From positions 1 to 64,000 of the forward strand of contig OZ251253.1 in the NCBI GenBank assembly GCA_965240325.2: a DNA stretch of 64,000 bases, read 5' to 3'. The position numbers and the translations under genes were made by a program. How positions within the stretch are numbered: position 1 is the first letter of the stretch; each line of letters begins with the position of its first letter. The notes below the pieces were generated by a model. It worked only from the letters and a program-made list of their open reading frames with translations. It ran no database searches and was not told the origin of the DNA. Source of the DNA: Rebecca billardiae RCC1528 (taxonomy: Eukaryota; Protista; Haptophyta). Positions 1 through 64,000 of this stretch are shown in pieces.

Positions 1-10596: not shown

Positions 10597-13500
10597 ACGG
10601 AGACACCGCCGCGCGCATCTGTGGCCGTTTGGCGGGCCTCCGGCAGCTGTGGGACCCGCGCAGGCCGGCGGAGCACCCCATCGGGCTGCAAGTGCGCGGC
10701 GCGGCCCGCTGCTCCTGCTTGGGGGCGGCCTACTCGACCTAAATATGACGCTCAGCCCATCGCCCGGCGTGCCCGCCCGCGCACGGAGACACCGCCGCGC
10801 GCGTCTGTGGCCGTTTGGCGGGCCTCCTGCAGCTGTGGGACCCGCGCAGGCCGGCGGAGCACCCTATCGGGCCGCAAGTGCGCGGCGCGGCCCGCTGCTC
10901 CTGCTTGGGGGCGGCCTACTCGACCTAAATATGACGGCCAGCCCATCGCCAGGCGTGCCCAGCCGCGCACGGAGACACCGCCGCGCGCATCTGTGGCCGT
11001 TTGGCAGGCCTCCGGCAGCTGTGGGACCCGCGCAGGCCGGCGGAGCACCCCATCGGGCCGCAAGTGCGCGGCGCGGCCCAGCGCTCCTGCTTGGGGGCGG
11101 CCTACTCGACCTAAATATGACGCTCAACCCATCGCCCGGCGTGCCCGCCCGCGCACGGAGACACCGCCGCGCGCATCTGTGGCCGTTTGGCGGGCCTCCG
11201 GCAGCTGTGGGACCCGCGCAGGCCGGCGGAGCACCCCATCGGGCTGCAAGTGCGCGGCGCGGCCCGCTGCTCCTGCTTGGGGGCGGCCTACTCGACCTAA
11301 ATATGACGCTCAGCCCATCGCCCGGCGTGCCCGCCCGCGCGCGGAGACACCGCCGCGCGCGTCTGTGGCCGTTTTGCGGGCCTCCGGCAGCTGTGGGACC
11401 CGCGCAGGCCGGCGGAGCACCCTATCGGGCCGCAATTGCGCGGCGCGGCCCGCTGCTCCTGCTTGGGGGCGGCCTACTTGACCTAAATATGACGCTCAGC
11501 CCATCGCCCGGCGTGCCCGCCCGCGCACGGAGACACCGCCGCGCGCGTCTGTGGCCGTTTGGCGGGCCTCCTGCAGCTGTGGGACCCGCGCAGGCCGGCG
11601 GAGCACCCTATCGGGCCGCAAGTGCGCGGCGCGGCCCGCTGCTCCTGCTTGGGGGCGGCCTACTCGACCTAAATATGACGGCCAGCCCATCGCCGGGCGT
11701 GCCCAGCCGCGCACGGAGACACCGCCGCGCGCATCTGTGGCCGTTTGGCAGGCCTCCGGCAGCTGTGGAACCCGCGCAGGCCGGCGGAGCACCCTATCGG
11801 GCCGCAAGTGCGCGGCGCGGCCCGCTGCTCCTGCTTGGGGGCGGCATACTTGACCTAAATATGACGCTCAGCCCATCGCCCGGCGTGCCCGCCCGCGCAC
11901 GGAGACACCGCCGCGCGCGTCTGTGGCCGTTTGGCGGGCCTCCGGCAGCTGTGGGACCCGCGCAGGCCGGCGGAGCACCCTATCGGGCCGCAAGTGCGCG
12001 GCGCGGCCCAGCGCTCCTGCTTGGGGGCGGCCTACTCGACCTAAATATGACGCCCAGCCCATCGCCCGGCGTGCCCGCCCGCGCACGGAGGCACCGCAGC
12101 GCGCATCTTTGGCCGTTTGGCGGGCCTCCGCCAACTGTTGGACCGGCGCGGGCGGCGGATCACCCTATCGGGCCGCAAGTGCGCGGCGCGGCCCGCTGCT
12201 CCTGCTTGGGGGCGGTCTACTCGACCTAAATATGACGCCCAGCCCATCTCCAGGCGTGCCCGCCCGCGCCCGGAGGCACCGCAGCGCGCACGTGTGGCCG
12301 TTTGGCGGGCCTCCGGCAGCTGTGGGACCGGCGCGGGCGGCGGATCACCCTATCGGGCCGCAAGTGCGCGGCGCGGCCCAGCGCTCCTGCTTGGGGGCGG
12401 CCTACTCGACCTAAATATGACGCCCAGCCCATCGCCCGGCGTGCCCGCCCGCGCCCGGAGGCACCGCCGTGCGCATCTGTGGCCGTTTGGCAGGCCTCCG
12501 GCAGCTGTGGGACCCGCGCAGGCCGGCGGAGCACCCCATCGGGCCGCAAGTGCGCGGCGCGGCCCAGCGCTCCTGCTTGGGGGCGGCCTACTCGACCTAA
12601 ATATGACGCTCAACCCATCGCCCGGCGTGCCCGCCCGCGCACGGAGACACCGCCGCGCGCATCTGTGGCCGTTTGGCGGGCCTCCGGCAGCTGTGGGACC
12701 CGCGCAGGCCGGCGGAGCACCCCATCGGGCTGCAAGTGCGCGGCGCGGCCCGCTGCTCCTGCTTGGGGGCGGCCTACTCGACCCAAATATGACGCTCAGC
12801 CCATCGCCCGGCGTGCCCGCCCGCGCACGGAGACACCGCCGCGCGCGTCTGTGGCCGTTTGGCGGGCCTCCGGCAGCTGTGGGACCCGCGCAGGCCGGCG
12901 GAGCACCCTATCGGGCCGCAAGTGCGCGGCGCGGCCCGCTGCTCCTGCTTGGGGGCGGCCTACTCGACCTAAATATGACGCTCAGCCCATCGCCCGGCGT
13001 GCCCGCCCGCGCACGGAGACACCGCCGCGCGCGTCTGTGGCCGTTTGGCGGGCCTCTGGCAGCTGTGGGACCCGCGCAGGCCGGCGGAGCACCCCATCGG
13101 GCCGCAAGTGCGCGGCGCGGCCCGCTGCTCCTGCTTGGGGGCGGCCTACTCGACCTAAATATGACGCCCAGCCCATCGCCAGGCGTGCCCGCCCGCGCCC
13201 GGAGGCACCGCAGCGCGCGCATCTTTGGCCGTTTTCGGGCCTCCGCCAACTGTTGGACCGGCGCGGGCGGCGGATCACCCTATCGGGCCGCAAGTGCGCG
13301 GCGCGGCCCGCTGCTCCTGCTTGGGGGCGGCATACTTGACCTAAATATGACGCTCAGCCCATCGCCAGGCGTGCCCGCCCGCGCACGGAGACACCGCCGC
13401 GCGCGTCTGTGGCCGTTTGGCGGGCCTCCGGCAGCTGTGGGACCCGCGCAGGCCGGCGGAGCACCCTATCGGGCCGCAAGTGCGCGGCGCGGCCCAGCGC

Positions 13501-16500
13501 TCCTGCTTGGGGGCGGCCTACTCGACCTAAATATGACGCTCAGCCCATCGCCCGGCGTGCCCGCCCGCGCACGGAGACACCGCCGCGCGCGTCTGTGGCC
13601 GTTTGGCGGGCCTCCGGCAGCTGTGGGACCCGCGCAGGCCGGCGGAGCACCCTATCGGGCCGCAAGTGCGCGGCGCGGCCCAGCGCTCCTGCTTGGGGGC
13701 GGCCTACTCGACCTAAATATGACGCCCAGCCCATCGCCCGGCGTGCCCGCCCGCGCACGGAGGCACCGCAGCGCGCATCTTTGGCCGTTTGGCGGGCCTC
13801 CGCCAACTGTTGGACCGGCGCGGGCGGCGGATCACCCTATCGGGCCGCAAGTGCGCGGCGCGGCCCGCTGCTCCTGCTTGGGGGCGGCCTACTCGACCTA
13901 AATATGACGCCCAGCCCATCGCCCGGCGTGCCCGCCCGCGCACGGAGGCACCGCAGCGCGCATCTTTGGCCGTTTGGCGGGCCTCCGCCAACTGTTGGAC
14001 CGGCGCGGGCGGCGGATCACCCTATCGGGCCGCAAGTGCGCGGCGCGGCCCGCTGCTCCTGCTTGGGGGCGGTCTACTCGACCTAAATATGACGCCCAGC
14101 CCATCTCCAGGCGTGCCCGCCCGCGCCCGGAGGCACCGCAGCGCGCACGTGTGGCCGTTTGGCGGGCCTCCGGCAGCTGTGGGACCGGCGCGGGCGGCGG
14201 ATCACCCTATCGGGCCGCAAGTGCGCGGCGCGGCCCAGCGCTCCTGCTTGGGGGCGGCCTACTCGACCTAAATATGACGCCCAGCCCATCGCCCGGCGTG
14301 CCCGCCCGCGCCCGGAGGCACCGCCGTGCGCATCTGTGGCCGTTTGGCAGGCCTCCGGCAGCTGTGGGACCCGCGCAGGCCGGCGGAGCACCCCATCGGG
14401 CCGCAAGTGCGCGGCGCGGCCCAGCGCTCCTGCTTGGGGGCGGCCTACTCGACCTAAATATGACGCTCAACCCATCGCCCGGCGTGCCCGCCCGCGCACG
14501 GAGACACCGCCGCGCGCATCTGTGGCCGTTTGGCGGGCCTCCGGCAGCTGTGGGACCCGCGCAGGCCGGCGGAGCACCCCATCGGGCTGCAAGTGCGCGG
14601 CGCGGCCCGCTGCTCCTGCTTGGGGGCGGCCTACTCGACCCAAATATGACGCTCAGCCCATCGCCCGGCGTGCCCGCCCGCGCACGGAGACACCGCCGCG
14701 CGCGTCTGTGGCCGTTTGGCGGGCCTCCGGCAGCTGTGGGACCCGCGCAGGCCGGCGGAGCACCCTATCGGGCCGCAAGTGCGCGGCGCGGCCCGCTGCT
14801 CCTGCTTGGGGGCGGCCTACTCGACCTAAATATGACGCTCAGCCCATCGCCCGGCGTGCCCGCCCGCGCACGGAGACACCGCCGCGCGCGTCTGTGGCCG
14901 TTTGGCGGGCCTCTGGCAGCTGTGGGACCCGCGCAGGCCGGCGGAGCACCCCATCGGGCCGCAAGTGCGCGGCGCGGCCCGCTGCTCCTGCTTGGGGGCG
15001 GCCTACTCGACCTAAATATGACGCCCAGCCCATCGCCAGGCGTGCCCGCCCGCGCCCGGAGGCACCGCAGCGCGCGCATCTTTGGCCGTTTTCGGGCCTC
15101 CGCCAACTGTTGGACCGGCGCGGGCGGCGGATCACCCTATCGGGCCGCAAGTGCGCGGCGCGGCCCGCTGCTCCTGCTTGGGGGCGGTCTACTCGACCTA
15201 AATATGACGCCCAGCCCATCTCCAGGCGTGCCCGCCCGCGCCCGGAGGCACCGCAGCGCGCACGTGTGGCCGTTTGGCGGGCCTCCGCCAGCTGTCTGTG
15301 GGACCGGCGCGGGCGGCGGATCACCCTATCGGGCCGCAAGTGCGCGGCGCGGCCCGCTGCTCCTGCTTGGGGGCGGTCTACTCGACCTAAATATGACGCC
15401 CAGCCCATCTCCAGGCGTGCCCGCCCGCGCCCGGAGGCACCGCAGCGCGCACGTGTGGCCGTTTGGCGGGCCTCCGGCAGCTGTGGGACCGGCGCGGGCG
15501 GCGGAGCACCCTATCGGGCCGCAAGTGCGCGGCGCGGCCCAGCGCTCCTGCTTGGGGGCGGCCTACTTGACCTAAATATGACGCTCAGCCCATCGCCCGG
15601 CGTGCCCGCCCGCGCACGGAGACACCGCCGCGCGCATCTGTGGCCGTTTGGCAGGCCTCCGGCAGCAATGTGGGGGGACCCACGCAGGCCGGCGGAGCAC
15701 CCTATCGGGCCGCAAGTGCGCGGCGCGGCCCAGCGCTCCTGCTTGGGGGCGGCCTACTTGACCTAAATATGACGCTCAGCCCATCGCCCGGCGTGCCCGC
15801 CCGCGCACGGAGACACCGCCGCGCGCATCTGTGGCCGTTTGGCAGGCCTCCGGCAGCTGTGGGACCCGCGCAGGCCGGCGGAGCACCCTATCGGGCCGCA
15901 AGTGCGCGGCGCGGCCCGCTGCTCCTGCTTGGGGGCGGCCTACTCGACCTAAAGATGACGCTCAGCCCATCGCCCGGCGTGCCCGCCCGCGCACGGAGAC
16001 ACCGCCGCGCGCGTCTGTGGCCGTTTGGCGGGCCTCCGGCAGCTGTGGGACCCGCGCAGGCCGGCGGATCACCCTATCGGGCCGCAAGTGCGCGGCGCGG
16101 CCCGCTGCTCCTGCTTGGGGGCGGCCTACTTGACCTAAATATGACGCCCAGCCCATCGCCAGGCGTGCCCGCCCGCGCCCGGAGGCACCGCAGCGCGCGC
16201 ATCTTTGGCCGTTTTGCGGGCCTCCGCCAACTGTTGGTTGGACCGGCGCGGGCGGCGGATCACCCTATCGGGCCGCAAGTGCGCGGCGCGGCCCGCTGCT
16301 CCTGCTTGGGGGCGGCCTAATCGACCTAAGTATGACGCCCAGCCCATCTCCAGGCGTGCCCGCCCGCGCCCGGAGGCACCGCAGCGCGCACGTGTGGCCG
16401 TTTGGCGGGCCTCCGCCAGCTGTGGGACCGGCGCGGGCGGCGGATCACCCTATATATCGGGCCGCAAGTGCGCGGCGCGGCCCGCTGCTCCTGCTTGGGG

Positions 16501-17182
16501 GCGGCCTACTTGACCTAAATATGACGCCCAGCCCATCGTCAGGCGTGCCCGCCCGCGCCCGGAGGCACCGCAGCGCGCATCTTTGGCCGTTTTTCGGGCC
16601 TCCGCCAACTGTTGGACCGGCGCGGGCGGCGGATCACCCTATCGGGCCGCAAGTGCGCGGCACGGCCCTCTGCTCCTGCTTGGGGGTGGCCTACTCGACC
16701 TAAATATGACGCCCAGCCCATCTCCAGGCGTGCCCGCCCGCGCCCGGAGGCACCGCAGCGCGCACGTGTGGCCGTTTGGCGGGCCTCCGCCAGCTGTGGG
16801 ACCGGCGCGGGCGGCGGATCACCCTATCGGGCTGCAAGTGCGCGGCGCGGCCCGCTGCTCCTGCTTGGGGGCGGCCTACTCGACCTAAATATGACGCCCA
16901 GCCCATCGTCAGGCGTGCCCGCCCGCGCCCGGAGGCACCGCAGCGCGCATCTTTGGCCGTTTTTCGGGCCTCCGCCAACTGTTGGACCGGCGCGGGCGGC
17001 GGATCACCCTATCGGGCCGCAAGTGCGCGGCACGGCCCGCTGCTCCTGCTTGGGGGCGGCCTACTCGACCTAAATATGACGCTCAGCCCATCTCCAGGCG
17101 TGCCCGCCCGCGCCCGGAGGCACCGCCGCGCGCGTCTGTGGCCGTTTGGCGGGCCTCCGCCAGCTGTTGGACCGGCTCGGGC
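10597..17182. repeat. Subtelomeric tandem satellite, 185/186-bp unit, about 35 copies
   Basis: The unit starts ACGGAGACACCGCCGCG at 10597, 10783 and so on, and has a near-invariant core CCTACTCGACCTAAATATGACG. Two subtypes occur: 186-bp GGGACCCGCGCAGGCCGGCGGAGCACC and 185-bp GGACCGGCGCGGGCGGCGGATCACC. Confidence 0.98.
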
Positions 17183-17183
17183 G

Positions 17184-17267
17184 GTCAGGCGACTCTGCTT
17201 GTCACTGCCAGTCAGCTGACAGGCGTCAGATGATTGTCAAATGTCAGGCGAGGCCTGACATGTCAGG
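17184..17267. promoter_or_regulatory. Cluster of TGAC/GTCA motifs, including palindromes GTCAGCTGAC and CCTGACATGTCAGG, upstream of GOS1
   Basis: Nine TGAC/GTCA half-sites in about 85 bp between the satellite end and the ATG at 17310. The regulatory role is inferred. Confidence 0.35.
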
Positions 17268-17309
17268 TGATCTGCCCTTGGCCCCCCGTGTAGCCGGGGG
17301 CAGCGAGCG

Positions 17310-18229
17310 ATGGCGGCACCGCCGCCGCCGCCGGGCATCGACGAGCTGCGCAAGCGCGCGCGGGGGCTGGAGAACAAGATCGAGACGCTGCTCGTGAGCT
17401 TCTCCAACCTCGCCTCTTCCTCCTCGCTCCACGCCGCGAGCGCCGCCGCCTCCGTCACCGCCGCGGACGGCCTGGACGCGGTGGACCAGCAGCAGCGCGA
17501 GTTGAGCGCGCTGCTCGAGCAGGTGAGCCGGCGGGCGCGCGCGCGCGGGCGTGCGTGGGCGGGTCGGGCCGTGCCGGCGGCTCGCGCCGCGCGCGGTGTC
17601 GGCCGGCGTGCGTTGGCGCCGCGCCTCCCGCGCCGGCGCCGTCGTCGTCACCGCCCTCCCCCTCCCGCGCCTGCGCCCCGCCGCGTCGCGCCCCCGCCCG
17701 GCCGCGCGGCGCCCAGCTCGCGGAGGCGAACGAGTCGATGGCGCGGCACGCGGGCGGCCCCGTGGCGAGCGTGCACACGCTACAGCGCCACCGCGAGATC
17801 CTGCACGACTACACGCAGGAGTTTGCAAAGACCAAGGCGAGCGTGCAGTCCGCGCGCGAGCGCGCGCAGCTGCTCAGCTCGGTGCGCGCGGACGTGCGCG
17901 AGCTGCGCGCGGCGGAGGCGGGCGGCGCGGGGGCGGCGGCGGCGCGCGCGGACTCGGCGAACCTGCTGCGCGAGCGCAACGCCATCCACCACGCCGTGCG
18001 GCTCGCCGACGAGGTCATCGGCCGCGCGCAGGCGACGCAGGGCTCGCTCGACGAGCAGCGCGCGCTCTTTGGGCGCATCCGGCGCACGGTGCTCGACGTG
18101 GGCGCGAGGCTGCCCGCCGTGGGCGCGCTGGTCGGCGCGATCCACACGCGGCGGCGGCGCGACGTGCTCGTTGTCGGCGGGACCGCCACCGTGTGCACCA
18201 TCCTCCTCCTCTGGTCCATCATGCACTGA
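17310..18229 (+). CDS. GOS1: Golgi Qb-SNARE GOS1/GOSR1 (GOS28), 2 exons (17310-17522, 17717-18229)
   Basis: N-terminal DELRKRARGLENKIETLLVSFS, the hallmark HTLQRHREILHDYTQEF, a SNARE coil and C-terminal RRRRDVLVVGGTATVCTILLLW transmembrane helix. The intron GTGAGC..CCCAG (17523-17716) joins the frames. Confidence 0.93.
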
Positions 18230-18519
18230 CGGCGCGCGCGCGGCCAGGCGGCCGGGCCGAGTCCGTGACGAGTGACGTGGCGGCCCGCGCAGGCTGGGAG
18301 TGGGGACCGTGGCTGGCGGCAGTAGACGTCACCGCTTACTTGCCTATGGTTGTCGGTCGCCATGACGCATCGCTGTTCTATACTCGCGTATAGCCGTGGC
18401 ATAAAGCAGCCCGTAGTGCGCAGTCCGCCGCATCACGGCGGAATAACGTGTCATCGTCTGCTGACTCACCGGCCAGTAGCAGCATCACTGCCACTGTCCA
18501 CTCACGGATCCGAAGTGAA

Positions 18520-20474
18520 TAGGTGGGTCCCTCCCAACTGGGGCGATATTCTGGCGCACTCAGAATGACGTCCTAGATTTTGTCTCTCACCCAGAATCGA
18601 CGACGCTATAAATGCGTCCCATCGGGGCGGAGCAAAAGTTTCGACCTCAAAACCTACTCCGCGTGCCGTCGCGCGGCCGAGCGTGCGCGCGCCGCGCCAG
18701 TAGTGTCACATAGAGATTTTGCGAAGCGTTACTTCATGGTTATGGTGGCTAGATGGCGACATGCGATCGGAATTACTTATTGACAACCGTTGACACCCGA
18801 CCGAACCATTTTATGAAGCAAAGAGTGGGGCTCTATGCTGTGCGCTGATACCTCCAACAAACTACAGCAAGATCGAGCATATTACCCACTTCATATATAG
18901 CCACTTGCCCGTATATAGTATGAGTCTTACCCACTTTATATTGACCGTGGATGCGGTTCACTATATATTCAAATTCGTTCCGATATGTGGGTACGTTTGT
19001 TGGGTCATCGAATAGGCGCCGAGCGACGCGGACACAGGCAACCCGGGCCGCAACCGGACTGCCTGCGAGTGGCAGTGTTTGTGGCGGGCTGCGTGCCGAG
19101 GCACACACCATCGCCCGCCACCGAGCATGCCACCGTCGTCACACGGGAGCCCTCCGCCGTCGAGGCTGGACTATCAGCCAACGCCACCGCCGGAGCTTGC
19201 CGCGTTCGGCGGCTTCCGTGCTCGTACTCCGCGTGTCACCGGTCGTCGTATGCCCACCCGCGTGAGGCCGCCACCAGTCCATGACTACCGCAGCTGCAGC
19301 CCATGCCGCCGACGATGCCTCCTACCATCTTCTCGCCAGGCAGCAATACGATAGGTTCACCGACGCTGCTGCTAGGCTGAGAGCACTCAGCCAGTTGGCC
19401 GGCGAGACGAGATGGTTGAGCTGCTGGCCTACGGCCATCACGTTGCGGCTTCCGTTCGCTCAAGTACACCCAACGTGACGACGAGAACGTGCCGGGCAAT
19501 CATCAGACATGCGTCTGAGGGGTCTACTACGCCTAGCCGTAGAGTTGCTGAGTACGAGTCCTCGCAGACCACAAGCGGAACGAGTGGGACCACCCAATGG
19601 CAGGAGCAACAGCGTGGGGTGGCACCCGCGCCTGTCAACGCGACCGCGTTCTGTCAAGAATGGACCCATATCCTGCGACCACCCTCGAGCACCGCATACT
19701 ATGCCCACACTCGGCATAGGGAAGGATCGCTGAGCGCCTGCTGCCGCTGTCAAAGGCCCTGCTGATCTTCCTGGCGCTGGATCGTGCACACGGATGGCAA
19801 GTCGGCGTGCTCGCCGCACATCGCGGCGGCTTCTCAGCATCCCAAGTCCTCAGTGCACCCATCCTAGGCCTGCTGGTCGACGATTGGTACCAACCCCCAC
19901 CAAACACGCCCTCTCGGAAGTCGCCAATCGCTTACATGGCTCCCCGAGAGCCCGGGGCTGGCTGTCGTGCGTTCTCACGAGCAGCTTGCGCACAGCCCAA
20001 ATGTCACCTTCACGGTGCGTAGAGCTGCTCAAGACGGCGGGGACGCCAAGAGCATGCCCATGCCTGATGGTGGCCCATGCCTCCCGTCACCTGACCCGCC
20101 TGTAGCGAAAAGTGGCCCTGCTCGAAGGCACGGCTCGAACACCCGCCGATCGATTCAAGTTGTCTGTACGCGTCTAGCCGGGCGAGAGTCAAACATGCGG
20201 GCACGTGCCAGGCGGGGGATGTGTGACCACGGATCCCATCCGTGAGCACGCGCAAAGCGCTGGAGCGCGCGATAGGTGTTGGCTGTGGTCTACCCGACAC
20301 ACGGCGGCTCGGTCGCGCTGGAGAGGCGCTCCGACATCGTCGGGAGCGTTCACCGTCGGACCTCGGCCGGCGGCCCGGCGATTTTCCCGAGCCGCGCCCC
20401 GCGCGAAAGAAATCAGGCCAGAAAACCCGGTAAATGTTTAAAAGACCGCTGGAAAATCGCCAGGGACCCACCTA
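18520..20474 (+). mobile_element. Decayed or non-autonomous hAT-like DNA transposon (1955 bp)
   Basis: Perfect 13-bp terminal inverted repeats TAGGTGGGTCCCT (18520-18532) and AGGGACCCACCTA (20462-20474), with further subterminal similarity (GGCGATATTC / GGCGATTTTC). Flanking direct repeat AAGTGAA at 18513-18519 and 20475-20481. The interior is lower in GC and carries an ETRWLS motif at 19404-19421. Confidence 0.8.
19281..20022 (+). pseudogene. Fragmented hAT-type transposase remnant
   Basis: Stop- and frameshift-broken frames: LRALSQLAGETRWLSCW (compare the hAT TRW.S motif), then ERLLPLSKALLIF...SQVLSAPILGLLVDDW, which is a weak match to the helices downstream of TRW in hAT transposases. Confidence 0.5.
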
Positions 20475-20839
20475 AAGTGAATCACTAATCAGTAATCGTC
20501 AGTCACTCGAACCGGGTGCTCCACGACCCCACGGTGCATGTCGAGCCAGTCCGCCCTTCATGGACACGACATGCAGTTGCTGCTCGATCGAGCACCCGGT
20601 CTCCTTCGATCCTCTGCAGCTTGAGGAGTCGAGGCGGAGGTTCGTGATCTCGCGCGGACGACAACACACCGCGGTCACACTCGCCCGCACACGCGCAAAG
20701 CTCCAGGCACCGGTCGGAGAGCGACTGCTGGTGGAAAGTGAAACCGCATACAATTAGTAGTAGTAGGCCCGCGCCGCGCGCGCGGTACAATCAAGCCTGC
20801 TTGCTTTGGCGGGCCGTGCCCGCCCCCGGGCCGGGCGCC

Positions 20840-22300
20840 ATGACGAGCTCAGCGTCGCCGGTGGAGCAGCTGGTGCCGGTCGGCGCCGCGGAGGAGGGCG
20901 CGCTTCTCGTGGAGAGCTTCCAGCAGCCGCGCACGCCGCCGCAGGTGGTCGCGTACGCGCCCGTCGCGCCGCCCGCCACCGAGCCTGCGGCGGGCGCGGC
21001 CGCGTGTGCGCCGCGCTCGTCGCACGCGTCGACGGCGGCGGCGGACGGCGTGATCGCCATCGACATGGGCTCGACCGCCTCGCCGCTGGGCCAGCCGTCG
21101 CGCCCGCCGGCGCCACCGCCGCCGCCGCTGCGGCCGCCGCCGCTGCTGCCGCCGCGCGCGCGCTCGGGCGTGCGGCGCATCGACTCGGTCACCGACCGGC
21201 CGCCGAGCGACTGCTGCGCCAAGCTGGGCTGCCCGGCGGACGAGAAGCGGTGCTGCTGCGCGGCGTTCTGGCTGGACGACGGCGTGCCCCCCGTCTGGCC
21301 CCTCTCCTGGCTGATGGCGCGGCACAACCCGTACCTCAACGACAACGCGCTCGCCGAGCGGATCGGCCGGCTCGGGCTGCGGCTGGCGGACCGCGAGCGC
21401 CGGCTGGTGATGGGCGTGGCGCTGGGGCTGACGGCGACGTCGGCGGTGCTCACGACGTACGGCTGCCTCTCGCTCTCCACCAACCCCGAGCTCGCGCGCC
21501 CCACCGCGTGGGCCATCGGCTACGTCGCGCGCCGCGGGCGCGGCGTCGTCGCGTACGTCGGGCTCGCGCGGCTGGTCGTGTCCACGTGCGAGGCGGCGCC
21601 GCCGGGCGTCGACTGGCTCGAGTGGGCCGAGTGCTCGGCGGCGTTCCACCGCTGGGCGGACGTGCCCGCGGGGTGCGCCGGGCGCGACGCCGACGCCGCC
21701 GAGCCGTACGGCTACCCGTGCGGCGCGCTCCTCGCGTGCGCCGAGCAGGCCGTCGCCAACCAGTTTGGCGCGGCCGTGACGGCGGCGACGCTGCTCTTTG
21801 CGCTCGCGGGCTGCCTCACGCGCATCCGGCGGCGCGCGGACACCAACCTGTTCAAGGCGATCGGCGTGCTGCCCGACGCGCTGGGCACGCTCACGCTCGG
21901 CGTCGCGCTCATCACCTTCGGCTCCACCTGCACCGCCGCGATGCCGCAGGCGCTCGACTCGACGCGCGTCGGCGCGCTCACCGGCCCGGGGTACACGTGC
22001 TACCTGTGGTGCTGGATCGTCGGGCTGGCGCGGCTCGCGGCGCACTGCGTCGTGCCGGTGCCGGGCACGGGGCTCGACGTGGGCCGCGCGGCGCGCACCG
22101 TCTCGCGCCGGCTGAGCACCGAGCTCAGCGCCGTGCGCGTCTCGGTCGCCTCGGCCGTCGGCTCGCGCGTGGGCAGCGCGCGCAACAGCCTCGCCGCCTC
22201 GCCGCGCACCTCGCCGCGCGCGTCGCCGCGGCCGCGCGCGCAGCCGTCGCCGCGGCCGGCGGCGCTGTCGCCGCGCGGCCCGCCGTCGCCGGCGGGTTGA
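20840..22300 (+). CDS. Hypothetical multi-pass membrane protein (about 4 TM, claudin/amastin-like topology)
   Basis: ATG at 20840 in a GCC context and strong GC3 bias. Hydrophobic segments LVMGVALGLTATSAVLTTYGCLSL, AAVTAATLLFALAGCL, LGTLTLGVALITF and YTCYLWCWIVGLARLAAHCVV. A Cys-rich loop follows TM1 (W..G...YVGL), and the tail is Ser/Arg/Pro-rich. Confidence 0.75.
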   Translation: MTSSASPVEQLVPVGAAEEGALLVESFQQPRTPPQVVAYAPVAPPATEPAAGAAACAPRSSHASTAAADGVIAIDMGSTASPLGQPSRPPAPPPPPLRPPPLLPPRARSGVRRIDSVTDRPPSDCCAKLGCPADEKRCCCAAFWLDDGVPPVWPLSWLMARHNPYLNDNALAERIGRLGLRLADRERRLVMGVALGLTATSAVLTTYGCLSLSTNPELARPTAWAIGYVARRGRGVVAYVGLARLVVSTCEAAPPGVDWLEWAECSAAFHRWADVPAGCAGRDADAAEPYGYPCGALLACAEQAVANQFGAAVTAATLLFALAGCLTRIRRRADTNLFKAIGVLPDALGTLTLGVALITFGSTCTAAMPQALDSTRVGALTGPGYTCYLWCWIVGLARLAAHCVVPVPGTGLDVGRAARTVSRRLSTELSAVRVSVASAVGSRVGSARNSLAASPRTSPRASPRPRAQPSPRPAALSPRGPPSPAG

Positions 22301-22609
22301 CGACATCACGACACGGCTGTGGCGGCGCGTCGTCGCGCGGTCGTTTTCTGAACTGCATCAGCAGCCGGACGAACGTACGACCTGACCATGTACGGTGTAC
22401 CAGGATCCTCCGGGCATCGGCGCGCCATCGGCCGGGCGCGGCCCGCCGCCGTGGTTTTTTTGTTGGGTGGCATGCTGCGGCGGATGAGAATACTGTAACA
22501 AAGAAATCGTCATCACGATGGCGAGTTGGCGACCCCCCACAAGGCACCGAACAAGGCAGGTGGCCAACGGTCTCTCCGCCCGAACCCGAACGAAAGGGCG
22601 GCGACGACG

Positions 22610-23998
22610 ATGCCCAAGGCGCGGCGCGGCGACGCCGACCGCTTCATCCGCGGGCGGCGGCGCTCGGCGGCGGCGGCGGCGCGCGCGCCCGACGAGCCGA
22701 GCGGCGGCGGCGCCGGCCCGTCCGTCTCGGGCAAGTACCGCGCCGGCCTCGCGTGCGCGCTCGGCCTCGCGCCGGCCGGCGGCGGCGCGGCGGCCGCGGC
22801 CGCTCGCGGCGCGTTCGCGTGGCGGCTCAACCTGCGCGCGGCGCGGCCGCCCGCGCGGCAGATCGAGCCGCAGGCGGCGCACGTGCTCGACGCGCCCGGC
22901 CTCTCCGCCGACTGGTACCGCCACGCCCTCGACTGGTCGTCGGCGCGCCACGGCCGCGGCGGCGCGGGCACGATCGCGGTCGCGCTCTCTCGCTCCGTCT
23001 ACCTGTGGCAGCGGCCGGGCGCGGTGCGCGCGCTGGACGTGGGTGGCGAGGCGGCGGCGCTGTGCTTCCGCGCGGACGCCTTCGAGCTCGCCGTCGCGCC
23101 GCTCGGCGCCGCCGTCCAGATCTGGGACTGCGCCGCGCCCGGCGCCAAGCTGTCGCGCGCGCTGCGAGGCTCGGCGCTCGGCGCGGCGGGCGCGATGGCG
23201 TGGGGCGAGCGGTGCGGGCTGCTCGTCGCGTCGGCGGAGAGCGGCGGGTGCGTGCACGTCGACACGCGCGCGCCCGCGCCCGCCGCGCGCTTCCGCCCGC
23301 GCGACCCCGAGCCGCACGCGCGCGTGTGCGGGCTCGCGTGCAACGGCGCGCACCTGTTCGCGGCGGGCGAAGCGGGCGGCGCGGTCGCGGTGTACGACGT
23401 GCGCCGCGCGGCGGGCGCGGGCGGCGAGCTGGCGCCGGTGGGCGTGTGCGCGGCGCACCGCGGCACCGTCAAGGCGCTCGCGTGGCAGCCGTGCGCGCGC
23501 GCCATCCTCGCCACGGGCGGCGGGCTCGACGACCGGCGCGTGCGCTGGTGGGACGTCTCCGCCAACCCGGGCGGCGAGCCCGCGCCGCTCGCGACCGTCG
23601 ACGCGGGGCGGCAGGTGAGTGGGCTGGCGTGGACGGCGCCGCTCGCGGCGCGCGCGGGCGGCGGCCGCGCGCTCGTCGCGGCGCTCGGCTTCCCGCGTGG
23701 CGCGGGCGACGCCGCGCACGCGCTCGCGCTCTGGCGGTGGCGCGGCGCCGCCGAGCCCGCGCCCGTGCCGCTCGGCGTCGCCAACGGGCACGCGGCGCGC
23801 GTGCTGCACCTCGCGCCGTCGCCGTGCGGCAAGTTCGTCGCGAGCGCGGCGGCGGGCGCGGACGAGACGCTGCGCATCTGGCGCGTGCTGCGCGACGCCG
23901 ACGTCGCAGCGGGCGGCGAGGCCGCCGGCGGCGGCGGCGCGGGCGGCGGCGGCGGGCTGCTCGCGCCCGCCCTCGACGAGTGGCCCGTCGTGCAGTGA
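22610..23998 (+). CDS. CDC20: Divergent CDC20/Fizzy-family WD40 APC/C co-activator-like protein
   Basis: C-box-like DRFIRGR, VLDAPGLSADWYRHALDWSS (family VLDAP.L.DDFYLNLLDWS), HRGTVKALAWQP..ILATGGGLDDRRVRWW, VDAGRQVSGLAW and GHAARVLHLAPSPCGKFVASAAAGADETLRIWRV. Confidence 0.88.
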   Translation: MPKARRGDADRFIRGRRRSAAAAARAPDEPSGGGAGPSVSGKYRAGLACALGLAPAGGGAAAAAARGAFAWRLNLRAARPPARQIEPQAAHVLDAPGLSADWYRHALDWSSARHGRGGAGTIAVALSRSVYLWQRPGAVRALDVGGEAAALCFRADAFELAVAPLGAAVQIWDCAAPGAKLSRALRGSALGAAGAMAWGERCGLLVASAESGGCVHVDTRAPAPAARFRPRDPEPHARVCGLACNGAHLFAAGEAGGAVAVYDVRRAAGAGGELAPVGVCAAHRGTVKALAWQPCARAILATGGGLDDRRVRWWDVSANPGGEPAPLATVDAGRQVSGLAWTAPLAARAGGGRALVAALGFPRGAGDAAHALALWRWRGAAEPAPVPLGVANGHAARVLHLAPSPCGKFVASAAAGADETLRIWRVLRDADVAAGGEAAGGGGAGGGGGLLAPALDEWPVVQ

Positions 23999-24368
23999 CG
24001 TGTAGCGAGCTATAGTGGAGATCAGGAATGACTCTGCGCTGATGACGACCGCGATTCGATGATGATAGCGCCGTCCCGTCTGCTGCTGGCATGATGGTGG
24101 CAGTGATGCGGTTCGGGTGGCAGCAGCCCAGTCAGTATAGTCATCGACGATACATGTGAGACTTCTGATATCAGTTATCACTTATCAGCTGATCCGAGTG
24201 GCGCTGAGATAGAGTACTCGGACCAGTTACTTGCTAGAGGGGCGCGAATGAGTTGACATCCCCGGAAGTTTGAGAGCCTCATCTCAAGATCGATGACGCG
24301 ACAGGAACAAGTTGCTTGACGATGGATTTTGGGCCACGCACGCACCCCCCAGTGGGGCTCTCTGACTC

Positions 24369-24463
24369 GAAGAAGAGAGGGGGAACCGAAGACTCTTCTT
24401 CCCCCTCTCTTCTTCTCCCTCCTTCCCTCCTCCCCTCCTTTTTCCTCCCCTCTCCTTTTTTCT
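24369..24463. other. 17-bp perfect inverted repeat followed by a pure pyrimidine tract
   Basis: GAAGAAGAGAGGGGGAA (24369-24385) and TTCCCCCTCTCTTCTTC (24399-24415). A C/T-only run extends from about 24393 to 24463. Confidence 0.85.
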
Positions 24464-24591
24464 GGCGCGAGTTTCCAATTGGACAATTTGCCCCCGTCTC
24501 AGCGCCAGCTCACCTGCCGTGCGCGGACGATGGCGAACGCGCCATCATCCCGGCGCTGAGCAGTGCGCGCGAGGAGGCGCGAGGAGGCGCG

Positions 24592-25495
24592 ATGGCGGCG
24601 GGCGCGGAGATCGACCAGCACTACGCCGTGGCGCGGCGGCTCGCCTTCCAGGTCGAGGAGCAGCTGCAGCAGCTCGAGACCGGCCGCGAGACCTCCGTCA
24701 GCTTCCAGGCGAATATCTCGACCAATCTGAACCAGCTCGCGCACGAGCTCGGCTCGCTCGACGGGCTGGTGGCGCGCGAGCCGTCGGCGCAGCGCCGGAC
24801 GGTGTGGAAGAAGTGCGCGCGCGCCGCCGCGCCGGACGCGCGCCCTTCGCCGCCGCCGCGCGCCTCGCCCTCGGCCGCGCCGCACGCGCTGAGGGCGCGC
24901 GGCGGTGTCTGCCGCGCCCGCCTCGCGCGCCGCAGGAAGCTGCGCCAGCTCTCCGACACGAGCGCCGGGCTGCGCGCGGCGCTGGACAAGTACGTGTCGC
25001 GCTCGTACAGGTGCGCAGTGCCGCCGCCGCCGCGCGCGCGCCGCGCGTGCCCCAGCCCCCCTGGGCTGAAGGCGCGCGGAGCGTGCGCGCGCGCGCGCGC
25101 GCGCGGTGTGCCGGCGCCGCAGGAACGCGCGCGAGGCGGAGGAGCGCGCGCAGCTGCTGCAGCGGCGGAACGGCGCGGCGGGCGACCACGGCGGGGAGGT
25201 GGCGATCGAGATGGACTCGCTCGCGCGCGAGACGCGCAGCCTGCACGACGCCGACTCCTCCCTCGACATGCTGCAGGCGCACGGCGCGGCGGTGCTCGAG
25301 GCGCTGAGCGCGCAGAGCGCCACGCTCCGCTCCTCGCGCCAGAAGCTCGCGGCGGTGTTCGACACGCTGGGGCTGTCCAACTCGCTGCTGCGGCTGATCG
25401 AGAGCCGGCAGCTGACGGACAAGGCGCTGCTCTGGGGCGGCATGCTGCTCACCGCCGGCCTGCTGTACGCGCTGCTCAGGTGGACGCGCGGCTGA
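24592..25495 (+). CDS. GOSR2: Golgi Qb-SNARE membrin/Bos1/GOSR2, 3 exons (24592-24812, 24936-25010, 25123-25495)
   Basis: WKK|KLRQL, EAEERAQLL and GAAVLEALSAQSATLRSSRQKLAAVFDTLGLSNSLLRLIESRQLTDKALLWGGM plus a TM helix. GTGCGC..CGCAG introns at 24813-24935 and 25011-25122. Confidence 0.92.
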
Positions 25496-25642
25496 CGAGC
25501 CGATATTCCTCAGCCCGCGCGCGCCGGATAATTCGAAATTCATAGCTGCGCGCGCGGAAGGAGTTTTTTTAAAAAAGAATGAATTCACGCCATCGCGTTC
25601 GGCGCACCAGCCCCTCGCCGCGCGACGCGCCTCGGGCCCGCG

Positions 25643-26361
25643 ATGCCGCTGCGCAAGGTGACGCGCGTGCCGACGGAGCACGCCGACGTGATCCACGACG
25701 TGGCGTACGACCACTACGGCGCGCGCATGGCCACGTGCTCCTCCGACATGTGCATCCGCGTGTGGAAGGGCGCCGAGCTCGTGTGCGCGTGGAAGGCGCA
25801 CGACGGCTCGGTCTGGCGCGTCGCGTGGGCGCACCCCGAGTTCGGGCAGGTGCTCGCGTCGTGCTCGTTCGACCGCACCGTCTGCGTCTGGGAGGAGCCC
25901 GCCGGCGCGCCGCGCGACGCCGGCTGGACCCGCCGCGCCGCGCTCGCGGACGCGCGCGACGCCGTGCTCGAGGTCGCGTTCGCGCCGCGCCACCTCGGGC
26001 TGCGGCTGGCGGCGCTGGCGGCGGACGGGCGGGTGCGCGTGTACGAGGCGCTGGACCCGATGGAGCTGGGCCACTGGGCCCTCGTCGAGGAGATCGACGC
26101 GCCGCGCGCCTCGTGCCTCGCGTGGGGCACGGGCGCGGCCGAGGGCGGCTGCCTGCTGCTCGGGGGCGCGGACGGGTGCGCGGCCGTGTGGGCGTACGCG
26201 GAGCGGCAGTGGCGGCAGGTGGCGGCGCTGGACGAGCACCGCGACGCGGTGCACTCGGTGGCATGGGCGCCGCTCGTCGGCCGCTCCTTCCACCTCCTCG
26301 CCACCGCCTCCCGCGACGGCACCGTGCACGTGAGCAAGCTGCTCACGCCCGGCGCTCCCTT

Positions 26362-26398
<37 letters not shown>

Positions 26399-26721
26399 TG
26401 GGAGGCGACGCGCGTCGCGCAGCTGCGCGAGCACGGCCAGCCCGTGTGGCGCGTCGAGTGGAACGCGACGGGCACGCTGCTCGCATCCTCGGCGGACGAC
26501 GGCTGCGTGCGCGTCTGGCAGATGGACTACACGGGTGCGCGCGCGCGCGTGCGCGCGTCCGCCCTCCGCGCCCCTGCCGGTCGCGGGCGCGGCGCTGAGC
26601 GCGCGGCTGCGCGCGCTCGTGCCGCCGCTGCCGCCGCCTCGCGCACCGCGCCGCAGGCGAGTGGCAGTGCGTGTCCACCGTGCAGAGCGACGGGCAGGCG
26701 ATGGACTTTGCGGACGAGTAG
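25643..26721 (+). CDS. SEH1: Nucleoporin/GATOR2 subunit SEH1 (WD40), 2 exons (25643-26534, 26657-26721)
   Basis: HADVIHDVAYDHYGARMATCSSD, WAHPEFGQVLASCSFDRTVCVWEE, FAPRHLGLRLA, WAPLVGRSFHLLATASRD and VWRVEWNATGTLLASSADDGCVRVW. Intron 26535-26656 gives the C-terminus GEWQCVSTV. A (GGC)n poly-Gly insert is present. Confidence 0.95.
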
Positions 26722-27289
26722 GCGCGTGAGGCCAGCCCCGGCCCCGGCCGCGCCGGATGGCGGTCCAACTCGAGACTTGGCCGAGTCCTCAGAGCCGGAC
26801 GCACCCGCCGCTCGGCCGCAGCCACAGACTGACTACTCGACGACCGAGCGGCGGCCGAGCCCTCGGGGCGGACGGTCGAAGGAAGCGGGGGCCACGCGCG
26901 CCGCGCGGGCCCGCGGGCGCGGTCACGTGGACGACAGCACGCGTGCAGCCGGTGGCGTATACCGCCGCACAGACTCGGCGCAGGCGCACAGTGCGTGCTC
27001 TGCGCTAGGTGCGGCGTGCCCGCCCCGGGTCGGCTCCACCGGGCAGCGGACGGACCGGCCGCACGCTGGCCCGGCGGCGCACCGTGGCAGCGTGTCCGCC
27101 CTCGCGCCCTCGCGCAGCTCCAGAAATATCAATCCGATTATCCGAATATAATCCGGAAGATTTCACCTGAATAAAGCAGCCGATATTGGGCGGATGATGA
27201 TTTATTGCTGATTTCGTAGTCGACGAATTGAACTCCTCGCGGCGCAGCTTGCTCGACGCTCGCGGGCCAACGGCCGAGCGGCTGCGGCG

Positions 27290-29281
27290 ATGGCGGCGCC
27301 CCTCGACGGGCCGGTCGTCATCCGCCCGCCCAACACGGCGGCGTCCGGGCGGCTGCTCGCGTGGCGCGAGGCGGACGGCCGCGCGACGGGCGTGCTCGTC
27401 GACTGGTTCCCCCCGCGGCTGCGCGGCCTCCCCGCCGCCGTGCTCACGCACGCGCACGAGGACCACCGGCGCGGCGTTGTGGAGGCGCTGGCGCAGGGCA
27501 CGGCCGTGTACTGCACGCACGCGACGCGCGCGCTGCTGCTCGCGCGGCTGCCGGATGCGCGCGCGCACGCGCACCGGCTGATCGGCCTCGACTACGCCGA
27601 GCCCGCCCGCCTCGCCGACACGGGCGCGCACCTGCTGCTGAGCGACGCCGGGCACTGCGAGGGCTCGGCGATGGCGCGCCTCGACGGCCGCTTCGGCTGC
27701 GCGCTCTTCACCGGCGACTTCCGGCTGGGCGACGCGCCGGACGCGGGCGCGGGCGAGCCCTCACTCGACGAGCCCGCGCCCGAGTGGCCGTGCGCGCCGG
27801 GCGAGTGCGCGCTGTGCGTGTGCGACACGTCCTTTGCGCCGCTGCGCCCCGCGGCCGCTGACGACGGCGGCTCCGACGACGGCGATGGCGGCGGCGTGGC
27901 GGGCGAGGAGGCGGCGGCGGCGGCGGCGGTGGCGGCGGCGGTGGCGGCGCCCGCGCCGCTCGGCCCGCCGCCGTGCGACGCGCTGCCCCCGCGCCCCGCC
28001 ACCGCCGCCGCCATCGCCCGCCTCGTCTGCCGCTTCCTGCGCGGCACGTGCGCCTCCGCCTCCGCGTGGCTCGACTGCGGCATGCTCGGGCAGGAGAGCA
28101 CGCTGGCGGCGACGGTGGCGGCGCTGCGCAGGGGCGAGGGCGGGGAGGAGGCGCGGGCGGAGCCGCGCGTCGCGTGCGCGCGCCCCGCGTGGGACGACCC
28201 CTCGCCCGCCGCCGGCCGGCTGCGCGAGCTCTGGGCGTGCGAGGCGCTGCGCGGCTGCCTGCTGGATGAGGGCGGCGGCGGCGGCGGCGGCGGCGGCGCA
28301 GAGGCGGAGGCGGAGGCGGGGGCGGAGGCGGCGGGCGATGGCGGTGCGAGGAGCGGCGAGGCGTGCGCGGCGGCGCGGGCGGAGCCGGCGCTGCCCACGC
28401 CGCCCACGCCGCCGCCGCGCGCGCGCGTGCGCCTCTGGCTCCGCCACTTCGAGGCCGCCCCCGGCCGGCCGCGCGCGCGCCCGCCGCGCGCGCGGCCGTC
28501 CGACCTCGCGCTCGTGCCGTCCGCGCTCTGGTGGTGGGCGGGGCGCGAGGCGGCGGGGGTGCGGCCGCGCACGGCGCCGCGGGGGCGGCAGGGCGCGGGG
28601 GCGCGGGCGGAGGGCGGGGTGCAGCTCGAGCTCGACGCCGACGCCGTGTGGCACGCGCTCTGGGCGCAGCACGCGCCCGCCGACGAGCTGCGCGCCTTCG
28701 TGGCCGCGCTCGCGCCGCGCGCGCTCGAGCCGCTCGCCGCGCCGCCGGGCGCGGCCGCGGCCGCGCAGTGCCGCGCGCTCGGCGCGCCGCCGCCGCCGCA
28801 GGTGGATGAGGCGGAGGCGTGCGCGCTGCGCGCGCAGCTCGAGGCGCTCGCGGCCGAGCGGAGCGCGCAGCTCAATGCGAGCGCCGCCGCTGCGGCCGCG
28901 GTCGCGCCGCCGCCGCCGCCGCCGCCGCAGCCGCAGCCGGCAGCGGCGCCGGCAGCGGCCGCCCGGCCGCCGCGTCCGCCGCCGCCGGCCTCGCCGCCGC
29001 CGATGGCCGCGGCCTCGCCCGCGCGCGCGGCGGAGGTGCGCGCGCAGCCGACGCCGGCCGTCGGCCTGTCGCGCCGCCCGTTCCGACGCGCGCCGCCGCC
29101 CTCCGACGGCGGCGCGCCCGCCAAGCGCGCGCGCTCGCTGTCGCTGGCCGCCGCTGCGCCCGCGCCCACCGCGGCGGCGACAGCCGCCGGCTGCTGCGAC
29201 GCTGACGGCGCGCGGCCGGGCGGCGGCGTGGGCGTCGAGCGCCGGCCATTCGCGCGCGTCGACCGTCGGGCGTCCGTCTAG
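27290..29281 (+). CDS. SNM1/Artemis/Apollo (DCLRE1) family metallo-beta-lactamase/beta-CASP DNA nuclease
   Basis: VDWF, LTHAHEDH (HxHxDH), VYCTHATRALL, DAGHCEGSAM, LFTGDFR, CDTSF and WAQHAPADELRAFVAALAP. The C-terminus is low-complexity. Confidence 0.88.
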   Translation: MAAPLDGPVVIRPPNTAASGRLLAWREADGRATGVLVDWFPPRLRGLPAAVLTHAHEDHRRGVVEALAQGTAVYCTHATRALLLARLPDARAHAHRLIGLDYAEPARLADTGAHLLLSDAGHCEGSAMARLDGRFGCALFTGDFRLGDAPDAGAGEPSLDEPAPEWPCAPGECALCVCDTSFAPLRPAAADDGGSDDGDGGGVAGEEAAAAAAVAAAVAAPAPLGPPPCDALPPRPATAAAIARLVCRFLRGTCASASAWLDCGMLGQESTLAATVAALRRGEGGEEARAEPRVACARPAWDDPSPAAGRLRELWACEALRGCLLDEGGGGGGGGGAEAEAEAGAEAAGDGGARSGEACAAARAEPALPTPPTPPPRARVRLWLRHFEAAPGRPRARPPRARPSDLALVPSALWWWAGREAAGVRPRTAPRGRQGAGARAEGGVQLELDADAVWHALWAQHAPADELRAFVAALAPRALEPLAAPPGAAAAAQCRALGAPPPPQVDEAEACALRAQLEALAAERSAQLNASAAAAAAVAPPPPPPPQPQPAAAPAAAARPPRPPPPASPPPMAAASPARAAEVRAQPTPAVGLSRRPFRRAPPPSDGGAPAKRARSLSLAAAAPAPTAAATAAGCCDADGARPGGGVGVERRPFARVDRRASV

Positions 29282-29656
29282 GCGGGCGTGTGGAGCCGCA
29301 GCCCGGGCCCAAGGCCTCGCCGGCGCCGCTCACCGCGTCGACGCCGGCGCGCCACCCGCGCTGCGGCCGGGTGTGGCGCCGCCCGGGCCGGGCGGCCGGG
29401 CGGCGCTGGGTGTGCGCGCGTCTGGAATCCGACCCCGATTCCGCATTCGAGCTGCAGATACCCGTCGTCGCGACACTTTCCGCGAAGCCACCCACAAACC
29501 GTTCTCTGGAGCGGGTAAGTCCGCATCAGTCCTTCCGCGCGTGCCAATTAGGGCGGCCGCTTCCGTGACGCCGTGCCTCGTCAACGACCAGACGGGCCCA
29601 AGGCCGCCGCGCACATCGCGAAGGCATCGGCCGGCTGTCGTCTGGACCCGCGCCGG

Positions 29657-31598
29657 ATGCTGCCGCTGCTGGCACTCGCGCACCTCGGCGCGGCGGCGCG
29701 CGGCGCGCGCCCGCTCGCCCGCCCGCCGCACATCGGCGCGCCCCGCGCGCACGTCGTCGCCGCCGCCGCGCCCGCGCCCGCGCCGCCGCCGCCGCCGCCT
29801 TTGCCGCCGCCCACGCCGTACGACGAGCAGTTCGAGACGTTCACGATGCTCGACGTGGACGGCGACGGGTACGTGACGGCGGACGAGCTGCGCGCCGCCT
29901 TCGCCCGCTTCGACCTCCCGCTCACCGACGAGGAGGTCCGCGCGCGCCTCGAGGCCGCCGACCTCGACGCCGACGCGCGGATCGACTGGAAGGAGTTCGA
30001 GCTGCTGTGCGAGAAGGAGGCGAGCACGCCGCAGCCGGAGGCGCCGGGCGTGACGCTGCGCTGGCGGCGCGGGCGCAGCGGCGATGCTGCCGGCGCCGCC
30101 GCCGACCGCCGCGCCGGCGCGGACTACGGCTTCCGCCCCTCTGGGTACTACGGCGCGGACGTGGGCGACCCGTCCACGCCCGCCAACGGCGTGCGCTCGG
30201 CCGTGAAGAACTTCGAGCGCGAGTACGAGGCGATCCGGCGGATCGTGCGGTACTCGCGCGCGGACGACTGGCCCGAGGCGGTGCGCGTGGCGAGCGAGGT
30301 GCTCGACCGCGGCCTCGAGTCCGTCCGCGTCCTCCCGCCGCTGCGGCCGGACAAGGCGCAGTACCCGCCGCTGCCCGCGCTGCGGCTGCGCGAGCGGCTC
30401 TCGCAGCTGCAGCTGAGCAACGAGGCGATCGCCACGCGCGAGAAGCAGCGGATGAAGGCGAAGGAGGCGCTGCTCCGCGAGATGGGCGGGTACGCCTCGC
30501 CGCTGCGCGAGGTGCGCGAGGCCACCTCGCAGCTCACGCCCTGGTTTGTGCTGCTGCCGTACGAGCTCCTCTGCCGGTGCGCCAGCCGCGCGCGCGCGCG
30601 CACACGCACGCGCGCGAGAGAGAGAGAGCGCGCGCGCGCCGGGCCCGGCGCTCGACGTCCGCCGCGCCGGCGCGCGCGCCCGCGCGCGAGGCTGAGGCGC
30701 GCTCCTCCCTGCCCCCGCCCGCCCGCCCTCCCGCCCACCGCGCCGCCACCGCGCTGGGCGCGCAGCTTCCTCGACGCCGTCTTTGACGGCCGGCCGATCG
30801 CGCGCTTCTGGTTCCTCGAGACGGTGGCGCGCGTGCCCTACTTCGCGTACATCTCGATGCTGCACCTGTTCGAGACGCTGGGCTGGTGGCGGGGCAACCA
30901 GCAGCTGCGCCAGCTCCACTTCGCGCAGGAGTGGAACGAGCTGCACCACCTGCTGATCATGGAGGCGCTGGGCGGCGACCAGCGCTGGGTGGACCGCTTC
31001 CTCGCGCGCCACGCCGCCCTGCTCTACTTCGGGGTGCTGTGCGGCCTCTTCTTCGCCTCGCCCTCGCTCTCGTACGGCTTCTCTGAGCTGCTCGAGGCCC
31101 ACGCCGTCGACACGTACGGCGAGTTCCTCGACGCCAACGAGGCGCTGCTCAAGGAGCTGCCCGCGCCCGAGGTGGGCGCCGCGTACTACAACGAGGGGCG
31201 CGACGACTTCCTGCGCAAGGCGATGCGCGCCTCCAACCGCGCCTCGGTCGCGCGGCGGCGCAAGGGGCTGCTGCCGCCCTACCCGGTGCGCACGCTGTAC
31301 GACACGTTTGCAAACATCCTCGCCGACGGTGCGCGCGCACCGCGCCCGAGCGCCACGACGCCGCTCGCGCCGCGCGCACCGCGGACGCGCGCCCGGGCTC
31401 ATCGCAACGCGTGCGCGCGCGCGCGCCCCGACCCACGCAGAGGCGGAGCACGTCTCGTCGATGCGCTCGTGCCAGGACAGCGCGGACGACGTGATGCCAG
31501 GCACGGACGACGCGGCCGGCGCCGACGAGGCCCCCGAGTACGAGTTCGTGGACGAGGACGAGGAGGTGCCCGTCGGCGCGGGCGACAAGCTGGCTTAG
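29657..31598 (+). CDS. PTOX: Plastid terminal oxidase (PTOX/IMMUTANS-like, AOX family) with an N-terminal EF-hand pair, 3 exons (29657-30576, 30766-31328, 31441-31598)
   Basis: Di-iron motifs RFWFLETVARVPYFAYISMLHLFETLGWWR, HFAQEWNELHHLLIMEALGG, SELLEAHAVDTY and, after splicing, NILADEAEH. EF loops DVDGDGYVTADE (29852-29887) and DLDADARIDWKE (29960-29995). The N-terminus resembles a signal plus transit peptide. Confidence 0.93.
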
Positions 31599-31812
31599 CC
31601 GCCATCGGCCCCGCAGGGCGTGCGGCCGCCCGCGCGGTAGGCGGAGTCAGTGAAGCCTCGCCGCAGCCGCCAAGGCCCAAGGCTGCTGGCCCGCGTGAGA
31701 CTAGATAGACAAGCGCGGTCCTCGTCATGGCACCGCCTCTCTAGTACGGGGGCAGATCGTCGCATCGCAGTCGTCGCGTATGTCATTACGTCGTAGTATT
31801 AGTATATTGCTG

Positions 31813-31915
31813 ATGACAAACCGGTAGAAAACCTGTTTGCCGACTGAGCTAAATCGGCTTGCGCAAGCCGATTTAGCTCAGTCGGCAAATAACGGGTTTT
31901 CTACCGGTTTGTCAT
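31813..31915. repeat. ~103-bp near-perfect palindrome (hairpin/cruciform)
   Basis: A 54-bp spacerless perfect core TTTGCCGACTGAGCTAAATCGGCTTGC|GCAAGCCGATTTAGCTCAGTCGGCAAA, plus 21-bp outer arms ATGACAAACCGGTAGAAAACC / GGTTTTCTACCGGTTTGTCAT. Confidence 0.95.
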
Positions 31916-32251
31916 ATAACCGAGGTCACCTGGGGACACCCCGTGAGGGGCTGTAGTCCTTCCGCCCAGCCCCAGTCTACCGACGGATTTGTTGACGAGG
32001 TTGTTCCTTATTCCCCGCCCGGTCTGTCCCGGGTGTATCCGCCCTGCGTGCTCGTCTGCGCTGTGTGGCTTCGTAGAGGCTCCGGCTTCTGTGTGTGTGT
32101 AGGCGGTGAGCCTTTTCTGCGGCTGTGGCTTTCTTGAGGCTCATTGTGTCATCGTTTGTTGACCCGGGGGTGACTGTACCCGGGGGCTGCGCTTCTTGTG
32201 GAGCCGTGCTCGTCTTCAGTCGGCAAACGGGTTTTCTACCGCGGTTTGTCA
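31814..32251. mobile_element. Possible MITE or foldback element with TG...CA termini
   Basis: A third copy of the arm, TCAGTCGGCAAACGGGTTTTCTACC(GC)GGTTTGTCA, lies at 32216-32251. It is inverted relative to 31814-31847 and direct relative to 31878-31914. No clear target-site duplication. Confidence 0.45.
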
Positions 32252-33561
32252 CTGTGATGTATATATATATATGTCTAACCGTGGCCGTTCGATGACCAGT
32301 CGCGCCAACTCGAGCGTCGTCCGACGAGCGTGATCCCGAGCGGACTGACTGACTACGCTAGCGCTGCTATAGATATTAGATGACGACGCGACGACGACAG
32401 ACAGTCACGTCCGATCCGATGATGATGGCATCCGACGCCGATAACATATTCAGCATCGCGTAGCCTATACTCACTGGCGCGGCAGAGACACTGGCAAGTC
32501 GAGTATTATCGATATCACTTATCGTCACTTCATCAGTCTCAGATCGATCATATGTGTGATCGCAGGCGCCGCCGTCGGCGTCGCGGATGAGCGGCCGCCA
32601 TCAAGAGCAGTGGCACGGCATCCCGGGGCATCCGACAGGCGACAGCGGGCGGCGCCGCGTCACCTGAGGCGGCGAGGCCACGCCGGGACGCAACGCGGCG
32701 GAGTCAGTAGCAGCGAGTGGCGCCATCATACCGGTACCGCTTCCGCTACCCGTCGCCACTAAGACGCCGAATCGCGAGCGCAGTAGTATCGATCCGTGAC
32801 GACCGGGCGGTCGCGACGATCGTACCGCGCGGTACGCGCGATCATCCGGTCGATGTGACGACGACGACGCGATTATATATGCTGACGATGCCTCGATGAC
32901 TACGAGTCTCACTACTCGACGCATGTTATCGATGCGGGAGTCGACTACGACGCGCGCGCTGCTACGTCGTCGGATCGACGACTGCTTAGTGCGACGACTA
33001 GATAGGCCCGCACTATACTACTGATTGTGTCTCACGTAGAGTTATGCACGGCGTAGTGATGATACTATATGCTGACGATGAGCGCGTATAGTAGTCGTTC
33101 GGTCGTCGGACGTCGTGGACGACGCAATCGACGACTGCTACTCGCGGCGATGCGCGCTGATGCCGATACGGCAGCGTATAGCGCGTAGCGCATTATATTA
33201 TTTTGATATAGTACATCGATCACCAGGATCGTCGGGCGCATCATCGATCATCGCATCATCCTCATCAATGACGACTACGATATGTTTGTTACTGCTGCCG
33301 GCCAGATGATCGGACTTGCCGCGCGATGCCGATGATGATCCGGATGCGCGCGCGTCATGATGATATCGCGGTGCGGTAGTGACTGATGATGTCATCTGAG
33401 TGATGTTATCTAGATACGATCGATATGATGACGACGATGACACGGTGACGCCGCCGATCAGGACTACCGGCCTCGACTGACTTACAGCTTGGCGTGCGCG
33501 AGGCCACCCGGACCGCAAGCGGGGCCCCGCTCGGCCGGCCCGCGCGCGGCGCGCGCGCTCG

Positions 33562-36500
33562 TCAGGCCTGCGTCGTGTCGGCGGGGCTGTCGCGCGCGCG
33601 CCGCCGCGCGCCGGGCGTGACCGGCGCGCCGGCGCGCAGTCGGCGCGCCGGGCCGCTGCGCATCGACACGCCCGCCGCGTGGCGCAGCGCGATGGCGAGC
33701 GGCTCGCCGAGCACGAGCGCGAGCAGCGCGCCGATCCCCCACGCCGCCTCGACGGCGCGCGTCTGCGGCGCGCCAAACGCCGCGCCGAGGAGCGCGGCGG
33801 CGACGAGCAGCGCCGCCTCGAACGCGAGCGCGAGCGCCCACGCGAGCCCGGCGCGCACGCGCGCGGCGCGCTCGCTCGCAACGCTCGGCGGCGCGCGGCG
33901 CGCCCCGCGGCGCAGCTCGACGGTCTGGCGGAGCGCGAAGGAGGAGAGCAGCTCGGGCGCGCTCACCAGGCCGTCGCCGTCCAGGTCGATCTCGCGCATC
34001 AGCGCGCGCACCTCGGTGGGCGCGAGCGGGTCGCCGAGCTCGGCGGCGAGCAGCGCGAGGCCGGGCGCGTCGAGCAGCGCGCCGCGCCACCGCGCGTACG
34101 CGGTCGGCGAGGCCGGCGCGGGCGCAAACATGGCGTGCGCGGCGCGCAGCACGTGCGTCTCGCGCGGGCTGAGGCTCGCCAGCGCGCGCACGGACGCCGC
34201 GTCGAGCGCCACCTCGTACACGCCGGGCGCGAACGGGAGGCGCAGCTGGAAGGCGGGCGCGGGCGCGCCGCCGACGCCGCCGTCCGCCTCGTCGCCGCCG
34301 CCGGCCGCGTCCGCGGCCGGCGGCGGCTCGTCCCGGGGCGCGCGCGGGCGCGGGACGGGCACGGCGCGGTCGCGGCCGGCGGGCACGCCGAGCAGCGGCT
34401 GCGCGGCGGCGGCCGGCGGCGGCGGCGGCAGCGGCGGCGGCGGCAGCGGCTTGGGCGGCGGCACGGGCGCGGGCGCCTCGCTGCCGTCGACGAGCCGCGC
34501 GGGCGTCGGCGCGCCGCCCGCGGGCAGTGGCGGCAGCCGCGAGCGGCACGCGGCCGAGGACGTGACGCTCCCGCGCGGCGGCGTGGGCTGCGCGGCGGCG
34601 GGCGCGGCGGCGGGCGCGGCGGCGGGCGTGGGCCGCGCCGTCCGCGCGAGCGTCGCCGCGCTGATCGGCTTGCACGCCGCCTTCCTCATCGGCGCGCCCT
34701 GCGACTTGTCCTGCACCGCCGCCGCCGCGGCGGCCGCGGCCGCGGCCTCGGCGGCGGCGATGGCCGACGCGGACGTCTGCTCCGCTCCGCGCGCCGCGGC
34801 GGGCTCGGGCGGCGGCGGCGCCGTCGCCGGCGCGGCGGCGGCGGGCGCCGCGCGCGGCGGCGGCGCTGCGGCCGCTGCGGCCGCGTGCGCGCGCGACGCG
34901 CCAGCGCCCGCGTCGGCCGGTCGCGGCGCGTGCGCGTGCGCGGTCTCGGCGTGGGCCGCATCGGCGTCAGCGGCGCGCGGCGCCGGCGCCGGGGCTGGCG
35001 TCGGCGCGGGAGCCGGCGGCGTCGGCTCGGGCGCAGGCTTGGGCTTGGGCTTGGGCTCGGGCTCGGGCTCGCGCGGCGCGTCCGGCGTGGCGGGCACGGC
35101 GGCGGCGGCGGGCGCGGGCGTGCACGCGGCCTGGTCCGGCGGCCGCGGCGGCGCGGCGCCGGCCTGCGCGCCCTGCGCCGCCGGTGCGGCCGGCGGCGCG
35201 GGCTGCGGCTGCGGGTGCGCGGGCCTGGGCTGCGCCGTCTTTGCGAGCGCCGCGGCAGAGATGGGCTTGCACGCGGCCTTCTTCGGCGCGCCGGCGGCGG
35301 CGGCGGCCTGGCTCGCGCTGAGCGAGGGCGCGCGCCGCGCGCCCACCGCGCCCGAGCGCGTCGAGGAGGCCTGCGAGCCCGCGCGGCCGGCGCGCGAGGG
35401 CCCGCGCTGCGAGGGCTGCTTGGTGGGCGCGTACGCCGAGGCCGCCATCGCCATCGAGCTCTGCGGCTGCCCCGGCGCGCGCGAGCCCGGCGGCTTGGAG
35501 GGCGTGCGGCCGAGCGGCGCCGCGCTGCCCGCGACCGACGGCGCGCGGCTCGGCGGCTTGCTCGGCGCGGGCGAGGCCGACGCCGAGGTCCAGCCGTCGC
35601 GCAGCGGCGTGACGGCGCCGCTCGGCGTCGCGGACGGCGGCGGCAGCCGCGTCGTGCGCGCCGCGCGCCGCGGCACCTCGTCCGCTTCGCCCGCTTCGCC
35701 GCCGCCCCTGGAGGGCGCGCGCGCGAGCGCGGGCGCGACCGCGCGGTCGGCTGCGCGCTGCGCAGAGCCCGCGCCGCCGACGGCGGCGGTGCCCGGCCGT
35801 GCGAGCGGGGCGGCGGCCGGGCGCGGCGCGAGCACGGCCACGGGCGGCGCGCCGCCCGCGCCCGGCGGCGGCAGCCGCCCGGCGGTGCGCGGCCGCAGGT
35901 CGGCCGGCGGCGGCACGCGCTGCGAGACGCGCAGCTGCTGCCGCGGCTGCGACTGCTGCGACGCGGAGGCGGAGGGCGCGCGCGCGGCCGCGGGGCGGTC
36001 GCCGCCGCTCGCCGCGGACGGCGGCAGAGGCTCGGCGGGCGGCGAGCGCGGCGGCGAGGGCGGCGGCGAGGGCGGCGGCGGCGCGAGGCGCGCGAGCGGG
36101 CTCGCGAGCGGCTCGCGCGCCGCCGGCGCGAGCGCGGCAAGCCCAAGCCGCAGCGGCGGCGGCGGCGAGCTGACGGGCGAGCTGCGCGACGAGCTGGGCG
36201 AGCTCAGCGTCGCGCTGCGCCGCGGCGCGCTGCGCCCGTCGCGCGCCCGCGGCGACGGCTCGTCCGACGGGCTGCCGCTGCCGCTGCCGCTGCAGCCGGC
36301 CGACGGCACGCGGCCGGCGCCGCGCGTGGCGGCGAGGTGGATGCGCAGGCTCGGCTGGCACGGCGCGGGGGGCGAGGGCGGCGGCGGCCGCGGCGAGGGC
36401 TGCGCCGCGCCGCGCGGCTGGTCGAGCGGGTCAGCGAGCTCTGGCGAGCGGCGCAGCACGACCTCGGCGCCGCGGCGCGCGCTCTGCTGCAGCGAGCCAA

Positions 36501-37771
36501 ACAGCGCCCCGCCGGTCGGCGAGCGCGCGCGCGCCGTGCGCCCGAGCAGGCTGGCGAGAGCGTTCTGCAGCGAGCGCGCGCCGTCGGCGCCGTGCGAATC
36601 GACCGAGCCGACCGAGCTGCGCGCGGAGCGGACCCGCGGCGAGCGCGACCGCCGCGAGGCGCGGCGCGGCGGCTCGGCGACCGGGAGCGCTCCGCGCGAG
36701 AGCCTGGCGGCGGCGCTCTGCGGCCGGCGCGCGAGCTGGTCCAAGGCGCCCGCCGCGGGCTGCACCGCCTGGCACGGCGCGACAATGTTGCCCGTCGTGA
36801 CGAGCCCGCCGCGCGTGAAGCTCGCCGACGACGGCCGCTCGGGCAGCGTGTACGCGGCGAGGTCGGCGGCGCGCGTGCGCACGGGCCGCACGCGGTCGGC
36901 GCCGGCGGCGGGAGACACGCTCGGCGGCGGCGGCGGCGCGAGCGCGGGCGCGGGCCCCGGCGGCTCGCGCCACGACGCGCCCGCGCCCGCCGAGGACGGC
37001 GAGGACGGGCCGGCCGACGGCGTCGCGAGCGCCGCGCGCTGCGCGGGCGAGGGCGGCGCCTTGGCCGCGGAGAGGCCGCCGGGCGACGGCAGCGGCCGGC
37101 GGCGGCTCGGCGAGCGGCTCGGCGAGGGCCCCGCCGCGCCTGCCGCGCCCGTTGGCGGCGCCTTGGGAGCCTGCGGCGCGCTGCCGCGCGCGAGCGCGGC
37201 GACGCGCTCGGTGACGTGCTCGAGCTCGTCCAGCGCGCCGCGCGCGAGCGCGCCCAGCCGGTCGAAGAGGCGCGCGTGCGGCGGCGCGCGCGTGCGCCCG
37301 TACGCCACGCGCCACAGCACGCGCATGCCGCCGAGCGCGAGGCTGCCCGCGACGCCGAGCAGCGCGCCGAGCGCGGCGATCGCGCCGAGCGGCGCCGGCC
37401 CGTCGGCGGGCGCCGGCGCGAGCACGTCGGCGCCGAGCGCGCACGCCAGCGCGAGCTGCAGCGCGAGCGTCTCGAAGAGCGTCTGCACCGCCTCGGCCGC
37501 GCGCGGGCTCGCCGTCGGCGCGGTCGCGAGGAGCGGCGCGAGCGCGTGCTCGTCGAGCACGCGCACCCACGCGTCCTCCAGCCCCGCGCGCGCGCGCCCG
37601 GCCCGCGTGGTCGGCACCGGCCGCGGCGTGCGCAGGCCGCCCGAGCGCCACGGCGCCGCCGTGCTGCGCGCCGGCTCGACCATGGCACCCGCCTCCGGCT
37701 CGATGCGCGTGCGCCGGAAGGCGACGGCGGGCGGCGCCTTCTTCGACCGCGGGCGCGCGCGCGCGCCGGGC

Positions 37772-37812
<41 letters not shown>

Positions 37813-40800
37813 TGGCGCGCCCTGCGTCGGCGGCGGCAGGCGCGGGAACGTGCGGAGCAGCGGCCGCGTCTTGTCGAAGACCGACGGGCTCGGCGCCTCG
37901 CGCGGCGTGGCGGCGAGCTGCGCGGCCGCCTCGCGCTCCGAGTGCTGCCACGCGCGGTACCGGCGCACCGTGCGCTTGTCGGCCAGCCACGCGCCGCCGA
38001 GCGCGAGCGCCTGCACGGCCGCGAGCAGCACGACGAGCGCCGCGATGCTCGAGAGCGCGGCGGCCGCCGTCTCCGCGAGCTGCACGCTCGCGCCGTGCTC
38101 GCCCGCCGCCGGCCCGCCCTCGCCCGCACCCGCGTCGTCGTCGCCGTCGCCGCCGCCGCCGCCGCCGTCGCCGTCGCCGGGCGCGCCGCCGCCGCCCTCG
38201 TCCGCGTACACGGGCACGCGGATGCCCGCAAAGTCGGTCAGGTGCGTGCACAGGCAGTACAGCAGCGAGGGGTCGAGCCCGCGCGGGGTGGCGACCGTGT
38301 CGCACCCGCTCTGCGTCCACACGCGCGCCGCCTCGTCGTAGTGGTGGCAGAGCGTCTCGTACCCGACGACGACGGCCGCCGGCTCGGGCTCGGGCTCGGC
38401 CTGCGCCTGCTGCCGCAGCGCGCGCCGGCCGAGGCGCGCGGCGGCGGCGGCCGCGGCCTCGGTGCTGCGCGGCGGGATGCCGATGAGGAACGGCTCGGCG
38501 AGCTGCTCGACGCTGAGCTCGGCGCCGCCCACCTCGTACAGCGTGACGGTGAAGATGTTCGTCGCGAGCGACTCGACCGGGTCGGTGACTTCGTGCACCT
38601 CGCGCGCCACCGAGTAGAGGATCACGTCCACGCCCGACTCGGAGGCCGCCTCGGTGAGCGAGTCGACCACCGAGTCCGAGACGAGCAGCCCGCCGTACCC
38701 GTCGGTCGCCTCGATCCAGCCGCCGGAGAGCAGGCCCTCCACCGTCGCGCGCTGCGTCGTGATGTTGAACGCGCGGCCGCTCAGCGAGACCGCCGCCTCG
38801 CCGGGCACGGTGCCGATCAGCATCGCGGCCGCGAGGCCGACCGCCGCCGAGGTGGTCGAGGCGGAGAGCGCCGCGCCCGCGTCGCCGCTCAGCGCGGCGT
38901 CGTCCGCCGAGAGCACCGCGTCGATCGAGTCGAAGAGCGCGCGCGCCGTGCCCGCGTCCAGGCCGGTGCCCGACGTCCGCGCGTCGTCCGCGAGCTGCGC
39001 GGCGAGCGAGAGGCCGGCCGCCTGCGTGGCGGCCGTGAGCGGGACGGGCGTGTTGAGCACGGACGAGAGCGCCTGCGCCGAGAGCGCGCGCGCCTCCGAC
39101 GTGCCGGGCGAGACGCCCGCCGCGTCCTCGGTGACGGCCATCAGCGCGCCCACGAGCGTCTCGACCGTCGCCGCGCCCGACGCGGACGACAGCGCCTCGT
39201 CCGCGTCGTACGAGACGAGCCACGCGAGCATGTCGACCAGCTGGTTGGCGGTGGTCGCGTCCGAGCGGTCGACCGCGGCGCGCGCCTGCGTGAGCAGGTC
39301 GCTCAGCGCCTGCGTGACGTTGATGGTGCGCGGCGGCGCCTCGACCTCGACCGGCGCCGCCGCGCTCGCGAGCCCGCCGCTCGCGTCCGCCGCCGTCACC
39401 GTCGCGGTGCGGTTGCCCGCGGGCAGCGACGCCTCGAAGGCGGGCGACCAGCGCGGGCCGCCGAGGAAGCCGCCGGACGCGACGGCGGTGATCCCGCGCG
39501 CGCCGCTCGAGAGCGCGTGCGAGAACGAGTAGAGCAGCGGCAGGTCGTCGGCGTCGTCCGTCCAGCCGGCGGTGAGCAGCGTGAAGCGCGTCTCCAGCGC
39601 CGCGCCGCGCGCGGGCGAGACGCTCAGCGTGCCGCCGAATGGCGGGCGGTTCATCAGCACGACGATGGAGGAGACGGCGGACGCGTTGTTCACGCCGGGG
39701 CTCACCGTCAGCTCGAACGCGTACCGCGCGCCCGCGGAGAGCACGTCGCGGAAGAAGGCGAGGCTGGGCCCGGCGTCGCCCGTCGTCGTGACCGCCGCCG
39801 TGTCGTTGAGCGCGAGCCCCGCGTCGACCGCGCCGCCGCCGCCGGGCAGCACGAGCAGCGCGCGCCAGCGGTACGAGTAGCTGACCGCGCCGCTCGCGGC
39901 GAGCGCCGCCGACGCGGCGTCCAGGCTCGTGTCGATCACGAGCCGCCGCTCGGGCGTGCGCCACGACGGGTTGTACTTGTCGAGCGCGAGCGAGGCGAAC
40001 GTGATGACCGGCAGCGCGTCCGCCACGACCTCGAGCGCGACCTGGGCGCTGTCCGCGCCAGGCACGCCGGGCTTGGAGACGGTGACGCGCAGCGTGTACG
40101 TGCCCGGCGCGAGCGAGAGCGGCGGCAGCGCAAACGTCGAGCCGTTCGCGCGCGCGGTCGCGTCGAGCAGCGCGGCGGTGCCGTCGGGCGTGAGCGCGGA
40201 CACGGCGCTCGGCCACTCCCACGAGAAGCGCAGCCCCGCCGCGCCGTCCGCGACGTTGGGGTCGACCGAGGCGGACGCGTCGACGGCGAGCGCGTCGAGC
40301 GCAGAGACGCGCCTGTCGCCGCCGGCGATCACCGCGCGCACGGGCTGCTGCTCGACGACCACCGACACGGCCGCCTCGGTGCTCGCGCTCGGGTCGGCCG
40401 CCATCCACGCGCGCACGCGGAAGTGGTACGTGCGCAGCGGCAGCACCGAGAAGCGCGGCAGCAGCCACGAGGCGAGCGTCTCGCCCGCGCGCAGCGCGAG
40501 CGGGACCGACGCGTTGTCGTCGCTCACGTCCGCGCCGGAGGCGCTCAGCGTCACGCGCTCGACGCTCCACCGGAAGGCCATCAGCCGGCCGACGCCGCGC
40601 GGCCAGCACGGCGAGAGCTGCGCGAGGCCGGCGTCGGCCGCGAGCAGCAGCGGGCGGTCGGCGGTGGTGCTGCGCACCGCCGGCCCGTCGATCGAGATGC
40701 TCGGGCTCGCCACGCCCGCGCGCTCGATGCGCACGGACGCGAGCTCAGACGTGAGCCCGAGGAAGGAGGTCACGCGCAGCACAAAGACGTAGCCGAGCGC

Positions 40801-43800
40801 GATGTTGTCGCTGAGCGCGTCGAGGGCGAGGACGGGCGTGGAGAGGGGCAGCTGCGCGAGCTGCGCGTTGAGCGCGCCCGCGTCGTCCGAGCGCGACGGG
40901 TCGAGGCGCCACTCGTACTCGAGCGGCACGATGCCCGCGCCGCTCGAGCCGCTGCCGTCGAGCCGCACGCGCTCGCCCGAGCACACGGAGAGCTGGCGCG
41001 GGCCGCTGATCTGCGCGACGGGCGTCGGGCAGCCCGCGGCGCCGCACGGGTCGTCGCCGCTGATCACCACCGACGCCGCGGCGTTGCGCTCGGCGGGCGA
41101 GCAGCGCGACGGCTGCGCGGCGCAGGCGGCGGGCCGCAGCACAGCCGCGCGCACGCCCACCGCCGAGCCAGGCCGCACGGCCGTCGTGGCGCTGAGCTGC
41201 GCGACGAGCGTCGACTCGTCCTGCCAGTAGCACAGCGGCGCGACGCCGCCGGCCGCCGCGCCGCGCACGAGCGCCACGGCCTCGTCGTCGAGCACCGCCG
41301 CGCACGCAGAGAGCGACTCGCCCATGCCCGCGCGGTCCGTGGGCTGCGCGTCGAACTCGAGCAGCAGCCGCGTCGCGCTCGCGTCAAAGCGCGCGCGCTC
41401 GAGCACCGGCGCGTGCAGCCCGGTGAGCTCGAAGAGCACGGCGCTCGGCCCGCCCGGCGCCGCGGGCGCGAACTGCTGCCCGTTGAGCGCCACGCGGAGC
41501 TCCACGGCGCCCTCGGGCCCGTACGTGGCGAGCTGCTCGATCGACTCCGCGGCGAGGCCGGCCGGTGGGCCAGACGCGACCACGTCGCCAAACGCCACGC
41601 GCGCGAGCGCGTCTAGACCGGACGGCACGAGCGCGTCGAAGCCCACGCCGGCGATTGTCGTGCGCGTGCCAGCGACGCCGCTCGCGGGGCTCACCGACGT
41701 CACGCTCGGCTCGACGTAGTACACAAACGGCAGGCCGTCGGAGGTGGTCGAGCCGGCGATGCCGCCACCGAGCGACAGCTCGAGCGCGAGCGCGGCCGCG
41801 CCGCCGCCAGGCGCGCGCGGCAGCGTGCAGCGCGCGCGCGTGCTGCCGTCCGGCGCGGCTGGCAGCAGCGTCGCGTTGGCCGCGCAGTCGGCGCCGAGCG
41901 CGGGGAGCACGCAGCAGAGCATGCCCGCGCCGTGGTCGGCGAACCCGACGCCCTGAAGCGTCACGACCGTGCCGCCGCCCACCGGCCCTGCCGGCGGGTG
42001 CAGCGCGTGCACGGCCAGCGACGACACGTCGTACAGCTCAAAGGCGAGAGCGCCGAACAGCGCGGGCACGGGCGTCGGGCTGTTGGCCAGCCAGAGCGAG
42101 ACGGCGTACGAGCCCAGCCCAAGGCCAGGCGGCACGGGGCACTCGGCACGCGAGCCGCTCAGCACGCTGGCCGCCGACCTGAGCACGGCGCCACTCGCGT
42201 CCTCGAAGGCGCACTCCTCGCCACCGCGGGCGTCCACAAAGCCGGAGCCGTGCAGCGTGAGCGCTGGCTGCAGCCCTTCCACGAGCGGCGCGCCGGACGG
42301 CGAGAGGCCGAGCAGCACGGCGAGGTACGAGGGCGGCGGCGGCGGCGAGGGCGGCGGCGGCGGCGGCGCGCTGGGCGGCGGCGCGGGCGGCATGTGCGCG
42401 CGCGGCACGGCGAGCACGACGACGCCCAGCCGCGCAGAGAGCGCCTCGAGGCTCGGCGAGGCCGCCTCGGCGGAGCCGGGCGTGAGCGCAGCCACCAGCT
42501 CCACTGGCGGCGCCTCGACGTCGCCGCCGCCGCCGTCGCTGGAGGCAGGCGTGGTGAGCTTGAGCACGACGCCGAGGCCGTCCGCGCGCGGCGCGGCGCC
42601 GTCGATGCTCAGCCGGCCCGCGTCCACGCCGAGCTCGACAGCAAGCGCCGCGATGAGAGCCTCCGTGCGCGCGCCGTCGAGCTCGTGTGCGCCCAGCTCG
42701 AGCACGAGCAGCGCGTACTGCTCGGTCGAGAAGTCGGGCGGCGGCGAGGGCGGCGCGGGCGGCGGCGACGGGCTCGGAGGGGGCGAAGGCGGGGCTGGCG
42801 GCGGCAAAGGCGGCACGTGGTTGTACGGCAGCGCGCGCACGGGCACGCCCAGCGCGGCCGAGAGCTCAGCCAGGCTCGCGGGCGACGTCGGCGTCGCGCC
42901 CGGGGTGAAGGCAGCGGTGGGGTCCACTGCGGACTCGCCAGCGGATGGATCCGTCGTGACACGGAAAACAACGCGCAGCAGGCCGTCGCCCGCATGGACG
43001 CGCTCGACGCTCACGCGCGACGCGTCCACGCCGAGCTCGGCCGCCACGCGCGACACCGTCTGCGCCGTCACCGCGGCGAACGCGACGGGCGTCATGTCGA
43101 GCTGCAGCACGACGTACTCCTCGCGGTCGAAGCTCGGCGGGGGCGAGGGCGACGGCGGCTGGGGCGGCGGCGACGGCGGCACGTGCCGATGCGGCGCGTC
43201 GACCACCAGCACGCCCAGCGCGCGAGAGAGCGCCTCGAGGTCGGCGGGCGACGACGCGCTCGCGCCGGGCGTGAGCACAGCCACCGCGTCGACCGCGCGC
43301 TCGCCCGCGCCGCCGTCCGTGCTGAGCGTGAACACCACGTCCAGCAGCCCGTCGTCCGTGGTCGTCACAGAGCCCACGGCCAGCCGCTCCACGCCCACGC
43401 CCAGCGCGTCGGCGAGCGAGGCGAGCACGAAGCTGCTCGCGCCGTCAAACTCGGCGGCCGTCACGTTCAGCGTGAGCGCCACGTACTGCGTGCCCGCGGA
43501 CGCGTCGGGCGGCGGGCTCGGCGGCGAGGGCGGGCGCGGAGGCGGCGACGGCGCCGCGGGCGGTGCGGGTGGCGGCGAGGACGGGCGCGGCGGCGAGGGC
43601 GGCGGCGACGGCGGCGCGTGCGCACGGGGCGCGCTGGCCACTGGCACGCCCAGCAGCGCCGACAGCTCGGCCAGGCTCGCCGGAGACTCGGCCGTCGCGC
43701 CCGGCGTGAGCGCGCCCACCGGGTCGGCGACGGGCACCTCGTCGAGCAGCGGCGCCGTCGTCACGCGCACCACCACGTCGAGCAGCCCACCCTCGCCGCT

Positions 43801-46800
43801 CGACACCGAGTCGATCACCACGCGGTCGGGATCGATGCCCAGCTGCGCCGCGAGCGCCTCGCGCACCGCGTCGCTCGACGCTGCAAACGCGGCCGCGCTC
43901 GCCTCCACGCTCAGCGCGATGTACTGGTTGGTGCCAAAGTCGGGCGGCGGCGAGGGCGGCGAGGGCGGCGCCGAGGGCGGCATGAAGCCGCGCGGCACCG
44001 AGAGCACGGGCGTGCCGAGGAGGCTCGACAGCTCCGCGAGGGAGCCCGGCGACTCGTCAGTCACGCCCGGCGCGAGAACGGACAGCGCGTCCACTGCGAG
44101 CTCGCCCGCCACAGCGTCGGTCGTCACCTTGATCACCACCTCGAGCCCGCCGCCGTCCACGCCGCGGGTCGATTCCACACTCACGCGGTCAGCGCTCACG
44201 CCCAGCTGCGCGGCGATCGCCGCGAGCGTCGACGCCGCCGTCGCGTCGAACGCCTCCGCGCTCGTGTCGAGCACGAAAACCACGTACTGAGCGCGCGTGA
44301 AATCCGGCGGCGGGAGCGGCGGCAACGAGGGCGGCGAGGGCGGCGACGAGGGCGGCACGTGGTTGAACGGCTGCGCGCGCACGGGCACGCCCAGCGCGGC
44401 CGAGAGCTCAGCTAGGCTGGTTGGCGACGTCGGCGTCGCGCCCGGCGCGAGCGCAGCGGCAGGGTCCACCGGCGCCTCGCCCGCAGCCGCGTCCGTCGTC
44501 ACCTTGAACACCACGCTCAGCAGATCGTCCTCAGTCCGCACCTGCTCGACGCTCACGCGTGACGCGTCCACGCCGAGCTCGGCCGCCACGCGCGACACAG
44601 TCTGCGCCGTCACCGCCGCGAACGCCACCGGCGTCATGTCGAGCTGCAGCACGACGTACTCCTCGCGGTCGAAGCTCGGCGGGGGCGAGGGCGACGGCGG
44701 CAGCGGCGGCGGCGACGGCGGCACGTGCCGATGCGGCGCGTCGACCACTAGCACGCCCAGCGCGCGAGAGAGCGCCTCGAGGTCGGCGGGCGACGACGCG
44801 CTCGCGCCGGGCGTGAGCACAGCCACAGCGTCGACCGCGCGCTCGCCCGCGCCGCTGTCCGTGCTGAGCGCGAACACCACGTCCAGCAGCCCGTCGTCCG
44901 TGGTCGTCACAGAGCCCACGGTCAGCCGCTCCACGCCCACGCCCAGCGCGTCGGCGAGCGAGGCGAGCACGAAGCTGCTCGCGCCGTCAAACTCGGAGGC
45001 CGTCACGTTCAGCGTGAGCGCCACGTACTGCGTGCCCGCGGACGCGTCGGGCGGCGGGCTCGGCGGCGAGGGCGGGCGCGGAGGCGGCGACGGCGCCGAT
45101 GGCGGTGCGGGTGGCGGCGACGACGGGCGCGGCGGCGAGGGTGGCGGCGACGGCGGCGCGTGCGCCCGGGGCACGCTGGCCACGGGCAATCCCAGCAGCG
45201 CCGACAGCTCGGCCAGGCTCGCCGGAGACTCGGCCGTCGCGCCCGGCGTGAGCGAGCCCACCGGGTCGGGGACGGGCACCTCGTCGAGCAGCGGCGCCGT
45301 CGTCACGCGGACCACCACGTCGAGCAGCCCGCCCTCGCCGCTCGACACCGAGTCGATCACCACGCGATCAGCGTCGACGCCAAGCTGCGCAGCGAGCGCC
45401 TCGCGCACCGCGTCGCTCGACGCCGCAAACGCGGCCGCGCTCGCCTCCACGCTCAGCGCGATGTACTGGTTGGTGCCAAAGTCGGGCGGCGGCGAGGGCG
45501 GCGAGGGCGGCGCCGAGGGCGGCATGAAGCCGCGCGGCACCGAGAGCACGGGCGTGCCGAGGAGGCTCGACAGCTCCGCGAGGGTGCCCGGCGACTCGTC
45601 GGTCGCGCCCGGCGCGAGAACGGACAGCGCGTCCACTGCGAGCTCGCCCGCCACGGCGTCGGTCGTCACCTTGATCACCACCTCGAGCCCGCCACCGTCC
45701 ACGCCGCGGGTCGACTCCACACTCACGCGGTCGGCGCTCACGCCCAGCTGCGCAGCGATCGCCGCCAGCGTCGACGCCGCCGTCGCGTCGAACGCCTCCG
45801 CGCTCGTGTCGAGCACGAGGGCCACGTACTGCTCGACCGAGAAGTCGGGCGGCGGATGTGGCGGCGGCGACGGCGGCGGCGGCGGCGTGGGCGGCGAGGG
45901 CGGCGGCGAGGGCGGCGACGAGGGCGGCACGTGGTTGAACGGCTGCGCGCGCACGGGCACGCCCAACGCGGCCGAGAGCTCAGCCAGGCTGGTTGGCGAC
46001 GTCGGTGTCGCGCCCGGCGCGAGCGCAGCGGCAGGGTCCACCGGCGTCTCGCCCGCGGCCGCGTCCGTCGTCACCTTGAACACCACGCTCAGCAGCCCGC
46101 CCTCGCTCCGAACCTGCTCGACGCTCACGCGAGACGCGTCCACGCCGAGCTCGGCCGCCACGCGCGACACCGTCTGCGCCGTCACCGCGGCGAACGCGAC
46201 GGGCGTCATGTCGAGCTGCAGCACGACGTACTCCTCGCGGTCGAAGCTCGGCGGGGGCGACGGCGACGGCGGCTGAGGCGGCGGCGACGGCGGCACGTGC
46301 CGATGCGGCGCGTCGACCACCAGCACGCCCAGCGCGCGAGAGAGCGCCTCGAGGTCGGCGGGCGACGACGCGCTCGCGCCGGGCGTGAGCACAGCCACAG
46401 CGTCGACCGCGCGCTCGCCCGCGCCGCCGTCCGTGCTGAGCGTGAACACCACGTCCAGCAGCCCGTCGTCCGTGGTCGTCACAGAGCCCACGGTCAGCCG
46501 CTCCACGCCCACGCCCAGCGCGTCGGCGAGCGAGGCGAGCAGGAAGCTGCTCGCGCCGTCAAACTCGGCGGCCGTCACGTTCAGCGTGAGCGCCACGTAC
46601 TGCGTGCCCGCGGACGCGTCGGGCGGCGGACTCGGCGGCGAGGGCGGGCGCGGAGGCGGCGACGGCGCCGATGGCGGTGCGGGTGGCGGCGACGACGGGC
46701 GCGGCGGCGAAGGCGGCGGCGAAGGCGGCGCGTGCGCCCGGGGCACGCTGGCCACGGGCAATCCCAGCAGCGCCGACAGCTCGGCCAGGCTCGCCGGAGA

Positions 46801-49800
46801 CTCGGCCGTCGCGCCCGGCGTGAGCAAGCCCACCGGGTCGGCGACGGGCACCTCGTCGAGAAGCGGCGCCGTCGTCACGCGGATCACCACGTCGAGCAGC
46901 CCGCCCTCGCCGCTCGACACCGAGTCGATCACCACGCGATCAGCGTCGACGCCAAGCTGCGCCGCGAGCGCCTCGCGCACCGCGTCGCTCGACGCCGCAA
47001 TCGAGGCCGCGCTCGCCTCCACGCTCAGCGCGATGTACTGGTTGGTGCCAAAGTCGGGCGGCGGCGAGGGCGGCGAGGGCGGCGCCGAGGGCGGCATGAA
47101 GCCGCGCGGCACCGAGAGCACGGGCGTGCCGAGGAGGCTCGACAGCTCCGCGAGGGTGCCCGGCGACTCGTCGGTCGCGCCCGGCGCGAGAACGGACAGC
47201 GCGTCCACTGCGAGCTCGCCCGCCACGGCGTCGGTCGTCACCTTGATCACCACCTCGAGCCCGCCACCGTCCACGCCGCGGGTCGACTCCACACTCACGC
47301 GGTCGGCGCTCACGCCCAGCTGCGCAGCGATCGCCGCCAGCGTCGACGCCGCCGTCGCGTCGAACGCCTCCGCGCTCGTGTCGAGCCTGAGGGCCACGTA
47401 CTGCTCGGCCGAGAAGTCGGGCGGCGGATGTGGCGGCGGCGACGGCGGCGGCGGCGGCGTGGGCGGCGAGGGCGGCGGCGAGGGCGGCGACGAGGGCGGC
47501 ACGTGGTTGAACGGCTGCGCGCGCACGGGCACGCCCAGCGCGGCCGAGAGCGCAGCCAGGCTGGTTGGCGACGTCGGCGTCGCGCCCGGCGCGAGCGCAG
47601 CGGCTGGGTCCACCGGCGTCTCGCCCGCGGCCGCGTCCGTCGTCACCTTGAACACCACGCTCAGCAGCCCGCCCTCGCTCCGAACCTGCTCGACGCTCAC
47701 GCGAGACGCGTCCACGCCGAGCTCGGCCGCCACGCGCGACACAGTCTGCGCCGTCACCGCCGCGAACGCGACGGGCGTCATGTCGAGCTGCAGCACGACG
47801 TACTCCTCGCGGTCGAAGCTCGGCGGGGGCGAGGGCGAGGGCGGCAGCGGCGGCGGCGACGGCGGCACGTGCCGATGCGGCGCGTCGACCACCAGCACGC
47901 CCAGCGCACGAGAGAGCGCCTCGAGGTCGGCGGGCGACGACGCGCTCGCGCCGGGCGTGAGCACAGCCACAGCGTCGACTGCGCGCTCGCCCGCGCCGCC
48001 GTCCGTGCTGAGCGTGAACACCACGTCCAGCAGCCCGTCGTCCGTGGTCGTCACAGAGCCCACGGTCAGCCGCTCCACGCCCACGCCCAGCGCGTCGGCG
48101 AGCGAGGCGAGCAGGAAGCTGCTCGCGCCGTCAAACTCGGCGGCCGTCACGTTCAGCGTGAGCGCCACGTACTGCGTGCCCGCGGACGCGTCGGGCGGCG
48201 GACTCGGCGGCGAGGGCGGGCGCGGAGGCGGCGACGGCGCCGATGGCGGTGCGGGTGGCGGCGACGACGGGCGCGGCGGCGCGGGCGGCGGCGACGGCGG
48301 CGCGTGCGCCCGGGGCACGCTGGCCACGGGCAATCCCAGCAGCGCCGACAGCTCGGCCAGGCTCGCCGGAGACTCGGCCGTCGCGCCCGGCGTGAGCGAG
48401 CCCACCGGGTCGGGGACGGGCACCTCGTCGAGCAGCGGCGCCGTCGTCACGCGGACCACCACGTCGAGCAGCCCGCCCTCGCCGCTCGACACCGAGTCGA
48501 TCACCACGCGATCAGCGTCGACGCCAAGCTGCGCAGCGAGCGCCTCGCGCACCGCGTCGCTCGACGCCGCAAACGCGGCCGCGCTCGCCTCCACGCTCAG
48601 CGCGATGTACTGGTTGGTGCCAAAGTCGGGCGGCGGCGAGGGCGGCGAGGGCGGCGCCGAGGGCGGCATGAAGCCGCGCGGCACCGAGAGCACGGGCGTG
48701 CCGAGGAGGCTCGACAGCTCCGCGAGGGTGCCCGGCGACTCGTCGGTCGCGCCCGGCGCGAGAACGGACAGCGCGTCCACTGCGAGCTCGCCCGCCACGG
48801 CGTCGGTCGTCACCTTGATCACCACCTCGAGCCCGCCACCGTCCACGCCGCCGGTCGATTCGACACTCACGCGGTCGGCGCTCACGCCCAGCTGCGCAGC
48901 GATCGCCGCCAGCGTCGACGCCGCCGTCGCGTCGAACGCCTCCGCGCTCGTGTCGAGCACGAGGGCCACGTACTGCTCGACCGAGAAGTCGGGCGGCGGA
49001 TGTGGCGGCGGCGACGGCGGCGGCGGCGGCGTGGGCGGCGAGGGCGGCGGCGAGGGCGGCGACGAGGGCGGCACGTGGTTGAACGGCTGCGCGCGCACGG
49101 GCACGCCCAGCGCGGCCGAGAGCGCAGCCAGGCTGGTTGGCGACGTCGGCGTCGCGCCCGGCGCGAGCGCAGCGGCTGGGTCCACCGGCGTCTCGCCCGC
49201 GGCCGCGTCCGTCGTCACCTTGAACACCACGCTCAGCAGCCCGCCTTCGCTCCGAACCTGCTCGACGCTCACGCGTGACGCGTCCACGCCGAGCTCGGCC
49301 GCCACGCGCGACACAGTCTGCGCCGTCACCGCCGCGAACGCCACCGGCGTCATGTCGAGCTGCAGCACGACGTACTCCTCGCGGTCGAAGCTCGGCGGGG
49401 GCGAGGGCGACGGCGGCAGCGGCGGCGGCGACGGCGGCACGTGCCGATGCGGCGCGTCGACCACCAGCACGCCCAGTGCGCGAGAGAGCGCCTCGAGGTC
49501 GGCGGGCGACGACGCGCTCGCGCCGGGCGTGAGCACAGCCACAGCGTCGACTGCGCGCTCGCCCGCGCCGCTGTCCGTGCTGAGCGTGAACACCACGTCC
49601 AGCAGCCCGTCGTCCGTGGTCGTCACAGAGCCCACGGTCAGCCGCTCCACGCCCACGCCCAGCGCGTCGGCGAGCGAGGCGAGCAGGAAGCCGCTCGCGC
49701 CGTCAAACTCGGCGGCCGTCACGTTCAGCGTGAGCGCCACGTACTGCGTGCCCGCGGACGCGTCGGGCGGCGGGCTCGGCGGCGAGGGCGGGAGCGGAGG

Positions 49801-52800
49801 CGGCGACGGCGCCGATGGCGGTGCGGGTGGCGGCGACGACGGGCGCGGCGGCGAGGGTGGCGGCGACGGCGGCGCGTGCGCCCGGGGCACGCTGGCCACG
49901 GGCAATCCCAGCAGCGCAGACAGCTCGGCCAGGCTCGCCGGAGACTCGGCCGTCGCGCCCGGCGTGAGCGAGCCCACCGGGTCGGGGACGGGCACCTCGT
50001 CGAGCAGCGGCCCCGTCGTCACGCGGATCACCACATCGAGCAGCCCGCCCTCGCCGCTCGACACCGAGTCGATCACCACGCGGTCCGGATCGACGCCCAA
50101 CTGCGCCGCGAGCGCCTCGCGCACCGCTTCGCTCGACGCCGCAAACGCGGCCGCGCTCGCGTCCACGCTCAGCGCGATGTACTGGTTGGTGCCAAAGTCG
50201 GGCGGCGGCGAGGGCGGCGAGGGCGGCGCCGAGGGCGGCATGAAGCCGCGCGGCACCGAGAGCACGGGCGTGCCGAGGAGGCTCGACAGCTCCGCGAGGG
50301 TGCTCGGCGACGCAGCAGTTGCACCCGGCGCGAGAACGGACAGCGCGTCCACTGCGAGCTCGCCCGCCACGGCGTCGGTCGTCACCTTGATCACCACCTC
50401 GAGCCCGCCACCGTCCACGCCGCGGGTCGACTCCACACTCACGCGGTCGGCGCTCACGCCCAGCTGCGCAGCGATCGCCGCCAGCGTCGACGCCGCCGTC
50501 GCGTCGAACGCCTCCGCGCTCGTGTCGAGCACGAGGGCCACGTACTGCGCGACCGAGAAGTCGGGCGGCGGATGTGGCGGCGGCGACGGTGGCGGCGGCG
50601 GCGTGGGCGGCGAGGGCGGCGGCGAGGGCGGCGACGAGGGCGGCACGTGGTTGAACGGCTGCGCGCGCACGGGCACGCCCAACGCGGCCGAGAGCTCAGC
50701 CAGGCTGGTTGGCGACGTCGGTGTCGCGCCCGGCGCGAGCGCAGCGGCAGGGTCCACCGGCGTCTCGCCCGCGGCCGCGTCCGTCGTCACCTTGAACACC
50801 ACGCTCAGCAGCCCGCCCTCGCTCCGAACCTGCTCGACGCTCACGCGAGACGCGTCCACGCCGAGCTCGGCCGCCACGCGCAACACAGTCTGCGCCGTCA
50901 CCGCCGCGAACGCGACGGGCGTCATGTCGAGCTGCAGCACGACGTACTCCTCGCGGTCGAAGCTCGGCGGGGGCGAGGGCGAGGGCGGCAGCGGCGGCGG
51001 CGACGGCGGCACGTGCCGATGCGGCGCGTCGACCACCAGCACGCCCAGCGCGCGAGAGAGCGCCTCGAGGTCGGCGGGCGACGACGCGCTCGCGCCGGGC
51101 GTGAGCACAGCCACAGCGTCGACCGCGCGCTCGCCCGCGCCGCTGTCCGTGCTGAGCGTGAACACCACGTCCAGCAGCCCGTCGTCCGTGGTCGTCACAG
51201 AGCCCACGGTCAGCCGCTCCACGCCCACGCCCAGCGCGTCGGCGAGCGAGGCGAGCACGAAGCTGCTCGCGCCGTCAAACTCGGCGGCCGTCACGTTCAG
51301 CGTGAGCGCCACGTACTGCATGCCCGCGGACGCGTCGGGCGGCGGGCTCGGCGGCGAGGGCGGGAGCGGAGGCGGCGACGGCGCCGATGGCGGCGCGGGT
51401 GGCGGCGACGACGGGCGCGGCGGCGAGGGTGGCGGCGACGGCGGCGCGTGCGCCCGGGGCACGCTGCCCACGGGCAATCCCAGCAGCGCCGACAGCTCGG
51501 CCAGGCTCGCCGGAGACTCGGACGTCGCGCCCGGCGTGAGCGAGCCCACCGGGTCGGGGACGGGCACCTCGTCGAGCAGCGGCGCCGTCGTCACGCGGAC
51601 CACCACGTCGAGCAGCCCGCCCTCGCCGCTCGACACCGAGTCGATCACCACGCGGTCCGGGTCGACGCCCAGCTGCGCCGCGAGCGCCTCGCGCACCGCG
51701 TCGCTCGACGCCGCAAACGCGGCCGCGCTCGCCTCCACGCTCAGCGCGATGTACTGGTTGGTGCCAAAGTCGGGCGGCGGCGAGGGCGGCGAGGGCGGCG
51801 CCGAGGGCGGCATAAAGCCGCGCGGCACCGAGAGCACGGGCGTGCCGAGGAGGCTCGACAGCTCCGCGAGGGTGCCCGGCGACTCGTCGGTCGCGCCCGG
51901 CGCGAGAACGGACAGCGCGTCCACTGCGAGCTCGCCCGCCACGGCGTCGGTCGTCACCTTGATCACCACCTCGAGCCCGCCACCGTCCACGCCGCGGGTC
52001 GACTCCACACTCACGCGGTCGGCGCTCACGCCCAGCTGCGCAGCGATCGCCGCCAGCGTCGACGCCGCCGTCGCGTCGAACGCCTCCGCGCTCGTGTCGA
52101 GCACGAGGGCCACGTACTGCTCGACCGAGAAGTCGGGCGGCGGATGTGGCGGCGGCGACGGCGGCGGCGGCGGCGTGGGCGGCGAGGGCGGCGGCGAGGG
52201 CGGCGACGAGGGCGGCACGTGGTTGAACGGCTGCGCGCGCACGGGCACGCCCAGCGCGGCCGAGAGCTCAGCCAGGCTGGTTGGCGACGTCGGTGTCGCG
52301 CCCGGCGCGAGCGCAGCGGCAGGGTCCACCGGCGTCTCGCCCGCGGCCGCGTCCGTCGTCACCTTGAACACCACGCTCAGCAGCCCGCCCTCGCTCCGAA
52401 CCTGCTCGACGCTCACGCGAGACGCGTCCACGCCGAGCTCGGCCGCCACGCGCGACACCGTCTGCGCCGTCACCGCGGCGAACGCGACGGGCGTCATGTC
52501 GAGCTGCAGCACGACGTACTCCTCGCGGTCGAAGCTCGGCGGGGGCGACGGCGACGGCGGCTGAGGCGGCGGCGACGGCGGCACGTGCCGATGCGGCGCG
52601 TCGACCACCAGCACGCCCAGCGCGCGAGAGAGCGCCTCGAGGTCGGCGGGCGACGACGCGCTCGCACCGGGCGTGAGCACAGCCACAGCGTCGACCGCGC
52701 GCTCGCCCGCGCCGCCGTCCGTGCTGAGCGTGAACACCACGTCCAGCAGCCCGTCGTCCGTGGTCGTCACAGAGCCCACGGTCAGCCGCTCCACGCCCAC

Positions 52801-55800
52801 GCCCAGCGCGTCGGCGAGCGAGGCGAGCAGGAAGCTGCTCGCGCCGTCAAACTCGGCGGCCGTCACGTTCAGCGTGAGCGCCACGTACTGCGTGCCCGCG
52901 GACGCGTCGGGCGGCGGACTCGGCGGCGAGGGCGGGCGCGGAGGCGGCGACGGTGCCGATGGCGGTGCGGGTGGCGGCGACGACGGGCGCGGCGGCGAGG
53001 GTGGCGGCGACGGCGGCGCGTGCGCCCGGGGCACGCTGGCCACGGGCACGCCCAGCAGCGCCGACAGCTCGGCCAGGCTCGCCGGAGACTCGGACGTCGC
53101 GCCCGGCGTGAGCGAGCCCACCGGGTCGGGGACGGGCACCTCGTCGAGCAGCGGCCCCGTCGTCACGCGGATCACCACGTCGAGCAGCCCGCCCTCGCCG
53201 CTCGACACCGAGTCGATCACCACGCGGTCCGGGTCGACGCCCAGCTGCGCCGCGAGCGCCTCGCGCACCGCGTCGCTCGACGCTGCAAACGCGGCCGCGC
53301 TCGCGTCCACGCTCAGCGCGATGTACTGGTTGGTGCCAAAGTCGGGCGGCGGCGAGGGCGGCGAGGGCGGCGCCGAGGGCGGCATAAAGCCGCGCGGCAC
53401 CGAGAGCACGGGCGTGCCGAGGAGGCTCGACAGCTCCGCGAGGGTGCCCGGCGACTCGTCGGTCGCGCCCGGCGCGAGAACGGACAGCGCGTCCACTGCG
53501 AGCTCGCCCGCCGCGGCGTCGGTCGTCACCTTGATCACCACCTCGAGCCCGCCACCGTCCACGCCGCGGGTCGACTCCACACTCACGCGGTCGACGCTCA
53601 CGCCCAGCTGCGCAGCGATCGCCGCGAGCGTCGACGCCGCCGTCGCGTCGAACGCCTCCGCGCTCGTGTCGAGCACGAGGGCCACGTACTGCTCGGCCGA
53701 GAAGTCGGGCGGCGGATGTGGCGGCGGCGACGGCGGCGGCGGCGGCGTGGGCGGCGAGGGCGGCGGCGAGGGCGGCGACGAGGGCGGCACGTGGTTGAAC
53801 GGCTGCGCGCGCACGGGCACGCCCAACGCGGCCGAGAGCTCAGCCAGGCTGGTTGGCGACGTCGGTGTCGCGCCCGGCGCGAGCGCAGCGGCAGGGTCCA
53901 CCGGCGTCTCGCCCGCGGCCGCGTCCGTCGTCACCTTGAACACCACGCTCAGCAGCCCGCCTTCGCTCCGAACCTGCTCGACGCTCACGCGAGACGCGTC
54001 CACGCCGAGCTCGGCCGCCACGCGCGACATAGTCTGCGCCGTCACCGCCGCGAACGCGACGGGCGTCATGTCGAGCTGCAGCACGACGTACTCCTCGCGG
54101 TCGAAGCTCGGCGGGGGCGAGGGCGAGGGCGGCAGCGGCGGCGGCGACGGCGGCACGTGCCGATGCGGCGCGTCGACCACCAGCACGCCCAGCGCGCGAG
54201 AGAGCGCCTCGAGGTCGGCGGGCGACGACGCGCTCGCGCCGGGCGTGAGCACAGCCACAGCGTCGACCGCGCGCTCGCCCGCGCCGCTGTCCGTGCTGAG
54301 CGTGAACACCACGTCCAGCAGCCCGTCGTCCGTGGTCGTCACAGCGCCCACGGTCAGCCGCTCCACGCCCACGCCCAGCGCGTCGGCGAGCGAGGCGAGC
54401 ACGAAGCTGCTCGCGCCGTCAAACTCGGCGGCCGTCACGTTCAGCGTGAGCGCCACGTACTGCGTGCCCGCGGACGCGTCGGGCGGCGGGCTCGGCGGCG
54501 AGGGCGGGAGCGGAGGCGGTGACGGCGCAGCAGGCGGTGCGGGTGGCGGCGAAGACGGGCGCGGCGGCGAGGGTGGCGGCGACGGCGGCGCGTGCGCCCG
54601 GGGCGCGCTGCCCACGGGCACGCCGAGCAGCGCCGACAGCTCGGCCAGGCTCGCCGGAGACTCGGCCGTCGCGCCCGGCGTGAGCAAGCCCACCGGGTCG
54701 GCGACGGGCACCTCGTCGAGCAGCGGCGCCGTCGTCACGCGGACCACCACGTCGAGCAGCCCGCCCTCGCCGCTCGACACCGAGTCGATCACCACGCGGT
54801 CCGGGTCGACGCCCAGCTGCGCCGCGAGCGCCTCGCGCACCGCGTCGCTCGACGCTGCAAACGCGGCCGCGCTCGCGTCCACGCTCAGCGCGATGTACTG
54901 GTTGGTGCCAAAGTCGGGCGGCGGCGAGGGCGGCGAGGGCGGCGCCGAGGGCGGCATAAAGCCGCGCGGCACCGAGAGCACGGGCGTGCCGAGGAGGCTC
55001 GACAGCTCCGCGAGGGTGCCCGGCGACTCGTCAGTCGCGCCCGGCGCGAGAACGGACAGCGCGTCCACTGCGAGCTCGCCCGCCACGGCGTCGGTCGTCA
55101 CCTTGATCACCACCTCGAGCCCGCCACCGTCCACGCCGCGGGTTGACTCCACACTCACGCGGTCGACGCTCACGCCCAGCTGCGCAGCGATCGCCGCCAG
55201 CGTCGACGCCGCCGTCGCGTCGAACGCCTCCGCGCTCGTGTCGAGCACGAGGGCCACGTACTGCGCGACCGAGAAGTCGGGCGGCGGATGTGGCGGCGGC
55301 GACGGCGGCGGCGGCGGGGTGGGCGGCGAGGGCGGCGGCGAAGGCGGCGACGAGGGCGGCACGTGGTTGAACGGCTGCGCGCGCACGGGCACGCCCAGCG
55401 CGGCCGAGAGCTCAGCCAGGCTGGTTGGCGACGTCGGTGTCGCGCCCGGCGCGAGCGCAGCGGCAGGGTCCACCGGCGTCTCGCCCGCGGCCGCGTCCGT
55501 CGTCACCTTGAACACCACGCTCAGCAGCCCGCCCTCGCTCCGCACCTGCTCGACGCTCACGCGAGACGCGTCCACGCCGAGCTCGGCCGCCACGCGCGAC
55601 ACCGTCTGCGCCGTCACCGCGGCGAACGCGACGGGCGTCATGTCGAGCTGCAGCACGACGTACTCCTCGCGGTCGAAGCTCGGCGGGGGCGACGGCGACG
55701 GCGGCTGAGGCGGCGGCGACGGCGGCACGTGCCGATGCGGCGCGTCGACCACCAGCACGCCCAGCGCGCGAGAGAGCGCCTCGAGGTCGGCGGGCGACGA

Positions 55801-58800
55801 CGCGCTCGCGCCGGGCGTGAGCACAGCCACAGCGTCGACCGCGCGCTCGCCCGCGCCGCCGTCCGTGCTGAGCGTGAACACCACGTCCAGCAGCCCGTCG
55901 TCCGTGGTCATCACAGAGCCCACGGTCAGCCGCTCCACGCCCACGCCCAGCGCGTCGGCGAGCGAGGCGAGCACGAAGCTGCTCGCGCCGTCAAACTCGG
56001 CGGCCGTCACGTTCAGCGTGAGCGCCACGTACTGCGTGCCCGCGGACGCGTCGGGCGGCGGGCTCGGCGGCGAGGGCGGGCGCGGAGGCGGCGACGGCGC
56101 CGATGGCGGTGCGGGTGGCGGCGAAGACGGGCGTGGCGGCGAAGGCGGCGGCGAGGGCGGCGCGTGCGCCCGGGGCGCGCTGGCCACGGGCAATCCCAGC
56201 AGCGCCGACAGCTCGGCCAGGCTCGCCGGAGACTCGGCCGTCGCGCCCGGCGTGAGCAAGCCCACCGGGTCGGCGACGGGCACCTCGTCGAGCAGCGGCG
56301 CCGTCGTCACGCGGACCACCACGTCGAGCAGCCCGCCCTCGCCGCTCGACACCGAGTCGATCACCACGCGATCAGCGTCGACGCCCAGCTGCGCCGCGAG
56401 CGCCTCGCGCACCGCGTCGCTCGACGCTGCAAACGCGGCCGCGCTCGCGTCCACGCTCAGCGCGATGTACTGGTTGGTGCCAAAGTCGGGCGGCGGCGAG
56501 GGCGGCGAGGGCGGCGCCGAGGGCGGCATAAAGCCGCGCGGCACCGAGAGCACGGGCGTGCCGAGGAGGCTCGACAGCTCCGCGAGGGTGCCCGGCGACT
56601 CGTCAGTCGCGCCCGGCGCGAGAACGGACAGCGCGTCCACTGCGAGCTCGCCCGCCACAGCGTCGGTCGTCACCTTGATCACCACCTCGAGCCCGCCACC
56701 GTCCACGCCGCGGGTCGATTCGACACTCACGCGGTCGACGCTCACGCCAAGCTGCGCAGCGATCGCCACGAGCGTCGACGCCGCCGTTGCACCAAATGCG
56801 TCCGCGCTCGTGTCGAGCACGAGGGCCACGTACTGCGCGACCGAGAAGTCGGGCGGCGGATGTGGCGGCGGCGACGGCGGCGGCGGCGGCGTGGGCGGCG
56901 AGGGCGGCGGCGAAGGCGGCGACGAGGGCGGCACGTGGTTGAACGGCTGCGCGCGCACGGGCACGCCCAGCGCGGCCGAGAGCTCAGCCAGGCTGGTTGG
57001 CGACGTCGGTGTCGCGCCCGGCGCGAGCGCAGCGGCAGGGTCCACCGGCGTCTCGCCCGCGGCCGCGTCCGTCGTCACCTTGAACACCACGCTCAGCAGC
57101 CCGCCCTCGCTCCGAACCTGCTCGACGCTCACGCGAGACGCGTCCACGCCGAGCTCGGCCGCCACGCGCGACACAGTCTGCGCCGTCACCGCCGCGAACG
57201 CGACGGGCGTCATGTCGAGCTGCAGCACGACGTACTCCTCGCGGTCGAAGCTCGGCGGGGGCGAGGGCGACGGCGGCAGCGGCGGCGGCGACGGCGGCAC
57301 GTGCCGATGTGGCGCGTCGACCACCAGCACGCCCAGCGCGCGAGAGAGCGCCTCGAGGTCGGCGGGCGACGACGCGCTCGCGCCGGGCGTGAGCACAGCC
57401 ACAGCGTCGACTGCGCGCTCGCCCGCGCCGCCGTCCGTGCTGAGCGTGAACACCACGTCCAGCAGCCCGTCGTCCGTGGTCGTCACAGAGCCCACGGTCA
57501 GCCGCTCCACGCCCACGCCCAGCGCGTCGGCGAGCGAGGCGAGCAGGAAGCTGCTCGCGCCGTCAAACTCGGCGGCCGTCACGTTCAGCGTGAGCGCCAC
57601 GTACTGCGTGCCCGCGGACGCGTCGGGCGGCGGGCTCGGCGGCGAGGGCGGGCGCGGAGGCGGCGACGGCGCCGATGGCGGTGCGGGTGGCGGCGACGAC
57701 GGGCGCGGCGGCGAGGGTGGCGGCGACGGCGGCGCGTGCGCCCGGGGCACGCTGCCCACGGGCACGCCCAGCAGCGCCGACAGCTCGGCCAGGCTCGCCG
57801 GAGACTCGGACGTCGCGCCCGGCGTGAGCAAGCCCACCGGGTCGGCGACGGGCACCTCGTCGAGCAGCGGCGCCGTCGTCACGCGGATCACCACGTCGAG
57901 CAGCCCGCCCTCGCCGCTCGACACCGAGTCGATCACCACGCGGTCCGGATCGACGCCCAACTGCGCCGCGAGCGCCTCGCGCACCGCGTCGCTCGACGCT
58001 GCAAACGCGGCCGCGCTCGCGTCCACGCTCAGCGCGATGTACTGGTTGGTGCCAAAGTCGGGCGGCGGCGAGGGCGGCGAGGGCGGCGCCGAGGGCGGCA
58101 TAAAGCCGCGCGGCACCGAGAGCACGGGCGTGCCGAGGAGGCTCGACAGCTCCGCGAGGGTGCCCGGCGACTCGTCAGTCGCGCCCGGCGCGAGAACGGA
58201 CAGCGCGTCCACTGCGAGCTCGCCCGCCACGGCGTCGGTCGTCACCTTGATCACCACCTCGAGCCCGCCACCGTCCACGCCGCGGGTTGACTCCACACTC
58301 ACGCGGTCGACGCTCACGCCCAGCTGCGCAGCGATCGCCGCCAGCGTCGACGCCGCCGTCGCGTCGAACGCCTCCGCGCTCGTGTCGAGCACGAGGGCCA
58401 CGTACTGCTCGGCCGAGAAGTCGGGCGGCGGATGTGGCGGCGGCGACGGCGGCGGCGGCGGCGTGGGCGGCGAGGGCGGCGGCGAGGGCGGCGACGAGGG
58501 CGGCACGTGGTTGAACGGCTGCGCGCGCACGGGCACGCCCAGCGCGGCCGAGAGCTCAGCCAGGCTGGTTGGCGACGTCGGCGTCGCGCCCGGCGCGAGC
58601 GCGGCGGCAGGGTCCACCGGCGCCTCGCCCGCGGCCGCGTCCGTCGTCACCTTGAACACCACGCTCAGCAGCCCGCCCTCGCTCCGAACCTGCTCGACGC
58701 TCACGCGCGACGCGTCCACGCCGAGCGCGGCCGCCACGCGCGACACCGTCTGCGCCGTCACCGCGGCGAACGCGACGGGCGTCATGTCGAGCTGCAGCAC

Positions 58801-61204
58801 GACGTACTCCTCGCGGTCGAAGCTCGGCGGGGGCGAGGGCGACGGCGGCAGCGGCGGCGGCGACGGCGGCACGTGCCGATGCGGCGCGTCGACCACCAGC
58901 ACGCCCAGCGCGCGAGAGAGCGCCTCGAGGTCGGCGGGCGACGACGCGCTCGCGCCGGGCGTGAGCACAGCCACAGCGTCGACCGCGCGCTCGCCCGCGC
59001 CGCTGTCCGTGCTGAGCGTGAACACCACGTCCAGCAGCCCGTCGTCCGTGGTCGTCACAGCGCCCACGGCCAGCCGCTCCACGCCCACGCCCAGCGCATC
59101 GGCGAGCGAGGCGAGCACGAAGCTGCTCGCGCCGTCAAACTCGGCGGCCGTCACGTTCAGCGTGAGCGCCACGTACTGCGTGCCCGCGGACGCGTCGGGC
59201 GGCGGGCTCGGTGGCGAGGGCGGGCGCGGAGGCGGTGACGGCGCAGCAGGCGGTGCGGGTGGCGGCGAAGACGGGCGTGGCGGCGAAGGCGGCGGCGAGG
59301 GCGGCGCGTGCGCCCGGGGCGCGCTGGCCACGGGCAATCCCAGCAGCGCCGACAGCTCGGCCAGGCTCGCCGGAGACTCGGCCGTCGCGCCCGGCGTGAG
59401 CAAGCCCACCGGGTCGGCGACGGGCACCTCGTCGAGCAGCGGCGCCGTCGTCACGCGGACCACCACGTCGAGCAGCCCGCCCTCGCCGCTCGACACCGAG
59501 TCGATCACCACGCGATCAGCGTCGACGCCCAGCTGCGCCGCGAGCGCCTCGCGCACCGCGTCGCTCGACGCTGCAAACGCGGCCGCGCTCGCGTCCACGC
59601 TCAGCGCGATGTACTGGTTGGTGCCAAAGTCGGGCGGCGGCGAGGGCGGCGAGGGCGGCGCCGAGGGCGGCATGAAGCCGCGCGGCACCGAGAGCACGGG
59701 CGTGCCGAGGAGGCTCGACAGCTCCGCGAGGGTGCCCGGCGACTCGTCAGTCGCGCCCGGCGCGAGAACGGACAGCGCGTCCACTGCGAGCTCGCCCGCC
59801 ACAGCGTCGGTCGTCACCTTGATCACCACCTCGAGCCCGCCACCGTCCACGCCGCCGGTCGATTCGACACTCACGCGGTCGGCGCTCACGCCCAGCTGCG
59901 CAGCGATCGCCGCGAGCGTCGACGCCGCCGTCGCGTCGAACGCCTCCGCGCTCGTGTCGAGCACGAGGGCCACGTACTGCGCGACCGAGAAGTCGGGCGG
60001 CGGATGTGGCGGCGGCGACGGCGGCGGCGGCGGCGTGGGCGGCGAGGGCGGCGGCGAAGGCGGCGACGAAGGCGGCACGTGGTTGAACGGCTGCGCGCGC
60101 ACGGGCACGCCCAGCGCGGCCGAGAGCTCAGCCAGGCTCGCAGGCGACGTCGGCGTCACGCCCGGCGCGAGCGCAGCGGCAGGGTCCACCGGCGTCTCGC
60201 CAGCGGCCACGTCCGTCGTCACCTTGAACACCACGCTCAGCAGCCCGCCCTCGCTCCGCACCTGCTCGACGCTCACGCGAGACGCGTCCACGCCGAGCTC
60301 GGCCGCCACGCGCGACACCGTCTGCGCCGTCACCGCGGCGAACGCGACGGGCGTCATGTCGAGCTGCAGCACGACGTACTCCTCGCGGTCGAAGCTCGGC
60401 GGGGGCGACGGCGACGGCGGCAGCGGCGGCGGCGACGGCGGCACGTGCCGATGCGGCGCGTCGACCACCAGCACGCCCAGCGCGCGAGAGAGCGCCTCGA
60501 GGTCGGCGGGCGACGACGCGCTCGCGCCGGGCGTGAGCACAGCCACAGCGTCGACCGCGCGCTCGCCCGCGCCGCCGTCCGTGCTGAGCGTGAACACCAC
60601 GTCCAGCAGCCCGTCGTCCGTGGTCGTCACAGAGCCCACGGTCAGCCGCTCCACGCCCACGCCCAGCGCGTCGGCGAGCGAGGCGAGCAGGAAGCTGCTC
60701 GCGCCGTCAAACTCGGCGGCCGTCACGTTCAGCGTGAGCGCCACGTACTGCGTGCCCGCGGACGCGTCGGGCGGCGGGCTCGGCGGCGAGGGCGGGCGCG
60801 GAGGCGGCGACGGCGCCGATGGCGGTGCGGGTGGCGGCGAAGACGGGCGTGGCGGCGAAGGCGGCGGCGAAGGCGGCGCGTGCGCCCGGGGCGCGCTGCC
60901 CACGGGCACGCCCAGCAGCGCCGACAGCTCGGCCAGGCTCGCCGGAGACTCGGACGTCGCGCCCGGCGTGAGCAAGCCCACCGGGTCGGCGACGGGCACC
61001 TCGTCGAGCAGCGGCGCCGTCGTCACGCGGACCACCACGTCGAGCAGCCCGCCCTCGCCGCTCGACACCGAGTCGATCACCACGCGGTCCGGATCGACGC
61101 CCAGCTGCGCCGCGAGCGCCTCGCGCACCGCGTCGCTCGACGCTGCAAACGCGGCCGCGCTCGCCTCCACGCTCAGCGCGATGTACTGGTTGGTGCCAAA
61201 GTCG

Positions 61205-61235
<31 letters not shown>

Positions 61236-64000
61236 AGGGCGGCATGAAGCCGCGCGGCACCGAGAGCACGGGCGTGCCGAGGAGGCTCGACAGCTCCGCC
61301 AGGGTGCCCGGAGACTCGTCAGTCGCACCCGGCGCGAGAACGGACAGCGCGTCCACTGCGAGCTCGCCCGCCACGGCGTCGGTCGTCACCTTGATCACCA
61401 CCTCGAGCCCGCCACCGTCCACGCCGCCGGTCGATTCGACACTCACGCGGTCTGCGCTCACGCCCAGCTGCGCAGCGATCGCCGCGAGCGTCGACGCCGC
61501 CGTCGCGTCGAACGCGTCCGCGCTCGTGTCGAGCACGAGGGCCACGTACTGCGCGCGCGTGTAGTCTGGCGGTGGCTGCGGCGGCGCAGAGGGCGACGCG
61601 GGCGGCGACGAGGGCGGCACGTGGTTGAACGGCTGAGCGCGCACGGGCACGCCCAGCGCCGCGGACAGCTCGGCAAGGCTTGTGAACGAGCTCGCGGTCG
61701 CGCCAGGGGTGAGCATGGCGGCCACGTCAACACTCGGCTCACCCGCCGACTCAGCCGTCGTCACCTTCAGCACCACGCTGAGCAGACCGGCCTCACTCCG
61801 CACCTGCTCGACGCTCACGCGCGACGCGTCCACGCCGAGCTCGGCCGCCACGCGCGACACCGTCTGCGCAGAGACGGACGCGAACGCGACAGAGCTCATG
61901 TCGAGCCGCAGCGCGACGTACTGCTCGCTGTCGAAGCTCGGCGGGGGCGAGGGCGACGGCGGCAGCGGCGGCGGCGATGGCGGCACGTGCCGATGCGGCG
62001 CGTCGACCACCAGCACGCCCAGCGCGCGAGAGAGCGCCTCGAGGTCGGCGGGCGACGACGCGCTCGCGCCGGGCGTGAGCACAGCCACAGCGTCGACCGC
62101 GCGCTCGCCCGCGCCGCTGTCCGTGCTGAGCGTGAACACCACGTCCAGCAGCCCGTCGTCCGTGGTCGTCACAGAGCCCACGGCCAGCCGCTCCACGCCC
62201 ACGCCCAGCGCGTCGGCAAGCGAGGCGAGCACGAAGCTGCTCGCGCCGTCAAACTCGGCGGCCGTCACGTTCAGCGTGAGCGCCACGTACTGCGTGCCCG
62301 CGGACGCGTCGGGCGGCGGGCTCGGCGGCGAGGGCGGGAGCGGAGGCGGCCACGGCGCCGCGGGTGGTGCGGGTGGCGGCGAAGACGGGCGTGGCGGCGA
62401 GGGTGGCGGCGACGGCGGTGCGTGCGCCCGGGGCGCGCTGGCCGCGGGCAATCCCAGCAGCGCCGACAGCTCGGCCAGGCTCGCCGGAGACTCGGCCGTC
62501 GCGCCAGGCGTGAGCAAGCCCACCGGGTCGGCGACGGGCACCTCGTCGAGCAGCGGCGCCGTCGTCACGCGGACCACCACGTCGAGCAGCCCGCCCTCGC
62601 CGCTCGACACCGAGTCGATCACCACGCGGTCCGGGTCGACGCCCAGCTGCGCCGCGAGCGCCTCGCGCACCGCGTCGCTCGACGCTGCAAACGCGGCCGC
62701 GCTCGCGTCCACGCTCAGCGCGATGTACTGGTTGGTGCCAAAGTCGGGCGGCGGCGAGGGCGGCGAGGGCGGCGCCGAGGGCGGCATGAAGCCGCGCGGC
62801 ACCGAGAGCACGGGCGTGCCGAGGAGGCTCGACAGCTCCGCGAGGGTGCCCGGCGACTCGTCAGTCGCGCCCGGCGCGAGAACGGACAGCGCGTCCACTG
62901 CGAGCTCGCCCGCCACAGCGTCGGTCGTCACCTTGATCACCACCTCGAGCCCGCCACCGTCCACGCCGCGGGTCGATTCGACACTCACGCGGTCAACGCT
63001 CACGCCAAGCTGCGCAGCGATCGCCACGAGCGTCGACGCCGCCGTTGCACCAAATGCGTCCGCGCTCGTGTCGAGCACGAGGGCCACGTACTGCGCGACC
63101 GAGAAGTCGGGCGGCGGATGTGGCGGCGGCGACGGCGGCGGCGGCGGCGTGGGCGGCGAGGGCGGCGGCGAAGGCGGCGACGAGGGCGGCACGTGGTTGA
63201 ACGGCTGCGCGCGCACGGGCACGCCCAGCGCGGCCGAGAGCTCAGCCAGGCTGGTTGGCGACGTCGGCGTCGCGCCCGGCGCGAGCGCGGCGGCAGGGTC
63301 TACCGGCGTCTCGCCCGCGGCCGCGTCCGTCGTCACCTTGAACACCACGCTCAGCAGCCCGCCCTCGCTCCGCACCTGCTCGACGCTCACGCGCGACGCG
63401 TCCACGCCGAGCTCGGCCGCCACGCGCGACACCGTCTGCGCCGTCACCGCCGCGAATGCGACGGGCGTCATGTCGAGCTGCAGCACGACGTACTCCTCGC
63501 GGTCGAAGCTCGGCGGGGGCGAGGGCGACGGCGGCAGCGGCGGCGGCGACGGCGGCACGTGCCGGTGCGGCGCGTCGACCACCAGCACGCCCAGTGCGCG
63601 AGAGAGCGCCTCGAGGTCTGAGGGCGACGACGCGCTCGCGCCGGGCGTGAGCACAGCCACTGCGTCGACCGCGCGCTCGCCCGCGCCGCTGTCCGTGCTG
63701 AGCGTGAACACCACGTCCAGCAGCCCGTCGTCAGTTGTCGTCACAGAGCCCACGGCCAGCCGCTCCATGCCCACGCCCAGCGCGTCAGCGAGCGAGGCGA
63801 GCAGGAAGCTGCTCGCGCCGTCAAACTCGGCGGCCGTCACGTTCAGCGTGAGCGCCACGTACTGCGTGCCCGCGGACGCGTCGGGCGGCGGGCTCGGCGG
63901 CGAGGGCGGGCGCGGAGGCGGCGACGGCGCCGATGGCGGTGCGGGTGGCGGCGAAGACGGGCGTGGCGGCGAAGGCGGCGGCGAAGGCGGCGCGTGCGCC
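33562..64000 (-). CDS. Giant (>10,100 aa, 5'-partial) polycystin-1/PKD-REJ-like, GPS-containing cell-surface receptor
   Basis: One uninterrupted frame runs to the window edge. It contains a repetitive ectodomain, IPT/TIG-like segments (LHPPAGPVGGGTVVTLQGVGF; PSVTSVSPASGVAGTRTTIAGVGF), REJ-like segments (RAVIAGGDRRV..VDASASVDP; NRPPFGGTLSVSPARGAALETRFTLLTAGWTDDADDLPLLYSF), GPS CHHYDEAARVWTQSGC..CLCTHLTDFA (~38226-38349), about 5 TM helices, and the EF loop DLDGDGLVSAPE (~33952-33987). Confidence 0.92.
42370..64000 (-). repeat. Coding higher-order tandem repeat: a 1572-bp (524-aa) unit of four ~100-aa modules with Ser-Pro linkers; 13 full units plus one partial in the window
   Basis: The anchor G[TM]QYVALTLNV falls at 43483, 45025, 46597, 48169, 49741, 51313, 52885, 54457, 56029, 57601, 59173, 60745, 62287 and 63859. 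Spacing is 1572 bp, with two intervals of 1542 bp. Confidence 0.97.

Follow-up and report, generated by a model that had tools for sequence, protein, structure and literature searches.

The window, which is the whole 64,000-nucleotide stretch of DNA analyzed here, comes from a very GC-rich, Pavlovales-type haptophyte and carries on its forward strand a three-exon nuclear gene at 29657–31598. The spliced coding sequence of 1641 nt specifies a protein of 546 amino acids in which an EF-hand pair precedes a plastid terminal oxidase (PTOX) domain; its start codon lies at 29657, with no earlier in-frame ATG since the preceding stop. Exon 1 (29657–30576; aa 1–306 plus 2 nt) holds in one open frame a presequence, the EF-hand pair, a spacer, the PTOX N-terminal extension, and the start of the catalytic domain. 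Intron 1 (30577–30765; 189 nt, GT..AG) is in frame and stop-free. Exon 2 (30766–31328) encodes the catalytic four-helix bundle with the iron ligands E325, E365, H368, and E417, and matches Pfam AOX at E = 2e-21. Intron 2 (31329–31440; 112 nt, GT..AG) falls within the codon for a further ligand, E495, and exon 3 (31441–31598) completes the DEAEH motif and adds an acidic C-terminal tail and a TAG stop at 31596–31598. All features located below lie on the same strand. A telomere-type repeat stands at the start of the window.

Both introns had been placed at these coordinates by a sequence-only reading of the locus, and both are missing from the transcript of a relative. The relative's contig of cDNA type (L002, the same sequence as MMETSP transcript P0257; 79% amino-acid identity to the window protein) aligns in blocks at 29808–30574, 30766–31328 (83.6%), and 31440–31556, breaking exactly at the two predicted introns and spanning the EF-hands through the oxidase. 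Four RNA runs were aligned at 80% likeness; useful joints came from one of them, X7, itself from a relative and possibly from the same source as L002, so the transcript evidence is a relative's rather than the strain's own. Contigs of X7 show the same two joints (at intron 1, 205 letters skipped with 16 letters between; at intron 2, "skips 112 GT..AG"), and one contig connects the EF region with the oxidase. No RNA run was found to contain the stretch, and a search with exon 2 alone gave shares of at most 0.09, in runs of relatives or metatranscriptomes, among them the four that were aligned. None of the compared homologs has an insertion at the intron 1 site, and retention of this intron would be predicted to disrupt a conserved helix (H246–262) of the ortholog model. 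In Diacronema lutheri, the syntenic ortholog KFE25_009696 has three exons, the second intron in common, and a homologous upstream neighbor. Proxies for the whole spliced protein were the exon pieces, the intron-retaining in-frame ORF 29657–31327, and the ortholog P0001.

Long spurious ORFs are common in DNA of 74% GC, and the apparent fusion could in principle have arisen by reading through a gene for a small EF-hand protein into a neighboring PTOX gene, or from a pseudogene in decay. The in-frame, stop-free intron 1 would suit such an artefact, as would transcript support that comes from relatives, with none found from this strain. However, a single stop-free exon encodes, without interruption, the EF pair together with 138 conserved aa of the N-terminal extension, both domains are covered by the relative's single transcript, at least 11 homologs show the same EF-then-oxidase order, omega is 0.2 in both domains, and the genome annotation of Diacronema has the EF-PTOX as one gene. 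An annotation artefact is therefore exceedingly improbable, and the locus is a functional gene encoding one protein. That one exon joins the EF pair to a lead-in to the PTOX domain, as first read, holds; "lead-in" understates what exon 1 contains, which is the entire N-terminal extension.

The EF-hand pair (29819–30016; aa 55–120) resembles a calmodulin lobe and matches Pfam EF-hand_7 (PF13499) over aa 60–116 (E = 3.3e-12; 47 bits against a curated cut-off of 30). Loop 1 (DVDGDGYVTADE; 29852–29887, aa 66–77) is canonical and matches PROSITE PS00018. Loop 2 (DLDADARIDWKE; 29960–29995, aa 102–113) keeps liganding positions 1, 3, 5, 9, and 12 intact but carries Ala at position 6 and so does not match the pattern, which loop 1 alone passes. 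Two canonical 12-residue loops had been claimed here: The first stands, whereas the second is non-canonical at position 6 and may for that reason bind weakly or not at all. Loop 2 is also non-canonical in P0257, with Glu at position 6, and in Diacronema. Liganding residues are nonetheless retained in nearly all loops of the Pavlovales clade (clade A): Positions 1/3/5/9/12 read D/D/D/[DS]/E in five of six full-length sequences, with D/N/D/D/E in loop 1 of P0004, and the clade-A fragment P0192 has Tyr at position 9 of loop 2. The pair probably binds Ca2+. Omega for the EF pair (0.20) equals that for the catalytic core (0.20); the pair is selectively maintained, under purifying selection as on the core, while the presequence (0.77) and the spacer (1.3) both drift.

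The presequence (29657–29818; aa 1–54) begins with a short hydrophobic stretch (MLPLLALAHLGAAA) and continues into an acid-free stretch rich in Arg, Ala, and Pro; its 54 residues comprise 0 acidic residues, 4 Arg, 15 Ala, and 17 Pro, with no aromatic residue past the likely signal cleavage site, a point that weighs against plastid targeting. The same layout recurs in those clade-A orthologs whose N-termini are complete and in the PTOX of Prymnesium, and the start of a Diacronema cytochrome c6-like protein is similar. By composition, the segment agrees with the signal/transit-like N-terminus of the sequence-only reading and is a candidate bipartite plastid-targeting signal. Of the region linking the EF pair to the oxidase, only aa 121–154 (30017–30118), a low-complexity, flexible tether of 34 aa, is a true spacer. 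It evolves quickly (39% identical to that of the relative), has a pLDDT of 50–64 in the ortholog model, and is almost missing in Diacronema. A novel linker domain at this place was considered and rejected, the motifs concerned being those of an ordinary alga-type PTOX N-terminal extension.

That extension (30119–30532; aa 155–292) evolves at an omega of 0.31 and carries the motifs DYGF (30122–30154), the NFxRE helix (30209–30241), and LSNEA (30407–30442). The first two also occur in EF-less PTOX from Chlorella, Haematococcus, and others; LSNxAVWxRE belongs to the consensus of 83 PTOX sequences; and HMMs built from the window's clade match EF-less PTOX at E-values down to about 1e-13. The catalytic domain scores 77.1 bits against Pfam AOX (PF01786; cut-off 22.7, E = 2e-21). 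It keeps all six di-iron ligands in the order E, ExxH, E, ExxH, as had been proposed, including DEAEH after splicing: E325 in LET (codon 30818–30820), E365 (30938–30940) and H368 (30947–30949) in NELHH, E417 in LEAHA (31094–31096), and E495, whose codon is split, with H498 (31449–31451) in DEAEH. The ligand columns are at least 90% conserved among the 83 PTOX sequences.

All strong matches are PTOX-type. The best named matches are algal PTOX/ubiquinol oxidases, 55–63% identical in the catalytic domain, against 21–24% for the trypanosome AOX (E about 1e-5 to 8e-4); matches named PTOX by their sources (Haematococcus, Chlorella, Raphidocelis, and Scenedesmus) reach 210–245 bits, against 23–27 bits for solved AOX. 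The third iron motif is LEAHA rather than the LEEEA of mitochondrial AOX. These comparisons bear out the initial call of a PTOX, set the protein apart from mitochondrial AOX, and identify it, at the level of sequence, as a PTOX-type di-iron enzyme, a predicted plastoquinol:O2 oxidoreductase. Clade A departs from the family in one region: The pan-PTOX insert DLYxFDEFQT...RRP and NIRDDE are replaced by, for example, DDFLRKAMRAS and NILADE. The PTOX-specific insert before the fourth iron motif, which we take to be the "exon 8" element, has a similar length in clade A, but [FYL]DEF[QK] occurs in 0 of 6 rows (P0192 being a fragment that lacks the region), compared with 36 of 77 other PTOX, most of the remainder having near variants. 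Given this divergence and the long branch of clade A (0.43), substrate or kinetics may differ from those of studied PTOX.

The same divergence in PTOX-specific elements would fit an enzyme that is no thylakoid PTOX: a Ca2+-responsive ubiquinol oxidase of the mitochondrion or another compartment, functionally an AOX. An Arg/Ala-rich, acid-free presequence suits mitochondrial import as well. We nevertheless consider such a location improbable, because the catalytic domain falls among plastid PTOX from green, red, and secondary algae and at a great distance from the mitochondrial AOX of solved structure; because the PTOX-only motifs of the N-terminal extension are kept; and because the hydrophobic-then-basic start resembles those of Prymnesium PTOX and of the Diacronema cytochrome c6-like protein, a protein of the plastid lumen. 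The protein probably resides in the plastid.

The EF-PTOX architecture is not confined to this alga. It was already deposited, unannotated, as Diacronema KAG8471275 and in MMETSP transcripts, and the search for the same arrangement in other algae, proposed alongside the sequence-only reading, returned a small family in place of a peculiarity of one species. The fusion is present in six of six clade-A sequences, a group with support 100/98. In a dinoflagellate-type PTOX clade, 2 of 14 members carry separate EF insertions, and a double-EF clade C exists (MMETSP transcript P0272, which gave no usable ESM Atlas match); in these other clades, the EF pairs are inserted at different positions of the N-terminal extension. 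A single exclusive clade of all three EF-PTOX groups was rejected (AU p = 0.0007), while clades A and C together are not rejected (p = 0.36), for groups named after tree inspection and on a tree without an AOX outgroup, whose root is unset. The fusion thus recurs in separate PTOX clades. An ESM Atlas cluster labeled "EF-hand domain-containing protein" (AOX in 100%, mostly diatoms, score 0.87) was not counted as evidence for a diatom EF-PTOX, since its members have no listed EF-hand family, and the label may be that of the Diacronema UniRef entry. Among the best 120 matches of either protein search, no second, EF-less PTOX of Diacronema was found.

How the two domains may be arranged was approached through AF2 models of orthologs, namely P0001 (79% identical; pLDDT 86.7, pTM 0.87) and the mature Diacronema protein (88.2 and 0.88). 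Both adopt the AOX-type four-helix-bundle fold, matching the Trypanosoma brucei AOX with Z 18.9–19.2 over about 205 aa (rmsd 2.8–3.0 Å). Their EF regions show the helix-loop-helix pattern with a short beta bridge and superimpose on Ca2+-calmodulin lobes with an rmsd of 0.7–1.6 Å over 66–75 residues (Z about 11–12); AF2 tends toward holo-like EF lobes whatever the true occupancy. By arithmetic, the two pTM values could be reached only with a confident placement of the 72-residue EF lobe against the oxidase, and the calmodulin-like lobe is confidently predicted to pack against the PTOX N-terminal extension. In both models, some calmodulin alignments run from the EF lobe onto this one helix (P0001 189–198; Diacronema mature 169–179), corresponding to LPALRLRERL in the window protein (30371–30400; aa 239–248). 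This conserved LRLRERL helix is a candidate for the contact with the EF lobe and for its docking within the molecule; the docking is derived from pTM and alignment ranges in the ortholog models.

A lobe predicted to be so firmly packed could also be a constitutive structural or anchoring module, serving folding, dimerization, or tethering, with Ca2+ always or never bound. The non-canonical loop 2 of the window protein, P0257, and Diacronema is compatible with that role, and purifying selection fits any domain function, not sensing specifically. Yet the liganding side chains are kept in both loops across most of clade A, among orthologs only 47% identical overall, and the separate gain of EF pairs elsewhere is more easily explained if such a module brings a shared regulatory advantage. 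Some plastid EF-hand fusions, moreover, have a shown functional need: Diatom KEA3 without its EF-hands behaves as a knock-out (PMC11663583). We judge a purely structural lobe distinctly unlikely. Recurrence of the fusion, together with purifying selection on the EF pair equal to that on the core, suggests that the Ca2+ link is functional rather than accidental.

A full-text literature search found no paper describing an EF-hand PTOX, in agreement with the sequence-only reading, to which no characterization of this architecture in PTOX was known. An EF-hand-bearing euglenid mitochondrial AOX, mentioned in that reading, was not found in the search, and a diplonemid mitoproteome paper treats AOX and EF-hand proteins separately. 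The nearest precedents are two diatom plastid EF-hand proteins, the thylakoid K+/H+ antiporter KEA3 and the PGR5-like DSP1. Like the window protein, they are secondary-plastid proteins of photoprotection or electron flow whose EF pair is presumed to sense stromal Ca2+; unlike it, they have unrelated catalytic or transport domains and carry the pair C-terminally rather than N-terminally. Chlamydomonas calredoxin (PDB 5e37) offers a chloroplast sensor-responder with EF-hands packed on a redox domain and ranks with the closest structural matches when the EF lobe and its adjoining helix are compared (Z 11.8–11.9), but it has four EF-hands and a thioredoxin rather than an oxidase. The plant type II NAD(P)H dehydrogenases NDB1/NDB2 and the NOX5/RBOH oxidases are regulated in cis by a built-in EF-hand module. 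They too are alternative electron-transport or oxidase enzymes, although they are flavoenzymes of mitochondria or the plasma membrane that lack a di-iron centre.

On the oxidase side, alga-type PTOX (Haematococcus, Chlorella, and Chlamydomonas PTOX2) share the di-iron ligands, the ExHA third motif, the four-helix bundle, and the N-extension motifs; the window protein adds the N-terminal EF-hand pair, and the Pavlovales clade has the replaced insert and NIRDDE element. T. brucei AOX (PDB 3vv9/3w54) shares the superfamily PF01786 and its fold (Z 18.9, 204 aligned residues, rmsd 2.8 Å), but at 21–24% identity, with LEEEA in place of LEAHA and without the PTOX N-terminal extension and insert. A Tribonema minus protein (P0030; PF00027 + PF01786) likewise sets a small-ligand sensor ahead of a PTOX-clade oxidase, with the differences that the sensor binds cyclic nucleotides and the oxidase belongs to another PTOX clade; like the window protein, it is known from sequence alone.

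As a whole explanation, we slightly favor a calcium-gated PTOX, that is, a plastid-type oxidase bearing its EF lobe on a flexible tether. The bipartite presequence would direct the protein to the complex plastid, where the mature enzyme, as is the case for other PTOX, would lie on the stromal side of the thylakoid. There, the EF lobe would sense stromal Ca2+, and Ca2+ loading would alter its packing on the protein's own N-terminal extension, possibly at the LRLRERL helix that precedes LSNEA. The enzyme could then alternate between being membrane-engaged, with access to plastoquinol, and being less active. That Ca2+ regulates oxidase activity is itself a proposition to which we give a little better than even weight. 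Its direction is a guess: By likeness to NOX5/RBOH and the EF-hand NDB-type NAD(P)H dehydrogenases, Ca2+ might activate.

Current ideas on how PTOX becomes active only when the plastoquinone pool is over-reduced invoke stromal pH and reversible membrane association (PMC8155901). Work on a diatom recorded plastid Ca2+ transients during high light and oxidative stress (PMC11663583). A Ca2+-sensing PTOX would provide a direct molecular link from such transients to the redox state of the plastoquinone pool. The EF-hand form may even be the only PTOX of Pavlovales; in that case, oxidation of that pool—in chlororespiration, as a safety valve, and in carotenoid desaturation—would be tied inescapably to stromal Ca2+ there. 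With the separate EF-hand gains in dinoflagellate-type PTOX, this would indicate an unrecognized convergent layer of Ca2+ control over electron flow in complex plastids, an extension that we hold possible though rather doubtful. EF-PTOX would extend a pattern set in secondary plastids by KEA3 and DSP1, in which EF-hands are found on photoprotective proteins that are EF-less in plants.

The fusion at 29657–31598 (+) is independent of any splice: a single exon free of stops encodes both the EF-hand pair and 138 conserved PTOX residues. As read in the window, the start ATG at 29657 is the first in frame following a stop; with both introns removed, the frame comprises 1641 nt, encodes 546 aa, and ends at a TAG stop codon (31596–31598). 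Intron 1 (30577–30765; 189 nt) and intron 2 (31329–31440; 112 nt, interrupting the codon of E495) both have GT..AG borders. The sequence-only reading had proposed these two introns and a single transcript across EF-hands and oxidase; transcripts of relatives agree on both counts. A 1831-nt cDNA-type contig (L002; JGI 3300016936), whose intronless ORF is identical to the MMETSP transcript P0257 (79% identity to the window protein), aligns to 29808–30574, then directly to 30766–31328, and then to 31440–31556, breaking at both predicted introns. Both joints recur, including "skips 112, GT..AG," in contigs from an RNA run of a relative (X7) that may share its source with L002, and one of these contigs joins the EF region to the oxidase. 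The search of sequencing runs listed none from the alga itself. No homolog compared carries an insertion at the intron 1 position; retention of this intron would add 63 in-frame codons and interrupt what the ortholog model shows as one unbroken helix.

The predicted protein comprises a presequence (aa 1–54; briefly hydrophobic at its start, thereafter rich in Arg/Ala/Pro and free of acidic residues), a calmodulin-lobe-like EF pair (aa 55–120), a low-complexity spacer (aa 121–154; 39% identity to the close relative and nearly absent in Diacronema), a PTOX N-extension (aa 155–292; motifs DYGF, NFxRE..LRR, and LSNEA), a catalytic bundle with six iron ligands (aa 293–507), and an acidic C-terminal tail (aa 508–546). 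Pfam EF-hand_7 (aa 60–116; 47 bits, E = 3.3e-12) and the AOX family domain (77 bits, E = 2e-21) both score well over their curated cut-offs. The six di-iron ligands are intact, as had been claimed (E325, E365/H368, E417, and E495/H498), and each occupies a column at least 90% conserved in an alignment of 83 PTOX sequences. The region between EF pair and oxidase could be read as a linker; this is ruled out by the recurrence of its motifs in EF-less PTOX. HMMs built from these motifs match many PTOX that lack EF-hands, among them those of Chlorella, Haematococcus, Volvox, and Scenedesmus, and the apparent linker is therefore the ordinary alga-type PTOX N-terminal extension, which is mentioned in PMC8155901. 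By its sequence, then, the EF pair is an addition ahead of a complete PTOX.

Comparison with named relatives separates the enzyme from mitochondrial AOX. The closest are algal proteins entered as PTOX or "ubiquinol oxidase" (55–63% identity across the catalytic domain), and the solved Trypanosoma AOX reaches 23–27 bits and 21–24% identity. The ortholog model shares the AOX fold (Z 18.9, 204 residues, rmsd 2.8 Å). The third iron motif is LEAHA in the window protein and LEEEA in the trypanosome enzyme, the PTOX consensus being ExHA. We assign the protein to PTOX, with one reservation: clade-A (Pavlovales-type) sequences that cover the region have other residues in place of the pan-PTOX motifs DLYxFDEFQT...RRP and NIRDDE, the window reading DDFLRKAMRAS and NILADE. 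The stretch (aa 450–497; about 31193–31448) has lower pLDDT, and the replacements could entail altered stability or regulation. The branch that bears clade A is long (0.43 changes per column).

Catalytic-domain trees (215 and 89 sequences) place EF-bearing PTOX at three points. Clade A (support 100/98) unites the window protein, P0257, Diacronema, P0003, and the P0004 cluster of 15 members, from which P0004 and P0264 stand in the tree; all six full-length rows carry the EF pair. Clade B is dinoflagellate-type, with Togula and Prorocentrum sequences; two of its 14 members (P0058 and P0133) carry an EF pair inserted between the conserved N-extension motifs GTIR and DRPMSA, and the remaining twelve have no insert there. 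The long N-terminal regions of all these proteins share a conserved hydrophobic segment, EQWGLLGL(V/L)VGL. Clade C comprises P0272 and P0028, with two EF pairs each, the second within the N-extension, and P0275, with the second pair only and an EF-less N-terminus that may be incomplete. With groups chosen after the tree was seen, the AU test rejected a single exclusive A+B+C clade (P = 0.0007) and did not reject A+C (P = 0.36). The EF module therefore either arose two or more times or arose once, with many later losses. A second kind of sensor–PTOX fusion appears in P0030, a PTOX-clade protein of Tribonema minus, which carries an N-terminal cyclic-nucleotide-binding domain in place of the EF pair (PF00027 + PF01786).

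Diacronema lutheri KAG8471275 (KFE25_009696; 47% identity) is encoded by a three-exon gene whose second intron lies at the identical position and whose first lies 60 nt downstream of the window's. Because of the shared second-intron position and a homologous upstream neighbor, we identify it as the syntenic ortholog. That neighbor (27290–29281 (+); counterpart next to the Diacronema ortholog, L001:5313–7844) is an ORF of 663 aa that weakly matches the metallo-beta-lactamase fold, and its conserved position and strand extend microsynteny over ~47% protein divergence. The window (G+C 73.7%) opens with (CCCTAA)n telomere-type repeats at 1–420, continuing to about 2000 (GC skew −0.996), placing the gene ~30 kb from a chromosome end. 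About 215 nt past the PTOX stop codon lies a near-perfect palindrome of roughly 100 nt (31813–31915; 27+27-nt arms at 100%, an outer 25-nt arm pair at 96%), with an extra arm copy 368 nt downstream (32216–32241); both lie in AT-richer spacer and resemble a MITE or hairpin element. Farther on, 33562–63858 (−) is a single uninterrupted ORF of 10,098 aa, probably the gene for a giant repetitive surface protein. Its first 300 residues contain diverged modules of roughly 100–130 aa between Pro/Ser-rich rods such as VPPSPPPLPPSPSPPPS; composition is constant over 40–64 kb (GC 0.76, AT skew +0.17), TRF found no tandem array, and Pfam matches were weak only.

Orthologs were folded in place of the window protein, using 83-sequence alignments: P0001 (79% identical) gave pLDDT 86.7 and pTM 0.87, and the mature Diacronema protein 88.2 and 0.88. 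The EF lobe (pLDDT 84–97) superposes on Ca2+-loaded calmodulin lobes at 0.7–1.6 Å. About 12% of the P0001 model is disordered; by our own arithmetic, its pTM of 0.87 is attainable only with the 72-residue lobe confidently positioned relative to the oxidase. Some calmodulin alignments reach from the lobe to one extra helix in both models (P0001 189–198; Diacronema mature 169–179), corresponding to LPALRLRERL at window aa 239–248, and on this indirect evidence we take the basic amphipathic N-extension helix as a candidate EF-lobe contact.

Nei–Gojobori omega between the window and the relative's cDNA was 0.20 for both EF pair and catalytic core, 0.31 for the N-extension, 0.44 for the tail, 0.77 for the presequence, and 1.3 for the spacer; the values are rough because dS is high (0.4–1.0), and the between-region contrast is clear nonetheless. 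Five of the six full-length clade-A sequences read D/D/D/[DS]/E at loop positions 1/3/5/9/12; P0004 loop 1 reads D/N/D/D/E, and loop-2 position 9 is Tyr in the fragment P0192. Both loops had been called canonical, which holds for the ligand positions but not for loop 2 as a whole: its position 6 is Ala in the window (Ala or Glu across the window protein, P0257, and Diacronema), and in these three proteins the loop fails PROSITE; Gly is retained in P0003 and P0004.

A hydrophobic start followed by an acid-free basic stretch is common to clade-A orthologs with complete N-termini, a layout seen too in Prymnesium PTOX and in a cytochrome c6-like protein of Diacronema; clade-B proteins carry long dinoflagellate-like presequences with a conserved hydrophobic segment; both types fit plastid import, short of proof. 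We propose that the enzyme would be imported into the complex plastid and act, once mature, at the stromal face of the thylakoid, where the EF lobe would read stromal Ca2+ and repack on the N-extension, altering membrane engagement or plastoquinol access. Activation by Ca2+ is our guess, by analogy with NOX5/RBOH and NDB dehydrogenases. PTOX activity is thought to hinge on reversible membrane association (PMC8155901); in a diatom plastid, stromal Ca2+ rises with high light and H2O2, and EF-hands are required for the function of diatom KEA3 (PMC11663583).

The architecture had been taken as uncharacterized, and a full-text literature search likewise found no published description of an EF-hand PTOX; public databases already contain the proteins but annotate no function for them, and the Diacronema entry is named "EF-hand domain-containing protein." With a function that we infer only, the EF-hand PTOX is in our judgment a real and conserved regulatory variant of a known enzyme that has apparently gone undescribed.

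What the first reader, a model, noticed from the sequence alone, without database searches (positions are those of the whole stretch)
33562..64000. Giant (~1 MDa or more) polycystin-1/adhesion-receptor-like protein with a beads-on-a-string ectodomain and a cytoplasmic EF-hand
Seen in sequence: more than 10,100 codons without a stop, continuing beyond the window. The order is at least 55 ~100-aa modules with SPPP linkers, IPT/TIG, REJ, GAIN/GPS with an intact C..W...C..CxCxHL|T autoproteolysis site, TM1, TM2-3, a long disordered loop with an EF-hand, then TM4-5. Established: REJ plus GPS defines PKD1-family receptors, and SP-rich tracts are hydroxyproline-glycosylation sites in algal and plant wall proteins. 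Inference: a cleaved, heavily glycosylated filament perhaps hundreds of nm long, tethered to a Ca2+-binding membrane fragment. This could be an undescribed mechanosensory or adhesion system (surface filaments or scales, haptonema, gamete recognition).
Basis: partly seen in the sequence, partly recalled or inferred. Interest (0 to 1): 0.85.

Follow-up and report, generated by a model that had tools for sequence, protein, structure and literature searches.

The report
Giant SEA-bead mucin on polycystin base
An alga (probably a pavlovophyte haptophyte) has one unbroken gene for a surface protein of more than 10,000 residues, probably about 21,000. It carries a chain of at least 55 mucin-type SEA beads on proline-rich spacers, anchored by the self-cleaving front half of a polycystin-1-like receptor with no ion-channel half; nobody has yet shown that it is made.

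Summary
Observation confirmed: one stop-free minus-strand frame of 10,145 codons (63999-33562), open at the window edge. The 55 unnamed modules are SEA-superfamily domains: the predicted fold's best matches are NUP54, CELSR1, PCDH15-MAD12, CDH23, Notch and MUC16 SEA domains. They form a strict A-B-C-D repeat of 1,572 bp with Ser-Pro linkers and lack the GSVVV self-cleavage motif. All 13 full units differ, under purifying selection (pN/pS 0.33) and with recombination, which argues against assembly duplication. TIG, PKD, REJ (E 2e-41), GAIN/GPS with HL|T, five TM helices and one canonical EF-hand follow. There is no PLAT domain and no channel half, so it is not a canonical PKD1. Two relatives share this channel-less base, and the module is in a Pavlova gyrans transcriptome. 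An unverified neighbouring-window note is in frame and implies about 21,100 aa with an N-terminal Ser-Pro3 rod. Best reading: a MUC16-like, sheddable, extensible glycocalyx filament on a calcium-sensing anchor. No RNA run was available. The scan had already noted this base, and a similar rod-and-knob gene, elsewhere in this genome. I found no paper on it. New variant of a known kind.

The parts
33562..63999 (-). Single stop-free ORF, 10,145 aa inside the window, 5' end beyond the window; probably continues to about 96,954 (about 21,130 aa) according to an unverified neighbouring-window note
   Evidence: frame arithmetic; note s1-346290
42328..63999 (-). Array of 55 SEA-superfamily (ferredoxin-fold) modules, types A-B-C-D in a 524-aa / 1,572-bp higher-order repeat, joined by Ser/Pro-rich linkers (1,508 residues, 57% Pro, 19% Ser); no Cys; acidic; module A carries an N-glycosylation sequon in all 14 copies; no GSVVV motif
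41416..42324 (-). IPT/TIG domains (two Pfam stretches; a third similar beta domain judged by eye)
40720..41028 (-). PKD/Ig-like domain (PKD_4, weak)
39235..40575 (-). REJ domain (Pfam PF02010, E 2.4e-41)
38215..39327 (-). GAIN domain: helical subdomain A matches GPR110/BAI3/ADGRL3 GAIN; GPS motif at 38218-38349; predicted cleavage HL|T before T8588 (codon 38236-38238)
37984..38067 (-). TM1; followed by a 142-aa basic, Pro-rich loop where polycystin-1 has PLAT (no PLAT here)
37321..37494 (-). TM2-TM3 hairpin, preceded by the E-H motif that lines up with the polycystin-1 pre-TM2 segment through relatives
34150..37302 (-). About 1,050-aa basic, Pro/Ala/Ser-rich, probably disordered cytoplasmic loop
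33934..34137 (-). Calmodulin-like EF-hand pair: first hand degenerate, second canonical (loop 33952-33987)
   Evidence: both hands intact in relative L001
33685..33846 (-). TM4-TM5 with the W...EPL motif of polycystin-1 TM5; 40-aa tail, then stop; no channel domain
1..2458 (+). Telomere (CCCTAA)n: the gene's 3' end lies 31 kb from the chromosome end

Best explanation
A genuine giant type-I-oriented, five-pass membrane glycoprotein: a transmembrane-mucin-like filament built on the front half of a polycystin-1-type receptor. SHOWN by sequence or predicted fold: an intact frame under purifying selection; 55 SEA-fold beads with Ser-Pro spacers; TIG-PKD-REJ-GAIN/GPS; five TMs; a cytoplasmic EF-hand; no PLAT, no channel. 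INFERRED: (1) the protein self-cleaves at HL|T and the >0.85 MDa ectodomain stays bound non-covalently, as in polycystin-1 and adhesion GPCRs. (2) The Ser-Pro linkers are hydroxyproline-O-glycosylated polyproline-II segments, about 0.47 um long inside the window. (3) The SEA beads do not self-cleave (no GSVVV). Because both ends of a ferredoxin fold lie side by side, they hang as knobs that can unzip under load and release about 2 um of hidden length. (4) Strong pull or shear therefore stretches the filament first and then strips it off at the GPS, shedding whatever is attached. The five-TM stub with its EF-hand loop links this to calcium-dependent trafficking or signalling through partners; it is not itself a channel. 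The main role is most likely a protective or adhesive surface coat, with sensing secondary.
For: ORF and codon bias. pN/pS 0.33, 79 vs 24/24 variable columns by codon position, only in-frame length changes. SEA fold: VIA Z 10.3 NUP54, 10.1 CELSR1, 9.6 PCDH15 MAD12, 8.3 CDH23, 7.1 MUC16. REJ/TIG/GPS; GAIN. Same base in L001 and L012. A Ser-Pro rod followed by the same modules in another organism, L002. The module is in a Pavlova gyrans transcriptome. MUC16 repeats are SEA plus a Pro/Ser/Thr linker (PMC10829539, 61). PCDH15 MAD12 unfolds under force (PMC7547225, 75). GPS biology (PMC9672506, 77).
Against: No RNA or peptide evidence for this gene. The signal peptide and start are outside the window. 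The module model is single-sequence (mean pLDDT 57; domains 60-80). GPS and EF-hand scores are below Pfam cut-offs. Homology of the TMs to polycystin-1 is weak by direct comparison (E 0.03-0.1) and rests on position and intermediate sequences. Mechanics and glycosylation are analogies only.
Confidence: 0.55

Rival explanations
1. Primarily a mechanosensory receptor: the filament is an antenna, and GPS release or strain activates a separate PKD2/TRP-type calcium channel or another effector through the five-TM stub, with the EF-hand as feedback (for example haptonema or flagellar contact sensing).
For: Intact GAIN/GPS; EF-hands conserved in L001; five-TM base conserved across lineages; polycystin-1 signals through its stalk (PMC9672506).
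Against: The TOP/channel half that the polycystin-1 stalk acts on, and that assembles with PKD2, is absent; no PLAT; no channel gene next to it; the first EF-hand is degenerate here.
Confidence: 0.2
2. A variable recognition protein (gamete or self recognition, or a decoy against viruses and grazers), placed near the telomere so that recombination changes its length and sequence.
For: Subtelomeric position (5, 6); recombination among units (47% four-gamete pairs); REJ-GPS proteins are gamete receptors in sea urchin and a candidate in Ectocarpus (PMC1934368, PMC4700764).
Against: The units are homogenised and under purifying selection (pN/pS 0.33), not diversified; no ligand-binding head is seen in the window or mentioned in the titles of the neighbouring notes.
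Confidence: 0.15
3. The gene is real but the array length is inflated by assembly (as happened with MUC16, 63 vs 19 repeats), or the gene is silent.
For: Near-identical 1.57-kb units are hard to assemble; MUC16 precedent (PMC10829539); no RNA run; no read spanning the array was seen.
Against: All 13 units are distinct (13-111 differences); differences are mostly at third codon positions; divergence rises with distance (rho 0.45). A public run holds near-identical array pieces, including the internal-unit linker variant, while unique parts are largely not recovered, as expected for a multi-copy array at low coverage.
Confidence: 0.1

Closest known systems
Polycystin-1 / PKDREJ / sea-urchin SpREJ family
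   Same: PKD/Ig, REJ, GAIN with GPS HL|T, then TM1, TM2-3, a long cytoplasmic loop and TM4-5 with W...EPL in register
   Different: No PLAT after TM1; no six-TM TRP-like half, TOP domain or coiled coil; EF-hand in the TM3-4 loop; ectodomain of at least 55 SEA modules
MUC16 (CA125) and other transmembrane mucins
   Same: Giant membrane-anchored chain of SEA domains separated by Pro/Ser-rich linkers; probably a stiff glycosylated N-terminal rod; sheddable
   Different: At least 55 (probably about 110) SEA units against 19 repeats in the revised MUC16 model; four-unit higher-order repeat; single exon; extensin-type Ser-Pro linkers; REJ-GAIN five-TM anchor rather than one TM. Convergent, with no sequence similarity to MUC16
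Adhesion GPCRs with SEA + GAIN (ADGRF1/GPR110, ADGRF5, ADGRG6, CELSR1)
   Same: SEA and GAIN in one ectodomain; GPS motif; structural matches
   Different: Five TMs, not 7TM; REJ present; SEA units lack GSVVV
Ectocarpus Esi0130_0068 (REJ-GPS, 6-7 predicted TM; PMC4700764)
   Same: Algal REJ-GPS multi-pass protein
   Different: 1,427 aa, no SEA array or EF-hand reported; not compared by sequence here
Algal and plant extensins / Ser-Pro HRGPs (e.g. Chlamydomonas agglutinins; from own knowledge)
   Same: Ser-Pro repeat linkers, likely hydroxyproline glycosylation
   Different: Interrupted by folded SEA domains and anchored by a five-TM receptor base

Membership tests
Polycystin-1 (PKD1) family | REJ domain | tested here: met
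   PF02010 E 2.4e-41; polycystin-1 proteins among homolog hits
Polycystin-1 (PKD1) family | GAIN domain with GPS motif and HL|T/S-x-F before TM1 | tested here: met
   Motif intact; PF01825 E 1.6e-3 (below cut-off); profile hits adhesion-GPCR GPS in PDB, E 0.002 (49); GAIN-A structural match to BAI3/GPR110
Polycystin-1 (PKD1) family | PLAT/LH2 domain after TM1 | tested here: not met
   No Pfam hit; 142-aa low-complexity loop instead; also absent in P0001 and L012
Polycystin-1 (PKD1) family | 11 TMs including the six-TM TRP-like channel half | tested here: not met
   Five TMs, stop 40 aa after TM5, no downstream channel exon seen; L001 also ends after TM5 (44)
Polycystin-1 (PKD1) family | TM2-5 homologous to the polycystin-1 N-terminal TM domain | tested here: inconclusive
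   Direct profile E 0.026 and 0.096; chain window-P0001 (E 0.002), P0001-L012 (6e-4), L012-PC1 (4e-3), each at the matching position (39, 92)
SEA domain superfamily | Extracellular ferredoxin-like beta-alpha-beta-beta-alpha-beta fold of about 100 aa | tested here: met
   AF2 topology; the top ten VIA rows are all SEA-type domains, Z 7.7-10.3 (24); no Pfam SEA hit
Autoproteolytic SEA (MUC1 type) | GSVVV/GSIVV motif in the beta2-beta3 hairpin | tested here: not met
   None in the ORF; hairpins read G-L-L/E-x-V-V. The single SEA of relative P0001 has GSIVV
Transmembrane mucins (MUC16 type) | Tandem SEA plus Pro/Ser/Thr-rich linkers in a membrane-anchored ectodomain | tested here: met
   PMC10829539 (architecture only, no homology)
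Transmembrane mucins (MUC16 type) | Dense O-glycosylation and surface localisation | not testable with these tools
   Needs glycoproteomics and imaging
Adhesion GPCR | 7TM secretin-like domain after GAIN | tested here: not met
   Five TMs with a 1,050-aa loop; no 7tm hit
EF-hand calcium-binding domain | 12-residue loop D1-x-D3-x-D5-G6-x-I/V8-x-x-x-E12 in a paired hand | tested here: inconclusive
   Second hand canonical, first degenerate; both canonical in L001; binding not tested

The most novel reading that the evidence does not exclude
A single-exon protein of about 21,000 aa (about 2 MDa, about 2 um at rest) with some 110 non-cleaving SEA knobs acting as a force-buffering chain, released at a GAIN fuse and read out by a channel-less, EF-hand-bearing five-TM module. 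It would be a transmembrane mucin evolved independently in algae, and evidence that the polycystin-1 front half works as a free-standing, widespread protist receptor class.
Probability: 0.3. Interest if true: 0.8.

Novelty: new variant of a known kind. Interest (0 to 1): 0.6.

Why it matters
It would be among the largest known membrane proteins and, as far as I found, the longest SEA array (MUC16 has 19 repeats in the revised model). It suggests that algae built a mucin-like glycocalyx filament independently, from extensin linkers and SEA domains. It is also a natural polycystin-1 front half without PLAT or channel, which makes it possible to test what REJ-GAIN-TM1-5 does on its own, an open question in polycystin biology. 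Such genes are invisible to normal annotation: no database protein covered it.

Tried and rejected
Pfam on modules: only ACT/HTH noise. Foldseek on the four-module model: generic ferredoxin folds; VIA resolved them as SEA-type. A downstream channel exon: rejected, the DNA after the stop is lower in GC and the next gene is PTOX on the other strand. Introns in the long loop: unlikely, GC3 0.96-0.98 in frame with no stops. MUC1-type SEA self-cleavage: motif absent. Homolog searches with GAIN-TM3 alone and with P0001's base found nothing new. A metagenome scan with one module found nothing. phmmer of the base against PDB gave only linker noise. Whether the four-unit periods here and in L002 share an origin: tree unresolved. 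The spliced relative L001 was read exon by exon, by reference; the joined model was not built. Pei and Grishin 2017 was not held. Ten literature searches found no description of such a protein. DNA beyond 64,000 could not be read.

Full report
Observation. The minus strand carries one frame of 10,145 codons from 63999 to the stop at 33562, with no start in the window. Shuffled DNA of the same composition gives at most 971 codons, and third-position GC is 0.90-1.00 throughout, against 0.55-0.81 at second positions. The window begins with a TTAGGG telomere (1-2458). High GC, an Atlas top hit in Haptophyta and a module relative from the Pavlova gyrans MMETSP1466 transcriptome point to a pavlovophyte haptophyte. 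The species was not determined.

The array. Residues 46-7224 hold 55 modules of 105-108 aa in strict order A-B-C-D (41-52% identical between types), a 524-aa / 1,572-bp higher-order repeat, joined by Ser/Pro linkers. All 13 complete units differ (13-111 nt). The two shorter units lack exactly 10 codons. pN/pS is 0.33. Among the 11 full-length units, variable columns are 79 at third positions against 24 and 24; divergence rises with distance (rho 0.45; pairs are not independent); and 47% of informative site pairs show four gametes. This is the pattern of a coding array under purifying selection and unequal crossing-over or conversion, not of one unit copied by an assembler. One public run of unknown kind holds array pieces at 98-100% identity, plus a contig whose variant letters match the internal units (9 of 9 in most), while the unique part is largely missing. 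That fits a multi-copy array at low coverage but gives no copy number.

What the modules are. Pfam has no name for them. AlphaFold2 without an alignment gives each the order beta-alpha-beta-beta-alpha-beta (mean pLDDT 57, higher in the domains). Against 48,161 solved chains the ten best rows are all SEA-type domains: NUP54 (Z 10.3), CELSR1 (10.1), PCDH15 MAD12 (9.6), CDH23 MAD28 (8.3), IA-2 and the dystrophin glycoprotein complex, followed by Notch2 and MUC16. PCDH15 MAD12 is also called SEA and unfolds under force (PMC7547225). The GSVVV motif that drives SEA self-cleavage (PMC6954182) is absent from all modules. Tandem SEA plus Pro/Ser/Thr linker is the MUC16 layout, which long reads revised from 63 to 19 repeats (PMC10829539). 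That is both the closest analogy and a warning about array counts. The same module family follows a Ser-Pro rod in an unrelated contig, L002, also with a period of four; whether the periods share an origin is unresolved.

The base. After the array come TIG (E 2.5e-9), PKD_4, REJ (2.4e-41) and GPS (1.6e-3). The GPS reads C..W...GC..CxCxHL|TDF; a profile with relative P0001 hits adhesion-GPCR GPS motifs in the PDB. The confident helical part of a second model matches GAIN subdomain A of BAI3 (rmsd 2.6 A over 134 columns, E 0.2) and of GPR110 (Z 10.8), among designed helical repeats, so this is support, not proof. Five hydrophobic segments follow. Where polycystin-1 has PLAT there is a 142-aa low-complexity loop. 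A basic loop of about 1,050 aa with an EF-hand pair, only the second hand canonical, separates TM3 from TM4. The frame ends 40 aa after TM5, and the next gene is an EF-hand/PTOX on the other strand. So there is no channel half. Direct similarity of the TMs to vertebrate polycystin-1 is weak but in register, and an intermediate chain through P0001 and L012 lands on the polycystin-1 pre-TM2 segment.

Relatives. P0001/L001 (36% identical over TIG-REJ-GAIN) has a Ser-Pro rod, one SEA with GSIVV, other repeats, the same base, two canonical EF-hands, TM4-5 and a stop. It was read exon by exon; the joined step was left out. L012 has LamG domains, REJ, GPS and five TMs without PLAT or channel hits. 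The channel-less base is therefore a conserved design. Earlier scan notes report many giant genes with this base in the same genome, with other heads, and a similar rod-and-knobs gene on another piece. These are unchecked AI notes and I use them as context only. One note describes a 34,954-nt frame starting at my 62001 (s1-346290). Its far end, 96,954, is in frame with this ORF, which would make 21,130 aa, with a rod of about 900 Ser-Pro3 units at the N-terminus and a hydroxyproline arabinosyltransferase gene upstream. I could not read that DNA.

Mechanism. Most likely (0.55) a surface filament. It would be cleaved at the GPS but held together, as for polycystin-1 (PMC9672506). Glycosylated polyproline-II linkers would give about 0.47 um within the window, and non-cleaving SEA knobs could release about 2 um when unfolded (that the termini of a ferredoxin fold lie side by side is general knowledge). 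The GAIN strand would act as the final release point, and the five-TM/EF-hand stub as a calcium-sensitive anchor. All functional steps are inferred. Rivals: a mechanosensor coupled to a separate channel (0.2), a variable recognition protein (0.15), an inflated or silent array (0.1).

Comparison and verdict. It works like a transmembrane mucin on the outside and like polycystin-1 or an adhesion GPCR at the cleavage site. It meets REJ and GAIN but fails PLAT and the 11-TM criterion, so it is polycystin-1-related rather than a canonical member; sea-urchin REJ proteins with 1-11 TMs show that the family tolerates loss of TMs (PMC1934368), and an algal REJ-GPS protein is known from Ectocarpus (PMC4700764). 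Ten literature searches found no SEA-array REJ-GAIN protein or this five-TM/EF-hand base. All parts are known domains, while the combination and scale appear undescribed: new variant of a known kind, interest 0.6, limited by the lack of expression evidence.

Noticed in passing
window:1-2458: Telomere array (CCCTAA)n of about 400 copies: the window is a chromosome end.
   Followed up: yes
window:10596-17173: Subtelomeric satellite, 186-bp unit, about 35 copies, 94% matches.
   Followed up: no
window:29573-31708 (+): EF-hand pair fused to an alternative-oxidase/PTOX domain; already noted by the scan (s1-352992).
   Followed up: partly
window:25643-27151 (+) and 27290-29281 (+): A WD40 propeller gene and a metallo-beta-lactamase-fold gene.
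   Followed up: no
window:31809-31915 and 32214-32249: Short related inverted and direct segments containing GTAGAAAAC/ACCGG motifs, resembling the ends of a small transposon or a hairpin element, between PTOX and the giant gene (seen).
   Followed up: no
window:3097-4284 (+): Lower-GC subtelomeric ORF of 395 aa with no Pfam hit; possibly from a mobile element.
   Followed up: no
L002:1-3183: Ser-Pro rod followed by tandem modules of the same SEA subfamily, without Ser-Pro linkers, also with a period of four; a frame change near 1210-1243.
   Followed up: partly
L012:1-10893: Over 3,600-aa protein from another eukaryote: three LamG domains, REJ, GPS, five TMs, no PLAT or channel; keeps the F-T-R-x-E-R motif of polycystin-1 TM2.
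   Followed up: partly
L003, L004, L008, L010, L011, L013: About 550-aa GAIN/GPS proteins with a single TM and a short tail in metagenome contigs of 46-48% GC; origin not determined.
   Followed up: no
window:61552-62292, 44290-45030 and 42328-43119: Unit 2, unit 13 and the last modules are the most divergent; units 2 and 13 share a 10-aa shorter B linker, suggesting an edge effect or an older, larger duplication period.
   Followed up: partly
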